A stretch of 64,000 bases of DNA from Longimicrobiales bacterium. Its GTDB lineage: Bacteria; Gemmatimonadota; Gemmatimonadetes; Longimicrobiales; Gaopeijiaceae. The notes beneath the pieces are model-generated. The model did no database searches. It was given only the letters and a program-made list of their open reading frames with translations, and was not told the DNA's origin. Positions 1 through 64,000 of the stretch are shown here, in pieces. The stretch is from the NCBI GenBank assembly GCA_965203485.1, contig OZ241892.1, positions 96,001 through 160,000 on the forward strand, in the 5' to 3' direction. A program made the position numbers and the translations under genes. The first letter of the stretch is position 1. Each line of letters begins with the position of its first letter.

Positions 1-1751
1 TGATCCGCCGCGTCACCGTCCGCAACTTCAAGCGCTTCGACGAGCAGACGTTCGAGCTTGCCGACTCGGTGGTGCTGGCGGGACCCAACAACGCCGGAAA
101 GTCCACACTGCTTCAAGCGATTGCGACCTGGAAGATGGGCATCGCCCGATGGACCGCCCGACGCGGGGCGGGCAGCGCCAGCAGCGCGGTCAAGCGGTCC
201 GGCGTCTCGATCACGCGAGGCGAGCTGACGGCGACGCCCCTTCGGGAGATGAACCTGCTTTGGCGGGACCGCCGAGTCACGCGCACGACAAGGGAAGGAA
301 GGCCGCCCGGCACGCCCAGGCTGATCGAGATCGTGATCGAGGGGGCCAGGGCTGGCGGTCGCGGCCGCGCTGGCGGCTCTTCCGAGGCCGCCGGAGCCCC
401 CTGGAAGTGCGGCCTGGAGTTCCAATACGCGAACCCGGAGATGGTCTACGTTCGGCCCCAGGGCGCAAAGCAACTCGACAGCGACAGCATTCGCGACTTT
501 CCGCCGCGCCAAGCCGCCGACCTGGAAGTCGTGCACGTTCCGCCGCTGGTCGGCGTGCAGCGAGACGAGCCCCGCCTGGACAAGGGGATGCAGGACCTGC
601 TTGTCGGACAGGGACAGGCCGGCGGCATCTTGCGCAACCTCTTGCTGGAGGCGGCCGAAAAGAAGAACGACGACTGGGACGCGCTGGCCGGACATGTCCG
701 CATCCTGTTCGGGATCCGCTTGCGAAAGCCCGTCTACTCGCCGGCCCAGCCGTACATATTGTGCGAATACGACGAACCAACAGGATCGGACCGCCCTCTG
801 GACTTGGCCAACGCCGGCAGCGGCACCCTCCAAGTCATCCTCCTGCTGGCATTCCTCTATGCGCGCCCGGCGTCGGTGATCCTGCTGGACGAACCCGACG
901 CGCACCAGCACGTCGTCCTGCAGAAACAAGTTTATGGCTTGCTCCGCAAGGTGGCTCGGGAGCGCGGCGGGCAAGTCGTCCTCGCCACGCACTCCGAGGT
1001 CGTCTTGGACGCGACAGCCCCGGAACGCGTGCTGAGCTTCTACGGCGACGAGTACCGAGCGCTGGCAACGCCCGCAGAACGCGACCAGCTCCGCGAGGCC
1101 CTCAAGCGACTGACGACCACCGATCTGTTGCTGGGACGGGAGGTCGGCGCCGTCTTGTACGTCGAGAACGAGTCGGACGAACGCATCTTGAAGGAGTGGG
1201 CGGACATCTTGGGCCATCCCGCCCGTCGCTTCCTTGCACGGCCGTTCGTGCACCATTTGGCGGGCAGCAACATCGGGGACGCCAAGAACCACTTCTTCGC
1301 TCTACGGGCGGCGTTTCCGGATATCAGGGCGGCGTGTCTTCTGGACGGCGACAACAGGAACAAGCCGGACGCCGAGACGACCGGAGCCGGCATGAAGGTG
1401 CTTCGCTGGCGGCGCTACGAGATCGAAAACTACCTGCTCCATCCAGAGACCGTCGAGCGCTTCCTCGGCCTTCCTCATCGGGAGCTTGTGCGAAATGCCT
1501 TCGACAGGCAGGTTCCCGTCGGCACCGACTACTTTGGCGATCATCCGGCGCTGTCGCGGGTCAAGGCAAGCAACGAGTTTCTGGTGCCGCTGCTGGATGA
1601 CGTCGGCGCGCCCACCCCCAAGCGCGACCTCTTCCTGCTGGCCGCCGCCATGAGACCCGAGGAGATTCACCCCGAGGTGATCGAGAAGCTGAACGCCATC
1701 GAAGAGGCGCTCAACCCGCGCACCGGGGACGTCCGTGAGGGATGCCCGTAG
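1..1751 (+). CDS. ABC/AAA ATPase with C-terminal TOPRIM-like domain (OLD-family-like); first base of the start codon lies just outside the window
   Basis: The frame reads (M)IRRVTVRNFKRF from position 3. Walker A GPNNAGKST, signature-like AGSGT, Walker B ILLDEPD, H-loop ATHS; C-terminal YVENESD, LDGD and RYEIENYLL. Confidence 0.8.
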   Translation, partial: IRRVTVRNFKRFDEQTFELADSVVLAGPNNAGKSTLLQAIATWKMGIARWTARRGAGSASSAVKRSGVSITRGELTATPLREMNLLWRDRRVTRTTREGRPPGTPRLIEIVIEGARAGGRGRAGGSSEAAGAPWKCGLEFQYANPEMVYVRPQGAKQLDSDSIRDFPPRQAADLEVVHVPPLVGVQRDEPRLDKGMQDLLVGQGQAGGILRNLLLEAAEKKNDDWDALAGHVRILFGIRLRKPVYSPAQPYILCEYDEPTGSDRPLDLANAGSGTLQVILLLAFLYARPASVILLDEPDAHQHVVLQKQVYGLLRKVARERGGQVVLATHSEVVLDATAPERVLSFYGDEYRALATPAERDQLREALKRLTTTDLLLGREVGAVLYVENESDERILKEWADILGHPARRFLARPFVHHLAGSNIGDAKNHFFALRAAFPDIRAACLLDGDNRNKPDAETTGAGMKVLRWRRYEIENYLLHPETVERFLGLPHRELVRNAFDRQVPVGTDYFGDHPALSRVKASNEFLVPLLDDVGAPTPKRDLFLLAAAMRPEEIHPEVIEKLNAIEEALNPRTGDVREGCP

Positions 1752-1772
1752 TGCAACCACCCTACACTATGG

Positions 1773-1814
1773 AGAGCGAAGCATGAAAGAGCTAGAGCGA
1801 AGCATGAAAGAGCT
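1773..1814 (+). repeat. Perfect 21-bp tandem duplication spanning the csb1 start codon
   Basis: AGAGCGAAGCATGAAAGAGCT at 1773-1793 and 1794-1814, giving in-frame ATGs at 1783 and 1804. Confidence 0.9.
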
Positions 1815-2997
1815 TCTGACCGACGCGGCGTTCATTCGGGCGCGTGCCAAACTCCAACCCGCCGCGGGCAAGGGGGAACCCGTGATCCCCGCTCGATACC
1901 CCGAAGCCAAGAGATGGGACGCCGTTACCAGGAAGATGGTGGACACGCCTTTCTGCTGGGCTGAGCGGGACGGCGCACGAACCGTCGTGCTGTCATCTTG
2001 GGGAGCCGAGGCCCACGCAATGGCCGACGCGCTCGACGGGGCCAGCGTGTCCGTTCCGCAGCTGGTCGTGGACTTCAAGGACCACGCCTATACCTCGCGC
2101 CTCGGCCTGAATACTCTCGGTTCCCGACAGCTCCCTCACCGCTACGCGAGTGCCGAGATTCGCGATTCCTTCTTGGGAGGCAGTAGCTTCGCAGAGAGCG
2201 CGCAAGGCAAGGCCATCCTGGAGGCCCGGCCGGAGTCGGACTGCCGGGCGCTCTACAGGCATGACCCGTTCGCGATTCTGTGTGGCGGATGGAACAGCCA
2301 CTCAGACATGTCTCCCGAAATGGCTCCGAAGTTCGGGCGAATGATCGTCGCCGCCGTTCGGGCGCACGGCGCGGAGCCGTTCTTGGCCGCGCCAGTCAAG
2401 ACGGACGTCCTGCGGATACCCAGAGATATCAATATGCACTGCCTTGGCTATCCAAGGAATCGCAAGGACGGCAAGAGGAAGAAGAGTCTGAGGAACAAGC
2501 CGAGCACCTATGGGTACGGTAGCGTCACCCAGGAAGAAGGACCATCGGACGCAGCAGTTACCATGTCGCATGCGGTCTTCACCTGGACATTGTCGTTGCA
2601 GGCCCTGCGGAATCTTCGGTTCGGCGACTGGGACGACGAACAAGCCAAGGCGGCGCGCACGGCTCTGATGGGCCTGGCATTGCTCGTGCTGGCCAGACGG
2701 TTCGAGCGCGGGTTCCACCTCCGATCCACATGCGACCTGAAAGTGGTCAAGGTCGACATGGAGCGCATCGACAGGGCGACGCTGGGTAACGAGGTGCCAC
2801 GCACGTCGCCGTTGTCCTTGAGTTCGAGCGAAGCCAAGTTGTTTCTGCGCACGGCGGTGAAAACGGCCAAGGAACTGGACGCTGCTTGGTCGGACGAAGA
2901 TATCGTCCTCGACCCCGCCCCGTCGTCCGAGGAGCAGAAGCCGAATAGGCCGTCGCTCGAGAAGATGCTGGACAAGGCCGAACAGCGGCAATCGTGA
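1783..2997 (+). CDS. csb1: Type I-G (I-U) Cas7 backbone protein Csb1, divergent
   Basis: LQPAAGKGEPVIPARYP, LPHRYASAEIRDS, GGWNS and GFHLRSTCDL resemble Csb1 motif blocks. GGAGAG RBS; first gene of an overlapping cas operon. Confidence 0.85.
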   Translation: MKELERSMKELLTDAAFIRARAKLQPAAGKGEPVIPARYPEAKRWDAVTRKMVDTPFCWAERDGARTVVLSSWGAEAHAMADALDGASVSVPQLVVDFKDHAYTSRLGLNTLGSRQLPHRYASAEIRDSFLGGSSFAESAQGKAILEARPESDCRALYRHDPFAILCGGWNSHSDMSPEMAPKFGRMIVAAVRAHGAEPFLAAPVKTDVLRIPRDINMHCLGYPRNRKDGKRKKSLRNKPSTYGYGSVTQEEGPSDAAVTMSHAVFTWTLSLQALRNLRFGDWDDEQAKAARTALMGLALLVLARRFERGFHLRSTCDLKVVKVDMERIDRATLGNEVPRTSPLSLSSSEAKLFLRTAVKTAKELDAAWSDEDIVLDPAPSSEEQKPNRPSLEKMLDKAEQRQS

Positions 2998-4415
2998 GCA
3001 CCATCGGCATCAGAGTGCGGTTCGTGGCAGACACCTTCGCTGCCACCGACGCTTCCGGCCGAGCCGAGTGGCCTCCACATCCCGCGCGGTTGCTGTACGC
3101 GGCCGTGGACGCCGCCGGAGCCGATGTCACTGAACCGGAAAAACGCGCCCTGCGGTGGCTCGCCAAGCAGTCGGCGCCGTCGATCTCCTGCCCCAAACCC
3201 TTCGTCCGGACCGGGGAACCCAAACCCTACATGCCCTACGTTCCGGAGCGGCTCAATGGCCTGACGCCAAGAACTAACGATCGGCCGTTCCCCGAAGTCG
3301 TGTTGCCCGACGGTCGGGAAGACATCGTCTTCGGCTTCGACAAACACTGGCCGGAAGTTCTGGTCGCGGACCTTGACCGGTTACTGGCCAGAGTTCGGCG
3401 CTTGGGCACCCACCGCAGTCCCTGCGTCGTGGACCTCGTGCGACCGGTTCCGCGACCCGCGTGGGTTCGCAAGCCTAGCCACGTTCCCGACGACCACCCC
3501 GAGGTCCGCTGGCTTCGCTGGGGCTACGAAGGCATCGTCGACGACCTGCGCCAGGAGTGGCAGAAGCGTTGCGGACGGGGCCGCCGACAGGCGGACTTCG
3601 CACGCGAACCCATGAAGGCCAGCCAAGTTGCTTACGTCCCCGCGAAGCGCGCTCGTGAGCCGCAACGCCGAGAAGGGGCTATCGAGACCTTTCGCCTGGC
3701 TGGCGACCGTTTCTACGCACGCGACGCTGTCCATGTCGTCACGGCCGTGCGCGTCGCCTTGAACGAGACGACGGGCGGTGCCCTCGCAAGCGTTCACGGT
3801 CACGCCCCGGATGGGCGACCGGCCAAGAACGAGCAGCGCGTCGGCGTGATTCCGTTGATCGACGCCGGGTACGAGTGGTCCGACGGACGCATCATCGGCG
3901 TCGGCTTTGTGATCCCGCCCGCCCTCGAGTACGACGACGATCTTCTGCGAGGCTTGGGAGTGCTTCACAGACGCCCGATCCGGGTGCCGGGACGCTCGGC
4001 TGCGCGCTTGGCCACGCTCGAAGAGCGGGACGACACATGGGCACTGAACCCCGAGAGATGGACCCGTCCTAGTCGGCGATGGGCAACGGTGACGCCGATC
4101 GTGAACGATGGCTTCCCGGGTGGGAGCGGCTCCCGCCTCCGCCCATCCGGAAGCGGCAAGGTGGCGAAGAAGGTTGGGAAAATGTTGATGCAGGCGGCGC
4201 CAACTGCTAGCGGGTTTGAGATTAAGATGTCGCGAAGACCGCTGATGCGCGGCCTGTCTCCGTCCTGGGAATTCACCGCCCCCGAGCATCGCCGATGGTC
4301 GTGGCGGATGCATCTGCAGGTCGTCTTCGACGAGCCGGTCGCCGGACCGCTCCTCGTCGGCCCGGGACGATGGCAGGGCTGGGGACTGCTGGCCCCGGTA
4401 CCGAATCGTGAGTAG
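2994..4415 (+). CDS. csb2: Type I-G Cas5/Cas6 fusion Csb2
   Basis: N-terminal EWPPHPARL and ALRWL; WATVTP; C-terminal Gly-rich loop GPLLVGPGRWQGWGLL. GTGA overlap with csb1. Confidence 0.9.
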   Translation: MSTIGIRVRFVADTFAATDASGRAEWPPHPARLLYAAVDAAGADVTEPEKRALRWLAKQSAPSISCPKPFVRTGEPKPYMPYVPERLNGLTPRTNDRPFPEVVLPDGREDIVFGFDKHWPEVLVADLDRLLARVRRLGTHRSPCVVDLVRPVPRPAWVRKPSHVPDDHPEVRWLRWGYEGIVDDLRQEWQKRCGRGRRQADFAREPMKASQVAYVPAKRAREPQRREGAIETFRLAGDRFYARDAVHVVTAVRVALNETTGGALASVHGHAPDGRPAKNEQRVGVIPLIDAGYEWSDGRIIGVGFVIPPALEYDDDLLRGLGVLHRRPIRVPGRSAARLATLEERDDTWALNPERWTRPSRRWATVTPIVNDGFPGGSGSRLRPSGSGKVAKKVGKMLMQAAPTASGFEIKMSRRPLMRGLSPSWEFTAPEHRRWSWRMHLQVVFDEPVAGPLLVGPGRWQGWGLLAPVPNRE

Positions 4416-6879
4416 CGAATCCGACTTTCGGGAAGTCGTGCGCGCCGTCTTTGCCGCGATGTACGGAGCCCCGCCCTACGCTTGGCAGGAGAGGATGGCG
4501 GTGCGGCTTCTACGTCGCGATCTCCCCAGGAGGGTCCGCCTTCCGACAGGCTCGGGCAAGAGCAGCATCGCCATTCTGGCATTGGTGGCCAGAGCCTACG
4601 AACCGTCGCTTCCGCGGCGCGTCTGGTTCGTCGTGGACCGCCAAGTCGTCGTGCACCAAGCCTCCGAGTCTGCACGCAAGTTCCTGGAACTGCTGAACAA
4701 CGCCGAGAGCGGCGCCCTGGCCGACCTCCGCGATCGACTGAAGGCGATTGGTGGCACGGGCGAGCCGTTTCTGATCTCTGAGTTGCGCGGCGGCATACCG
4801 CCCGAACAAGAATGGCGCAAGAACCTGCTGGTACCGCAGATCATCGTGTCCACCGTGAATCAGCACGGATCGCGGATCATGCTGCGAGGCTATCGGTCCA
4901 GAGCCCGCAACCGTCCAGTCGAAACGACTTTTGCCGAGCGCGACTCGCTCGTGATCCTGGACGAAGCGCACATCTCTAGCGTCTACGCGACCACATTGCG
5001 CGCGGCCAAGGAGCGCCTGGACGACGAGCCGGGAGCGGCGACAGGACCGGCGAATCTGGAAACGCTGGAAATGTCGGCCACGCTGGAAGCTTCCGACTTT
5101 GAGGACGACGGCGGATGTCCGGGGCTAGCGTCCCTTGCGAGCGTCGAGAAGACCGTCGTCAAGACGGTGCACAAGACCGAATTCGAGGAAGATCCCGTGC
5201 GCGTGATCGACGAACTGGATGCAACCCGCGTTATCGTGGCATGCAACACCGTGCGCGATGCATTGGCCGTCTACGACAAGTTGCGCCGGCAGCAGCAGAA
5301 CACGACGCATCTGCTGACCGGCCGCATGCGCGGCATCGACAAGACGGAAAAGTTGGGAGCCGTGCAAGCCGTCTTCGGCGATGCCGAACCGGCTGAATGC
5401 CATGTTCTCGTCGCCACGCAAGCCATCGAGGTCGGAGCCGATTTCACCTGCAACGCCATGGTGTCGTATGCGGCTCCGTCCGACATCATGGCGCAGCGAT
5501 GCGGCAGGCTCGCTCGCAGAGTCGGCGACGGTCCCGGTAAGCTAGTCGTCGTGAAGGGAGCCACATGGTACGACGAGTTGTCTGAGGACGAGCCCGCGAA
5601 GGCCACGATCGCACGTCTGCCCGTCGGTGCCGACGTCTCGACGTCCGCATGGCAGTCGGACAAGTGGGCTCCCGAGACCAGAATGCCCCGACCGCGCCCG
5701 CCCGTGATGTTGCCCTCGGATTGGGAAGTGCTCGAGCTCACCAATCCGGAAGCGAAATGGAGCCCTGCGCCGGAAGCGTATCTCCACGGAGAGCGCGAGA
5801 AAACGTCGCGCGTCGCCGTTGCATGGCGCCGAGACGCCAGAGACGCCATTGCCGACGGGCTCGCCCGGTACTTGGAAGCCTGCCCGTTCGTCGCCGCCGA
5901 ATGCGCCGAAGTCCCGGTTTCGGAAATTCGGCCGTGGCTGAAGAGCTTGCGCGACGATCTGTGGACGGCGGTCGATGACCGTGACATCGTACCCGCCGTC
6001 TCCTGGGACCAGGTAGGGCCACAGCATACCGTGCTGGTCGACTCCGATGTCGGCGGCCTTCGCGACGGCACTTTCGACAAGGGCGCGTGCGGCACGATCG
6101 ACGACGTGTGGGAAAAGGCCTACGAGGCCGCGATCGGACGGCGGGTCGTCAGAATCCGCAACCGGTTGCGAGAAGAGCATCGCCACCGTATTCGCCGCGT
6201 GGTTGAACGCGACAACGGCTTCCGACCCGCTAGTCTTGCGCTCGTCGAACTCGGAAACAACGAGCCGAGAAAGGGGTTCTGGCTGGCCGTGGCCGCTAGC
6301 GACTCCACACTGTCCGGCGATGCCGAGCCCCCGCTGTTGACCGAACACGCTACCGCAGTGGAAGACCGGGTGCGTCGCATCTGCCGCGCGCTGGACATGC
6401 CCGACGACCTGACGGGATCAATGTGTCTGGCCGCGCGCCACCACGACGGCGGAAAGCAGGACATCCGGTTCCAGGCGATGCTGAGAGGCGACAACCGACT
6501 GCGGGCCGCCGTTGGACCACCGATCGCACGCTCCACGCCCAAGCATCGCAACGTCAGGTGTCCCTATCCGTCGGGCAAGCGCCACGAGTTCGCTTCGGCC
6601 GCAAAGTTGTTGCACAAGGCCGACAAGCTCGCCGTGCACCTCGTCATGGCCCACCATGGCCACGCGCGTGTCGGCGCAATCGAGCCGGACGCCGAACCGC
6701 CCAACCCTTCAACCACATTCGCTTCCACCGCAGACTTGGAACTGGTCAAGGCGGAACAGCCGCGACGCTTCGCCGAACTGCTCGAGCACCACGGCGGTGG
6801 ACTGCTCCGACTGCTGGAAGCCATACTGGTCACCGCCGACCGCCAAGTTGCCGACAAGGAGGACGAACGATGGAGATGA
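4408..6879 (+). CDS. cas3: Type I-G Cas3 (SF2 helicase with C-terminal HD nuclease)
   Basis: Helicase motifs PTGSGKS, DEAH, MSAT, ATQAIEVGADF and QRCGRLAR. HD domain at the C-terminus (LTEHA, HHDGGK, RHE, AHHG, TAD), as typical of I-G. Confidence 0.93.
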   Translation: MSSESDFREVVRAVFAAMYGAPPYAWQERMAVRLLRRDLPRRVRLPTGSGKSSIAILALVARAYEPSLPRRVWFVVDRQVVVHQASESARKFLELLNNAESGALADLRDRLKAIGGTGEPFLISELRGGIPPEQEWRKNLLVPQIIVSTVNQHGSRIMLRGYRSRARNRPVETTFAERDSLVILDEAHISSVYATTLRAAKERLDDEPGAATGPANLETLEMSATLEASDFEDDGGCPGLASLASVEKTVVKTVHKTEFEEDPVRVIDELDATRVIVACNTVRDALAVYDKLRRQQQNTTHLLTGRMRGIDKTEKLGAVQAVFGDAEPAECHVLVATQAIEVGADFTCNAMVSYAAPSDIMAQRCGRLARRVGDGPGKLVVVKGATWYDELSEDEPAKATIARLPVGADVSTSAWQSDKWAPETRMPRPRPPVMLPSDWEVLELTNPEAKWSPAPEAYLHGEREKTSRVAVAWRRDARDAIADGLARYLEACPFVAAECAEVPVSEIRPWLKSLRDDLWTAVDDRDIVPAVSWDQVGPQHTVLVDSDVGGLRDGTFDKGACGTIDDVWEKAYEAAIGRRVVRIRNRLREEHRHRIRRVVERDNGFRPASLALVELGNNEPRKGFWLAVAASDSTLSGDAEPPLLTEHATAVEDRVRRICRALDMPDDLTGSMCLAARHHDGGKQDIRFQAMLRGDNRLRAAVGPPIARSTPKHRNVRCPYPSGKRHEFASAAKLLHKADKLAVHLVMAHHGHARVGAIEPDAEPPNPSTTFASTADLELVKAEQPRRFAELLEHHGGGLLRLLEAILVTADRQVADKEDERWR

Positions 6880-7673
6880 CTATGACGACTCTCGACGGCA
6901 CATGCCCCATGCACTTCATGGCGGCCGCCGGGCTCCTGCGACTTGCCCCCGCGCACAGCCGGGGTGCCTGGGGAAAAGACAAGCGACTGAGCATCTCGGC
7001 AGGCATCGAAGACGCTGTTGCCGAGCATCTGGTCAACGAAGGCACTCAGCTCGAGGATTGGATAAAGGTTGTGGAGAACGCGAACCAGGACCGCCCGAGA
7101 AAGGACAAGAGTAAGGTGTCGGGATCGACGCTTACGCTAGCCGAGCAGGATAAGGATCTTCTGGACACGGCGCCACCGTCGATGATCGCGCTCCAGCATC
7201 CGTCGTGGACCGATGGCAACAAGCTCCGCCAGTCGCACTGGGTGTTCACCGCCGGGAACCAACGGTTTCTGCCCACGATCGCGTGCGCCATGTCCTCCGC
7301 CACGCCGGACGGCATTAAGGCGCTCCTGGCTGGCAATGGCCAGCTAAGAAAAGGTGCCGCGATCTGGGACTACGAACGCCAGACGCTGGCCCGTGCCCGC
7401 AGTACGAACGACTCTGCCAAGTGGCGGCGCCCACTGTTGGACGCGCTGGCCTTTGCCGGTCTTCGGACCTGGCCGATACACGTGCCCCTCGGGCCCGCAG
7501 GGTGGACGCGACGCCAGCGAGAGCTGTGGTTCGAGTGGGCGTTGTGGCGTGGCGCACTTCCATACGCCGCCGCCGCGCTATGCATCAAGAGCCTTCTCGG
7601 CGAACGATGGACCGCCCGCTGTGCCCGGCCAAAGGGGTACTATCGGTACTTCGGTCATTCCCGCCGGGCCTGA
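6870..7673 (+). CDS. csb3: Short type I-G large subunit (Csb3/Cas8u2-like), 267 aa
   Basis: AAGGAGG RBS then ATG at 6870, overlapping the end of cas3. LDGTCPMHFMAAAGLLR N-terminus, FTAGNQRF, LDALAFAGL; position directly after cas3. Confidence 0.7.
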   Translation: MEMTMTTLDGTCPMHFMAAAGLLRLAPAHSRGAWGKDKRLSISAGIEDAVAEHLVNEGTQLEDWIKVVENANQDRPRKDKSKVSGSTLTLAEQDKDLLDTAPPSMIALQHPSWTDGNKLRQSHWVFTAGNQRFLPTIACAMSSATPDGIKALLAGNGQLRKGAAIWDYERQTLARARSTNDSAKWRRPLLDALAFAGLRTWPIHVPLGPAGWTRRQRELWFEWALWRGALPYAAAALCIKSLLGERWTARCARPKGYYRYFGHSRRA

Positions 7674-7812
7674 CTCTCCGGACTGGATTTCCCGGCATTG
7701 CAGGCATTTAACAATCAAGGTTTGCACCCTCAAGGCCGTTACCTGCGCCGAATGCGGAGCGGTCGAATACCAACGCACAAGTCGGCATGAGATATGAATT
7801 TGTATGATGGCC
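7674..7812 (+). promoter_or_regulatory. CRISPR leader
   Basis: Non-coding, visibly AT-richer segment between the cas operon and the first perfect repeat; the degenerate repeats are at the opposite end. Confidence 0.7.
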
Positions 7813-8364
7813 GTGGATTCCCCGGCCCAGCCGGGGGTCAACTGAAGGTGCGATCTCGACACGCCGGAGGCGATGCGCGCCTCCGCGTGGATTCCCCGGC
7901 CCAGCCGGGGGTCAACTGAAGGTCCAGCTTGGCGAGCACGGCGCGCCGCGTCTCGCGCCGTGGATTCCCCGGCCCAGCCGGGGGTCAACTGAAGGAGCGG
8001 GATCAGGTCCTCGATCGGCGACCGGCCGAACGGCGTGGATTCCCCGGCCCAGCCGGGGGTCAACTGAAGGCATTCACGGCGCCAACACCCTCAGCGCCGG
8101 CGGCGCCAGTGGATTCCCCGGCCCAGCCGGGGGTCAACTGAAGGGAGCTGGCGAAGATGAAGCTCGAGGGCGAGCAGCGCGTGGATTCCCCGGCCCAGCC
8201 GGGGGTCAACTGAAGGTCCCTCGGTGTCGATGTCTTCGGTGTTGCGGCCGCTGGTGGATTCCCCGGCCCAGCCGGGGGTCAACTGAAGTAAGTCGCCGCG
8301 CCGGACGCCCGACAGCAGTGCCCGCGGTGGATTCCCCGGGGTCCAGCCGGGGGTCAACTGAAGT
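7813..8364 (+). CRISPR. CRISPR array: 8 repeats (GTGGATTCCCCGGCCCAGCCGGGGGTCAACTGAAGG, 36 bp) and 7 spacers of 36-39 bp
   Basis: Repeats start at 7813, 7887, 7960, 8035, 8109, 8181, 8254 and 8327. Stem CCCCGGC/GCCGGGG with a TGAAG 3' end. The last two repeats end in T and the final one has an altered stem-loop. Confidence 0.98.
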
Positions 8365-9120
8365 GCCACCACCTTCCGAACGCGGCGCCGCACCACTTCG
8401 GCATCTGGAGCGAGTGAAGTTGCCTGGTACGGTGGACACGTACGTGGCGGCCACTCGCGCCAAGAGGGAGTCGGCTACGGACAGCGGAGCGAATTCCCGG
8501 GACAGGACGACTACGCCAGCGACCTGTTCGGCTAGGTGCAGCGCACGGTCGCGAGAGCGTAGACGCGCGGCCGGACAGCTTGGCGTCCAAGTCTGGACAT
8601 CGCGACGGACATTTCAGGGAGTAGAAATCCGTCGAAGCGTTGTCTGGACCGCCTCACCCGACGGACGCGCCCCAGAGTTCCGTTCGCGCCCGGCCACCAG
8701 TTTGTTCGTGTCGGAGGCGCAAGAGGAGCGAGAGATCGAGTGCGGGGCGACGGCGCGAGGGCGGTGCTGAAGTTGTGCTACGCGGCGAACAGCTTCGAGT
8801 TTGGGGAGGCGTTGCCGACGTTGAGGGCGTTGCTGCCCGCGACAGCGCGGCCGCGTGAGGGGCGGGTGGTGTGGGTGCGGAGTCTGATTGATGATCGACC
8901 AAAGAGCAAGGAGGAGGACATGGCAAAGGGTGAAGCAGCTGGACGGCCTGACGTCCGAATCGGACCACGTCTCCCGCGGACGCGCCCTTCACGCATCGCT
9001 ACGAGTTGTGGCAACTGCGGCTGGCGGTCCCGGGAGAGGCGGGGCTTGGTTGACGTCGATCTACAAGCAGGTCGTCGGCGCGACGCCGATGCCCGCGGAC
9101 CGGCTCGTGCGGGAAGACCC

Positions 9121-9882
9121 ATGAGTCCGCCGGGTGCCGATAAGCCTCCCGACGGTCTAGAGCGCGAAGCCGCCCTCGTCACCGGCGGCGCAACCCGCGT
9201 CGGCCGCGCCGTGGCCCTGGGACTGGCCGAAGCGGGCTACGACATCGCGATCAGCTACTGGTCCTCCGGTGTCGAGGCCGCCGAAGTCGAAGCGCGCGCC
9301 GTGGCTTTGGGACGCCGGTGCGTTGCCGTCGAGGCCGACTTGTCGGACGCCGACGGCCCGGCCAAAGTGGCCCAGGCGGTGGCCGCCGAGTTCGGTGCCC
9401 TGAGCCTGCTCGTCAACTCGGCCTCTTCGTTCGCGGCGGCCGACCTTCTCGCCGTGACCCGCAAGGAATGGGACGACGTCATGGCATTGAACCTCCGAGC
9501 GCCGTTCCTGCTTGTGCGCCACACCGCCGACCTGCTGCGTCAAGCCGGCGGCTCCGTCGTCAACATCGTGGACTTGTCGGCCTTCCAGGCATGGGCCGAC
9601 TATCCGCATCACTCCGTCTCGAAAGCAGGGCTCCTCCATCTCACGAAGGTGATGGCCGTGTCGCTCGCCCCCCATGTCCGCGTCAACGCCGTAGCGCCGG
9701 GCCACGTGCTTGCTCCGGCGGACGCCGGCCCGGCGGAGTCCGGGGCCGCGCAACGGCAGGCCCTGCTGGACCGCCCCGGCCGCCCCGAAGACGTCGTTCG
9801 CGCCGTGCTCTACCTGGCCCGCGCCCCGTTCGTCACCGGCGAAGTCATGGTATGCGACGGCGGTCGGCTGGCGCGTCCATAG
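9121..9882 (+). CDS. SDR family oxidoreductase (pteridine reductase/FolM-like)
   Basis: TGGATRVG, LVNSAS, NIVD, HSVSK, VRVNAVAPG. The upstream extension of the ORF to 8740 is probably spurious. Confidence 0.85.
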   Translation: MSPPGADKPPDGLEREAALVTGGATRVGRAVALGLAEAGYDIAISYWSSGVEAAEVEARAVALGRRCVAVEADLSDADGPAKVAQAVAAEFGALSLLVNSASSFAAADLLAVTRKEWDDVMALNLRAPFLLVRHTADLLRQAGGSVVNIVDLSAFQAWADYPHHSVSKAGLLHLTKVMAVSLAPHVRVNAVAPGHVLAPADAGPAESGAAQRQALLDRPGRPEDVVRAVLYLARAPFVTGEVMVCDGGRLARP

Positions 9883-9984
9883 CGCTCGCGGCGATATTCC
9901 CAGCCAAGCTTCCGTTGGGCGCCCGGCCTTGGCGGGGCGGACATTTGGAGCGCTGAAGCGGGTAGGCGCTGGAGGAGAAGACCC

Positions 9985-11538
9985 ATGATCGACAAGCAAC
10001 TGAGAGACGTTTGGCCCCGCCTTCAGGCGAAGAAGCGCCAGATGCGGGACTTCCTTTCGGAGATATCCCTCACGGGCCTTCGCGGGATGGACGGCCTTCG
10101 CGTGATCTTCGACTACCCGGTCAGCGTCATCGCCGGCGGCAATGCCAGCGGCAAGTCCACCGTCTTGTTTGCGGCGGCGTGCGCCTACAAGGTGCCCGGG
10201 GCGGGCGTCAGGGACTTCGTGCCTTCCACGTTGTTCCCCGACTATCGCGCGAAGGCCGGCAACCGCCGGGACGAACGAAGCGAAGTCGTCATGGACTTCG
10301 AATATTCCACGCCTCGGGGCAGGCGCTCCATGCGTTGGCGACGGTCGAAGAGCTGGAACCGGAGCTTCTTCGGCCGCAAGAACGCCCGGCAACCGGAACG
10401 ATCCGTCTATTTGCGGACGCTGGCCAATCTGACCAACCCCGCCGAAGTTCGGGGCGTGCTGGCCATGTCGCATCTTCATGTCCCGCCCGAGGAGACCGCC
10501 CTCACGCCGTGGGAGAGCGATTTCGCACAGCGCATGTTTCCGTTCCGGTACGCGGAAGTGGTGAATCTTTCGAGCGAACGCAAGAGCCTTCTCTTTGCCG
10601 TCCAGGAAGGCGGAGTGAGATATTCCGAGTTGCATATGGCCGCCGGAGAGCGGGCCATCCTTCGGTTGGCGCAAGAGATCGCGCACATGAAGGACGGCTT
10701 GATTCTCATAGATGAAGTGGAGGCGGGACTGCATCCGTGGGTGCAACAACTGCTGATGCTGCAACTGCAAAAGCTGGCATTGCGGAACAGCCTGCAAGTC
10801 ATCGTGACTTCGCACAGTCCGGTCGTGCTGAACGCGGTTCCAGCGACGGGCCGCATTTTCTTGGAGCGCGACGAGAAGGGGCGCGTCTCGGTCGTGGACG
10901 CCTACCGAGACATCGTGCAGAGTGCGCTCTATGGCCGCGCCGCGCACACGCTAAACGTGCTGTGCGAAGACGAAGCCGCCGAAGCAATCTTGAGGGGCGT
11001 GTTGGACGACATCGCATCGCGCGAGGGACTCAACCGGGAATCGATCAAGATCGGCCGGGACACGGGGGCCAGCGAGTTTCCGGGCCATGCGAGCGCCCTC
11101 CGGAAGTTCGGCCAAGTCGAAAACGTGATCTTCGTCCTGGACGGGGACAGGAAAGGCAAGCGCGACGAGGAAGCCATCCGCCGAGCGGCCGGCAGAGACG
11201 TCCCGGTCTTGTTCTTGCCGGGCGCGGCCGGCCCCGAGGCCTGGATCTGGGAACAACTTCGGAAGAACGCCGGCCAGAGCGCCGCCGCGTTCGGCCTCGG
11301 CGCCAACGAACTCGCGCAGAAGATGAGACGTCTCGCCGCGGTCTTCGACGGCACGGACGGCCGTCCGCCGGAGATTGCGAAGCTCAAGATGGTTCGGCTG
11401 GCCGAATCCCTTGATCGCACGGTCGCCGACCTCTGCCGCACGGCAATCGTCATCGAGGCAAGGCGGAAGGAGAGCGACATTCAGCCGTTGATCGCGGACC
11501 TGGCGGAAGCCGTTCACCGCTGGCGTACGGAGATCTGA
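9985..11538 (+). CDS. ABC/AAA ATPase with C-terminal TOPRIM-like domain (OLD-family-like)
   Basis: GGNASGKST, HMAAGE, LIDEVEAGLHP, VTSHS, then VLCED and VLDGD; GGAGG RBS. Confidence 0.8.
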   Translation: MIDKQLRDVWPRLQAKKRQMRDFLSEISLTGLRGMDGLRVIFDYPVSVIAGGNASGKSTVLFAAACAYKVPGAGVRDFVPSTLFPDYRAKAGNRRDERSEVVMDFEYSTPRGRRSMRWRRSKSWNRSFFGRKNARQPERSVYLRTLANLTNPAEVRGVLAMSHLHVPPEETALTPWESDFAQRMFPFRYAEVVNLSSERKSLLFAVQEGGVRYSELHMAAGERAILRLAQEIAHMKDGLILIDEVEAGLHPWVQQLLMLQLQKLALRNSLQVIVTSHSPVVLNAVPATGRIFLERDEKGRVSVVDAYRDIVQSALYGRAAHTLNVLCEDEAAEAILRGVLDDIASREGLNRESIKIGRDTGASEFPGHASALRKFGQVENVIFVLDGDRKGKRDEEAIRRAAGRDVPVLFLPGAAGPEAWIWEQLRKNAGQSAAAFGLGANELAQKMRRLAAVFDGTDGRPPEIAKLKMVRLAESLDRTVADLCRTAIVIEARRKESDIQPLIADLAEAVHRWRTEI

Positions 11539-11578
11539 CGCGCCGCTCGGGCGCCGGTGCCTTCGAGCGCCTCGAAAC

Positions 11579-12556
11579 CTATCCGTGCGCCAGGAACCGC
11601 TCCGCCTCCAGGGCGGCCATGCACCCCGTGCCCGCCGCCGAGACGGCCTGCCGGTAGAAGTCGTCCATCACGTCGCCTGCCGCGAAGACGCCGGGCACGT
11701 TCGTCTCCGTTCGCCACGAGACCGGCAGGCGCACGTAGCCGTTGTCCTTGAGGTCGACCTGGCCCTCCAGGAATGCGGTGTTGGGCGTGTGGCCGATCGC
11801 CACGAAGAGGCCGCCGACATCCAAGTTGCTTTCCTCGCCGGTCTCCGTGTCGCGCAGGCGCACGCCCGCGATCTCTTCTTCTCCCAGCACCTCCACCACG
11901 ACCTTGTTCCACAAGAAGCGGATCGCCGGATTGGCCATCGCCCTGTCCTGCATGATCCGCGATGCTCGCAGTTCGGCTCGGCGGTGCACCACAAGCACCT
12001 CGCCCGCGAACTTGGTCATGTAGAGGGCGTCCTCCATGGCGCTGTCGCCCCCTCCCACGACGGCGATCGTCCGTCCGCGAAAGAAGGGCAGCGCCCCGTC
12101 GCACACGGCGCACGCCGACACTCCCCCGCCGCTCCTGGCCAGCCGCTCCTCGCCCGGAGCCCCTAGCCAGCGCGCATTGGCTCCCGTGGCCACGACGACC
12201 GCCTTCGCCCGCACTTCCTTTCCTTCGGACGAGCGCAACACGAAGGGCCGCGCCGACAAGTCCATCCGAACCACGTCCTCGGTCAGCACGCGCGTGTCGA
12301 AGCGCAACGCCTGCTTGCGGAAGTCCGTCATCATGTCGATGCCGCCGACGCCGTCGGGAAAGCCGGGGTAGTTCTCCACGTCGGTGGTGAACATGAGCTG
12401 TCCGCCGGGCACCATCGTCCGGCTGGGCGCGCCCTCGAAGACGAGCGGGGCCAAGTTGGCGCGGGCCGCGTAGATGGCGGCGGTCCAGCCGGCCGGCCCG
12501 GACCCCACGACGACAAGCGACTCCGGGTCGGCGATCTCCGTCTTCGAGGACGACAC
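11579..12556 (-). CDS. trxB: Thioredoxin-disulfide reductase
   Basis: GSGPAG, GGQL, VENYPGF, SACAVCDG, GGGDSA, HRR, AAGDV. Confidence 0.95.
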   Translation of the reverse strand: MSSSKTEIADPESLVVVGSGPAGWTAAIYAARANLAPLVFEGAPSRTMVPGGQLMFTTDVENYPGFPDGVGGIDMMTDFRKQALRFDTRVLTEDVVRMDLSARPFVLRSSEGKEVRAKAVVVATGANARWLGAPGEERLARSGGGVSACAVCDGALPFFRGRTIAVVGGGDSAMEDALYMTKFAGEVLVVHRRAELRASRIMQDRAMANPAIRFLWNKVVVEVLGEEEIAGVRLRDTETGEESNLDVGGLFVAIGHTPNTAFLEGQVDLKDNGYVRLPVSWRTETNVPGVFAAGDVMDDFYRQAVSAAGTGCMAALEAERFLAHG

Positions 12557-12575
12557 CTAGCCGTCTAGATCCGCG

Positions 12576-13718
12576 CTAGACCCATCCCTTGGCCCGGAAG
12601 TCCCGCAACGTGTCGCAGAAGCGTCCCATGTCCTCGGGCAGGCCGAACGAGAGCCGGCTCCAGTCGAGCATGGGCGGGAAGTCGCGTCCGACGAGGAACC
12701 CGGCTTCGGCCATGCGGTTCCGGTACGTCGCCTGGTCGCCGCTGATCCGGTGCATGAGGAAGTTGGTCTGGGTAGGCATGCGCTCGAGCCCCAGCTCGTC
12801 CAGCGTGGCCTCGACCATCGCGCGGGACTTGCCGTTCACCTCGCGACTCTTCTTTACGAGGGCCTCGTCCCGGAACGACGCGGAGGCCGCCGCCAGCGCG
12901 AACTGGTTGATGTTGTTGCGCGACGCGAAGTCCGAAATGCGGGCGGCCGTGTCCGGATGGGCGACGCCGTAGCCGAGGCGAAGGCCGGCCATGCCGTATA
13001 TCTTGGAGAACGTCTTGACGACGAGGACGTTGCGCTTCTCCTCGATCCAGCGCAGCGAGCTCCACATCCGCTCGTCTTCCACGTACTCGATGTACGCCTC
13101 GTCCGAGAGGAAGAAGACGTGCTCCGGCGCGTCGGCGATCCATGCGTCGATGTCGGCGCTGGGCGTGATCGTCGCGGTCGGGTTGTTGGGGTTGCACAGG
13201 TAGACCAGCGCGGGCCGGCCCGAACTCTCGGCGGCTTCGCGCATCCGGCCCAGGTCGTGCTCGTGCTTGGCGTTGATCGGCACCTTGACGAGTTCGTAGG
13301 ACTCGGTGCGCTGGTAGTTCGTGACGGCCTCGTAGGTGGGGTCCGCCATGACCAGCCGGGCGCGCGGCGCCGCGAACGCCTGCACGGCCATCTGCAGCAC
13401 CTCCGCCGACCCCGTGCCGAGGACGATCTGGCCCTCGGAGACTCCATGGCCCGCCGCCACCTTCGAGACGACGTCGGCGTGCTGGTCCGACGGATAGCGG
13501 TTCGCGAGCTCCATCGCATCGAGCACCGCGTCCTTGGCCGCCGGAGCGATGCCCAGCGGATTCTCGTTCGAGTTGAGCCGCACGCCCCCGCCGGGCATGC
13601 GCCGTCCGCCCCAGACCGAAAGGCCCGCCATTGGCCGCGCCGAGCCGGCCAGCGTTCCGGCCGTGCCCGCTGCGATGCCGGAGAACGCCCCGGCCCTGAT
13701 GAAGTCGCGACGCCGCAT
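12576..13718 (-). CDS. Class I/II PLP aminotransferase (HisC-like) with Tat signal peptide
   Basis: MRRRDFIR twin-arginine leader; LNSNENP, CNPNNPT, DEAY, KTFSKIYGMAGLRLGY. Confidence 0.88.
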   Translation of the reverse strand: MRRRDFIRAGAFSGIAAGTAGTLAGSARPMAGLSVWGGRRMPGGGVRLNSNENPLGIAPAAKDAVLDAMELANRYPSDQHADVVSKVAAGHGVSEGQIVLGTGSAEVLQMAVQAFAAPRARLVMADPTYEAVTNYQRTESYELVKVPINAKHEHDLGRMREAAESSGRPALVYLCNPNNPTATITPSADIDAWIADAPEHVFFLSDEAYIEYVEDERMWSSLRWIEEKRNVLVVKTFSKIYGMAGLRLGYGVAHPDTAARISDFASRNNINQFALAAASASFRDEALVKKSREVNGKSRAMVEATLDELGLERMPTQTNFLMHRISGDQATYRNRMAEAGFLVGRDFPPMLDWSRLSFGLPEDMGRFCDTLRDFRAKGWV

Positions 13719-13851
13719 CCTGTCTTCTCCCGCCTAATGGTGAGTGGTTGATCCCGCGCCGCACAATGTGCAAGGCCGGCGGCCCGCGGGCAAGCTCGGG
13801 CCGAGCGGGGCGCGCATTGGGATGCTTCGAGCCGCGCTTCGTCTCGCCGCC

Positions 13852-15582
13852 TCAGTTCCGCAGCAGATCGTCCCGCTTGCCGGTCATCTCCCACCGTACG
13901 AGCGTCACCGGAACGACGCCGCTGGCGAAGAATTCGTCGAAGAAGCGCCCGACCGAGAACGCGGCGCCTTCCTGGATGGCCCACTCCGCCATCAGCTCCT
14001 CGATCTGGACCTTGCCCGTCAGGTAGCTGGTGCCGTAGCCGGGCTGCTGCAGATAGAGATGCTGCTCGTTGCGCACCAAGTCGGCGTCGGGCAGCCAGCC
14101 CCTGGGCGTCCAGGCGGTGGCGTGCGCAACGGCCTCCTCCATGTCGAAGACGCCCCCGTGGAGGTAGAGGCCGCTGAGCGCGCGCGCCGCTCGTTGCGCC
14201 AGCATGATCCACACCAGCTCCCGCGAGCGCGGACTCTCGGCGAAGAGGCCCGCGTGCATCATCATCTCCTCCATGCCGGTCGCCAGCCCTTCCGAGCGGC
14301 CGTCCCAGATGTTGAAGAGCAGGGGCTCGCTGCGCACCCTGCTGGGGTGGGGCGTCTCGGCCATCGCGGCGAGTTCGATCCAGTGGTGCAGGTGCGTCCG
14401 CATCACCAGGGGATCGCGGTAGTTGACCTCGCTGAAGAAGTTGCGAATCTCGCCCGGGGCGGCGGGCGTGAAGGCGCCGTTCTTGGCGCGCAGCGCGGGC
14501 GCCATCCACGGCTGCACCGTCTGTATGCGGTCCTCGTCCAGGAAGCGCACGTACTCGTCGACGGCGGCGTTCAGGCGGCGGTCGTACTCGTCAGGAGCGG
14601 CGATTCGGGCAAGGGGCGGCAGGTTCCGGTTGCGATGCTCTTCGAGCCGCAGCGAGGAGTGGGCGCGTGCCAGCTCGCGCCGCATCAGGGTCACCTGCTC
14701 CTCCCAGGAGAACGGCGACAAGTGCACGTTGCGCATGTACCAGGTGTAGTTGTCGCGGCCCACGCCGGACGCCCCCTGCTTGGACTCGGCTCGCTCGGCG
14801 ATCCAGTCGTGGAACTCCATCGTCGCCTGCCGGGCGGCGGCGACGGCGTCGTCCAGCGCCGCGCTCGTGCCCGCGACGCGCTCCGCGAACGCGTCGAGGT
14901 CGGACGCTTGGCGGCGGAAGGGCCGCAGTCCGGCCAGCCAGAGGTCGCGCGCGTCTCCGGAGAGGCTGGTCTTGGCCTGGTCGAGCAACGCCGGAACCAG
15001 TGCGATCCGCGAGGCGAGTTCCGCTGCGTCGCTGGGCGGCAACGGATAGCTGTACGTCCACAGATCGATCCAGTCGTGGACGACGGGCCCCTCGTGCGCC
15101 GGCACGTCGCTCTGCGCCGGGAAGATCGAAACGTAGAACGCCGGGTTGCGCTCCCAAGGGCGGCGTATTCGGTGATCGAAGTCGAGGCCGTTCATCTCCG
15201 CCCGGACGAGGTGCCAGTCGATCTGGTGCGCGACCGGCCACGTTTCCGGGTCGAGCGACGCAAGGCGCGCCTGCCACGCCGGCAGCTCCGCGAACTGGGC
15301 CGCCATTGCGTCCCGAGAGTAGTCCGGCACGCCGCCCGCAAGGCGAGGCGCCGCGAACTCGCGCCATTCGGCGAACAGCGCCTCCAGCGCCTCGTGCCCG
15401 CCGCCGCCGTCCGGTTGGCTTGTCGCGCCGCCGCCGCGCGATCCGTCCGCGCAGGCCAAGCTCAAGCTCGACAGCAGGGCAACGAGCGGAGAAGCCGTGC
15501 GCGCCGCCGCGCCCGCCCGCGCGGAAGCGCAACGCCGGCTGGGCGGGAGACGACAACGTCTGCGAGCGAGCAAGTGCGGCAC
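13852..15582 (-). CDS. DUF885-like lipoprotein (putative metallo-hydrolase); start uncertain
   Basis: LSLAC lipobox; THLHH, EGLA and QPGYGTSYLTGK resemble the DUF885 C-terminus. Confidence 0.65.
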   Translation of the reverse strand: MPHLLARRRCRLPPSRRCASARAGAAARTASPLVALLSSLSLACADGSRGGGATSQPDGGGGHEALEALFAEWREFAAPRLAGGVPDYSRDAMAAQFAELPAWQARLASLDPETWPVAHQIDWHLVRAEMNGLDFDHRIRRPWERNPAFYVSIFPAQSDVPAHEGPVVHDWIDLWTYSYPLPPSDAAELASRIALVPALLDQAKTSLSGDARDLWLAGLRPFRRQASDLDAFAERVAGTSAALDDAVAAARQATMEFHDWIAERAESKQGASGVGRDNYTWYMRNVHLSPFSWEEQVTLMRRELARAHSSLRLEEHRNRNLPPLARIAAPDEYDRRLNAAVDEYVRFLDEDRIQTVQPWMAPALRAKNGAFTPAAPGEIRNFFSEVNYRDPLVMRTHLHHWIELAAMAETPHPSRVRSEPLLFNIWDGRSEGLATGMEEMMMHAGLFAESPRSRELVWIMLAQRAARALSGLYLHGGVFDMEEAVAHATAWTPRGWLPDADLVRNEQHLYLQQPGYGTSYLTGKVQIEELMAEWAIQEGAAFSVGRFFDEFFASGVVPVTLVRWEMTGKRDDLLRN

Positions 15583-15790
15583 GGCACGGACTCCGGGCGA
15601 GAAGGGGGAACGAAAGAATTCTTCGGCGATTCTCGATTCTTCGGCGGGAATCGTTGCCGCGCAAGCCGCCGGGCGCCCCATCCGCGGCGCGGCGCGCCCG
15701 GGCCGACTGGCGCGTCGTCTCTTGTGCCCGGCATCTTCCAAGTTTGCCTGCGGCCCGCGTGCGGCGTCCGACCTGGGGGCCGCGGGCTCG

Positions 15791-16762
15791 TTGCCCGCTC
15801 ACGCCCGAATCTCCGAGTACGCCTTGCCCGCAGACCCGCCCCCGCGGCTCCCAGGCCCGTCGGTGTCGGCCGACTGGCTGGCGGCCCGCCTGTCCATGCC
15901 CGGGCTGGTGGTGCTGGACGGCTCCTGGCATCTCCCGACGTTCAGCGGCGGCGACCGGAAGGGGCGGCGGCGCACGGCCGCGACTGCGAGGGACGCGCAC
16001 GAGGAGTTCTTGAAGCGCCGCATTCCGGGTGCGCGCTTTTTCGACATCGACGCCTGCGGCGACGACGCCTCCGGCTTGCCGCACATGCTGCCCTCCCCGA
16101 AGAGGTTTCGCGAATGCACCGCCGAGGTGGGAGCGTCCGACGACTCGGTCGTGGTGGTCTACGACTCGTCGGGGACCAACCTCAGCGCTGCCCGCGTGTG
16201 GTGGATGTTCCGCTGCTTCGGCCACTCGGCCGCAGCCGTGCTGGACGGGGGCCTGGGGCGCTGGCGCCGCTCGGGCTTCCCTACCGAATCGGGCGATCCC
16301 GGCCCCGTGTCCGCTGGGCGGGGAGGCGTCGGCGGCCCGCTCCGTCGCGAGCTGGTGTGCGGCGTGGACGAAGTTGCGCGGGCGGTCGGCGACCCGGACG
16401 TTCAAGTCGTGGACATGCGGCCCGCCGCGCGCTTCTCGGGCGCCGCGCCGGAGCCGAGGAAGGGACTGCGCCGAGGTCACGTGCCGGGGAGCCGCAACGT
16501 CCCCCACGCCGCGCTGGTGGACCGGCAGAGCGGACTGGCCGTCGGGGCTCGGGAGCTCCGGCAGATCCTGGAGGCGGCGGGCGTCGATCCGGCCAAGCGC
16601 CTGCTGTGCACGTGCGGGTCGGGCACGAGCGCCTGCGCCTTCGCGTGGACGCTGGCCCGCGCCGGCTACGGCGACGTCGCGATCTTCGACGGCTCTTGGG
16701 CCGAGTGGGGCGCCCGCCGCGACTTGCCGGTAGAGACGGGACCGGCCGGGCCGAGCGGCTAG
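15791..16762 (+). CDS. sseA: 3-mercaptopyruvate sulfurtransferase (two-domain rhodanese); start uncertain
   Basis: VSADWL, IPGARFFDID, AARVWW, GHVPGS, catalytic CGSGTSA, DGSWAEW. Confidence 0.88.
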   Translation: MPAHARISEYALPADPPPRLPGPSVSADWLAARLSMPGLVVLDGSWHLPTFSGGDRKGRRRTAATARDAHEEFLKRRIPGARFFDIDACGDDASGLPHMLPSPKRFRECTAEVGASDDSVVVVYDSSGTNLSAARVWWMFRCFGHSAAAVLDGGLGRWRRSGFPTESGDPGPVSAGRGGVGGPLRRELVCGVDEVARAVGDPDVQVVDMRPAARFSGAAPEPRKGLRRGHVPGSRNVPHAALVDRQSGLAVGARELRQILEAAGVDPAKRLLCTCGSGTSACAFAWTLARAGYGDVAIFDGSWAEWGARRDLPVETGPAGPSG

Positions 16763-17283
16763 GCTGGACTGGACGGTCGGGCGCCTCGCCGGCCCGGATA
16801 GCCGTCCACCCGCGAACCGGGCGGGTCGGCCCGCGCCGGTCCGGATCGCGATCCAGCCGCGCCCCGGGCGCCGTCCGCCCCCGGGGCCTGCTTGATCGCG
16901 TTCACCCCGCCGCGCATCGCGCCGAAGAACCATTCGCCCGACAGCAGGTCGTCGTCCACGGCGAAGCGGAGGACGATCGTCTCGCCCGCGTCATCTCCGG
17001 GCGCGGTCGCGGCCCTCACGGTCAGCCGGCCCTGCTCCACCTGCACGTTGCGGATGCTCGCGGACAGGCTTCCCGCCGAGAGCTGCCCGCCGTAGCGGCC
17101 CGGCTCGCCGCGGACGACCATTCGTCCCTCCTGGACGCCGCCCTCCCAAGAAAGCACGAGATCGTAGCTTCCCACCGGGTCGAAAGCGGCGCCGGAGGGG
17201 GACGGAGGGCGTCCAAGGGCCGCGCTGCAGCTCGCGCCCCAAACGGCCGCCGCCGCAACGATCAATGCGGACGCCGGCGCCAT
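16759..17283 (-). CDS. Hypothetical exported protein/lipoprotein
   Basis: Hydrophobic leader ending GASC followed by a small beta-rich domain. Confidence 0.5.
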   Translation of the reverse strand: MAPASALIVAAAAVWGASCSAALGRPPSPSGAAFDPVGSYDLVLSWEGGVQEGRMVVRGEPGRYGGQLSAGSLSASIRNVQVEQGRLTVRAATAPGDDAGETIVLRFAVDDDLLSGEWFFGAMRGGVNAIKQAPGADGARGAAGSRSGPARADPPGSRVDGYPGRRGARPSSPA

Positions 17284-17297
17284 GGCGGCAAGCCGCC

Positions 17298-17564
17298 TCA
17301 GGCGGAGACGGTCGTCGTCGCCACCCAGTCGGCCAAGTCGCGAATGCCGCCCATGACAGTGTCGCCGATGGCGGCGAGCGCCCTTTCCACCATGGTCTGC
17401 TCCAGCAGGCCCAGCCACACGGCGACCGCCACGACCAGCCCCACCGGCACGAGCACCTTGATCGCCGCGCGCGCCACCTCGCGGAACACGGCGGCCACCA
17501 CCGCCACGATCACGACCAGCACCACCAATTCCCCGATCATCGCCGGGACCGCCAAGTCAGTCAT
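17298..17564 (-). CDS. Small hypothetical membrane protein
   Basis: GGAGG RBS; two hydrophobic helices. Confidence 0.6.
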   Translation of the reverse strand: MTDLAVPAMIGELVVLVVIVAVVAAVFREVARAAIKVLVPVGLVVAVAVWLGLLEQTMVERALAAIGDTVMGGIRDLADWVATTTVSA

Positions 17565-17764
17565 TTCCACACCTCCCCGTGGTCTCCTCCGCAAGCCTCG
17601 CCCGGACAGGCCCCCCGTCGCGCGCGCCGACGGCGAAGCGCCGGCACGCAAGAAGCCGACCTGGCGACGCGGCCGGGCAAGGCGCATGAGCTGCCCGCCC
17701 GGACGAGAGCATTGCGATTCCTAATGCGACGACGGCCCACCGCCGCCGCTCCAGCCGACCGGAA

Positions 17765-18052
17765 TCAGGAAGCGACTACGTCCTTCAGCCCCTTCGCGGC
17801 CTTGAACGCGGGCACGTCCTTCGCGGGCACGTCGATCGTCGCGCCGGTCTGCGGATTCCGTGCCGTTCCGGCCTTCCGGTGCCTCGCCATGAACGTTCCG
17901 AAGCCTCCGATGGTCACGCGCCCGCCGCTGCACATCGCGTTGGCGATGATGCCGTCCTGCGGGTTGAACACGGCGTCCACGGCGCGGGCGGCGTCCGCTT
18001 GGCTCAAGTCGGTCCGCTCCGCGAGCTCTTTGCCCAGTTCGGTCTTGTTCAC
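17765..18052 (-). CDS. hup: HU family DNA-binding protein
   Basis: MNKTEL, GFGTF, ARNPQTG, PAFKAAKGLKD. Confidence 0.93.
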   Translation of the reverse strand: MNKTELGKELAERTDLSQADAARAVDAVFNPQDGIIANAMCSGGRVTIGGFGTFMARHRKAGTARNPQTGATIDVPAKDVPAFKAAKGLKDVVAS

Positions 18053-18289
18053 TCAGCCTGCTCCTGTCGGTTGATCCCGGACGGCGCCGGGAGCGTCATG
18101 AGTTGCTGGCCCGCCGATCGGACGGGTCGCGCCGCGGGCCAGCGTGCGAACAGCATGCCTAGTAATGTTGCAGAGTTGCGCCGCTTCGCAAGTGCGCGTC
18201 GAAATTCGGAGTCCGTGGATGCCGCGTTCGCGCGGCAAGGTCCGCGCCGGCCGCCCCAACCTCTAGCGTCCGATGGAGGAAGCCGCCAC

Positions 18290-19330
18290 GTGAAGGCCGC
18301 CGTCTACCACGAGTTCGGAGGTCCGGTCGCGGTTGCGACTCTGCCCGACCCGGTTCCCGAGCCCGGCGGCGCCGTGTTGCGGGTGCGGGCCAATGGCGTC
18401 TGTCGCAGCGACTGGCACGGATGGAAGGGCCACGATCCCGACATCGTCCTGCCGCACGTGCCGGGCCACGAGATTGCGGGGGTGGTCGAAGAGGTGGGCG
18501 GCGGCGTGGTTCGCTGGCGGCCGGGCGACCGCGTGACGGTGCCCTTCATCGCCGGTTGCGGGCGATGCGGCTCCTGCAGAAGGGGCCAGCAGCAGGTCTG
18601 CCGCCGCCAGCACCAACCCGGATTTCACGGGTGGGGCGGGTTCGCCGAGCTGGTGGCCGTGCGGCACGCCGACCTGACGCTGGTCGCGATCCCCGAGGCG
18701 TTGGACTTCGTCGCGGCTGCCGGGCTGGGTTGCCGCTTCGCGACGGCGTTTCGCGCGGTGCGGTTGCAGGGACGCGCGAGCGGGGGCGACTGGGTGGCGG
18801 TTCACGGTTGCGGAGGCGTGGGATTGGCCGCGGTGATGATCGCGCGGGCGCTGGGCGCGAACCCGGTGGCCGTGGACGTTCGGCCGGAGGCGCTGGCGAT
18901 GGCCCGGCGCGTGGGAGCCGAAGCGGTCGTGGACGCGGGCGCCGTGGACGACGTGGCCGGGGCGGTCCGCGACGCGACCGGCGGCGGCGCGCACGTGTCG
19001 GTGGACGCGGTCGGCGGGCCGGACGCCTGCTTCGCTTCGGTGGCCGGCCTGCGCCGGCGCGGCAGGCACGTGCAGGTCGGGCTCATGGGAAGCGAGGGAC
19101 GAGCGGCCGTGCCGATGGACCGCATCATCGCCTGGGAGCTGGAGATTCTCGGCAGCCACGGCCTGCAGGCCCACGAATACGGCCGCGTCCTGCGGATGGT
19201 CGCCGCAGGCGTGGTGGACCCGGGAGCGTTGGTGACCCGCACCGTCTCGCTGGCCGAGGGCGCGCGCGTCCTGGAGGGGATGGACGAGTACAACGTCGTC
19301 GGGCTGGCGGTCATCGACCGCTTCGAGTAG
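18290..19330 (+). CDS. Zinc-dependent alcohol dehydrogenase family protein
   Basis: CRSD, PGHE, CGRCGSC..C, GCGGVG; GGAGG RBS before the GTG at 18290. Confidence 0.9.
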   Translation: MKAAVYHEFGGPVAVATLPDPVPEPGGAVLRVRANGVCRSDWHGWKGHDPDIVLPHVPGHEIAGVVEEVGGGVVRWRPGDRVTVPFIAGCGRCGSCRRGQQQVCRRQHQPGFHGWGGFAELVAVRHADLTLVAIPEALDFVAAAGLGCRFATAFRAVRLQGRASGGDWVAVHGCGGVGLAAVMIARALGANPVAVDVRPEALAMARRVGAEAVVDAGAVDDVAGAVRDATGGGAHVSVDAVGGPDACFASVAGLRRRGRHVQVGLMGSEGRAAVPMDRIIAWELEILGSHGLQAHEYGRVLRMVAAGVVDPGALVTRTVSLAEGARVLEGMDEYNVVGLAVIDRFE

Positions 19331-20177
19331 GGGGGGACGCAGGCGTTGCGGGCGATTGCGGCGGCTGGCCGGCGGGCGCAATTCCGAAGGGCGTCCAGGT
19401 CGTGCCGTTGCGGCGCGTCTCGCGGCGGATCGAGCGGTTCTGCGCCAGGACGGCGGGGTCGGCGTAGCTCCGCGCGTGGTCGAGGTGCAGGCACACGGCG
19501 CGGTAGCGCACCTGAAGGCCCCGCACGCCCAGGTTCTCCAAGCGCTCGCCCAGCTCGCGGTCCAAGCCGCCGTAGCCCATGCGCTCGTCGAATCCGTTCA
19601 CGGCCAGCACGTCCCGCCGCCAAGCCGACGCGTTGTGTCCATTCCACGTCGGCCGGGTGGTCGTGAGACGGTCCGCCGCCCGGCACACCCAGCGCGGGGT
19701 TCGCAGCTTGGCGGCCCGGCCGGCGCCGGGCACGGCTCCCCGTCCGAGCCACCGCGGCGAGAAGGCGCGCCCGGAGTCCACGCTGGCGCGGTCGATGCGC
19801 CGGCTGGCGGCGGCGGACAGCTTGACGTAGCCGCCCGAGAGGAAGCGGCCGGGCCTAGCGAGCGTCGCGTGCACGGCCAGGAAGTCGTGGCGCGGCACGC
19901 AGTCGCCGTCCGAGAAGACGATGTAGTCCCCGCTTGCCGCCGCGACGGCCTTGTTGAGCACGCGGCACTTGCGAAAGCCCTTGTCTTCCTGCCATACGTG
20001 CCGGAGGTCGAAGCCGCCGCCCCGGCGTCCGTCGATCACCGCGGCGGTCTCGGAGGTCGAGCCGTCGTCCGCCACGATCAGCTCGAAGTCCCGGAGCCGC
20101 TGGCGCGCCCATCCCCAGAGCGTCTTCTCCAGCCATTCCGGTTGTTGGTACGTCGTGAGCACGACCGTGATCCGCAC
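19311..20177 (-). CDS. Glycosyltransferase family 2
   Basis: ADDGS, FSDGD, NGFDE..YGGLD. Confidence 0.88.
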   Translation of the reverse strand: MRITVVLTTYQQPEWLEKTLWGWARQRLRDFELIVADDGSTSETAAVIDGRRGGGFDLRHVWQEDKGFRKCRVLNKAVAAASGDYIVFSDGDCVPRHDFLAVHATLARPGRFLSGGYVKLSAAASRRIDRASVDSGRAFSPRWLGRGAVPGAGRAAKLRTPRWVCRAADRLTTTRPTWNGHNASAWRRDVLAVNGFDERMGYGGLDRELGERLENLGVRGLQVRYRAVCLHLDHARSYADPAVLAQNRSIRRETRRNGTTWTPFGIAPAGQPPQSPATPASPPTRSGR

Positions 20178-20180
20178 GAT

Positions 20181-21278
20181 CTACGGTCCCGAGCCGGTGG
20201 ACCGCGCGCACTCGTCGCGGGCGGCGCCGTCGCTTGCCCGCAACTTGGCCTCGAGCGCGTCCAGCACGGCGTCCACCGACAGGTCGCGCATGCAGTCGAT
20301 GCGGCCGTCGCACGTGAGCTTGCCCCGGCACGGAGAGCAGGCGCGGCCCGAATGCAGGATGGCGGCTTGCGGCCCGGGCGGATCCAAGTACGGCGTGTTG
20401 GAGCCGAAGAGCGCCACGGCCGGGCGGCGGTAGGCGTGCGCCATGTGCGTCATGCCCGTGTCCACGCCGACTAGCGCGGTGCATCGCTCCACGAGGGCCG
20501 CCGCTTCGCCCAGCGTCGTGCGGCCCACGAAGTCGGCGACCCTGCCGTCCACGCCCGCCAAGATGCGGTCGGCCGCGGACCGGTCCGACGGACCGCCCAA
20601 CAGCGCCACCGGCAACCCCGTTCTGCCGGGCACGCGCTCGATCAGTGCCGACCACCGATCCTCGAACCAGTGCTTGTAGAAGCGCGTCGTGAACGGGCAG
20701 GCCGCCACGAACCCGCCCTCCAGTCCCTCGCGCGCCGACAGACGTTCGGCGGCGACCCGCTCGTCCGGTCCTCGCGGAATCTCCAGCGTGAACTCCGATG
20801 CGTCCAAGCCCAGCGCCTCGGCGAAGCGCGCGTTCGCCGCCGCCATGACCCGCGAATCGTCCGCCTTCACGACCCGCGTCATCAGCAAGCCCGATCCTTC
20901 CTTCGAGTTCAGTCCGATCCGGGCGCCCGCGCCCGAAAGGAACGCGACGGCGCCGCTGCGCAGCAGGCCCTGCGCGTCCAGCGCCACGTCGAATCGGGCC
21001 GCTCGCAGGCCGTCGGCGAAGTCGAGCGCCGCATGGACGAGCGCGACCCACCGTCCCTTTCGGAGCATTTGTTTCCAGGACGCGCGTTCCCAAACGATCA
21101 CCGTGTCGAGATGGGGATTGTGCCGGATCATCTCGGCAGTTCGCTCTTCGGCGATCCAGGCCAGGTGCGCGCGGGGGAAGGCGCGTCGCAACGCCCCGGC
21201 CAACGGGGACGCGAGCACGACGTCGCCCCGGGCCGACAGGCGCACGACGAGGATCTTCTGGGCGGAGCGGGGGATCAT
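20181..21278 (-). CDS. Glycosyltransferase family 9 (LPS heptosyltransferase)
   Basis: ILVVRLSARGDVV, DAQGLLRS, GVDTGMTHMA, ALFG. Confidence 0.88.
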   Translation of the reverse strand: MIPRSAQKILVVRLSARGDVVLASPLAGALRRAFPRAHLAWIAEERTAEMIRHNPHLDTVIVWERASWKQMLRKGRWVALVHAALDFADGLRAARFDVALDAQGLLRSGAVAFLSGAGARIGLNSKEGSGLLMTRVVKADDSRVMAAANARFAEALGLDASEFTLEIPRGPDERVAAERLSAREGLEGGFVAACPFTTRFYKHWFEDRWSALIERVPGRTGLPVALLGGPSDRSAADRILAGVDGRVADFVGRTTLGEAAALVERCTALVGVDTGMTHMAHAYRRPAVALFGSNTPYLDPPGPQAAILHSGRACSPCRGKLTCDGRIDCMRDLSVDAVLDALEAKLRASDGAARDECARSTGSGP

Positions 21279-21734
21279 CGTTCTCCGCCGCCGGGCGCGG
21301 GTGGAAGGCGGGCGGCTTCGCTTCGCGCGGGCGGGCGACCGTGGCGAGGGCCGGCTTCGCGGGCGGGCGCTGGAGGACGCCTCAGGACGGCGAGGCCCGA
21401 CGCGGCGCGGTGGCCGGCTCCGCGGGCGGACGCAACCGAAACGGGGGTTGCGGGTGGCGGCGGACCGCGCAGTCCAGTTGCGTCTTGTGCGCGCGCAAGC
21501 TGGAGGATCGGCGTCATGAGGACTAGAGTATACGAAGCCCGGCGGCGGCGGCAACGCGGCTTGGCCACGATGCGCGCCGGGTTCTTCGCGGCGCGCGTGG
21601 CCGGTCGGCCCGAAGCGCGGGAAGCGTCGGCCGGTCCCATTAGCCGGAGGCGACTCGTGGGACAGGAAGATGCGACGGGCGGACGGCGGGTGCGCCCTCG
21701 GGCGGACGGCTTGCGGCGCTTCGCCGGCGACGCG

Positions 21735-23048
21735 ATGCGCGACTTGGCGTTCGCCGCGGGACTGGCGGGCTACGCTGCCAAGCGGCGGCTGGAGGGCGGC
21801 GGTGCAAGGGGGCGGCGGAACGGCCTGCGGGCGCGCGACGGGACGGCCGCCCAAGTGGCCAGGCGAGCCCCGGGACCGCGCATCCTTCTCCACGGAGTCA
21901 GCGTGGGCGAGGTGGACGCGCTCGTTCCTCTGGCGAGGGGGCTGGCCGGTGCGCCCCAGCGGCCCGACCTCGTGGTGAGCGCCGGGACCGCCACCGGGGT
22001 CCGCCGGGCTCGGGACCTGTACGTGGACTTGGCGCCTGTAGTGCGGTTTCCGCTCGACTTCAGTTGGATGGTGCGGCGCTTTCTGGAATCCGTTCGGCCT
22101 GACCTCGTGCTCCTCGGCGAGCTCGAGCTGTGGCCCTCCTTCATGGCGGAGTGTCGGCGAAGGGGCGTTGCGGTCGGCGTCGTGAACGGTCGGCTCTCGG
22201 AAAAGAGCTTTCGCTCCTACAGGCGGATTCGGCCTCTAGTGCGGCGGATGTTCGCAGATCTGGCCGTTGCGTCGGCCCAGACGGCCCTCTACCGCGAGCG
22301 CTTCGTGGCCTTGGGCGCGGCGCCGGAGCGGACCGTCGTGGGCGGCAGCCTCAAGTGGGACGCGGCGCGGCGGAGGCCGGACCGGGAGGCCGCCGAAGCG
22401 CTCGCGCGCGACCTGGGGATCGACGGGGGACGGCCGCTGGTCGTGGCCGGCTCCACCGGTCCGGGAGAAGAGGAGGCGATCGTGCGCAGTCGTCCGCCCG
22501 GGTGCCAGCTGCTCCTGGCGCCCCGCAGCCAAGACCGCTGGGACGAGGTCGCCGCGCGGATTCCGGGCGTGATCCGGCGCAGCCGTCCCGGAAACCGCCG
22601 GCCCGGCTCCGGCAGTTCGCATGTCTTCCTTCTGGACACGATTGGAGAGCTGTCGCTGGCCTACTTGCTGGCCGACGCGGCGTTCGTGGGGCGAAGCCTG
22701 GGGCCGATGGGCGGCTCGAATCCGTTGGAGCCGGTGGCGCTGGGGACGCCCACGGTGACCGGACCGCACCACGAGAACTTCGACGAGATCGTAGCGCGTT
22801 TGGTGGCCGGCGGCGGCCTGGCGGTGAGCCGGGAGCCGATGACCGTCGTGGCCCGTTGGCTTGCCGATCCAGTTGCGGCCGACCGGGCCGCGAGGGCCGG
22901 CATGGAAGTGGTGAAGCGGAACCGCGGCGTCGCGGAGAGCACCGCGCGCATGGCCCTGGATCTCGTGGGCGAGTGCGGTCGACCCGTTGCGGAGCCGGGA
23001 CCGGCCGGTCCGCTTCCTCTGGCGTCGGCGTCTCGGGCGCCCGGTTGA
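21735..23048 (+). CDS. waaA: Kdo transferase; start uncertain (21516 or 21735)
   Basis: HGVSVGE, ELELWP, NGRLSEKS, SLKWD, AGST, DTIGEL, GGSNPLEP. Confidence 0.88.
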   Translation: MRDLAFAAGLAGYAAKRRLEGGGARGRRNGLRARDGTAAQVARRAPGPRILLHGVSVGEVDALVPLARGLAGAPQRPDLVVSAGTATGVRRARDLYVDLAPVVRFPLDFSWMVRRFLESVRPDLVLLGELELWPSFMAECRRRGVAVGVVNGRLSEKSFRSYRRIRPLVRRMFADLAVASAQTALYRERFVALGAAPERTVVGGSLKWDAARRRPDREAAEALARDLGIDGGRPLVVAGSTGPGEEEAIVRSRPPGCQLLLAPRSQDRWDEVAARIPGVIRRSRPGNRRPGSGSSHVFLLDTIGELSLAYLLADAAFVGRSLGPMGGSNPLEPVALGTPTVTGPHHENFDEIVARLVAGGGLAVSREPMTVVARWLADPVAADRAARAGMEVVKRNRGVAESTARMALDLVGECGRPVAEPGPAGPLPLASASRAPG

Positions 23049-23403
23049 CCCGACGCGGAGGCGATCGCTACCGTGCTGCCGGGCGGTTCGATCGATCCCG
23101 ACCGAGCCGCGAAGCGTGGACGCGAACCCTGGAAGGCGCCTTCGCCGTAGTTGCGACCGAGTGCGGCAGTCACGAGCGCTCGCCGCGGCTGGCGCAGGCC
23201 CGTTCGTGTGCGAATCGATTCCAGAGAAGGGAGGCCCCGCCGATGAGCTTGATCCTCCGACGCGTTCTGCGGCTGGTCTTGGACTGGCTCCGGTCCAAGA
23301 TATAGTTGTCGGCTTGCGGCGCGGCCGGCCTAGCGCGGGGTTCCGGGGCGGCGGACGTCTGGCCGCCGCCGCGGGGTCCCACCGGCCTCGAGCGACGGTC
23401 GGC

Positions 23404-23913
23404 CTAGCGGTTCTCCTGCTCGGCGCCGTGCTCGCGGCCTTCGCGCTGGGCGCCGTGCTCGTCGGCCTCGCCTTCGGCGCCGTGTTCGTCGGCCTCGTGC
23501 TCCGTCCCATGTTCGCCTTCGCCCACTTCGGCGTGCGCGCTCCACGTCTCGAACGCATCCTCGGAGCCCGGCAGGTTCACGTCCGCCTTCTCCCCCGGGG
23601 CCAAGTCCACGGGAGCGGTCGGCCCGAGTTCCGTGCCGTTCGACAGGTGCACCTCGACGCGCACCTGGGACAGAACCGTATCGATCACGTTCTCGACGGT
23701 TCCCACGAAGGCGTTGGCCTGCACGTCGTAGGACAGGATCAAGCGCGAGCCCGCCCGCTCTTGGTCGTACGCGTCGTCCTGCGACAGGCGGAGCGTCTCC
23801 TCCTCGCCTTCCGTCGTGTTCTCGGCCTCGTTCGGCTGCGCCTGCTCGGCTTGCTGGGCGTTGCAGGCGGCGAGCAGCGAGATCGTCAAGCCGGCCAGCA
23901 GGGTCTTGGTCAT
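23404..23913 (-). CDS. Hypothetical lipoprotein with His/Glu-rich repeated tail
   Basis: LLAAC lipobox; four EHG units at the C-terminus. Confidence 0.75.
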   Translation of the reverse strand: MTKTLLAGLTISLLAACNAQQAEQAQPNEAENTTEGEEETLRLSQDDAYDQERAGSRLILSYDVQANAFVGTVENVIDTVLSQVRVEVHLSNGTELGPTAPVDLAPGEKADVNLPGSEDAFETWSAHAEVGEGEHGTEHEADEHGAEGEADEHGAQREGREHGAEQENR

Positions 23914-24272
23914 GTTGGGAAGCTCCCGCGTTCAATGGTGGACGGCCAGCATCTTCGGGCCATGCCGGCTCTGGCGTCAACCAAAGGAAGGGCCCGCGCC
24001 GCGCATCGGTCAAGTCCTCGGCCGTCCGGGCGGACATGCGGCCGCCGACCGCTGCGGGGATCGCCATCCTCGCGCGCGAAACTGCATACTTGCCTCCAAA
24101 ACGCATATATTGCGTAGTCGTTGACGGTGGCCAATAGTCGGCACATCGATCGAAGGAGAAGGCTCGCCGCTTGGCCGGCGCCGGAGAGGCGAGCATCCGT
24201 GACCGTGACCGGCGCCGGACCTGACCAGCGGCCCGTTGACGCTGGCCGAGAGCGTCGGACAGGCGAGCGACC

Positions 24273-25310
24273 ATGATCAAGACCGCCCTCCCGCCAGTGC
24301 TGGTGCTGAGCACGGGACGATGCGGCTCCACCATGCTTTCGGAGATTCTGAACACCCACCCGCGCGTGCTCAGCTTGTCCGAGACCTTCACGACGGTGGG
24401 GCAGGGGCCGTTCCGTCGCCGCCGGTGCGGTGGACAGCGCATTTGGCGGGCGTTCAGCCGCCAATCGAAGTGGCTGCACGAGGGACTGCAGGCCGGCTAC
24501 GAGGAGGTGCTGTATCCTTTCGGCTCGCCCGGCGCGCGCTACACGCGGAGCGACGTCCCTCCGCTGGCGTGCACCATGTTGCCTCACCTCACGAACGAGT
24601 GCGACGCCCTGTTCGACGAGTTGGCGCAGGTTGTGCCGGCATGGCCGCGGCGACGCCCCAGCGAGCACTTCCGCGAACTCTTCGAATGGTTGCGCCGACG
24701 GTTCGATCGAGACGTGTGGGTGGAGCGGTCCGGCGCGTCGCTGCTGCTGGCGTCCCGGCTCAGGCGCGACTACCCGGACGCCCGCATCGTCCATATGTAT
24801 CGGGACGGACGGGACACGGCGCTTTCGATGCGCAACCATTACGTCTTCTCCACGTTGGTGGCCACCACTCGCGCAGTGCGGTCAGCGGGCATCGATGCCG
24901 CGCGTTCGATCGCGAGGAGCCGGCACTGGAACCGCGTCAGCCCTTGGATCGAGTGGCTCGGCGGCGCCCTCCTGCCGCCCAAGCGATTGCCCTACGGCAA
25001 GTTGACGCTCGGCGACTACGGGCGTTTTTGGAGCGCGATGGTCGAGCGCAGCCGCTGGGTGCTGGCGGACTTGCCCCCCGAAGCGCTTCTGAACGTGAAG
25101 CTGGAGGACGTGCAGGCCGAGCCGGAGGCGCAGGTCCGCCGCCTGATCCGCTTCGTGGCTCCGGAGCTGGAGGACGACGAATGGGTGCGCGCCGCGTCCG
25201 CGATTCCCCGGCCCACCGTCTCTCGGTTCGGCGACCTGGACCCGGCGGAACAAGCGGAGCTGGCCCAAGCCTGCCGTCCCGGACTGGAAATCCTGGGTTA
25301 TCCGCTGTGA
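24273..25310 (+). CDS. Sulfotransferase family protein
   Basis: PAPS-binding loop STGRCGSTML and RDGRDTALS. Confidence 0.8.
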   Translation: MIKTALPPVLVLSTGRCGSTMLSEILNTHPRVLSLSETFTTVGQGPFRRRRCGGQRIWRAFSRQSKWLHEGLQAGYEEVLYPFGSPGARYTRSDVPPLACTMLPHLTNECDALFDELAQVVPAWPRRRPSEHFRELFEWLRRRFDRDVWVERSGASLLLASRLRRDYPDARIVHMYRDGRDTALSMRNHYVFSTLVATTRAVRSAGIDAARSIARSRHWNRVSPWIEWLGGALLPPKRLPYGKLTLGDYGRFWSAMVERSRWVLADLPPEALLNVKLEDVQAEPEAQVRRLIRFVAPELEDDEWVRAASAIPRPTVSRFGDLDPAEQAELAQACRPGLEILGYPL

Positions 25311-25348
25311 GACCGATTCCGGCGCAGCGAGGAGAAGCAACCCTGTCC

Positions 25349-26515
25349 ATGCCTACGGCCTACGAGCCGGGATACGACAAGGCCCGCCTTCTGAACAAAC
25401 GTCTGGCCGACAACTACGTCCGTCACACGGTCATTGGCGACCCCTTGGCGGACGCCGCCGTGGAGGCGCTCGCCCAATATGACCAACAAGAGGCGCACCG
25501 CGTGATCGCCGCGGGAATGGAGCAGCGCGACGACGTGCTTTCCGCCGCTCCGCCTGCGGTGCAGGAATTCTTCGCGAAAGTGTCGCCGCCGCCGCCGTGG
25601 CTGGACCTGCGGGCCTTGGTTCCGGGAATGCGCGCGTACCACCAGTACTCGGACTTGTTCATCGCCGTGCACGTCACGGCCGTGCTCGTCAGCGGCTTCT
25701 CAACAATGATCAGCAAGTCCTTTTTCAGGACCGGCAGGCTCACGGACTACGGCGTTCGGCGCCTTCAGCAGAACAATCGCCACCTGATCGAGATCTGCCT
25801 GCCGGGCGGCTTGGAGCGGCAGGGAGACGGTTGGAAGCTCTCGGTTCGCATTCGCCTCGTGCACGCGCAGATCCGGCGGCTTCTGCGCCAGCCGGGCGAA
25901 TGGGACGAACATCGTGACGGCGTTCCCGTCAGCGCCGCGCACATGGCGTTCGCGTCCGCCGCCTTCTCGTCGTTGCTCGTGGACCAAGTTCGCCGAGTCG
26001 GTGCTCGAATCAGCCAAGAGGAAGCGGAGAGCTTCGTCCAGATATGGCGCTACGTCGCCTGGCTGTTCGGGGTGCCGGAGACGATTCTGTTTCGCGACTT
26101 CGACGACGGGCTCGAGCTCTGCCGCATCGGCTTTCTGTGCGAACCGGAGCCCGACGAGGAATCTGTTCTCATGGCCAACGCCCTGATCAATTCGGCGCCG
26201 CTGATCACCGGAGCCACCGATCCGGAGAAGCGGCAGGCCGTGGCGAAGTTCGTGTATCGCGTCTCCCGGGCGCTCGTCGGCGACGATCTGGCCGACAAGC
26301 TTCGCTTCCCGCCGCAACGGACCACGGGCGTTCTCTTCTTGCTGAAGTGGCAGCACCGTTCGGCGGGCTTCCTGGGCCGCTTGCTGCCCGGCGGCCTGGC
26401 TCGCCGTCGCAACAGCAACTTCATCACGCTGCTCGAACGCAGTTTCTTCGAGCAAGCCGGCATCCCCTACAGATTGCCGGACGCTCTGGACGCCGATCGC
26501 GCCTCGCAATGGTAG
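25349..26515 (+). CDS. MpaB/Lcp-like (DUF2236) heme oxygenase family protein
   Basis: GDPLAD, PPWLD, TGRL, VRIRLVHAQIRR, WRYVAWLFGV. Confidence 0.8.
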   Translation: MPTAYEPGYDKARLLNKRLADNYVRHTVIGDPLADAAVEALAQYDQQEAHRVIAAGMEQRDDVLSAAPPAVQEFFAKVSPPPPWLDLRALVPGMRAYHQYSDLFIAVHVTAVLVSGFSTMISKSFFRTGRLTDYGVRRLQQNNRHLIEICLPGGLERQGDGWKLSVRIRLVHAQIRRLLRQPGEWDEHRDGVPVSAAHMAFASAAFSSLLVDQVRRVGARISQEEAESFVQIWRYVAWLFGVPETILFRDFDDGLELCRIGFLCEPEPDEESVLMANALINSAPLITGATDPEKRQAVAKFVYRVSRALVGDDLADKLRFPPQRTTGVLFLLKWQHRSAGFLGRLLPGGLARRRNSNFITLLERSFFEQAGIPYRLPDALDADRASQW

Positions 26516-27642
26516 GCCAGAGCCGAGCGAAGCGCTTTCACGATCTGGACGCCCTCCGCGCTTTTGCCATGATGCTGGGCGTCGTCCTGCACGCCGCCTT
26601 GTTTCTGCTGCCCGACCCGAAGCCCGACAACGACGTGCCAGCTTGGCCCGCCTACCATCCCTACGCCCACGACACGCCGCCGGTCGCGAATCCGTATTCC
26701 TACCTGCTGTTGCTGATTCATGGCTTCAGGATGCCTCTCTTCTTCATGCTCAGCGGCTTCTTCACGGCCATGCTCTGGCGCAAGCGGGGGCCGCGCGCGC
26801 TGGCCGTGCACCGGCTGAAGCGCATCGTCGTCCCCTTGGTCGTGGGCATGGTCACGGTTGTTCCGACAGTTTCGCTGTTCTACCCCGACAGCCCCTCGAG
26901 CTTCGTCGAGTGGACGACCGCTTGGTCGCGGGACCTCTATCACCTGTGGTTCCTCCTGTACCTGTTGCTGATGGCGGCGGGCTTCCTGGCCTTGGTGCGG
27001 TTGGGCGCGCGATTCCAAAGTCGCCTCTGGTGGTTGCTCATCCCGATGGTGCTGGTTCCCCAGTACGCCATGAGGGAGACCTTCGGCGCCGATGTCCCCT
27101 CCGGGTTCCTGCCGATGCCCGACGCGTTCCTCTACTATGCCTTCTTCTTCCTGTTCGGGGCCGTCTTCCACGAACGCGGCATGACCGTGCGCCGCCGGTG
27201 GACGGCGGTGTTGCCGGTCGCGCTTCTGTTGTTCGCCCCTGGTGTGGCCTTTGCATACCCCGACCAGATCGACGCGCTGAGCGCACATGTCGACACAGCT
27301 TGGTTTCAGGTCGCGTCGGCGGGAATCCAGGCGTCGTTCGCTTGGCTCGCGAGCTTCGGCATGATGGGACTCTTCCAGTGGGTCGCGGGACGCGAGCGCT
27401 ATTGGGTGCGCTACATGTCGGACGCCTCCTACTGGATATATCTGTGGCACCTCCCCCTGATCATCGGAGGCCAGCTCCTCACGACAGCTTGGCGAGTGGG
27501 ACCCCACGCGGCCTACCTGCTGACCTGCGGGGGCGCCACTGGCGTGCTTCTGGTCGCCTACCAGCTAGGCGTGCGCTACACCTTCATCGGCGCCACGCTG
27601 AACGGCCCCCGCCAGCGACGAGGCACGCGGGACGCAGGGTAG
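26509..27642 (+). CDS. Acyltransferase 3 family membrane protein (OpgC/MdoC-like)
   Basis: LDALRAFAMMLGVVLH, FRMPLFFMLSGFF, HLWFL, SYWIYLWH. Confidence 0.88.
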   Translation: MVGQSRAKRFHDLDALRAFAMMLGVVLHAALFLLPDPKPDNDVPAWPAYHPYAHDTPPVANPYSYLLLLIHGFRMPLFFMLSGFFTAMLWRKRGPRALAVHRLKRIVVPLVVGMVTVVPTVSLFYPDSPSSFVEWTTAWSRDLYHLWFLLYLLLMAAGFLALVRLGARFQSRLWWLLIPMVLVPQYAMRETFGADVPSGFLPMPDAFLYYAFFFLFGAVFHERGMTVRRRWTAVLPVALLLFAPGVAFAYPDQIDALSAHVDTAWFQVASAGIQASFAWLASFGMMGLFQWVAGRERYWVRYMSDASYWIYLWHLPLIIGGQLLTTAWRVGPHAAYLLTCGGATGVLLVAYQLGVRYTFIGATLNGPRQRRGTRDAG

Positions 27643-27889
27643 GGCCGGCGCGGACGTGGGCTTGCCGGGCGCAGGCGAGGACCTGGGCCGTCCAGCTCCG
27701 GCCGGCCGTCGGCGAGGGCTCCCGGCCACCCCGCGGCGGCGACCGCAGCGGCTCTCGCCCCTGTCGTCGTCGGCGAAACGCCGGCTTGCAACGCGCTGGC
27801 CGGTTTCTGCGTATTGTTTCTGGCGAACGGCGCCGAAGCGCGAAGGTGGCCCGGAGCCGCTGGCGGTCCGGCCGAACAGGAGAACGAGG

Positions 27890-28276
27890 ATGAAGATCAA
27901 GGAAGAGTTTCACAAGTACTTGCCCGAGCAGGAGCAACGGTGCGCGGCGATCATTCATGGGGCGTCGGTGGCCGCTGGAGGCGCAGCCGCGGTGGCAGTG
28001 GTGCCTGGGTCCGACTTCGTTGCGATTGCGCCGATTCAGGTTGGGATGATCGTCGCGCTGGCGGACGAGTTCGGAGTGCCCTTCTCGGACTCCGGCGTCA
28101 AGTCGGCCCTCTACGCTGGTCTGGGTCGGATCGTCGGCCGCGGCGGCGTCGGCCTGCTGCTGCGGTGGTTGCCGGGCTACGGGAGCGTGGTGCGGGCCGG
28201 GGTGGCGGCGAGCGTCACGGAGGCGCTGGGGTGGACGGTGGTCAAGAAGCTGAAGTCCCAAGGCAAGGTGCTGTAG
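27890..28276 (+). CDS. DUF697/YcjF-like small protein
   Basis: IIH.AS.AAG, PGSD...IAPIQ.GMI..LA..FG; AGGAG RBS. Confidence 0.65.
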   Translation: MKIKEEFHKYLPEQEQRCAAIIHGASVAAGGAAAVAVVPGSDFVAIAPIQVGMIVALADEFGVPFSDSGVKSALYAGLGRIVGRGGVGLLLRWLPGYGSVVRAGVAASVTEALGWTVVKKLKSQGKVL

Positions 28277-28318
28277 CGCGCGCGGACGGACGCATTACGA
28301 CGCGCCCGCGGGGTGCGT

Positions 28319-29734
28319 TCAGTGCGCCGCGTACGCCAGCCCGGCCATGAAGACTACGGCCTCGCCGGCGTCGGACTTGCGCCAGCCGCCGGAGACCGAA
28401 GCTTCCACCGCCCCCAGCGACACGATGCCGCCGCCGCCGAACTCGAAGCCGCCGGAGACCGCTGCGCCCCCGAGGTTCAGGCTCACGGCCGGCGAGGCCA
28501 GCCATTCGGCGCCGCCGCCCGCCGAGAACTTGGGGCCCGCGCGCATTCCGTCTCCGAGGTGCCCTCGCGCGTCCGCCGACAAGCGAACGCTGGGACTGAT
28601 GCGGTACGCGGCCGCGGCCGAGACGCTGGGCATGAAGGTCATGTCCGCCCAGCGTCGGGCCAGGGCCGCGGGCGCCAGCGGCACGGCCGCGACCGCCAGG
28701 TCGGTGTCGAACTCGCCGCCCCGCAGCTCGGCGACGACCGGGCGGTACTTCGCCGCGCCGTCGTCCCAGGCGAACGTGTTGAAGACGTTCTGCACCGCCA
28801 CGCCCCCGGCGAACGAACCGGACTCGTACTGGAAGCCGAGGTCCAGGCCGAAACCGGCGCCCACGTTGCCGCCCGTCGCGTAGGCGATCGGAGACCTCAC
28901 GGACACGACCAGCGGCGACGCGGACGACTGGGCACGGTCGGCGTCGAGCAGCAAGCCCGCGTGTCCCATGGAGTACTTGACCGCGGCGCCGAAGGCGGCG
29001 TCGCCGTTGCCCGCGGCGAAGGGGAGCGCGTAGGCCAAGCCCGCCGTCGAGACGGCCCATGCGTCGGCCTCCGACGGCTCCGCGCGGATGTCGCTCGGCG
29101 ACCCGGTTCGGCCCGCGTTGCCGTAGAGGGCCAGTTCGAGCAGGCTCGGATCCACATCCATCCGCGACGCCCCCTGCGTCGAGACTTGGAAGCCGAACTG
29201 TCCCACCGAGAACGCGGCCCACGTCACCGCCGCGCCCAGCGGGCCGCTCTGGCCGCCGTCCGCCGAGACGCGCTCCAGCCAGTCCTCCTTCGTGCTTGCG
29301 GCCAATGTCTTGCCACCGGCGCGGGCCAAGTCCGCGAGCCCGATGGGGCCGATACCGTTCTCGATCACGAGAGGCGCGATCGACAGGGACCACCTCGGCG
29401 CTCCCGGCATTGCCAGCCCGGCCGGATTGGCGGCGACCGCCGCGAACCCGCGCACCAAGGCCGCCCCGCCGCCTCCCACGAAGTGCGCCCGGCCGCCGGC
29501 CGCCGCCAACTGCGCACCCGCCGCCTGTCCCGCCGTCGGCCCGGCCAAGGCCATGGCGGCGAAGCACGCAATCCTCGCCCAGGCCGCCGGACAGGCCCGC
29601 CGCTCCGTTCCGCCCGGCCCCCGGCGCATTGCCGCGCATCTCCGCATCGCCCGCCCGGCCAGGGCCACGCGGGCCCCGGTCCCGCGCACCCGCCGAACCG
29701 CTGCCGCGCATCTCCGCATCGCCCGCCCCGTCAT
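28319..29734 (-). CDS. Putative outer-membrane beta-barrel protein
   Basis: NPAGL, GFGLDLG, amphipathic strands and a terminal aromatic residue; ATGA overlap with the upstream gene. Confidence 0.6.
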   Translation of the reverse strand: MTGRAMRRCAAAVRRVRGTGARVALAGRAMRRCAAMRRGPGGTERRACPAAWARIACFAAMALAGPTAGQAAGAQLAAAGGRAHFVGGGGAALVRGFAAVAANPAGLAMPGAPRWSLSIAPLVIENGIGPIGLADLARAGGKTLAASTKEDWLERVSADGGQSGPLGAAVTWAAFSVGQFGFQVSTQGASRMDVDPSLLELALYGNAGRTGSPSDIRAEPSEADAWAVSTAGLAYALPFAAGNGDAAFGAAVKYSMGHAGLLLDADRAQSSASPLVVSVRSPIAYATGGNVGAGFGLDLGFQYESGSFAGGVAVQNVFNTFAWDDGAAKYRPVVAELRGGEFDTDLAVAAVPLAPAALARRWADMTFMPSVSAAAAYRISPSVRLSADARGHLGDGMRAGPKFSAGGGAEWLASPAVSLNLGGAAVSGGFEFGGGGIVSLGAVEASVSGGWRKSDAGEAVVFMAGLAYAAH

Positions 29735-30789
29735 CCTCCGACCCTCAGCGTCAGGTCCACCTTGCCATTGATCTCGACTTCCATGCCCGGAGCAACCACG
29801 ATGCCGCCGACGGGCGAAGTCACGATTCCCGATCCCGAAAGCCGGACGCCGGACTGTCCCAGGAACGACCGAAACTCTTCGGGAGTCAGCTCCAGCGACA
29901 CGGTGGAGTTCTCGGCTTCGCCAATCGTGAAGCCCTTGCTGACCACGATCTCGCCGTACTTGAGGATCCGCATCGTCGCCTGGAGGCCGGTGCGGAACGA
30001 ATTGGCGACGTCGAGCACGATCGCGCCCGACTGAATCCGGTCCACGATGCCGCCGTCGACCCCTTCGACGCCGATCTCCGCGGGCACGATCCGCACGCGC
30101 CGCCCGACGACGTCGACGTGGGCGGACGACATCCTCACGTCCACCGGACGAACCGTCGCCAAGAACCGGTCCGAGCGCTGGAGCGGCACTCGGTGCTCGG
30201 TGTCCCGTCCACCGGCCGGCGACTCGATTTCAATGGCCATGGTGAGCTGGTCCGCGATCGTCCCCGGGGCGAGCGCGATCGTGCGTCGGGCCAAGCGCAC
30301 CGGCGGGAGCGAATCCGTCGCTCCGTTCAGCGTCAAACGGCCGACTTCGCGCCCGCCCGCCTCGGCAAGCGTGGCCGTCAGCCGCCCCGGGGAGCCTCCG
30401 GGCGGCCGCAGCGGGTCGAACCCGAAGTTGTGCTGCATCCGCAACTCTACGCTGCCCGATGCCAGCTCGGCGTTGCCCAGGTCGGGCGGCAACTCGGCGG
30501 CGGCCGTGATGGAGCCGGTGAACGCCGGTTTGGGCGCTGGCGTGCCGTCCGTGGCGGGGCACTCGGGGCACAAGGCGGCCAAGCTCGACTCTTCGGTCAC
30601 CGGGTCGATCTCGACGACGAAGGCGTCCCCGCTGGCCGTGACGCCTGGCGGCAAGAGACCGTCGACGCCGATGGTGGTGGACTTCACCTCCAGGATCCAG
30701 CGGCTGTCCACGACCGGCAAGTCGGTCGGCACGGAGCACGCGCCCAAGAGTCCGCAGGCCAGGACGGATGTCGCGGTTCTCGTGTTCAT
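29731..30789 (-). CDS. Hypothetical lipoprotein
   Basis: LLGAC lipobox and [10 protein letters not shown] overlap with acs. Confidence 0.7.
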
Positions 30790-32813
30790 GTCGCCTCGTA
30801 TTGCTGCTTGAGCTGGTCGACCACGGCCGGGTCGGCCAGCGTCGTGGTGTCTCCGAGCGCGCGGCCGCCCGCAATGTCGCCCAGCAACCTGCGCATGATC
30901 TTGCCCGACCGCGTCTTCGGCAAGGCCGCGGCGAAGAAGACGGCGTCGGGGCGCGCGATCCCGCCGATGCCGTCGGCCACGTGCGCCTTGAGTTCGGCGG
31001 CCAGCTCGTCCCCGCCATGCGCTCCTTCCATCAGCGTGACGAAGGCCGCGATCGCCTGTCCCTTGACGGCGTGGCTCCTGCCGACGACGGCCGCTTCGGC
31101 CACCGCCGGATGCTCCACCAGCGCGCTCTCCACCTCCATCGTTCCGATGCGGTGCCCCGCCACGTTGAGCACGTCGTCCACGCGCCCGAGTATCCACAGG
31201 TAGCCGTCTTCGTCCCGCTTGGCGCCGTCGCCCGCAAAGTAGACGCCGTCCCACTTGGACCAGTACTGCCGCCGGAACCGCTCGTCGTCGCCGTAGATGG
31301 TCCGCAGCATGGAAGGCCACGGGCGGGTGACTGCGAGGTAGCCGGCGTCCACGGGCGCGCCCGCGTCGTCGAGGATGGCCGCCTCGACGCCGGGAAAGGG
31401 CCTGCAAGCGCTGCCTGGTCGCGTGTGGGTGATTCCCGGCAACGGCGTGATCATGATGGCGCCGGTCTCGGTCTGCCACCACGTGTCCACGATCGGGCAC
31501 CGCTCGCCGCCGATCACCCGATGGTACCACGTCCACGCCTCGGGATTGATGGGCTCGCCCACGCTGCCGAGGAGCCGCAACCGCGAGAGGTCGTGCCGGG
31601 CCGGCCACTCCTCGCCCCACTGCATGAACGCTCGAACGGCCGTCGGAGCGGTGTAGAAGATGGTGACCCCGTAGCGCTCGCAGATGCGCCAGAAGCGGTC
31701 CTGGGCGGGCCAGTCCGGCGCTCCTTCGTACATGACCACCGTGGCTCCTGCTGCGAGCGGTCCGTAGACGACGTAGCTGTGGCCGGTGACCCAGCCCACG
31801 TCCGCGGTGCACCAGTAGACGTCGTCCTCCTTCAGGTCGAACACGACCTTCGTCGTGGCGTGGACCTGGGTCAGGTAGCCGCCCGTCGTGTGGACCACGC
31901 CCTTGGGCTTCCCCGTGGTGCCCGACGTGTAGAGGATGTAGAGCAGGTCCTCCGAGTCCATGGGTTCCGGTTCGCACTCGGCGCTCGCGGCGGCGGCCAT
32001 TTCGTGGTACCAGCGGTCGCGGCCCGGCGTCATCGGGGTCGCGCCGGCGCCGGGCGCGTCGTCCGGGAGCTTGCCGGCACGGTTGGCGGCGGCCTGGCTC
32101 GAGTCGGGCGGCGGCGAGTCCGGGCCGCCTCGCGCGACTACCAGGACGTGGGCGATCGACGGGCAACGGGCGACCGCCCGGTCCGCGTTGCGCTTGAGCG
32201 GCGCCATGCGGCCGCGCCGCCAGCCGACGTCGGCCGTCACGAGCGCCTTGGCTTGCGCGTCGTTGATCCTGTCGGCGAGCGAGGCCGCGCTGAAGCCGCC
32301 GAACACCACCGAATGCGGCGCCCCGATTCTTGCGCAGGCCAGCATGGCGAAGGCGGCCTCCGGGATCATCGGCAGATAGATGGCCACGCGGTCGCCCTTC
32401 TTCACGCCGAGCGCCTTCAGGACGTTGGCGAAGCGCCCCACCTCCTCGGCGAGCTGCGCGTACGTGAACGCGCGCCGGTCTCCCGGCTCGCCCTCCCAGA
32501 GCAAGGCGGGCTTGTCCGCCCGGGGACCGTTCAGGTGACGGTCCACGCAGTTGTAGGCGACGTTGAGCGTGCCGCCGACGAACCACTTGGCATGGGGCGG
32601 GTTCCACTCCAGTACCTTGTTCCAGCCGCGAAACCAGTGGAGTTCGCGGGCCTGCTCGGCCCAGAATGCCCCGGGGTCGCGGCCCCGGTCGTAGATGGAC
32701 GAGTCGCGCGCGGCGGCCGCGGCCGCGAACTCGGGCGGCGGCGGGAACCTGCGCTTCTCGTCCAGCAGGGCCTGCATCGTGGCGTCTTCTTGGGACGTTC
32801 CTCGGCCGGGCAT
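30786..32813 (-). CDS. acs: Acetyl-CoA synthetase
   Basis: [37 protein letters not shown]. Confidence 0.95.
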
Positions 32814-32933
32814 CCTGGGTTCGCTCTGGCGGGAATGGCGGGTGGGACGCCAGTATGGGGGCATTCCGAGGCCGCGTCAAAGAGCGGGCGCCGCGGACGT
32901 CGTGCCTCCGGACGGAAAGGAGGCGCGCCGGGG

Positions 32934-33563
32934 ATGAACGGACGGTTGCCGGTGGTGGGCGTGATGGGTTCGGGCACCAGCGAGCACGCGGGTCTCGCCG
33001 AGCCGTTGGGCGAAGCGTTGGCCCGGATGGGCGTGCACTTGCTGACCGGCGGAGGCGGAGGGGTGATGGCGGCGGCGTCGCGGGCGTTCGCGTCCGTCGA
33101 GGGGCGCGCCGGCTTGGTGATCGGCGTGTTGCCGGGCGTCGCCGGGGGGATGCGGCGAGCGGGCGGATCCGGGGAGTCTCCCCGGGGCTACCCGAACCCC
33201 TGGGTTGAACTGGAGGTCCGGACGCACCTGGGAGCCCGCGGCGCGAGCGGAGACGCGTGGGACTCGCGGAACCACGTCAACGTCCTGTCCTCGGACGTGG
33301 TCGTGGCCCTGCCGGGAGGCGCCGGCACCGCGTCCGAGATCGCGCTGGCTCTTTGCTACGGGCGGCCCGTCGTGCTCTTCGGCCGTGGCGAGCGCTCCGG
33401 GAGGCCGCCCGGCGGCGCCGAAGACGTGGCCGCGGCGTCCGCGCTGGAAGACGTGCTGGCCTTTGTGCGCCGCCGCTTGCCGGGCGGAAACGGCGAGGCT
33501 GCGGGAGACCGGCGGCCGCCCGGCGATTCCGGCCCCGGCCCGGCGCCGCGAGGCGCCTTGTGA
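32934..33563 (+). CDS. SLOG/LOG-family (Moco carrier-like) protein
   Basis: GVMGSG, LTGGGGGVM, RNHVNV, PGGAGT.SE; AGGAGG RBS. Confidence 0.75.
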   Translation: MNGRLPVVGVMGSGTSEHAGLAEPLGEALARMGVHLLTGGGGGVMAAASRAFASVEGRAGLVIGVLPGVAGGMRRAGGSGESPRGYPNPWVELEVRTHLGARGASGDAWDSRNHVNVLSSDVVVALPGGAGTASEIALALCYGRPVVLFGRGERSGRPPGGAEDVAAASALEDVLAFVRRRLPGGNGEAAGDRRPPGDSGPGPAPRGAL

Positions 33564-34312
33564 CTCTCCTGCCGCCGACTCCGCCGCTTCCGGCCTTGGT
33601 GAAGGCGCCCGAGCTTCGCGGATGGGTGCGGCTGGCGGTGGGGTTCGGGCCCGTTTCCCGAATCGTCGGGCCTGTGGCGTTTGCGCGTGGATGGGACGAG
33701 TTGCGGGTGCTCTTGAGGCGTTCCCCCGGGGCGCCCGCCGTCGTGGAGCGAGGCGCGGCGCCCGACGAACGCTGGGCCGAGCTCGGAGCGCCGATCGTCC
33801 CAGTTTCGGAAACGGCGAGGGCGCGGGACGCCAAGGCGCTCGAGTCAGCCGTGCTTCGGTCCATCGACCCGGCGGGCGCTCTTGGGGTGCTCGAGGGCGT
33901 GGAGCGCCGGGCCGGCCGCGAGGCGCGGCGAATAGCGGCCCGAATCCTTTCGATGGCGCATCGCCGGTGCGCGGTGCCCGAGGTGGCGGCAGGTCTCGGG
34001 TATTCGCAGGCGACGCTCGCCCGCCGGTGCGCCGTCTTGGGCCTTCCCCGCGCGAAGCGTCTGATTTCGCTCGCCCGCGTCTTCACGGTGGAGCGCTTGG
34101 CGGAATGGAGCCGCCAGCCGTCGGGCGTCGTGGCCGTTGCGCTCGGATTCTCGAACCCCTCGAATTACCGTCGGCTGGTGCGCGGGATGTTCGGCGCGCC
34201 GCCGTCCGTGGTGCGCGAGCGTGGCGGGGCGCGCTACGTCGCCCGTGTGGTCTCAGGGACGCACAGTGCGGCGGGCTCGGCGCGGAGCCAAGACGCGCGT
34301 GACGAAAAATGA
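33560..34312 (+). CDS. AraC-family transcriptional regulator
   Basis: Two HTH motifs: VAAGLGYSQATLARRC and VAVALGFSNPSNYRRLVRGMFGAPPS; GTGA overlap. Confidence 0.75.
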   Translation: MTLLPPTPPLPALVKAPELRGWVRLAVGFGPVSRIVGPVAFARGWDELRVLLRRSPGAPAVVERGAAPDERWAELGAPIVPVSETARARDAKALESAVLRSIDPAGALGVLEGVERRAGREARRIAARILSMAHRRCAVPEVAAGLGYSQATLARRCAVLGLPRAKRLISLARVFTVERLAEWSRQPSGVVAVALGFSNPSNYRRLVRGMFGAPPSVVRERGGARYVARVVSGTHSAAGSARSQDARDEK

Positions 34313-34439
34313 CACTCCCGGATTCGGCCTCCCTGCGTATTGAAATCTACAGAGCGGCATTCCGATCCTTGCCGCGCTTCTTCCCGTCCGCGCACGAATC
34401 GGAGAAGAAAATGAGAAACGCTATTGAGGGATCCGAGGT
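34105..34439 (+). repeat. About 330-bp direct repeat, copy 1 (araC 3' end plus downstream region)
   Basis: Highly similar to 37962-38288. Confidence 0.9.
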
Positions 34440-35715
34440 CCATTTTGGTATTCCGGGACCATGGCGTAGTCCGCCCTTCCGGTTCGCGCCGTCTATGATC
34501 CTCCCCTTTCTGCTCACTTTTACGATTCATTTGGATCTGTTCGCAATTTCTTCAGACCAGCAAGAGCGGTTTCCGGTTTTTCGTCTGTCGAGCACCTTCC
34601 TTTCCGTCTCTGATCAGCGTACTCATCATGGCGACGTCCGCGCCGCTTGGTTGGGATCGGCCATGTTTACGAGCGAAGGCGGATACGTCTTCGTGGACGA
34701 TTCCACAAGACAGGCATACGGAGCTCTTGGAACCGGCCGAATTCAGCCTCTGACCGACGCCGAGCCCGATCTTCCGTCCACCCTTCGCTTGATCGGACGA
34801 TTGTCCTCGGGCGAGATCGTTGCGGCCGATGATCACCGCGGCTCCATTAGCGCTGTCACCGCCGATGACATGACGGCGATAGGGGAATACGACGCGGTGC
34901 GCTGGCAACCTGCATGCGTCTTCGGCGACGGGACCGTAGTCGTACGGCCCAGCGTTCGAGCAAGGTTTGGCGTCCCGCAGGGATCGAAGGATGGGATCCA
35001 TCGCTACTCTGTGGAATATTCCGCGATGGATCGCCAAGGAATCGTACGGCCACTCGCAACAGTAGCGGGCGACGAAGCCACGTGGCTGACGACGCAAAGC
35101 AACGGCTGGCAATCTCGTCGTGCCACGTCCGTGATTTTCGGTCACAAGACGTTAGTGGCATGTTCGCACAACTACCTTGTTGTTGCACAAACCGATCTTG
35201 ACGTCGTGACTCTTGTCGATCGCGATGCCGACACTGTATTGCAATTTCCCTTGCCTGGTCGACGCCACTCCGTGTCTGCAACCCAAATCGACGCTCAAAG
35301 GCGCTTAAGCACGGCCACAGCCGGGCGCCGTAGTCGTATCGAGCGGCGCCGATACGAATACATGGCTTCAAAAACTGCAATACGGATCGTCCACCGTGAC
35401 CTCACGCCTGACGACATGGCGGCGGTTCCTTCCAACGACATTGCCCCGCCCGTCGATCAACTCTTTGTAGACGCTTCCGATCGCATTTGGATCAGAATGC
35501 TTCCATTGCCAAACGACGAAACGATCCACTGGCACGTCTGGAGCGTCGACCAGCGGGCAACGTCGTTTCTATTTAAGCTTCCTCGGCAAGCTAATGTTGC
35601 CGATGCATACGATGACCGCGTCTTGTTGCGCGTCGAAGAACCAGGGAGGCACGATCGTTTGATCGTTGCCCCGATGATCCGAAGTCCCGACAGTGGCCAG
35701 TTGCCCGCATTCTGA
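34411..35715 (+). CDS. Beta-propeller-like exported protein; start uncertain
   Basis: Shares VIFGH, VAQTD and APPVDQLFVDASDRIW with the propeller domain of 36101-37897. Confidence 0.6.
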   Translation: MRNAIEGSEVHFGIPGPWRSPPFRFAPSMILPFLLTFTIHLDLFAISSDQQERFPVFRLSSTFLSVSDQRTHHGDVRAAWLGSAMFTSEGGYVFVDDSTRQAYGALGTGRIQPLTDAEPDLPSTLRLIGRLSSGEIVAADDHRGSISAVTADDMTAIGEYDAVRWQPACVFGDGTVVVRPSVRARFGVPQGSKDGIHRYSVEYSAMDRQGIVRPLATVAGDEATWLTTQSNGWQSRRATSVIFGHKTLVACSHNYLVVAQTDLDVVTLVDRDADTVLQFPLPGRRHSVSATQIDAQRRLSTATAGRRSRIERRRYEYMASKTAIRIVHRDLTPDDMAAVPSNDIAPPVDQLFVDASDRIWIRMLPLPNDETIHWHVWSVDQRATSFLFKLPRQANVADAYDDRVLLRVEEPGRHDRLIVAPMIRSPDSGQLPAF

Positions 35716-35768
35716 CCCCAATCACGCTTCGGAACGACACACTTTAGCTTCAGGAAAAGGAGAAAGCC

Positions 35769-35972
35769 GTGAAATCGAATACACTCATCATTCGTTTGCT
35801 CGGATTGTTGCTGATCGCAATCCTGGCGGGCGATGCCGAGGCGGCCGGAGAAATGGACGTTGCTGGACCATGCGTGCCGTTTCTCGGGTGTACTCTCTGC
35901 AAAGCAGACAATCAAGACTGTCTAGTCATGTTTTGCGGCGATCACATTCACACCAACTGTGATTTCAACTGA
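35769..35972 (+). CDS. Small secreted Cys-rich peptide 1 (67 aa, 6 Cys)
   Basis: AAGGAG RBS and GTG start; Sec signal ending AEA; mature region C-x5-C-x2-C-x6-C-x4-C-x7-C. Confidence 0.75.
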   Translation: MKSNTLIIRLLGLLLIAILAGDAEAAGEMDVAGPCVPFLGCTLCKADNQDCLVMFCGDHIHTNCDFN

Positions 35973-36100
35973 GACAGGATGGGTTACACGACGATGTTGC
36001 AGGAGCTGAAGAAGTAAAGGCGTGACATGATCAGAAACGGGCAACTGGCCACGGGATCGCAAATGACAACGGTCGGCATGCATGAGGAAGGGGACGGCCA

Positions 36101-37897
36101 ATGACACTAGAAAGGCCAAGAAGCAAAAGACGTCTGGATCTTGTCGTAAACATTTCGATTCTGGCGACGCTCGCCTTTCTGCTCGCTGGGCCTTCCGGGC
36201 CTTTGGGTCGGATCATCGGGCGAACGTATAATGAATGGCAGGAACACCGTCGCATTGCGGCGACTTGGCCCGAACTCCTCAACAGCTCGGCGACGCTTGG
36301 CAGGAACGTTGACGACAACACTTGGAATGGGCCGGTGTTGGTAGAGTTTGTCGATTATCAATGTGCATCTTGCAGAAGGTTGGCGAATTCAGTATCGGAC
36401 GTGGCGGCATCTGGTCGAGCGAGGGTTGTGATTCGCCATTTTCCGATGGATGAACTGCATGGATGGGCTCGTGATGCCGCAAGGGCGGCGATCTGCGCGA
36501 CGAAGCAAGGTGCGTTTCCGCGAGTGCACGAGATGTTGCTGACCGAGACGGCGTGGATCGAGCAGAGGGACTGGACCAGTTTGGCAGGCAAGGCGAAAGT
36601 GCCGGAAATCGGCAACTTCGCGCGGTGCATGAGCGACCCCAGCACCGACCAGCAGATTGAGAACGACATTCGGACGGCAGAGCGATTGCGGGTTCGGGGG
36701 ACGCCGACGTTCGTGACGAAGTCTGGCCTTTTTGAAGGCGCGTCGGGCTTGGCTGAAGCGCTGGCGACGATGCGACCGCCCGGGCAGACGGTACAGGAAG
36801 ATGAGCGTGTTGGAACCTTGCATGTTGGAAAGGCCGCCATCTTCGATTCGTTTCTGCACCCGGAATCGTCCGTCTCTCGGCTGGGCCGGCTGGCAGGAGC
36901 ATTGTTCGTTGACGAGCAACGATTGTTGATAGGTGACCAGATGAACGCCGAGCTTCACTTGGTCGACTTGCCGACGGGCGACGTGACGACGATTGGGAGA
37001 CGGGGCGATGGACCCGGGGAATTCCATCTGCTCTTGGACGTCATGCGGACACGCGACGGATTTGCGGCATGGGATGCTGGACTGGCGAGGATCACGATGT
37101 TTTCCAAGACGGGCGATGTCGCCGAGAGTTGGTCTTATAATCGCATGTGGTTCAATCAGCCCATTGCGGCTCCTATCGCCGTGTTGTCGGATGGCGCCGT
37201 GGTCTTTCGCGACGGCGCGGAGCCGGCGGAGCGGCAAGGGCGCTTCAGGGACGAAACGCGATATGTGGAGGTAGCGAGAGACGGCATCGCCGGCATGGTG
37301 ACGGAGGCGCTGGGACGGGAGTACTGGAGCGGCAAGGGCGGATTCCAGCCGGTGATGTTCGGCCACCTCCTCTTGGAAGCACAGATTGGCGATCAGATCG
37401 CGGTCTCGCAAACCGACCTCGGCACGGTCAGGATAGTGAGCCGTGACGGAGAGGTCTCTGCGGAGCTCCGATTGGGACAGGAAAAACGGCCGTCCGCGTC
37501 GCAGGTGGAGACGACCCGGGAGAATGCGCGCAAGCAGTTGCGCCTCCGCATAGAGCGGGACGGACGACGTCCAAACGGAGCCGTTTTTCGACAAATCAAC
37601 GAAGCGAAATTGGCGGATGTCGACGACGTGCCGATGAACGAGACGTCGCCGCCCATCGACGCCATGTTCGTGGACATGGACGGGCGGCTTTGGTTGCGTG
37701 CCTACGCGATGCCAGACGACGACGGCAGCCGCTGGCAAGTGTGGAACCCGAACAACTTGAGTCGGCCGCAGGCGGTCTTGGTCGTTCAAGCCGACAAGGA
37801 GTTGCTCGATGCAAGCGGCGCTTATGTCGTCTTGCACGAGAGGAACGCCATGGGAATCGACCGCGTCCTCGTAGCCGCACTGGTGGAGGAGGATTGA
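36101..37897 (+). CDS. Membrane-anchored DsbA/thioredoxin-fold domain fused to a beta-propeller
   Basis: N-terminal TM helix, EFVDYQCASC, RHFP, GTPTF; then GRRGDGPGEF and DMDGRLW. Confidence 0.8.
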   Translation: MTLERPRSKRRLDLVVNISILATLAFLLAGPSGPLGRIIGRTYNEWQEHRRIAATWPELLNSSATLGRNVDDNTWNGPVLVEFVDYQCASCRRLANSVSDVAASGRARVVIRHFPMDELHGWARDAARAAICATKQGAFPRVHEMLLTETAWIEQRDWTSLAGKAKVPEIGNFARCMSDPSTDQQIENDIRTAERLRVRGTPTFVTKSGLFEGASGLAEALATMRPPGQTVQEDERVGTLHVGKAAIFDSFLHPESSVSRLGRLAGALFVDEQRLLIGDQMNAELHLVDLPTGDVTTIGRRGDGPGEFHLLLDVMRTRDGFAAWDAGLARITMFSKTGDVAESWSYNRMWFNQPIAAPIAVLSDGAVVFRDGAEPAERQGRFRDETRYVEVARDGIAGMVTEALGREYWSGKGGFQPVMFGHLLLEAQIGDQIAVSQTDLGTVRIVSRDGEVSAELRLGQEKRPSASQVETTRENARKQLRLRIERDGRRPNGAVFRQINEAKLADVDDVPMNETSPPIDAMFVDMDGRLWLRAYAMPDDDGSRWQVWNPNNLSRPQAVLVVQADKELLDASGAYVVLHERNAMGIDRVLVAALVEED

Positions 37898-37961
37898 GCG
37901 TCGCGGTGCAACTCTTCGTCGCCGGGAGCACTCAGGCCCTTTGAGTGCGATCCCTGTTGCG

Positions 37962-38288
37962 ATGGAGCCGCCCAGCCGTCGGACGTCGTGGCCGTCGCGC
38001 TCGGATTTTCGAACCCCTCGAATTACCGTCGGCTGGTGCGCGGGACGTTCGGCGCGCCGCCGTCCGTGGTACGCGAGCGCGGCGGGGCGCGCTACGTCGC
38101 CCGAGTGGTCTCGGGGACGCACGGCGCGGCGGGCCTGGCGCGGAGCCAAGACGCGCGTGACGAAAAATGACACTCCCGGATTCGGCCTCCCTGCGTATTG
38201 AATCTACAGAGCGGCATTCCGATCCTTTGCCGCGCTTCTTCCCATCTACGCACGAATCAAATGAGAAACGCATTGAGGGACCCGAGGT
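37962..38288 (+). repeat. About 330-bp direct repeat, copy 2, containing a 5'-truncated araC remnant
   Basis: Encodes AVALGFSNPSNYRRLVRGTFGAPPS...DARDEK with no N-terminal part. Confidence 0.9.
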
Positions 38289-38298
38289 AGGTGGCAAC

Positions 38299-39388
38299 GT
38301 GAAGAATCCGGCTCGCGTCCGCTCGGCCCTCGCGGTCTTCGCCTTGGCCGCGGGATGCGGAGACGCAACAAATCAGGAACGCCTGGTGTTGCCCGAGCCG
38401 ACGGGCGAAGCCGGGGTCCCAGCCAGCGAGAACGGCAACGTCGCGCTTGTCGGCGAATCCACCGCGTGCGTGGTGGACTCGTACTTTGTCCAGATCCATT
38501 GCGTGACTCGCGACGAACGGACAGTCGCGGCCTGGGGGAGCGAAGGCGAAGGTCCCGGAGAGTTCGGCAACATTGCCGCCCTAGTGCGCGGGCCCGAAGA
38601 AACGGTGGCCGTCGTGGACCACCAACTGAGCCGGATCACCACGTTCCGGCTTTCCGGCGAGCCCGTGTCCGAGACGCCCCTCCCGTCTCTCTTCGGCACG
38701 AGGGGCCCCTGGGCGTCACATTGCAGGGCCACTACATGGAGATCGGCCTCCCCTTGGACATCCGGCAAGTGGAGATCGACGCCGCGTCGGGCGAGCTGGA
38801 GTGGGAGCGCCGTTCCCTGTTTCCTATCCGCGGTGCGACGATGCAAATGAGAACGCCGAAGCGAGAGGCTCCGCTTTCGGGTCCCCTGCATCCGGTGGCG
38901 GAATGGTTTTCCCGGCATGCGACGGCCAGCTGATCCTGTTCCCCGACCGAGACGGCGACGCTACGGTGACGATTCCGCGCCCCGGGTTTGCCACCGAGTT
39001 CCCCAACGAGCGCGAAGTCGTCAAGTTCGCGGAGTCCCGGCGGCGGACGACGCCGTGGAGGTCCAACGCCGACAACGATGTCGAGGCCGACGTCGCCGCT
39101 TTTCGCCAAGAACCGAAGCAGTGGCTCCATCTCGGCCCCAAGCTGGACGACGCGGGGCGGCTGTGGCTGTTGACGAGCCGCGACCGCGACGAATTCTCGT
39201 ACATCGAACTGGTTGTCGGCGCCGAATACGCCGGCACCGTGAGGGTGGCGGACCGCGTGGTCGGCCTTGACGTCCTCGGCAATTCCCTCGCCGTCCTCGT
39301 CGAACTCCCGGCAGGCCCCGGCGACTCCGACGGCATGGAAGATCGAACGGTGGTATGGTACGACATCTCCGGATTGCCCAGCTCATGA
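38299..39388 (+). pseudogene. Beta-propeller lipoprotein split by two apparent frameshifts
   Basis: LAAGC lipobox and GSEGEGPGEF. The coding sense moves between frames near 38705 and 38820 and ends with DDAGRLW. Confidence 0.65.
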
Positions 39389-39471
39389 CGAGCGGTGGGG
39401 TCTATAAGGACGATTTGCGGGCGGCGGCTCCACCACCAATCCACATCCACATGCAAGGCCTTTAGCGATTC

Positions 39472-40625
39472 ATGACTGGTCGGGCCATTCGATTGCTGGC
39501 GGCGTGCGCCGCGGGATTGGCCATCTGCTGCGCCCCCGAGCAGGAGGCGGCCAGCGGGGACGAGGCCGGCAGGCTCCGTCCGCTGGCGTCCACGCTCGCA
39601 AGAGACATCGACCTGGAGGCCGGCGGAGGTCCTCCGGTGGTCGGACTTGACTACCTTGCGGCCGATTCGGTCGGCAACCTGTTCGTGCTGGACGCAAGCG
39701 CAGGGCACCTCCACAAGTACACGGCGGCGGGTCGGCATGTCGGCACCCTGGCAGGTGCGGACGGCGAACCGGTGTTTCTCCGCCAGCCCGCTGGTCCGTC
39801 GCCAGGGGGCGTCGTGGTGGGCCGCGACGGCAACGTCTACGTGGCGGCTGCTCCGCACGGCATGTTCGACCCGGAGTTGACCGAGAACTGGGTCAAGGGG
39901 GCCGTCACGCGTGTCTCGCCCGCCTTGGCGGTCGACACGGTCTTCACGATTCGAGGCCCGGAGGTCGTCGGTGGACTGTCCGCGTCGCCCCGCGAACTGG
40001 CGGTCGTGCTAGGACGTCCGAGGGACGCCGTGGAGCGGAGGTTCGGGTTGACCGAAGAAGAAGTCCTCGCGCGCGAAGAAGTTCTCCTCTTGACCTACGA
40101 CGGCGTGCCGACGACAGCCTTCATCCCGCAGACGAACGAAGGCACGGAGTGCCCTATTGGGGAGGATGGTTCAGAACCTACACAGCCGCCGCGGGCAACG
40201 AACTCTTGGTCGTCAGCTCCCTTTATCCGATTCATCGTTACCGGCCGGGAGGAGAACTGGCAGGAACCTTCGGGAGCGCGTCGGCTTCTTTCCGGCAACC
40301 GAGCCGGCCGGAGCCTCGGTCGTTCCCTACGGCGGATGCGCGATACTACGAGTGGCGGAGTTCGTTCACGACCATAGGAGGCATGCATGTCGTGGCGGAC
40401 TCGTTGGTGGTGGTCGTCTTGGAGGATCGCAACGCCGACGAGCTTGCCGCGGCGCAGTGGTCGTATCGGGCGGACGTCTACGACTTGCGCTCCGGCACTC
40501 CAGTGGCGCGAGACGTCGGCCTCGAGGGCCCAGTGCTGCACGCCGACACTTTGTTGCACGTGGCTTGGCGGCCGACCGGCGACGGTTGGCATGTCGGCCT
40601 CTTCGACTTGTCGGAGGGCCGATGA
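39472..40625 (+). pseudogene. NHL/beta-propeller lipoprotein with one apparent frameshift
   Basis: LAICC leader, DSVGNLFVLD, DGNVYV; continues as PYWGGW in another frame near 40145. Confidence 0.65.
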
Positions 40626-41824
40626 CGAAGCACATGCCAGAGGCAATTCACCGTTGGCGGCACCTTTCGGTGGCATGCCAGCGTCTGGGACCAGGACGGA
40701 TCGCTGTTCTTGCCTTGGCAGTCGTGTCGGCCAGTTGTGCCGACGCGGATCCGCCGCCAACGACGATGGCGACGGTGAACGTCGCCGACGCCCCACAGTG
40801 GAGCGTGGCGTCAAGCTTCGAGGTGGAACAGGACGAAGACGAACCCCTGGGTCGGGTGACCGGGGGATTGCTCCCGTCTGCCAACCTCATTGCAATCGCG
40901 GACGGTCTCAACTATCGCGTCGTTGTGGCGGATTCGTTGGGACGGCGCCTGCGGACGGTCGGCCGGGCCGGAATGGGACCGCTCGAGTTCGTGGAGATTG
41001 AGTGGATGGCCCGGTGGCCAGGAGATTCGGTGTTCGTCTGGGATTCTCGGTCAAGACGCTATTCGGTGTTTTCGCCGGAGACCGGCGAGGGCCGGACGGT
41101 TCTCCCGCAAGGAATGGAGACCCCGGTTTCCCGGGCGTTGCCGGGCGACGGCGGAGGCTTATGGGTGCTCGGCGTGGTGTTGGTCCCCAAGGAAGCTTCG
41201 CTCCCCCGCGGCCCGCACCGGTTCCGTCACGACTTGGGCTACTGGCAAGGGACGGGCCGCGTGAAGAAGGTGCATTCTCTGGCAGGACAAGGGCGCGTGG
41301 GACGGGGGCGGCCATGGCTGGGGGCCCCGATCACGGCGACCACGACGGGCGACGGCCTTTTCTACTTCACCGAGGGAGAGAGCCCCACGGTTGCCGTGCT
41401 CGATTCCACTGGCGTCGTGTTGCGGGAGATCAACGTGCGCGGCATGGCCGTTCAACTCACGGACGCGCGGCGCCAGAAGCTTGTTGAATGGCTGTACGAG
41501 TCGTCCGGCTATTCCGTCGCCGCCGTGAACCGGTCGCTCGATGCCGTGCCTTTGCCGGAGCAGTTCGACGCGATCTCCCGGATGGTCTTCGGCCGCGACG
41601 GAACGCTGTGGCTAGGCCAGCGGCCGGTGCCGGAGACGGAACGGCTCTGGCTCAACGTGACCACGGAGGGCGAGCCGATAAGGCAGGTGGCGATGCCCGC
41701 GGGAAGCGGCGTCATGCTGGACGCCGCCGGAGATCGTCTGCTCTTCCTGACGCGCGACGAACTGGACTTGGACCACATTCACGTGCACGTGATCGTTGCG
41801 GGAGGCCGGGGAAGACTGAGGTAA
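40622..41824 (+). CDS. Beta-propeller lipoprotein
   Basis: SASC lipobox-like motif, GRAGMGPLEF, GDSVFVWD, RDGTLW; ATGA overlap. Confidence 0.75.
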   Translation: MTKHMPEAIHRWRHLSVACQRLGPGRIAVLALAVVSASCADADPPPTTMATVNVADAPQWSVASSFEVEQDEDEPLGRVTGGLLPSANLIAIADGLNYRVVVADSLGRRLRTVGRAGMGPLEFVEIEWMARWPGDSVFVWDSRSRRYSVFSPETGEGRTVLPQGMETPVSRALPGDGGGLWVLGVVLVPKEASLPRGPHRFRHDLGYWQGTGRVKKVHSLAGQGRVGRGRPWLGAPITATTTGDGLFYFTEGESPTVAVLDSTGVVLREINVRGMAVQLTDARRQKLVEWLYESSGYSVAAVNRSLDAVPLPEQFDAISRMVFGRDGTLWLGQRPVPETERLWLNVTTEGEPIRQVAMPAGSGVMLDAAGDRLLFLTRDELDLDHIHVHVIVAGGRGRLR

Positions 41825-41843
41825 GACGGCCGTTGCTGAGGCG

Positions 41844-42125
41844 TCGACTTGTCGGGCCGCTATCGCGCATCGGCGCTGTTGCCGGACAGGGTTGAAGTGA
41901 TCGGCGCATGGAGGAACAGGTCGATCGGGATCGAGCATGCCACAAAGCCGTTTGACCCGGTTCTCAAGTCGTGTCAATTGCGGGAAGCGATTCCGATGTA
42001 GCGCGTCTCGCCAATGGCATCGAACCCGGGAGCCTTGCGAAATCGGCAGCGGGGAGTTCTTGCGTTGCCTTCATGCCCGGAATCCCTACGCGCCGGCCGA
42101 GTCGGCGGAGAACGCGGGACCCCGA
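41844..42125 (+). pseudogene. Degenerate copy of 46254-46548 (3' end of the DsbA-propeller gene plus 5' end of the ECF sigma gene)
   Basis: Shared blocks such as CTGTTGCCGGACA.GGTTGAAGTG, CCCGGTTCTCAAGTCGT and GCGAAATCGGCAGCGGGGAGTTCTTGCG. Confidence 0.85.
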
Positions 42126-43133
42126 GGCTCTTCCCCTGTTTCGGTGGGCGTCGTAGGATGGACGGGGGTACGGCATGGCTCTTGGAGCGAGGAGAGCGGA
42201 TGGAGATGCGGGAGTGGGTGGAGCGGCTGATGGGTCTGGGGCCGGAGTGGCGGATCGAGCGGGTGGACGAGGATTCGGAGCGCCAGGAGGCGCGGGTGGT
42301 GTTTGGCGCGCAGGGCGGGCCCGCCGTTGCGGTGCCCGGAGTGCGGGCGCGCGTGTCCGGGCTGCGACGTGCGACGCCGGGAGTGGCGGGGATTGGACGC
42401 ATGGGGATACAAGACGTTCGTGGTCTGCGACGTGCCCCGGGTGGAGTGTCCCGAGCACGGGGTGGCGACGACGCGGGCGGCCGTGGGCGGAGGGGGCGGT
42501 CGAGGTACACGGCGGCGTTCGAGTTGCTGGCGATTGGCTGGTTGCGCGAGGCGAGCGTGCTTGCGGTGTCGCGGCTGCTGCGCTTGAGCTGGACGGCGGT
42601 CGCCGGGATCATGGAGCGGGCGGTGCGCCGGGGCTTGGCGCGGCGCGGCGGCTGAGCGTGGACGATGACGTCGTTCAAGCGAGGCCACGCCTACGTGACG
42701 GTGGTGTCGGACGCGGAGACGCAGGACGTGCTGCACGTGGCGCCGGGGCGCCGGCAAGAAGACGCACGCCGAGAAGCTGGCGTTCGCCGAGTTGCGCAAA
42801 CTCGGCGTGGCTGCGCTGGTTGCAACGGGCGTCGGCGTCCGGCTCGGGCCGGTCGAGAAGGCGGCGGCGATGGGTCCCGGACGCGCCTGTGAGGCATCGT
42901 CAACGCCGTCGTGCTGAACGCGACCAACGGCCCGGCCGAGGGCGTCGCCAGCCGCATCCAAGCGATCGGGGCTCGGTGTCGCGGCTTCCGCAACCAGGAG
43001 CGCTTCGCCGCGGCCATTCTCTTCCACCTCGGCGGCCTCGACCTATGTCCGCCCCCCGCCCAGCGCTGACCGCCGTGCCCCTTTGCCACCTCCGCTCCGT
43101 CTTTTCCCCTCCCGCCACATCAGGGGAAGAGCC
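42126..43133 (+). mobile_element. Decayed, internally deleted ISL3-family insertion sequence
   Basis: Terminal IRs GGCTCTTCCCCTG and CAGGGGAAGAGCC. Frameshifted transposase fragments: [50 protein letters not shown]. Confidence 0.88.
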
Positions 43134-43166
43134 GAATTTGTCCAGTTACGCCGCTCCTCGAAGCAC

Positions 43167-43208
43167 GTGACGAAAAATGACACTCCGGAATTCCGCCTAC
43201 CTGCGTAT
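43167..43208 (+). promoter_or_regulatory. Conserved 42-bp upstream element, third copy (others at 34299 and 38157)
   Basis: GTGACGAAAAATGACACTCC...TTC.GCCT.CCTGCGTAT. Confidence 0.6.
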
Positions 43209-43256
43209 CCACTCATGTAAGCGGCGGTTCCACCACGAATCCACAAAGGAGGTTTC

Positions 43257-43484
43257 ATGAACCGCTTCATCCTGAACCTGCTGGCCGGCGCGACGATTCT
43301 GGTCGGCGGGTGGGTGCTCCTGTTCCCGGCGTCGGCGTCGGCGGACCCCGACGAGGCCTGTTGCAAGGTCACCATCACGAACGCCGACGGTAGCAAGGTC
43401 GAGCGCAAGTGTTGCGGGGACCGGTGCGACATCGACAGCGCCAACCAATGCAATGCGTGCACGGGGCTGGAATGCCTGCACTAG
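43257..43484 (+). CDS. Small secreted Cys-rich peptide 2 (75 aa, 8 Cys)
   Basis: AAGGAGGT RBS; Sec signal ending ASA; CC..CC..C..C..C..C. Confidence 0.8.
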   Translation: MNRFILNLLAGATILVGGWVLLFPASASADPDEACCKVTITNADGSKVERKCCGDRCDIDSANQCNACTGLECLH

Positions 43485-44653
43485 CCTGCGGTCTCAGGCC
43501 CGTCGGTCGTGGGAGGGAGGCGCATGCCTCCCTCCCACTGGCTGGCGCAGTCGCCGTGGGGCAATTCTTGCTCGCGGCTTGCTCCGCCGACGCTCCCGCG
43601 GACGGGCGGCCATGGGCTTCGGCTCCGGACGGCGCCTGGATCGACGTGCGGATGGAAGTCGTCTCCGGCGCCGACCTGTCCCTCGGCGGCGTGGGCAACG
43701 TCGCCTTCGGCCGGCTGGGCGTCGTTTACGTTGAAGACTACACGGGACCGGAGTTGCTGGTCTTGGACTCCCTGCTGAGACCGGTGGCAAGCGTCGGGCG
43801 ACGAGGCGAAGGGCCGGGAGAATTTCTCTCGATAAGCACGCTTCAGGTTCTTCCTGGCGACAGCCTCATGGTGTTCGACTCCCGCCTCAGCCGCATGACC
43901 ATCTTCTCGGAAGAACGTCTCGACTCCGGCCGGACCACCGCCGTCCCCCCGCTCCTTTCCGTTTCGAGGCTTTGGCGATTGCCTGGCCCGGAGCGAAGAC
44001 ACATGGCCTACGATGTCCAACCGTTCTATGCCCGCGACAGCGGCGAGACGGACGACGAACGCTTCGACGTGCTTTCCATCCTCGACGGGTCGGCGCAGGA
44101 GACGGCATTCGACTCCGTTCTGCTGGTGCCACAACCCAGATCATTAGTTGTCAGATCTGGCGGTAGCATCACGACAGGGCCTCATCCCTACGGGAGCGCC
44201 AACTTCTTCGGAGTGTTGCCCGGCGGCGGCTTTGCCCACGTGACAACGCGCGCCCTGGCGGTGACGATCGTCGGCGCAGACGGCAAGCAGACCGAGTTTT
44301 CTCATCCGACGATTCCGATTCCCGTGTCGTCGGAGCACCTCGATTCCACTCTGGCAGCGTTGAATTCGGATCAAGCCCGAGTTCTCCGTGACGGCGCACC
44401 CTACACGTGGCCTCCCGTCAGAACCATGATCGTCGACGACCAGGACCGGATATGGCTTGCACTGCGAAGACAGCCCGGCGAGACGCATCGAGAGTGGGCT
44501 GCGTTCACGCGCGACGGCCGCCACGTCGCGTCGGTGCGCCTCGCGACCAGCCTATGGGCTCGTGCCATCAGCGGGGACAAGCTCTTGGCCTTGGCCCTCG
44601 ACGACCTCGACGTGCCAACGCTTCGTCTCTACCGCATCTTGTGGGATAGATAA
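43472..44653 (+). CDS. Beta-propeller lipoprotein; start uncertain
   Basis: LLAAC lipobox, GRRGEGPGEF, GDSLMVFD, DDQDRIW. Confidence 0.75.
   Translation: MPALACGLRPVGRGREAHASLPLAGAVAVGQFLLAACSADAPADGRPWASAPDGAWIDVRMEVVSGADLSLGGVGNVAFGRLGVVYVEDYTGPELLVLDSLLRPVASVGRRGEGPGEFLSISTLQVLPGDSLMVFDSRLSRMTIFSEERLDSGRTTAVPPLLSVSRLWRLPGPERRHMAYDVQPFYARDSGETDDERFDVLSILDGSAQETAFDSVLLVPQPRSLVVRSGGSITTGPHPYGSANFFGVLPGGGFAHVTTRALAVTIVGADGKQTEFSHPTIPIPVSSEHLDSTLAALNSDQARVLRDGAPYTWPPVRTMIVDDQDRIWLALRRQPGETHREWAAFTRDGRHVASVRLATSLWARAISGDKLLALALDDLDVPTLRLYRILWDR
43509..43538 (+). terminator. Perfect 13-bp stem-loop downstream of peptide 2 (no U-tract)
   Basis: GTGGGAGGGAGGC-GCAT-GCCTCCCTCCCAC. Confidence 0.5.
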
Positions 44654-46411
44654 GTGAAGAAAATCGTCTCCAACGTCGTGACCGCCGTGCTGGTCGTCGG
44701 TGCTCTGCTGGTGACGGTTGCCGTCGCTCGTCGGGAGTTCACGGCGTCGTCCGCGACGCCGGCCTCGGAGCCCCGCCCAGCAGAGCCACGTCCAGTAGAC
44801 GACTGGCAAGCGCTGGCGACCGAGGGTGTCCGGATAGGGTCCCGCGACGCCCCCCTCGTGTTGATCGAGTTTGCCGATTTTCAGTGCCCGTTTTGCGCTG
44901 TGGCGGCCAACAACCTGCGCGAGGCCCTGTCGCACTACGGAGATGACGTTGCCGTCGTGTTTCGGCATTTTCCCCTTGAACACATTCACCCGCACGCCTA
45001 CGCTGCTGCCGTGGCGGCGGAGTGCGCCGCCTCGCAAGATCGCTTCGAAGCGTTCCACGACTTGCTTTTCGCCAGGCAGGACGAGATCGGCGAGACGCCA
45101 TGGGCGCAGTTCGCGGCGGCGGCGGCGGTGGACACCGTTCCCTTTGCCAGGTGCATGGAGGCGACATGGCCTCGCGACAGGGTGTTCGAGGACGCTCGCG
45201 CCGCGAGAAAAATCGGCCTTACGGGGACCCCGTCCATCGTCGTCGGCGGCCTTCTGCTGTCTGGCACGCCCAGCGTGGCGACGTTGCGAGAACACATTGG
45301 TCGGGCGTTGGCGGAAATCACGAAGGACTCGGCGGGACGCGCCTTGGTCGTTGATCGAGCCGCTGGCTCCGACCGCTTGCGACCATGGGCGTCGGGACCA
45401 TGGCTTGAAATCGAAGCTGAACGGACGAAATCGACGCCGGGGGGGTTTCTGGACTATCTCGGTATCGTTGCAGTTGGTCCGAGCGGGCGAATATATGCCG
45501 TGGAGCGGGGGAGCCGTCAAGTCTTGGTGTTCGATTCGAACCTGGAGTACGAGCACGCCCTGCCCAGTTCAATGGGGCGCAACCCCGTTTCCGCTCGCGA
45601 AGTGGACGGCGACAGCATCGTCTTCTTCGACTACGATTCCAAGACGACCCTTGTTTGGTCCGGCTACCACGCCGACCCAGGCCGCCGATCGAGCGTTCCC
45701 GGATTGGAGGGCTACGATCCATATGATGTCTGGAGGCTCGGAAACACGGCGGATTTCGTCGTGGCGTACCGTCGCCGCTCTTACTCGCAGGACGACCTCG
45801 ATGAACAGCGCTCGGATGTTGTTGGCCTAGCTAGGCGCGGGGCGCTCCGTGTCGATTCGATATTGTCTTTTCCGTCTCGCGAAGTGCTGGTTGTGACGCC
45901 CGAAGACGGGGGATTCTCGGTGGGGCCGCATCCGTTCGGGCGACGGCCGTACCTTCGTCTGGTGGCCGGCGACAAGATCGTCTATGCTCTTTCGGACGAG
46001 TTCAAGGTCACGATATTGAATCTGGCGGCCGGAACCGAGAGTCGGTGGTCGTACGAGGCGGAGGTGACGCAGGTCGAGGACGACGAAGTGGAGCGAGCGG
46101 CGGCGTCCATGCGGTCGGCATCCAGGGCAGATGCCCTGCTCGAAAACGCTCCGTACTTTCGTTCAGTGCTCGCGGGCTTGGCGGTGGACGACGATCGGGA
46201 ACTCATTTGGGTCGGCTTGAGAGCTCAGGCGGATTCGTTGGAGTGGGCGGCGTTCGACCTGTCGGGCCGCCATCGAGCGTCGTTGCTGTTGCCGGACAAG
46301 GTTGAAGTGGTTGGCGCGTGGAGGGACAGGTTGATTGGAATCGAATACGACAGAAAGCCCTTTGGCCCGGTTCTCAAGTCGTATTATTTGCGAGAATCGG
46401 GTACGATGTAG
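44654..46411 (+). CDS. Membrane-anchored DsbA/thioredoxin-fold domain fused to a beta-propeller
   Basis: TM helix, EFADFQCPFC, FRHFPL..IHP, GTPS; propeller-like C-terminal half. Confidence 0.82.
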   Translation: MKKIVSNVVTAVLVVGALLVTVAVARREFTASSATPASEPRPAEPRPVDDWQALATEGVRIGSRDAPLVLIEFADFQCPFCAVAANNLREALSHYGDDVAVVFRHFPLEHIHPHAYAAAVAAECAASQDRFEAFHDLLFARQDEIGETPWAQFAAAAAVDTVPFARCMEATWPRDRVFEDARAARKIGLTGTPSIVVGGLLLSGTPSVATLREHIGRALAEITKDSAGRALVVDRAAGSDRLRPWASGPWLEIEAERTKSTPGGFLDYLGIVAVGPSGRIYAVERGSRQVLVFDSNLEYEHALPSSMGRNPVSAREVDGDSIVFFDYDSKTTLVWSGYHADPGRRSSVPGLEGYDPYDVWRLGNTADFVVAYRRRSYSQDDLDEQRSDVVGLARRGALRVDSILSFPSREVLVVTPEDGGFSVGPHPFGRRPYLRLVAGDKIVYALSDEFKVTILNLAAGTESRWSYEAEVTQVEDDEVERAAASMRSASRADALLENAPYFRSVLAGLAVDDDRELIWVGLRAQADSLEWAAFDLSGRHRASLLLPDKVEVVGAWRDRLIGIEYDRKPFGPVLKSYYLRESGTM

Positions 46412-46425
46412 ACGGCCTCTTGCAA

Positions 46426-47025
46426 ATGGAATTGGGCGGTGAGCCGCTGTTCCGCCGTGGCGAAATCGGCAGCGGGGAGTTCTTGCGCCGCCTTCATGCC
46501 CGAGATCCAGACGCATTGGCCGACTTGGCCGAGGAAGCGGGTCCGCGAATGCTCGGACGCATTCGTTCGCTGATTTCCGACGAAGAAGACGCCAACGAAC
46601 TATACCAGGAATGCTGGTTGCACCTCATGAAGCAGTTGGACAAGTGCACGAAACCGCGCAGCGTGGTGGGATGGGCGGTCGTGATCAGCGCGAATCACTG
46701 CAAGTCGTTGTTGCGCCGAAAGAAGGGCGGTCCCGTCCTCGTTCCCTTGGAGGAGGCAGAGGACATCGCCGACACGGCGCCGAATCCGGAAACGAAGTTG
46801 CAACGAATCACCGTGGAAGAAGCCGTGTGGGCTGCATTGGACCTGTTGCCCGAGCGGCAGCGAGAAGCGGTGATCTCGACGCTGATGGAAGGACGAAGCA
46901 ACGCCGAAACAGCCGTAGAGATGGACGTAAGCCCGCGGACGGTCAGCTCGTTGGTTGCCGCCGCTGTTCGGAAGCTTCAGGAGCGACGGGAGCTTCGACA
47001 ACTATTTCAGGACATGTTCCACTGA
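46426..47025 (+). CDS. ECF-type RNA polymerase sigma factor
   Basis: Region 2 DANELYQECW and region 4 LPERQREAV...SNAETAVEMDVSPRTV. Confidence 0.85.
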   Translation: MELGGEPLFRRGEIGSGEFLRRLHARDPDALADLAEEAGPRMLGRIRSLISDEEDANELYQECWLHLMKQLDKCTKPRSVVGWAVVISANHCKSLLRRKKGGPVLVPLEEAEDIADTAPNPETKLQRITVEEAVWAALDLLPERQREAVISTLMEGRSNAETAVEMDVSPRTVSSLVAAAVRKLQERRELRQLFQDMFH

Positions 47026-47137
47026 CGCGCAGGGAGGCGGAGAAGACATGCACAGGGTACGAGAGAGGAATCGTGGGATCGACGACCAGAATCTGCCGAA
47101 AAGTGCACGAACGCCGACTAGCTAGGAGAGCTCAAGA

Positions 47138-47374
47138 ATGAAGACAATGACGAGATGGATCATGTTGGGGACGTTGATCAGCGTCGCTTTGGCGCCGACG
47201 ACGTTCTTGGCGACGCGACGGCCGACGGAATGCTCCAGCTCCGGCGTCCGCCTGTTTGACTGTTGCCGGACGGCCAAGGACGGCGAGACCGGCTGTTGCA
47301 CCAGATGCTGCTGGTGGCCTCGTGGGTGTGGTGATTGCCCCGATCCGGCAGTCGGGGCGACTGGCGCATCATGA
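47138..47374 (+). CDS. Small Cys-rich peptide 3 with hydrophobic leader (78 aa, 9 Cys)
   Basis: AGGAG RBS; C..CC..CC..CC..C..C; ATGA overlap with the next gene. Confidence 0.65.
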   Translation: MKTMTRWIMLGTLISVALAPTTFLATRRPTECSSSGVRLFDCCRTAKDGETGCCTRCCWWPRGCGDCPDPAVGATGAS

Positions 47375-48528
47375 AAGACCGTTCGGTGGTGTCGTCAATG
47401 ATCGAGAGCGTCTTCGCGCGTCATGCGGCCGGAAACGTCGTAAAATTGTCGGGAATCTATTTGTTGTACGCTCTCTGGTTCACTCTCACTTTCCATGCAG
47501 GCATGCCCTACTTGGAACGCATCTTGTTGACCGGCGCCGGCGCAAGCTTTCAGATGGCAATTCTGGCAGGCGCGGCGGTCTTCATGTCTGCCACCGACCA
47601 CTTCGACGTGTTCGGAGACAAAGCGCCGGAGACTCGCAAGAGGGACTGGGGATGCTTGGCGCTTTTCGGCATCGCCGCCTGTTTGTTGATGGAGGTGGGG
47701 CTTCCCCTGACGGATTGGTTGCTGGAGGTGGTGGTTGGAATGCCGGAGGCGGACACCGAGACGCCGTGGAGCTGGACGATGCGCTACTTGGTTCCCGTAT
47801 CCGTGGCCGCGTTCGTCGTCGCATCCGGCGTTGCGGGGGCGGCGGTGGGTCGCATGACCGATTGGTCGTCGCCCGGACGCCGTCGCTTGGTGCGATGGCT
47901 GGGAGCGTTGGGGTTCACGGTGTTGTTCGCGGGCTCGCTGGTCGTCTGGACCGAAGTCGTGATCGTTAACGGATTTCCCTTCGCTGTCATCCCCGTTGTG
48001 CCGCTGCTACTGCCGCTCGTGGCCGCTTGTTGGTTGGTCCGGTCCCAACGCTATGGCGTGCTGGAGGTGTTGGGCTTGAGGCGGAGCGGCGGCCTCGCTC
48101 CCGAGGTGGTCGACCGGCTTGTGCAGGTGGTCGTAGACGCAGACGAGGAAGGCGCTTCGAGCATCGAGAAAGCGGCGAGGACCCCGGAAGAACTGGAGAT
48201 GGCTCGCTTCCTGAAATGGCTCCGGCACGCGGCAGCGCCTTCATTAGCGGTGAGCAAGGCGGAAGCGGAGGATATGGTGGCCTTTGCGCTGAAGATGGCC
48301 TCAGTGCCGCCGACGAAGCGGTCGCCCCACCGAGCATGGCGGCCGGTCTGGAGCAAAATCGGCGAGTTCGGATCGTCTTGGGCGATCTTGTCGGTCGGCT
48401 TGGCGACGGCAGGTTTGTCGGGTGGCCTGATTCCCAGTCCAGTGCCCGCACTGGCGGTTGGCGGATTCGGAGCGACCGTCAGCATGTTCCAAAGACTCCG
48501 CGATGCAAACAGCCCGCCGAAGGCATAG
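47371..48528 (+). CDS. Hypothetical polytopic membrane protein
   Basis: Multiple hydrophobic helices; start overlaps the stop of peptide 3. Confidence 0.7.
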   Translation: MKDRSVVSSMIESVFARHAAGNVVKLSGIYLLYALWFTLTFHAGMPYLERILLTGAGASFQMAILAGAAVFMSATDHFDVFGDKAPETRKRDWGCLALFGIAACLLMEVGLPLTDWLLEVVVGMPEADTETPWSWTMRYLVPVSVAAFVVASGVAGAAVGRMTDWSSPGRRRLVRWLGALGFTVLFAGSLVVWTEVVIVNGFPFAVIPVVPLLLPLVAACWLVRSQRYGVLEVLGLRRSGGLAPEVVDRLVQVVVDADEEGASSIEKAARTPEELEMARFLKWLRHAAAPSLAVSKAEAEDMVAFALKMASVPPTKRSPHRAWRPVWSKIGEFGSSWAILSVGLATAGLSGGLIPSPVPALAVGGFGATVSMFQRLRDANSPPKA

Positions 48529-48567
48529 GGAACCGAACGCGCGCGCCGACCAGCGAGACGCACCGGC

Positions 48568-51498
48568 TCAAGAAATCCCTTTCTTGCTCGCTTCCTTCAG
48601 ATCGGTGCCCAGGGTCTTGCCCTTGTCCACCGCCGGAATGCCGTCTTCCATCCAGACGGGGGCGGGAGCGTCCTTGAGGTAGTGGTCGAAGAACTGCTGC
48701 ATGCGCACGGCCCAGTCCCTGCGGTTGGGTTCTCTGCGCAGTCCGTGTGCCTCGCCGTTGTAGTTGAGCATCCACACCGGCTTCTGCAGACGGCGCATCG
48801 CGACGAACATCTCAATCCCTTGATACCATGGTACTGCCCCGTCTTCGTCGTTGTGCATCATGAGGAGCGGCGTCTCGATCTTGTCCGCATAGAAGACCGG
48901 CGAGTTGTGCAAGTACTCGCTGGTCGATTCCCACAACGTGCCGCCGATGCGGCTCTGCGTGCGCTCGTACTGGAACATTCGGCTCATGCCCGACTGCCAC
49001 CGAATGCCGCCGTAGGCGCTGGTCATGTTGCTGACCGGAGCGCCGGCCTCCGCGGCGGCGAAGAGATGCGTCTTGGTGATCATGTAGGCGATCTGGTAGC
49101 CGCCCCAAGAATGTCCCTGCACGCCGATGCGCTCTTTGTCCACGAATCCGTCCGCGAGCACTCGCAGCACGCCGGGCACCACGGCGTCGAGGGCGCTCTC
49201 GCCCGGATAGCCGATCTCGTAGGGGATGTCGGGGACGAAGACCACGTATCCCCGGCTCACGTAGAAGGGCACCGAAATTGACGAGCCGCCCGGACGCGGC
49301 GAGCGGTACGAGTGGACTCCGTCCGACATGCGCTCGTAGAAGTACACCATCATTGGGTGCTTGCGCCCCGGGTCGAAGCCGTCGGGCTTGAACAAGATGC
49401 CTTGGAGCGGGACGCCGTCGTTGGACGTCCATTCCACGATCTCCGCCGAGCCCCAAGCGTACTCGGCCTGCTGCGGGTTGGCTTCCGACATCTTGGCCAT
49501 GTCGGTGATGTCGCCGTCGGTGACCCAAAGGTTGGGAAACTCGCGGAAGTCCTCGCGGCTGACGAGCCAGCGCTCCGCGTCCTCGGCCTTGCCGCGTAGC
49601 CGGAATCGCTTGTCGGCCATGACGACCTCCCGGGGCTGGGCCGGGCGGTCCGCGCGTCCCCGGAAGAACCCGGAGCGCTTGTTCGCGTAGTGAAACGACG
49701 CCCAGAGAACGTCGCCGGGGACATGGTCCAGCTCGGGGTCCAAGCGCGCGTAGCGGAAACGGATTCCCGCTTCGCGGCCGGCGCCGTCGGTCAGGTTGGC
49801 CAAAGTGGCGGTGTTGGGATCGAACGCCCAGACGTCGTAGCGGTCGTAGAACACGAACGCGTCGTCGTCCTCGGTCCAGCCGGCCGAGCCGTAGGGCGGG
49901 GGCAAGTCGGGATGATCGTCGAGCTCGTTCCAGACGGGGTGCGGAACGAGCTCGCTGGCGGCCAGGAGGTCGCCGGTCGCGAGCCGCTCCACCATCCAAT
50001 GGCGAGCGGCGCCGTCCCACCAAACGGCGTACTCGCCGCCGGGCGAAATCGACGCCCCGCCGAAGCCCTTGACCTTCTCGGCGACGCGCCGCCGCGAACC
50101 GGTGGCCAGATCGATGGCGTAGAGGTCGTTGTAGCGGCCGTCCCACGACAGCATCTGGCGATACGGCACGTCGGTCGTCCCCAGGGCGAAGTCCGCGTCG
50201 CCCTGCGCGGCGAACCGAACTGCGGGCACCTCCGGCGACGCGAGCTGGACCACCGGGCCTCCGTCCACCGGCACGGCGGCGACGTAGGTGCGGTTCCGTT
50301 CCTGCTCCGCTTGCACCAGCTGCATGGGTTGCAGGTAGGGATCCTTCCAGTTCCAGACGTCCAGGGTCACCTTGTCTTCCTCGAGCGGCGCGTCGTCTTC
50401 GTCCGGTTCCGGGTCAGGCCGGGGCGCGGCGCCGAAGAGGATGCGCGACCCGCCCTCGGAGAAGCGGACCTCGCCGTGCTCGCTGGCCCACCAGCCTTCG
50501 GGCACGCCCTCGGCGGCCGAACTGGCCATGGCGACGGCCTGCCAGTCCGGGGCGGCGGCCTGGAACAGCACGAACTCGGGCTGGTCCGCCTCGTAGTTGT
50601 CCCGGTCGGACAGAAGCGCGGCCCGGCTCCCGTCCTTGGCGACCGCGAGCTGGGTGTAGTTGCCCTCGCCTTCCAGCAGCGCGTGGCGGGCGCCGCTGGG
50701 CAGGTCCACGACGTAGGCGCCGTCCCCGGTCCCGTCCTTGGTCGAGGTGGAAAAGACGAGCACGGGCGCTTCCTCCGCGAAGAAGTAGGTTGCGACGTCC
50801 TCGTAGCGGGTCTCTTCTCCCGTGGCCAAGTCCAGCACGACCAGCGGCGAACCCGCCTCCTTCTCCTTGCGGGGTTCCTCGCCGTCTTCGCCGGCTTCCT
50901 CTTCCGCCGGGGCGCCGGGAGCGGCGGCCTCCGTCTCGCCCTCCGCCTCCTCTTCCGCCTTGTCTTCTTCCTCTTCGGACGGGACGTACGCCACCCATCC
51001 GCCTTCGGACGCCACCTTGTGACTTTCCACGGCGCCGAGCGCGCGCACGCCGTCCAGGCCCGGCTCGTCGTCGGCGAAAACCTCGGCCAAGCGGGCGACC
51101 GCGAGCGAGTCGCCCGGCAGATCGTCGCCCGTCTTGCCTTCCCGCTTCAAGGAATCGATCGCCGCCTCGACGGGCGGCACCTCGTACACAAGGAAGCGCG
51201 AACCGGACGTGAAGACGGGATTCGTCCCGCGCGCCACGAGGACGGGGCCTCCTTCCCTCGCGGCGCGCACCGTGAGCGACGGGTCGCCCTCCATGGCGGT
51301 CAGGACGAAGGCCAGCCAGGCGCCGTCGGGCGACAGGGAAGGGCTCGCGATTGCGTTCCACCGCAGGACGTCGTCGTGGTCCAAGGGCCGGCGTTGCGCG
51401 GCGGACGGGAACGGCAATGCGGCAAGAACGGTCGCGGAGACCGCGGCGAGAGCCGGCAGGAGCGCCGGACAACGGGAATGCTTGGCAGAGCGTGTCAT
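48568..51498 (-). CDS. S9 family (prolyl oligopeptidase-like) secreted serine peptidase
   Basis: Signal peptide; GHSWGG, DGAV and EAHG catalytic triad. Confidence 0.9.
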   Translation of the reverse strand: MTRSAKHSRCPALLPALAAVSATVLAALPFPSAAQRRPLDHDDVLRWNAIASPSLSPDGAWLAFVLTAMEGDPSLTVRAAREGGPVLVARGTNPVFTSGSRFLVYEVPPVEAAIDSLKREGKTGDDLPGDSLAVARLAEVFADDEPGLDGVRALGAVESHKVASEGGWVAYVPSEEEEDKAEEEAEGETEAAAPGAPAEEEAGEDGEEPRKEKEAGSPLVVLDLATGEETRYEDVATYFFAEEAPVLVFSTSTKDGTGDGAYVVDLPSGARHALLEGEGNYTQLAVAKDGSRAALLSDRDNYEADQPEFVLFQAAAPDWQAVAMASSAAEGVPEGWWASEHGEVRFSEGGSRILFGAAPRPDPEPDEDDAPLEEDKVTLDVWNWKDPYLQPMQLVQAEQERNRTYVAAVPVDGGPVVQLASPEVPAVRFAAQGDADFALGTTDVPYRQMLSWDGRYNDLYAIDLATGSRRRVAEKVKGFGGASISPGGEYAVWWDGAARHWMVERLATGDLLAASELVPHPVWNELDDHPDLPPPYGSAGWTEDDDAFVFYDRYDVWAFDPNTATLANLTDGAGREAGIRFRYARLDPELDHVPGDVLWASFHYANKRSGFFRGRADRPAQPREVVMADKRFRLRGKAEDAERWLVSREDFREFPNLWVTDGDITDMAKMSEANPQQAEYAWGSAEIVEWTSNDGVPLQGILFKPDGFDPGRKHPMMVYFYERMSDGVHSYRSPRPGGSSISVPFYVSRGYVVFVPDIPYEIGYPGESALDAVVPGVLRVLADGFVDKERIGVQGHSWGGYQIAYMITKTHLFAAAEAGAPVSNMTSAYGGIRWQSGMSRMFQYERTQSRIGGTLWESTSEYLHNSPVFYADKIETPLLMMHNDEDGAVPWYQGIEMFVAMRRLQKPVWMLNYNGEAHGLRREPNRRDWAVRMQQFFDHYLKDAPAPVWMEDGIPAVDKGKTLGTDLKEASKKGIS

Positions 51499-51628
51499 CT
51501 CGGTTGGGAGTCTCCGTCGTGCGTTGTCGCCGGTGTGGACGAGAGGGATGGGCCGGGCGAGGAGTCCGATGGACAGGCCGGCGCCGCCCGCGCGGAAAGT
51601 GATGCGGTCGCCGCTTGCCGGGCAACCC

Positions 51629-51979
51629 TTACCCGAACAGCGATTCCAGCAACGCCTGGCTGTAGCCCACGGCCACCACCGGACCGGTTCGCAAGGCGGG
51701 CGCCCGCAACTTGCCGGAGCGGCCCAGCATCATGGCGAGCAGCTCGGCGTCGGACGGCCGGTTCGCGGCGAGGCCGGCGCGCTCGACGCGTCGTCCCCTC
51801 GCCACGCGGAGTTCCGTTGCTCCTTCGAGCAACGCCAGGGCGGCGGCGCCCACCACTGGGTCCTTGCCTGCGTGGCGCACCTCGCCGTCGCGGACGCCCC
51901 TCTGCGCAAGGAACTCTTGCGTGCGTTTGCAGCTGGTTCAGCCGGGGCGGTGATACCGCCACTCCACGGCTTGGCTCAT
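51629..51979 (-). CDS. ArsC/Spx-like thioredoxin-fold selenoprotein (UxxC), 116 aa
   Basis: MSQAVEWRYHRPG-TGA-TSCKRTQEFL continues in frame into LGRSGKLRAPAL...VGY. GAGG RBS; hairpin downstream of the UGA. Confidence 0.8.
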
Positions 51980-52208
51980 GCTTCCTCGCTGGTGCGGCCA
52001 GGCCGGCGCAGGATTCCCGAACGCGGCGGCGGTCCAGCCGCCGGGCCGGAAGGGCAACCCGGAGCCGACCCGCGAACGCGCCCGGTGGCTCTTGCAGGCG
52101 GACGGCGGAATTCGTACCGTGCTGGCGTCCGGTCCGGCTACCGCTTGCCGTGTGCCGGCCGACCCAGCGCATCGACAGCTTCCCTCCCAAGGCAAGGTAA
52201 CGTCTCCC

Positions 52209-52715
52209 ATGAGCCCGACGACGGCAAGGCGCGCGCTTCCCTTCTTCTTCTTCCTCGCGGTTCCTCCGTTCCTCCTCCAGGCCGGTTGCACTCCGGCTCC
52301 AGCGAACGGAGATGCCGCCGCGGCGGACGCGCAGCCGCCGGCCCGCGAGTACGTGGGCGCGCGTTCGGCCGACGACTCCGGCGCGCTCCCGTTCAGCGGC
52401 GCCGTCTGGGTCGGCAACACTCTGTACCTGTCGGGCCAGCTGGGGCTCGACAACGGGCAAGTTCCCGAGACCGCAGAGGCCGAAGCGGCCAACGTCCTGG
52501 ACAACGTGCGCGAGCTGCTGGCGGAGGCGGGCCTGACGATGGACGACTTGGTGTCCGTCCAGGTGTTCGCGTCCGACGTCGGCGACTACCAAGCGTTCAA
52601 CGGCGTCTACCGCGCGTACTTCACCAAGGAGTATCCGGCCCGCGCGTTCATAGGCGCCGGGACGTTGCTCTTCGGGGCCCGCTTCGAGGTCCAGGGCGTC
52701 GCGGCGAGGCGCTAG
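52209..52715 (+). CDS. RidA/YjgF family protein with lipoprotein signal
   Basis: LQAGC lipobox; LYLSGQLG, FNGVY, PARAF, FEV. Confidence 0.85.
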   Translation: MSPTTARRALPFFFFLAVPPFLLQAGCTPAPANGDAAAADAQPPAREYVGARSADDSGALPFSGAVWVGNTLYLSGQLGLDNGQVPETAEAEAANVLDNVRELLAEAGLTMDDLVSVQVFASDVGDYQAFNGVYRAYFTKEYPARAFIGAGTLLFGARFEVQGVAARR

Positions 52716-52810
52716 CTAGAAGCCGGAGCTTGGCCCCGGCAGGCGCCGCCGGCCTGCTCGGCCCCCGGCAGGGGGAGGAATCGTTGCGAGATCAGTCCGT
52801 AGCGCGCCGA

Positions 52811-54106
52811 ATGGCCCTTCTGGGCACCGAGAACGCGTTCAAGCTGGGCGACGACATCCAGCGTTGCGTGGAGCGCGGCATGGATGTCGTCCGCTTCAAC
52901 TTGGGCGCTCCCGACTTTCGCTCGGCGCAGCATCTCAACGAAGTGGCTGTGCGAGCGCTCCGCGCGGGACGGTCGGGGTATTGCGACCCTGCGGGCATCT
53001 TGCCGTTTCGCGAGGCGATCGCGCGCCACGTGTCCGCCACGCGCGGCATCGGCGCAAGTCCGGATCGCGTGGTGGTGACGCCGGGCGCCAAGCCGCCGAT
53101 CGCCTACGCGTTCATGACCTATGTGGACCCAGGAGACGAGGTCGTCTATCCGAGCCCGGGGTTCCCGATCTACGAGTCGTGGGCGCGCTTCACGGGCGCC
53201 GTGCCGGTGCCCTTGCATCTCTCGGAGGACCAGGGCTTCGCGTTCACGGCGGACGACTTGGCGCCGTTGCTCAACGAGCGGACCAAGCTGGTCGTGCTGT
53301 GCTCGCCGTCCAATCCGACGGGCGGCGTGCTGCCGCGCGAGGAGCTGGCCGAGATTGCGCGCGCGGTTCGCGACCGGTGCGGCCCCGGCGTGCGCGTCTA
53401 CTCCGACGAGATATACGAGCACGTCCTGTTCGACGGCCTCGAGCACGCGAGCATCGCGTCTCATCCAGGCATGGAGGACTGTACCGTGATGGCTAGCGGC
53501 CACTCCAAGGGCTTTGCGATGACGGGATGGCGCCTCGGCTGGGCGGTTCTGCCCACGGCCAGGGAAGCGGCGCTGTTCACGCAGATCAACATCAACATCG
53601 TGTCGTGCGTGCCTCCGTTCCTGCAGGAGGCGGGAGCGGCCGCGTACGACGATCCGGCGTCGGCGGACGTCGTGCAGGCCATGGTGGCCGAGTTCCAGCA
53701 GCGGCGGGACTGGATCGTGCCCGCCCTGAACCGTTTGCCGGGAGTCCGGTGCAACATTCCGAAGGGAGCGTTCTACGTCTTCCCCAACGTCGAAGGACTG
53801 TGCCGCCGGCTGGGGATATTGGATGCGTGCGCGCGGCTGCCCGAGGGGGTGCGCGAGAGGACGACGCCGGCGGCGATGCTTCAGATGTTTTTGCTGTACC
53901 GGCACGGAGTGGCGACGATGGACCGGGCTTCGTTCGGCGAGATCGGGGCCGAGGGACAGCACTTCCTGCGCCTGTCGATCGCCAACAGCATGGAGGACAT
54001 CCGCCGGGGCGTCGCTCGCATCGAGAAGGCAGGGCGGGACCGGGCCGGCTTCGAGGCGTTCGCAGCGGGCGAGGGCCTGCGGGTGTGGACCGGCGAAAGC
54101 TTGTAG
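52811..54106 (+). CDS. Class I/II PLP aminotransferase (aspartate aminotransferase-like)
   Basis: GAPDF, SPSNPTG, SDEIY, SKGFAMTGWRLG, GAFY. Confidence 0.9.
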   Translation: MALLGTENAFKLGDDIQRCVERGMDVVRFNLGAPDFRSAQHLNEVAVRALRAGRSGYCDPAGILPFREAIARHVSATRGIGASPDRVVVTPGAKPPIAYAFMTYVDPGDEVVYPSPGFPIYESWARFTGAVPVPLHLSEDQGFAFTADDLAPLLNERTKLVVLCSPSNPTGGVLPREELAEIARAVRDRCGPGVRVYSDEIYEHVLFDGLEHASIASHPGMEDCTVMASGHSKGFAMTGWRLGWAVLPTAREAALFTQININIVSCVPPFLQEAGAAAYDDPASADVVQAMVAEFQQRRDWIVPALNRLPGVRCNIPKGAFYVFPNVEGLCRRLGILDACARLPEGVRERTTPAAMLQMFLLYRHGVATMDRASFGEIGAEGQHFLRLSIANSMEDIRRGVARIEKAGRDRAGFEAFAAGEGLRVWTGESL

Positions 54107-56103
54107 AGTCCCCGGCCGACGGCCTTCCGTCCGACGCGAACGGCGCGGACGAACCAGCGCGCCGGGCGCGGGCCCGTCCACCCGGCGGCGACTCGGATCC
54201 CCTCCCCATCCTGCATCGGGCGGCGATCGCATACCTCGCGGTGCCGCTCGCGATCTGGGCGCTGGGCTGGTTCAAGCCCTGGATCGGCGTCCCCGCGACG
54301 GCGTTGCTTGCGGCCGCGCTGTGGCGCGCGCTGTCCGGTTCTCGGATGCCTCGGCCGTCGCGGCCGGCCGTGGCCGCCGCGGCCGTTGCGCTCGCCGTGG
54401 TGATCCCCGGTCCGACCAGCGGCCTCTTCCTCGGCGCATCCGACTGGCACGCCTACCCCGACTGGCACATCCACCGGGCCGTCCTGATGGACATGGCCCA
54501 AGGCGCCTGGCCGACGACGCTGGCTGGCTATCTGGACGGCGAAGCGCCCCTCCTGCGCTATTACCTGGGATGGCACCTCGTTCCAGCGCTCGCGGCGCGG
54601 ACGGCGGGCGCCGCAGCCCTGGACTGGGCGGTTCCCGCGTGGACGTGGTGCGGAACGGCCTTGGCGGCCATGCTCTTCGCCCGCGGCCTCTCGACTGCGC
54701 GCTCGGCGGCGCTGGCGGCGGCCGGGCTGTTCCTGTTCAGCGGCATGGACGCGATGGACGCGCTGCTGCTGCGGACGGCGCCCGGCATGGAGTACTCGGC
54801 GCCGGCCGGCATGGTCCTGGAGTACCAGCCGCACCTGGAAACGCTGCACGTGACGCCTCAGCACTTTCTTCCTGCGGCGCTGGGGACGCTGCTTCTCCTG
54901 CAGCTTCGGCGCAGCAGGCGCTTCTGGTCCGTCGCCGGCGTGGTCTTGGCGGCGTGCCTGTTCTGGTCGTCGCTTCTGTCGGTCGGGTTGCTTGTTCTGG
55001 GAGCCGCCGCCGCCGGCGTTCGGCGACTCGCCTGGACACTGAGCTGGCAAAACTTGGCGGCCGTGCCGCTGGCGTTGTTGGCGGCGCTTTACATGGCCGC
55101 GGGCACGATCGAGTTTCCGCACGGGTGGCTCTGGGATCTGTGGGAGAGTCCGTGGCGGATGTGGATGCGCCTCTTCGTGCTGTACGCGACCGAGTTTCTC
55201 GTGCTGGCCGTGCTGGTTTGGCGGCTCTCCCCAAGCGTCGCGCGCGACCCGCTGTTCCTGGCGTCGTGCGCCGTGTTGTTGGCCGCGCCGCTGTACTACT
55301 ACGGGTCGCCGACCGTGAACGAGTTGGGGCTTCGTCTTCCGGTGCCCCCGCTCGTCGTCCTGTCCTACTATGCGATTCGGGGAGCCGCGGGGCGGCTGGG
55401 GACAGGGGTTGCGCCCGGCCTTCGCTCCGAAAAGGCATTGCGGGGCGGAGCGCGCAACGACGGCGAGGCCGGGAGCGCGCGACGGCTCGCCGGTTCCGCA
55501 GGGTCCTGGCTGGTGGCGTCGGTCCTGCTTGTGGGCGCGGTTCCCGTAATGGCCCATGTCGCCGGACTGCGTCCCGCCGTTCCTGGTCACGCGCGGGCGG
55601 GCATGTCCGTGCGCGCGGACATCGCTTGGTGGGACGTGCGGAGGTTGCAGGCCGACCGGCGGCCGGGGTCGCTCCTCGACGCTCTGTTGCGCGACAGCCT
55701 CGGCGGGGAACGCTCTCGGGCCCCGGGCCGCTTGGTCGTTCGGTCTGCTTGGGACGTGTACCTGGAGCAGGGGAATCGCCTGGTCTACGTCAAGCGAGAC
55801 TGCGACCTCGAGGTCGAGCCGGACAGCTGGCTCTTCTTGGAGGTCCGGCCCCAGGAGGCGCAACGCCAGTTCGGGCCGCCCGCGAGCCGGCGGGAACGGG
55901 CGCGCTGGATTGAACGGCCCAACGACTTGGGCGGTCGGACGCTCTGGCTACGTGTGGCCCGAGGCGCCCACTACGTGGCGGGGCGAGGCGGTTGCGTCGC
56001 CGTCGCGGACTTGGCAAGTCGCTCCGCGGAACGCTTTCGGACGGGGCAGCTGGACGGCGCGGGCCGGTTGATGTGGGAGGCCGAGGTGGAGCTTCGCCGG
56101 TGA
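54085..56103 (+). CDS. Polytopic membrane protein, paralog 1 (GT-C-like?); start uncertain
   Basis: DW.HR, LLRYYLGWHLVPAL, PQH, YATEF; soluble C-terminal domain. Confidence 0.7.
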   Translation: MDRRKLVESPADGLPSDANGADEPARRARARPPGGDSDPLPILHRAAIAYLAVPLAIWALGWFKPWIGVPATALLAAALWRALSGSRMPRPSRPAVAAAAVALAVVIPGPTSGLFLGASDWHAYPDWHIHRAVLMDMAQGAWPTTLAGYLDGEAPLLRYYLGWHLVPALAARTAGAAALDWAVPAWTWCGTALAAMLFARGLSTARSAALAAAGLFLFSGMDAMDALLLRTAPGMEYSAPAGMVLEYQPHLETLHVTPQHFLPAALGTLLLLQLRRSRRFWSVAGVVLAACLFWSSLLSVGLLVLGAAAAGVRRLAWTLSWQNLAAVPLALLAALYMAAGTIEFPHGWLWDLWESPWRMWMRLFVLYATEFLVLAVLVWRLSPSVARDPLFLASCAVLLAAPLYYYGSPTVNELGLRLPVPPLVVLSYYAIRGAAGRLGTGVAPGLRSEKALRGGARNDGEAGSARRLAGSAGSWLVASVLLVGAVPVMAHVAGLRPAVPGHARAGMSVRADIAWWDVRRLQADRRPGSLLDALLRDSLGGERSRAPGRLVVRSAWDVYLEQGNRLVYVKRDCDLEVEPDSWLFLEVRPQEAQRQFGPPASRRERARWIERPNDLGGRTLWLRVARGAHYVAGRGGCVAVADLASRSAERFRTGQLDGAGRLMWEAEVELRR

Positions 56104-56130
56104 CCGCCTGCGCAACAGTGCGGTCATGAA

Positions 56131-58089
56131 ATGAGAAACGAGACGGACTGCCACGCCGCCGCGGACCGGAGCCCGGCAAAGCCTGCCAGGGCCGACGCCG
56201 ACCTGCTTTCGCCGCCCGCGTCCTCCGCGACGGTGCCGCTTCTGGAGAGGATCGCGCTCGCGTATCTCGCGGCGCCTCTGGCCATTTGGTTGCTCGGTTG
56301 GTTCAAGCCGTGGGTAGGCATTCCCGCTGTCGCGTTGCTCGTCGTCGGCCTTCGTGGGCCGCTGTCGGGGCCCTGGAGGGTTCCCAAGCCCTCGCGAACC
56401 ATCGTCGCTGCGGCACTCTGTGCTCTGGTGGCGACATTGCTGAGCCCGGCCGGCGGCTTCCTATTGGTCGCGGGCGACTGGGAAGCTCACCGTGCCGTCT
56501 TTCTCGAGTTGGCTACGGGCGGCTGGCCTACCTATCTCGCCGACTACTTGGACGGCGAACCGCTGCTGCTGCGCTACTACCTGGGTTGGCACTTGGTGCC
56601 GGCGCTGGTCGCCCGGATCGTGGGCGTCGCGTCCCTGAACTGGACGATCCCCCTCTGGACATGGTGCGGCACGGCGTTGCTCGCGGCGCTGTTCGTCCGG
56701 CGTTTCCTTACCTTGCGGGCGGCGGCGCTGGCCCTGGCCGTTCTGTCTTTGTTCAGCGGCGCCGACGTGGCCGACGTCGTGCTGTCCAATTTGCTCCAGC
56801 AAGTCGCACAGAGTCCGGCAGGAGCGGTTTGGCTCGATTATCAGCCGTCCATGCGGACTTTCCGGCTCACGCCCCAGCACTTCATTCCCGCCGGGATCGG
56901 GTCGTTGCTGGTGATTCGCCTGAGGACCCACCCGCGCTTCGTAGCGGCGATGGGCGTCGTTGTGACAGCATGCTTGTTCTGGTCGCCGTTCGTCGCGGCC
57001 GGCCTGTTGCCGCTCGCAGCGGCGGCGCTGGCCGGGTCCGCCCGGCGCCGGTCGCCGCTGGGTTGGCGAAGCGCGTTAGCGGTAGTTCCCGTCGGCGGCT
57101 TGGCGGCGCTCTACTTGTTGGCCGGGGAGCTGAACTTCCAGCGTGGCTGGATTTGGGAGCTGTGGGAAAGCCGGTGGCACTTGGCCGCGAGGCTGGCCAT
57201 CCTGTACGCGACGGAGTTTCTGTTGCTGGTGTTTCTGGTGATGCGAATCGATGCTCGGCGTGGCCGCGATCCCCTCTTGTGCGCTTGTGTCGTTGTGCTG
57301 GTCTTGGTTCCTGTATATGTCTATGGCCTGCCTTTGAACGAGTGGGGCATTCGCGTGCAGACACCCTCGTTGGCGCTCCTGTCGTACTATGTTGCCGGGG
57401 CCGTCGCGAGCCGCCTTCCGGAAATGGCCGGCGGGCGGCCGCGGCCGCCTCGAGCCGCGTGGGGGGCCCTGGTCGCGATGTTGGTCGTGGGAGCCGGGAC
57501 TCCAGTGCGCGAGATGCTGAACACCACCCGCATTGGCCCGTTCGCCTATGAGCGTACGGGCGAGTCCCTGCTTGCAGACGTCGATTGGCGATTCGTCCGA
57601 CAGCGGATTGCTCCGAAGCCTCCGGCGCACCTGACCGCGTTGCTGATGGAGCCCGGACGGGCAAGCCGCCAACCTTCAGCGTTGTTGATCCGGTCCGGCT
57701 ACGACGTGTATTACGAGAACGGCGGCCGTCTAGTGTACGCGAAGCCGAACTGCGACTGGGAAGCGGAACACGAGTCGTCTCTGTTTCTGGAGATTCGCTA
57801 CGGCGCCGGGACGAACTTGTCCGCTCCAGGATCCCGCAGGCCGCCTTGGGACTATTGGGTCGTGCACAGCAGCGGAGACCGCCGAGAATTCCTTCGCATT
57901 ATGCTCCGGCATGTTCGCCACTACGCGGAGGGCAGAGGCTGCACGGTTTCGGCGCGCCTGTCTCCCGGATCGGTCACGAGCATCCGGACCGGCCAAGTCT
58001 CGTCCGACGGACGCCTGCTGTGGGCGGTCGAGCGCAGCATGGTCGGCGATCCTGGCGTGCCCAGCGCGCGTCCTCTTGCGCGACGGTAG
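56131..58089 (+). CDS. Polytopic membrane protein, paralog 2
   Basis: Same motifs as paralog 1. Confidence 0.75.
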   Translation: MRNETDCHAAADRSPAKPARADADLLSPPASSATVPLLERIALAYLAAPLAIWLLGWFKPWVGIPAVALLVVGLRGPLSGPWRVPKPSRTIVAAALCALVATLLSPAGGFLLVAGDWEAHRAVFLELATGGWPTYLADYLDGEPLLLRYYLGWHLVPALVARIVGVASLNWTIPLWTWCGTALLAALFVRRFLTLRAAALALAVLSLFSGADVADVVLSNLLQQVAQSPAGAVWLDYQPSMRTFRLTPQHFIPAGIGSLLVIRLRTHPRFVAAMGVVVTACLFWSPFVAAGLLPLAAAALAGSARRRSPLGWRSALAVVPVGGLAALYLLAGELNFQRGWIWELWESRWHLAARLAILYATEFLLLVFLVMRIDARRGRDPLLCACVVVLVLVPVYVYGLPLNEWGIRVQTPSLALLSYYVAGAVASRLPEMAGGRPRPPRAAWGALVAMLVVGAGTPVREMLNTTRIGPFAYERTGESLLADVDWRFVRQRIAPKPPAHLTALLMEPGRASRQPSALLIRSGYDVYYENGGRLVYAKPNCDWEAEHESSLFLEIRYGAGTNLSAPGSRRPPWDYWVVHSSGDRREFLRIMLRHVRHYAEGRGCTVSARLSPGSVTSIRTGQVSSDGRLLWAVERSMVGDPGVPSARPLARR

Positions 58090-58276
58090 CGTCGCTATGT
58101 CGCTTCGCCGGTGCCGATTTCGGGGGACTGGGCCACGCTCCAGGGCGGAGTTCGCCGGTGCCCGTCCGTCGGCTCCGAACTCGCGGGGCCGGTTTGCAGG
58201 CGAAGGGTGCGGTCCCGCTCGCCCCGAGCCCGGCGGACCGGAGCCGGCGCGCGCGGATGCCGCGGGGGGGCGTCTC

Positions 58277-60172
58277 GTGGCCGACGGGCCGTTGCCTCTC
58301 CTGCACCGCGCCGCGATCGCGTACTTGGCGGCGCCGCTCGGCTTGTGGCTTCTGGGGTGGCTTCGCCTCGAGGTCGCCGTCCCTGCCGCGGCGTTGCTCG
58401 CGGCAGGCCTCTGGCGAACTTTGTCCGGCCCCTGGAGGACGGCGCGGCCCTCCCGGACCGCCGCCGTCTTGGTTCTCGCGTCCCTAGCGCTGGTGGCGTT
58501 GACGCCGGCCGGCGGGATTCTGGTCGACGCGACGTTCCTCAACTGGCCGACGCACCGTGGGGTCCTGCTGGACTTGGTCCGAGGACGATGGCCCGCCTAT
58601 CTGCCGGACTACTTGGGCAACGGCCCCTTGCTGCTTCGCTACTACCTGGGATGGTACCTCCCGCCTGCGCTTGCGGCTCGGGCAACGGGAGTCGCCTCGC
58701 TGGACTGGGCCGTGCCGCTGTGGACCTGGCTCGGCCTCGCTTTGTTCGCGCTGTTGGCTGCGCGCCCGTACCAGACTCTTCGCGCTGCGCTGATCGCCGT
58801 CGCCGTCTTGTTCTTCTTCAACGGCTTGGACCCGTTGGACGACCGGTTGGCGGCGTTGCTGGAAGCGTTTGCGGACGCGCCGGCTCCGGCCGAGTCGCTT
58901 CACTACGACTCCTTCTATTGGATGTTCCATTCTGGTCCGCAGCACGCCGCGACCGCGGGATTGGGCACGCTCCTTCTTCTTCAGCTCAGGAATCATCCAC
59001 GCTTCCTTGGGGCGGGCGGAGTCGTCTGGACGACATGCGCGTTTTGGTCGCCGATCGCGGCGCTCGGATTGGCTCCCCTGGCGGCGGCCTCGCTCGTCCG
59101 CCGCGGACGGCTTCGCGCAACGCTCAGCTGGCAGAACGCGGCGGCGTTGCCGCTGGCCGGTCTCGTGGCGCTGTACCTGGCTGGCGGGGAAGTCGGCTTC
59201 CCGCGGGCCTGGGTCTGGAACCTGTGGGAAGATCCGTGGCACCTCGCCGCGCGCTTGGCGCTTCTTTACGCGACGGAGTTTCTCGTGGTCGCCGTTCTCG
59301 TCTGGCGCGCCGCGCCGGCGACGGCCCGCGAGCCCTGCTTCGTTGCGGCGCTCGTCGCGCTGCTGGCGGCTCCTCTCTTCTTCTACGGAACGAATCCGTA
59401 CAGCGAGTGGACCGTGAAGTTTTCCCTTGCAGCGCAGGTCGCCGTGGCTTATTGCGCCGCCTGGGTCCTGGCCGGCCGCTCGCCGAAAGCGTTGGGCGCC
59501 ACCACAGCGCCGACGCATGGAGGAGCGGGCCTCCTCGCGGCCGTTCCGGCGCAGGCGTTGGGGATGCGGCCGCGGCGCGGCCGTTCCGTCGCGTACTGGT
59601 TGCTGGCAGGAGCGCTGGTGGTTGGGGCTGTTCCGATGTTGCGGACCATGGCGCGCTCGCGTTTTCATCCCGTGGCCCACGAGTGGACAGGCGAGTCGTT
59701 GATCACCGACGTCCGCTGGGACTTCGTGCGGCAACGGACCGCTTCGAAACTTCCCCGTCTCTTGGCAGTCGTGCTGCGCGGCCCGCACTCGGCGGCCGGC
59801 GGCTTGGGCGCCCGGGTGATTGAAGCGAGGTACGACCTGCATCTCGATGGCCGGAGTCGTCTTGTCTACGCGCGGCGGGATTGCGACCTGGAATCGGAGT
59901 TGCGCACGTGGCTGTTTCTCGAAGTGCACTACGACGACGCCGACCGGTTGCCGTGGCGGTCGAACCGTCCGCCGTGGGACGAATGGACGGTGCGGGCGAG
60001 CCACGACGGACGAGAGCGTCTGCTGATGCGCTTGGAGCCCCGGCACTTCAAGGACGGGGGTTGCATCGCCGGAGCGCGCCTGCGCAGCGACGGTCCCATC
60101 CGCATCCGAACCGGCCAGCTCGGGGTTGGAGGGCGGACGCTGTGGGAGGCCGAGGCTCGGCTGAACGAGTGA
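58277..60172 (+). CDS. Polytopic membrane protein, paralog 3; start uncertain
   Basis: Same motifs (NWPTHR, LLRYYLGWY, PQH, YATEF). Confidence 0.72.
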   Translation: MADGPLPLLHRAAIAYLAAPLGLWLLGWLRLEVAVPAAALLAAGLWRTLSGPWRTARPSRTAAVLVLASLALVALTPAGGILVDATFLNWPTHRGVLLDLVRGRWPAYLPDYLGNGPLLLRYYLGWYLPPALAARATGVASLDWAVPLWTWLGLALFALLAARPYQTLRAALIAVAVLFFFNGLDPLDDRLAALLEAFADAPAPAESLHYDSFYWMFHSGPQHAATAGLGTLLLLQLRNHPRFLGAGGVVWTTCAFWSPIAALGLAPLAAASLVRRGRLRATLSWQNAAALPLAGLVALYLAGGEVGFPRAWVWNLWEDPWHLAARLALLYATEFLVVAVLVWRAAPATAREPCFVAALVALLAAPLFFYGTNPYSEWTVKFSLAAQVAVAYCAAWVLAGRSPKALGATTAPTHGGAGLLAAVPAQALGMRPRRGRSVAYWLLAGALVVGAVPMLRTMARSRFHPVAHEWTGESLITDVRWDFVRQRTASKLPRLLAVVLRGPHSAAGGLGARVIEARYDLHLDGRSRLVYARRDCDLESELRTWLFLEVHYDDADRLPWRSNRPPWDEWTVRASHDGRERLLMRLEPRHFKDGGCIAGARLRSDGPIRIRTGQLGVGGRTLWEAEARLNE

Positions 60173-60263
60173 CGGACGGACGTGGCCGGCGTATCTTGGA
60201 AGCACGGGCGGCGCGACCGACGGGACGCTGCTCGCGAGGCGCCCCCCGAACGGAGGCAACCCA

Positions 60264-60677
60264 GTGAGAAGGCGAGCCGCATCCACCTTCGAAGTGACCC
60301 GGTGGGAACCCAAGTCCAGCGAGGAGTCCGGCGATCGTCCGGTGTTCGGCGAGGTCCTCGTGACGAAGCGCTATTCGGGCGACTTGGCCGGCGAGGGACG
60401 CGCCCGGCTCCTGACGTGCCAAGCCGACCCCGCCGACCGGAGTCTCGGGGCGGGCTATGTCGCGTCCGAGCGGATCTCCGCGACGCTCGACGGCAGGGAA
60501 GGGACCTTCGTCCTGCACCACTGGGGCGCGGTGGCGCCGGGCGTGCCGCCCCGGACCGGCGGTCATGTCGTGCCGGGGTCGGGGACCGGCGGCTTGGCCG
60601 GTTTGGCGGGCGAAATCGAGATCGCGGTTGCCCCCGGCGGAACGCACACGTTGCGACTGGACTACGCGATCGGATAG
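60264..60677 (+). CDS. DUF3224-like protein
   Basis: F.VT.W, K.YSGDL.G, LDGREGTFVL.H, VVPGSGTG.L.GL.G; GGAGG RBS. Confidence 0.8.
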   Translation: MRRRAASTFEVTRWEPKSSEESGDRPVFGEVLVTKRYSGDLAGEGRARLLTCQADPADRSLGAGYVASERISATLDGREGTFVLHHWGAVAPGVPPRTGGHVVPGSGTGGLAGLAGEIEIAVAPGGTHTLRLDYAIG

Positions 60678-60863
60678 TGCGCCCGCCCGCGCCCGCCCGG
60701 GCGACGCAGCCGTCGGCCGGGAACCTCGCCCGCCGGTCTATGCGGGACGCCGGTCCGGTAGCGCGACCCCCGGCGAAGCGAGCCCGCCCATCCGTGCTTG
60801 CCGCCGAAGCCGGCGGCGCCTTGGTCCCGCTGGGATGGCCGATGGCCGAGCGAGTCCCGCCCC

Positions 60864-61271
60864 CTACTCGCCGTTGCTGTCGGCCGCCCCGCCGCCGGCC
60901 GGCTTCGGAAAGAACTGGTCTACGAGAACCGGATTGCCGTCCGGGTCTTTGAAGGCGATCGAAGCCGGCCCGTCTCCAGCGGGGTCGGCGTCGCTTGTCA
61001 GTTCGACGCCGGCCGCCAGCAACGACTCGCGAATCTCGCGAACGTCCCTGAACGTCTCGAGCCGCTTGCCGTCCTGCGTCAAGCCCGGATTGAACGTGAG
61101 CACGTTCTTCTCGAACATGCCTTCGAAGAGCCCGACGACCGAAGCGCCGTTGACCATGATCGCGTACCCCTCGCCGCCGCCCGTGCGCGAGAATCCCAGC
61201 TTTTCGTAGAACGCCTGAGAAGCGCCGAGGTCCTTGACCGCCAAGCTGATCGAGAACGCGCCGAGCTGCAT
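60864..61271 (-). CDS. VOC/glyoxalase family protein
   Basis: [23 protein letters not shown]. Confidence 0.88.
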
Positions 61272-61438
61272 GTCCACCCCCTGTTGCAACGGTGCCGCGG
61301 AAGACTTTCGCCCTCGGCCTCCGTTCGTTGTCCTCCTGTGCGAAGGCCGGACGGACAAGTTGCGCTTCGGGCGCTCGGCGCGACAGCTTTCCTCCGCATT
61401 CCGGCGCCGTCGGCCGGGAACGAACCGAAAGATCGGCC

Positions 61439-63046
61439 ATGTATCCGAGCGCGACCAAACCCGCGGCGTCCCGACTCGCCGGAGGTTGCGTGGCTTGCGC
61501 GGTCGCTTTGTCGGGGGCTTGCTCGCTCGCGCCGAGTCCGCGCGTGGCGGCGCCGGTGGACGACGTGCCCGCGGCGTTTGCCGCCGCCGAGTCGCCGGAC
61601 CATCCGGACGCCCTCCCCCGCCTGCTGGGCGACGGGGCGACCCGCTGGTGGGCCGCCTTCCAAGACCCGGCCCTCGAAGCGGTCGTCGACTCGGTCCTGG
61701 CGTCCAACTTCGATCTGGCCGAGGCGGTGGCCCGCGTCCGCCAAGCGCGGGCGCAGGCGCGCATCGCCAAGGCGCCGTTGTTGCCTTCGGTCGGCATCTC
61801 CGGAGGCGTCGTCGACCAGGACACGCCGGCGAACGCGGGACTGGGCGCGCAGTTTCGCGCCTTGGGAATCGGGACCGGCGAGGCCGGCTCGGACTCGGTC
61901 GCGCCGCTGTTCGAGCGGCTGGCCTTCACCACGTATTCCGCCAGCCTCGACTTCTCTTACGAACTCGACTTCTGGGGACGGGCCCGCAACGACGCGCGCG
62001 CCGCCGCCGGCGAATACCTGGCGTCGGAATCCGACTTGCTCGCGGCCCGCATCGCTGTCGTCTCCGAGGCCATCTCCACGTACTTCGAGATCGCCGACCT
62101 GCGCACGCGGGTCGCGCTGGCTCGTAGGGCCGTGGGCGTGTCGAGCGAACGCGCGACCTTGGCGGAGGCCCGCTACGAAAGAGGATTGATCCCGTCCTTC
62201 CGGCTCTACCAAGTCCGGCAGGACCTGCTGGCGACGCGCGCGGCCCTGCCGGCGTTGGAGACGGCGCTTGCCTCCGCCGAAGGACGCTTGGCCGTGCTGG
62301 CCGGCCGCTACGTGGGCGACCTCGACGCCGTGTTGCCCGACTCGCTCGCGCCGAGTCTGCCTCGCGGCGCGCCGTCGCCGGGCGCACCGGCGGCCTTGCT
62401 CCTGCAACGTCCCGACGTGCGCTCGGCGGCCCAGCGCGCCGAGGCCGCCCGCCTTCGCCTCGCCGCGCGCCGGGCGGACCTGCTGCCGTCGCTGTCTCTC
62501 GCGGGCTCGATTGGGTACCAGAGCGCCGACGCGGGGGGACTCTTCGACGCGAGCCAGTGGTTTCGCAACTTGGTGGCCAACCTTGCGGCCCCGCTGTTCA
62601 TGGGCGGGCGCTTGCGGGGCGCCGTGGCCGTCGCCGAAGCGCAGTTCGATCAGGCCGCGGCGGCGTTCGGGCGGGCGGTCGTCGTCGCCGTCGCCGAGGT
62701 CGAAGCGGCCCTGGTGCGGTTTCGCAACGACGAACGCCGCCGTGCCTTCCTGCAATCGGAAGTGGAGGAGGCTCGAGCGTCGGCGGAGCTTCAGGCGCGC
62801 CGGTACGCCGGGGGCGCAGGAGGCTACGCCGACTACTTGGACGCCGAGAGGAACCTGCTGAACGTGGAGCTGGCCCTGGCGACCTCCCGCCGCGACGTGG
62901 CGGTGGCGCGCTTGGCCGTGCACCGTGCGCTGGGCGGCACATGGTTCCAGCCGGCCGGAGAGACGGAGCCGGCCGGGGACGAGGCAGCGCTCGCCGGGAC
63001 CGAGCCTCTTCCACCCGCCATCCCCAACCAGGGCCGGGCCCGGTGA
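61439..63046 (+). CDS. Efflux outer-membrane factor lipoprotein (NodT/TolC family)
   Basis: LSGAC lipobox, [25 protein letters not shown]. Confidence 0.9.
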
Positions 63047-64000
63047 GCGACCGCCGAGACTGGGCGCTTGCGGGCGGCATTCTCCTGGCCGCCGTCGTCG
63101 TGGTCGTCGCCATGGTTGCATTGCGTCCCGAAGTTCCTCCCAGAGCCGTGCCGTCGCGAGTTCCTGTGGTGACGGTGGTGGCCGCCGAGCCTGGGCACGG
63201 GGCGATCGGGGTCCTCGCTTCCGGCTCCGTGCGCCCACGCGCGGAGATCGAGGTGGCGGCCGAAGTCGCGGGGAAGGTCGCGTGGGTGAACCCCGCCTTC
63301 CGCAGCGGCGGACGCGTTCGCGAAGGCGATGCGCTGTTTCGGGTCGACGACGCGGACTACCGCAACAGGGTCCGCCAAGCGCGCGCCAACGTGGCCGCCC
63401 AGCAGGTCGCGTTGTTGCGCGCCGAGGAGGAAGCGCGCGTGGCCCGGATGGAGTACGAGCGGTTCCGGCAGCGCAGAGGCGAGGGCGCGGACGTCGTGGC
63501 GACGCCGCTGGCGCTGCACCAGCCGCAGATGGAGGCGGCGCGGGCCGCGCTGGCCCGCGACAGCGCCGCGTTGGCGAGCGCCGAACTGGCTTTGGCCCGC
63601 ACGCATGTTCGCGCGCCCTTCGACGCGTTCGTCAGGTCCGAGTCGGTGGACGAAGGCCGGTTCGTTGCGATCGGCCAAGGCGTCGGCCGCCTCTACGCCG
63701 AAGACGCGTACGAAGTGGCGCTCGCGCTGACGGACGCCGACGCGGCCCTCCTGCCCGGGCTCTGGCGAATGGGCGCCGGCGCCCGCCGGGACAGGACGCC
63801 CGCCGAGGTGGTCGCCAGATACGGATCCGCCCGGTACGCTTGGAGCGGCTACGTGGACAGAGCCGAAACGGCGCTCAGCGAGCGGACGCGCGCGATCACC
63901 GTGGTCGTCAGAGTGCCCCGCCCGTTCTCGCCGGGCACGCGAGTGGGCGCCGTCCCGGGGGCGCTTTTTGAAGTGGACGGCGAGCCGGAGGCGGGAGACG
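63043..64000 (+). CDS. RND efflux periplasmic adaptor subunit (3' truncated by the window; absent from the ORF track)
   Basis: GTG at 63043 opens a frame with a TM helix, AEVAGKV, G..VREGD.LF.VD and RAPFD, open to the window end. Confidence 0.85.
   Translation, partial: MSDRRDWALAGGILLAAVVVVVAMVALRPEVPPRAVPSRVPVVTVVAAEPGHGAIGVLASGSVRPRAEIEVAAEVAGKVAWVNPAFRSGGRVREGDALFRVDDADYRNRVRQARANVAAQQVALLRAEEEARVARMEYERFRQRRGEGADVVATPLALHQPQMEAARAALARDSAALASAELALARTHVRAPFDAFVRSESVDEGRFVAIGQGVGRLYAEDAYEVALALTDADAALLPGLWRMGAGARRDRTPAEVVARYGSARYAWSGYVDRAETALSERTRAITVVVRVPRPFSPGTRVGAVPGALFEVDGEPEAGD

Follow-up and report, generated by a model that had tools for sequence, protein, structure and literature searches.

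Gene content of the island

We analysed a window of 64,000 nt, the whole stretch of DNA considered here, from contig OZ241892.1 (GCA_965203485.1) of a Longimicrobiales bacterium (Gemmatimonadota; Gaopeijiaceae). Positions 33560..48528 hold a 15-kb island with an AraC-like gene, three genes for mini-proteins with 6, 8 and 9 Cys, two DsbA–propeller fusions, five other NHL-type propeller genes, an ECF sigma factor, a membrane protein (TM), an ISL3 remnant and three conserved promoter-like boxes, all on the + strand:

33560..34312, +, AraC-like regulator with C-terminal HTH_18 (PF12833, 38.7 bits versus cut-off 33.6)
34300..34341, +, promoter-like box, copy 1 (TGAC-N6-TGAC, 20–22 nt spacer, CGT)
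34411..35715, +, divergent propeller P1 (propeller HMM 4.5e-21; start 34411 or 34495)
35769..35972, +, pep1 (67 aa, signal peptide, 6 Cys, mature net charge −5)
36101..37897, +, DsbA1: membrane-anchored thioredoxin-fold protein (CASC) ending in a six-bladed propeller (PF13462 55.2 bits, PF01323 39.6 bits)
37972..38202, +, second copy of the AraC-like 3' end (231 nt sharing 95% identity with 34114-34344), including box copy 2 (38158-38199)
38299..39388, +, propeller lipoprotein P2, a pseudogene with two frameshifts (pieces 85–87% identical to the intact G001 orthologue)
39472..40625, +, propeller lipoprotein P3, a pseudogene with one frameshift (two frames are needed to align it with the intact paralogue G000:1969838-1971037)
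40622..41824, +, propeller lipoprotein P4, intact and without a peptide gene next to it (paralogue 54% at G000:1971130-1972236)
41844..42125, +, relic duplicate covering the 3' end of DsbA2 and the 5' end of ECF (82% identical to 46254-46548)
42126..43133, +, disrupted ISL3 element carrying terminal inverted repeats (PF13542, PF14690, PF01610 in separate frames; inverted repeat I15)
43168..43209, +, promoter-like box, copy 3, preceding pep2 (at the corresponding place in G001 and G002 too)
43257..43484, +, pep2 (75 aa, signal peptide, 8 Cys as CC..CC..C..C..C..C, mature net charge −4)
43472..44653, +, propeller lipoprotein P5 (LLAAC lipobox-like; pep2-linked clade)
44654..46411, +, DsbA2: membrane-anchored thioredoxin-fold protein (CPFC) whose propeller falls in the P5 clade by tree (PF13462 83.6 bits)
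46426..47025, +, ECF sigma factor of the TM/AraC-linked clade (TIGR02937 87.4 bits versus 42.9; PF04542, PF08281)
47138..47374, +, pep3 (78 aa, signal peptide, 9 Cys, mature net charge +1)
47371..48528, +, TM, anti-sigma candidate of 385 aa: six-helix membrane domain TMN (about 1–228) and TMC (about 236–380)

The island has a patchwork structure, built from cassettes that encode small Cys-rich proteins with export signals. A first-pass annotation had described a single-strand island of 15 kb with an AraC regulator, an ECF sigma factor, a membrane protein, three short ORFs with RBS, leader and 6, 8 or 9 Cys, and two anchored CxxC DsbA-like proteins fused to propellers; each of these was recovered at its place, with PF12833 and TIGR02937 above cut-off. 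Its five further propeller genes are also all present, but P2 and P3 are frameshifted. Assembly errors were rejected as the source of these frameshifts, as contigs of runs X2, X7 and X8 cover the stretch gap-free; one X5 contig over 38227-40532 has 1 gap. The peptide/DsbA/propeller group, which the annotation saw twice, does occur twice, but the two groups are different families and not one duplicated unit, because searches with pep1 and pep2 find different paralogues and the DsbA1 and DsbA2 domains are 34% identical. The ISL3 remnant (42126-43133), the partial duplicates (AraC-like; DsbA2/ECF) and the three-copy box had been missed.

In a literature search we found no publication describing the peptide/propeller/DsbA/TM/ECF gene set, in agreement with the earlier label ‘undescribed’, and no paper joining ECF, anti-sigma and propeller in Gemmatimonadetes; the word ‘propeller’ is absent from the main texts of PMC10469786, PMC10581226 and PMC7826278. 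The gene set is real and conserved, and from it we infer the mechanism proposed below.

Three families of Cys-rich mini-proteins

The pep1, pep2 and pep3 ORFs, each with an RBS, a positive N-terminus and a hydrophobic stretch, belong to three unrelated families of Cys-rich mini-proteins. The sister species G001 has a pep1 orthologue (L252); pep2 has 10 homologues and was found in 11 of 301 class genomes, and pep3 in 25 of 301. In the pep2 (A2, 14 members) and pep3 (A8, 18 members) families the leader is conserved and the Cys-framed core variable, and tandem peptide copies with variable loops occur. The mature parts have dN/dS values of 0.18–0.67 and, as judged from their sequences, the peptide ORFs are genuine genes kept by purifying selection. 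Mature pep2 (0.41–0.67) diverges faster than P5 (0.33). Positive selection was rejected, with no dN/dS >1 in eight pairwise part comparisons (one undefined).

Strains without a peptide core but with its partners exist. Segment 35829-36197, which includes the mature part of pep1, is absent from contigs of three of the four sequencing runs, and its deletion joins the pep1 leader in frame to DsbA1. In G001, the pep3 leader is kept without the Cys core and TM is intact.

Eight of the nine Cys of pep3 are invariant in A8, in the pattern CC-x8/9-CC-x2-CC-x5-C-x2/5-C. The three adjacent Cys-Cys pairs and the ECF linkage might suggest that the Cys-rich products bind metal ions or sense periplasmic thiol oxidation under ECF control. 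We find such metal or redox buffering scarcely probable: the even number of invariant Cys and the dedicated DsbA-type oxidases point instead to structural disulfides, and no metal transporter was found in the island or in the mapped loci, which were searched for the island families only.

A conserved leader with a variable Cys-framed core would also be compatible with peptides that target an animal host in the manner of nodule cysteine-rich peptides or conotoxins, the propellers then being eukaryote-like NHL proteins. Marine metagenomes are among the datasets richest in island sequence (the datasets listed as containing it include no RNA dataset), and the TM family reaches Ca. Palauibacter; sponge-labelled runs contain <0.2 of the sequence words and therefore give no evidence of habitat. 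Host effectors nevertheless appear highly unlikely. The arrangement pep2–P5–DsbA recurs in g26, which belongs to a different family of this order, and in further Longimicrobiales records. Of 72 loci from other phyla, 4 have a Cys peptide–DsbA pair. Sec leaders deliver to the periplasm, and the island encodes no outer-membrane exporter.

DsbA–propeller fusions

DsbA1 and DsbA2 have intact active-site motifs, a GTP cis-Pro loop and an N-terminal hydrophobic anchor. The features of DsbA-like proteins are thus present: PF13462 and PF01323 above cut-off, CxxC, the cis-Pro loop and an extracytoplasmic anchor. Both are extra enzymes, because a housekeeping DsbA and VKOR are encoded elsewhere in the genome; VKOR is single, and no DsbB was found in this 95%-complete genome. 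A scan of genome contigs with DsbA2, used as a control, returned mostly unrelated DsbA genes.

DsbA1 has full-length relatives in G001, in G007 and in one paralogue. DsbA2 is broken in both sister species, having lost the thioredoxin domain in G001 and the propeller and part of the thioredoxin domain in G002, and a DsbA lies within 1.5 kb at only one of 30 pep3 loci, which weakens the idea that the fusion is a conserved core.

Like NHLRC2 and SOQ1, the fusions join a thioredoxin fold to a six-bladed NHL-type propeller, and weak profile matches to SOQ1 (4e-5) and NHLRC2 (0.006) were found. They differ in having a DsbA-type domain with a helical insertion, a bacterial membrane anchor and their own putative small substrates, and in being unstable among sister species.

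Peptides and their propellers

The P5 model (AF2, pLDDT 92.7) has NHL six-bladed propellers as its top Foldseek matches, namely Brat NHL (4zlr, 1q7f) and BF0058 (4raa), and profile matches include the extracellular sensor domain of PknD, which has the NHL six-bladed fold. Island proteins score 13.6–18.2 bits against PF17170, below the 22.9 cut-off, which 15 of the 27 matches in the genome exceed. P1, the partner in the pep1 cassette, has a 51% paralogue at G000:9599-10789 and an orthologue in G001 in the same order, P1–pep1–DsbA1. The likely start of P5 overlaps the pep2 stop, which suggests coupled translation; a G+C hairpin lies at about 43509-43538.

Mini-ORFs with a signal, an RBS and at least 4 Cys (n = 40, whole genome) lie directly upstream of a propeller ORF in 12 cases, with 0.33 expected and a maximum of 3 in 500 random placements; for 20 of the 40, a same-strand propeller lies no more than 2 kb away (1.9 expected). 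For control mini-ORFs with 0–1 Cys (n = 90), the corresponding counts were 4 (0.85 expected) and 8 (4.2 expected). Signal-bearing Cys-rich small ORFs are also enriched at homologous loci, where the first-pass annotation had proposed to look.

By tree and gene order, two peptide families each track one propeller clade. Among 121 propellers, all seven pep2-linked members fall in one clade of 11 (support 0.992), and the 17 pep3-linked with the 12 TMC-fused propellers make up one clade of 29 (0.998), the fusions nested inside. Outside this sample, the pep2 alignment led to five further places, each with a pep2-clade propeller directly downstream, giving 9 of 13 places overall. At pep3 loci (n = 30), a propeller lies within 1.5 kb in 26, TMN in 17, and an ECF or AraC gene in 18. 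The genome itself has three pep3-type genes and no pep3-clade propeller (best 3.5e-13, where true members reach 1e-47 to 1e-92). Because kin share gene order, the clade matching does not by itself demonstrate co-evolution.

This clade matching, the pep2/P5 overlap and the direct DsbA–propeller fusion in five genes of the genome could also belong to a two-subunit envelope protein on the methylamine dehydrogenase pattern. The mini-protein would be a disulfide-bonded small subunit capping or completing the propeller, or the propeller a folding or holding chaperone beside DsbA, and the regulators would merely control expression. MauB is a propeller. The mau cluster (MauA, MauB, MauD, MauE) likewise places a disulfide-rich small protein, a propeller and a dedicated CxxC thioredoxin in one operon and, according to a preprint, MauD is that thioredoxin for the six disulfides of MADH (bioRxiv 10.64898/2026.03.05.709764). 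We consider such a protein unlikely, however. Neither A2 nor A8 contains the invariant Trp pair, nor any invariant Trp or other cofactor-forming residue; the near-invariant propeller residues are Gly/Pro/Asp/Arg/Trp blade motifs, none of them invariant; most propellers lack a peptide; and peptide cores can be lost. Unlike mau, the island has NHL-type six-bladed propellers and many paralogous cassettes, and no Mau family, MauE and MauG included, is among the Pfam/NCBIfam matches of the island proteins scanned.

A peptide lies upstream of 16 of the 84 propeller ORFs in the genome (2 of the 16 doubtful). The other 68, some of which stand in arrays, might be orphan immunity proteins if the mini-proteins were bacteriocin-like toxins that antagonise related bacteria and the propeller lipoproteins neutralised their own peptide family. 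Retention of partners after loss of the core (pep1 in three of four runs; pep3 in G001), tandem copies with variable loops and the faster divergence of mature pep2 than of P5 would all agree with this. Antimicrobial peptides are typically cationic, though, unlike the acidic or neutral mature parts found here. The peptides have no match to a toxin or bacteriocin family among Pfam/NCBIfam profiles and no dN/dS >1, immunity would leave the propeller–TMC fusion behind ECF (see below) unexplained, and loss of a costly signal with retention of its receptor fits signalling equally well. We therefore hold toxin and immunity to be a doubtful explanation.

The ECF sigma factor and TM

The ECF protein consists of sigma2 and sigma4 only. 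TM has 11 homologues and was found in 24 of 301 class genomes; its TMC part comprises a three-helix soluble segment and two hydrophobic helices. In all 12 fusion loci the order is TMN–ECF–[TMC–propeller], with TMC fused to a pep3-type propeller directly behind ECF; by hydropathy, the soluble N-terminus is separated from the propeller by three hydrophobic segments. No mini-protein lies beside the fusion operon in the five of five checked. Gene order and hydropathy give this fusion the layout of an anti-sigma sensor.

By tree and profile, TM belongs with ECF. All 29 TM-labelled ECFs of a 67-member tree fall in one clade of 34 (0.948), whose other five members are AraC-linked and have no TM within 2.6 kb. 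The two TM-adjacent ECFs of the genome score 244 and 228 bits against the ECF-family profile (the 228 one lying outside the profile), and the next scores 153. For the pep1 and pep2 cassettes, the shared box and their neighbourhood are the only links to ECF.

TM has no Pfam or PDB match. Its AF2 model (11 sequences) has a pLDDT of 42; TMC helices are predicted at 244-309 in this low-confidence model, and a fold search with residues 1-161 only returned generic helical bundles. The comparisons gave no support for TMC as a zinc-type anti-sigma domain (hhalign 9.6, the mean of 30 block shuffles; no Hx3Cx2C motif in A4) or for kinship of TMN with LptF/G. In pairwise hhalign, TMN did align to helices 4-6, with an E of 0.28 and a probability of 0.2%; TM is not among the PF03739 matches of the genome.

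The fusion type resembles the membrane-bound class I anti-sigma factors RseA, RskA and RsiW, as outlined in parts of PMC7406223: an ECF gene is followed by a soluble helical N-terminus, membrane helices and an extracytoplasmic domain, and one ECF clade pairs with one partner family. In all 12 fusion loci TMC, beside ECF, has the soluble helical domain before the membrane helix. Zinc-free class I factors also exist according to those parts (PMC7406223), and it was the zinc type with which TMC was compared. Unlike RseA, RskA and RsiW, TMC has no zinc motif or zf-HC2 profile similarity, the membrane helices number two or three, a six-helix TMN is added, the putative sensor is a propeller, and the island unit also has a Cys-rich peptide and an AraC-like gene.

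The promoter-like box and the AraC-like gene

The AraC-like gene, whose start codon overlaps the stop of an upstream SLOG gene, occupies the same site in G001 and G002, and the duplicate of its 3' end forms a direct repeat flanking the pep1 block. The box has six strong copies genome-wide, versus 0–1 weak matches in each of three shuffles. It recurs in the sister species and, in diverged form, behind the ECF gene in genus g36, and it lies ahead of peptide/propeller genes in two genera. The box is likely to combine a regulator site with an ECF-type −10. A sigma-70 promoter scan (1 site) and a terminator scan (12 sites) were both at shuffle level.

A putative peptide-signal switch

Gene content, peptide–propeller and ECF–TM clade matching, the propeller–TMC fusion behind ECF and the shared box are the observed basis of our interpretation. 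The island likely works as an undescribed, putative peptide-signal/receptor switch at the cell envelope. For one particular chain, in which a secreted disulfide-folded peptide acts on a cognate propeller receptor, this on a membrane anti-sigma candidate and this on ECF, we would give a probability of about 0.4. Mini-proteins would be exported by Sec and their leaders cleaved; DsbA1 and DsbA2 would oxidize 6–8 Cys and be re-oxidized by the genome's single VKOR; and each folded mini-protein would bind its cognate propeller lipoprotein. The propeller, fused or in trans, would then contact TM, whose cytoplasmic three-helix segment would hold ECF. ECF and the AraC-like protein may act at the TGAC-N6-TGAC/CGT box to drive cassette expression in a feedback loop, with peptide-less propellers as spare receptors.

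The first-pass annotation had left the choice between toxins, signals and host effectors, and between chaperone, receptor and immunity roles for the propellers. Because the propellers are clade-matched and TM goes with ECF, signal and receptor are favoured over toxin or host effector.

In Bacteroidota, NVEALA small proteins (PF14055) adjoin DUF5128/TolB_like propellers, and the island shares with these neighbourhoods a small exported Cys-containing protein beside a six-bladed propeller; 89 of 121 P5 relatives match PF17170 at E ≤ 0.01. The loose NVEALA likeness drawn earlier did not extend to membership: at E ≤ 1, PF14055 matched none of the three peptides, the 14 A2 members, the 18 A8 members or the genome. 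The island peptides also have 6–9 Cys, and the island has DsbA fusions, ECF and TM, unlike NVEALA. A literature search found no paper on an NVEALA or DUF5128 neighbourhood.

A much wider picture, which we offer as speculation with the odds against it, is that of a multi-channel peptide language in Gemmatimonadota. Conotoxin-like disulfide mini-proteins would number in the dozens, each with its own propeller receptor, and would be wired through a new membrane anti-sigma class to an ECF/AraC pair; cassettes would be swapped by recombination at the shared box, and natural non-producers would delete the peptide core and keep listening. If so, a little-studied phylum would possess a large natural repertoire of disulfide-stapled mini-proteins, complete with matched receptors and dedicated folding enzymes. 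It would also have a kind of ECF signalling in which a secreted peptide of the cell's own making is the trigger and acts through an anti-sigma factor without known relative. The island names testable cognate pairs, pep2–P5, pep3 with its propeller clade, and TMC–ECF, along with a candidate promoter, and the natural deletion strains would separate producing from sensing.

Composition and history of the island

The island (33560–48528) is bounded by an SLOG gene on one side and an S9 peptidase gene on the other, within the window (C1:96001–160000) of a genome (G000) that is a single contig of 3.56 Mb with 69% G+C. Its own G+C content is 58–66%, as against 69–70% in the flanks. The elements listed in the first-pass annotation were all found, on the plus strand. 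Its five free propeller genes (P1–P5) are likewise all present, but P2 and P3 are frameshifted; because contigs of sequencing runs X2, X7 and X8 cover this stretch with no gaps, we consider the frame breaks real. P2 is intact in G001, a sister species.

An island is found at the same site in G001 and in a second sister species, G002, with a core of AraC-like gene, promoter-like box, pep2, P5, DsbA2, ECF sigma factor (ECF), pep3 and membrane protein (TM), where pep1–pep3 are Cys-rich mini-proteins and DsbA1 and DsbA2 are thioredoxin fold–propeller fusions. Relative to this core, the P1–pep1–DsbA1 block is extra in G000. A 231-nt direct repeat (95%) of the AraC-like 3' end lies on both sides of the pep1 block, which suggests that the block entered by recombination, probably through the shared AraC end and the box. 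A paralogous pep1-type block at G000:7455–12559 is preceded by an ECF and an AraC-like gene of its own, G001 holds a P1–pep1–DsbA1-type block at another site, and the P3–P4 pair has a paralogue at G000:1969838–1972239. The grouping of peptide, DsbA and propeller does occur twice, as had been claimed, but its two instances are therefore distinct cassettes, not one duplicated unit. Among named DsbA2 relatives with the cassette, the closest (L002, L003) are titled Longimicrobiales, and a genus of this class has a protein named Ca. Palauibacter; the organism is therefore probably a member of Gemmatimonadota. A remnant of the DsbA2/ECF junction (82%) is interrupted by a broken ISL3 element; this ISL3 family (window 42126–43133) has many other copies in the sequencing runs, with a depth of 300–1000 versus ∼75 in X2.

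The island contains three copies of a box, TGAC-N6-TGAC...CGT, which, like the direct repeat and the junction remnant, the first-pass annotation did not mention. The genome has six strong copies, compared with 0–1 weak matches in shuffles, located as follows:

ahead of P1
ahead of P2
ahead of pep2
ahead of the pep2 paralogue
ahead of a broken pep2 copy
ahead of one other gene

In genus g36, diverged copies with the CGT spacing unchanged lie behind the ECF gene; two had served as seeds, and of the six further locus matches, which had not, some are one and the same place seen in overlapping loci. Presumably the CGTA of the box is an ECF-type −10 element, and an activator would bind at the TGAC repeat.

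Cys-rich mini-proteins adjoin propellers more often than expected by chance

A filter for an RBS, a leader and at least four Cys yielded 40 mini-ORFs genome-wide. Twelve lie directly upstream of one of the 84 propeller ORFs, when 0.33 were expected and the maximum in 500 random placements was 3; 20 of the 40 lie within 2 kb of a propeller on the same strand (1.9 expected). Among control signal-bearing ORFs with 0–1 Cys, the corresponding counts were 4/90 (0.85 expected) and 8/90 (4.2 expected). Only 16 of the 84 propellers have an upstream peptide, even with a relaxed filter. dN/dS was 0.18–0.67 for mature pep2 and pep3, 0.33 for P5, 0.20–0.24 for ECF and 0.27–0.31 for TM; these are therefore real genes under purifying selection.

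Small Cys-rich ORFs had been expected around DsbA homologues, and a peptide with a propeller was indeed present at 4/8 Gemmatimonadota-titled loci, at 2/23 short loci of relatives and at 0/72 loci of other phyla, where a peptide alone occurred at 4/72. In records of Dormiibacterota, Terriglobia, Steroidobacteraceae and Anaerolineales (L001, L004, L006, L008), convincing signal-bearing Cys-rich mini-ORFs adjoin DsbA genes, with no propeller match. In family f2 (genus g26; loci L109–L117 of genomes G001, G033, G031, G039 and G027), unrelated 4–6-Cys mini-proteins directly precede stand-alone DsbA genes, with a propeller present at some loci and absent at others. Further regions of G000 are related in content:

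C1:454000–474000, 1015000–1035000 and 2415000–2429000: three more large islands of like kind, with DsbA–propeller fusions, ECFs, a TM paralogue and Cys mini-proteins of several mutually unrelated families
C1:3052194–3057710 (−): at least four propeller genes in array, some fragmented, with no upstream peptide found
C1:2509887–2510847 (−): two to three tandem signal-bearing Cys mini-ORFs, one similar to a hydrophobic bacteriocin-like precursor, with no propeller within 40 kb

Each peptide family goes with its own propeller clade

Among 50% representatives, 5598 are related to P5 at E ≤ 0.001. The P5 model is confident (pLDDT 92.7) and matches NHL six-bladed propellers and BF0058. We aligned it with 120 of the 150 relatives listed, excluding fragments and long forms; PF17170 matched 89 of the 121 sequences and NHL 36. 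No column is invariant, and hence there is no sign of a common catalytic site.

A tree was built from 121 complete propellers of G000 and the compared loci, excluding ORFs shorter than 330 aa or without a stop. All seven propellers that follow a pep2-type gene fall in one clade of 11 (support 0.992), which includes the propeller of DsbA2. The pep2 profile matched 11/301 class genomes, at 13 distinct places. At nine of these, of which five were new to the profile, a propeller of this clade lies directly downstream; the other four are three weak matches and one truncated gene. The pep3 profile, with eight invariant Cys, matched 25/301. Within 1.5 kb of pep3, at the 30 loci listed, we found a propeller at 26, the six-helix membrane domain of TM (TMN) at 17, an ECF or AraC-like gene at 18 and a DsbA at one. 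As judged from this tree and the gene orders, each peptide family goes with its own propeller clade. This matching is no proof of co-evolution, as kinship of gene order could yield it. The pairing would also suit a small subunit or chaperone pair of mini-protein and propeller, which we regard as rather unlikely.

A strong G+C hairpin (window 43509–43538) directly follows the pep2 stop, within the P5 leader region; both the paralogue and G002 retain it with altered arms. It could reduce P5 output relative to the peptide.

DsbA fusions and peptide cores are lost naturally

Both DsbA domains have a CxxC and a cis-Pro loop. Because a separate DsbA–VKOR pair is encoded elsewhere in G000, where DsbB had no match, the island DsbAs are extra enzymes; use of the mini-proteins as a metal or redox buffer seems very improbable. 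The DsbA–propeller fusion is unstable: DsbA2 lacks its thioredoxin domain, in frame, in G001, and its propeller and the end of its thioredoxin domain in G002. Other families encode DsbA as a stand-alone gene.

The contigs of X5, X7 and X8, which come from two studies, lack 369 nucleotides, so that the pep1 leader joins DsbA1 in frame at codon 33. In G001, pep3 has lost its Cys core but keeps the leader and the tail, and ECF and TM are intact. Loss of the product with retention of its partner fits a public good, a signal or a toxin equally well. That the mini-proteins are toxins with propellers as immunity partners we consider rather unlikely overall; a role as host effectors is quite improbable. 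At G000:C1:9346–9560 (−) and 2451323–2451515 (+), pep1/pep2 paralogues have the 5' part out of frame or the core replaced.

TM is a candidate anti-sigma factor

TM has 11 homologues of similar length and is present in 24/301 class genomes. It occurs in two layouts. In the first, TMN and the C-terminal segment (TMC) are fused, mostly in ECF–propeller–pep3–TM–AraC cassettes. In the second, TMN and ECF are followed by a TMC–propeller fusion, as at 12/12 fusion loci among the 30 listed. These 12 propellers are nested within a clade of 17 pep3-linked ones (29 members, 0.998). The fusion runs from a soluble helical segment through three hydrophobic segments to the propeller, and is laid out like a membrane anti-sigma factor carrying an external sensor. 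In a tree of 67 ECFs, 29/29 labelled as TM-adjacent fall in one clade of 34 (0.948), whose other five members adjoin AraC-like genes; the ECF of L229, beside a weak TMN match, lies just outside. The island's ECF group may be described in the supplement of PMC7826278. A 483-codon open frame at G000:C1:3416037–3417488 (+), in which an AraC-like domain of the island's family comes after an ECF domain, is possibly a natural ECF–AraC fusion.

Several observations weigh against the anti-sigma reading. TM matched no Pfam family, TMC matched neither Pfam nor PDB, and TMC had no similarity to the zf-HC2 domains of 24 relatives, a comparison restricted to the zinc type; according to PMC7406223, ∼44% of class I anti-sigma domains are without zinc. 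The TM structure model was unusable, and a hydropathy scan of the window's TM gave the six TMN segments only, the two C-terminal ones resting on alignment and model. The G000 genome has no pep3-clade propeller, and no peptide was found beside the five fusion operons checked.

A putative signalling switch

NVEALA, to whose neighbourhoods a loose likeness had been proposed, was not matched, and the island differs from a mau-type quinoprotein system by the features tested. Judged from its genes, it would work like an ECF/anti-sigma switch, of which it is a candidate member only. The earlier interpretation is thus supported in part and sharpened towards signalling. We tentatively read the island, with a probability of about 0.4, as a switch in which a mini-protein would be exported and disulfide-folded, the folded peptide would bind its cognate propeller, and the peptide-bound propeller would act via TM on ECF, with the AraC-like protein acting at the box.
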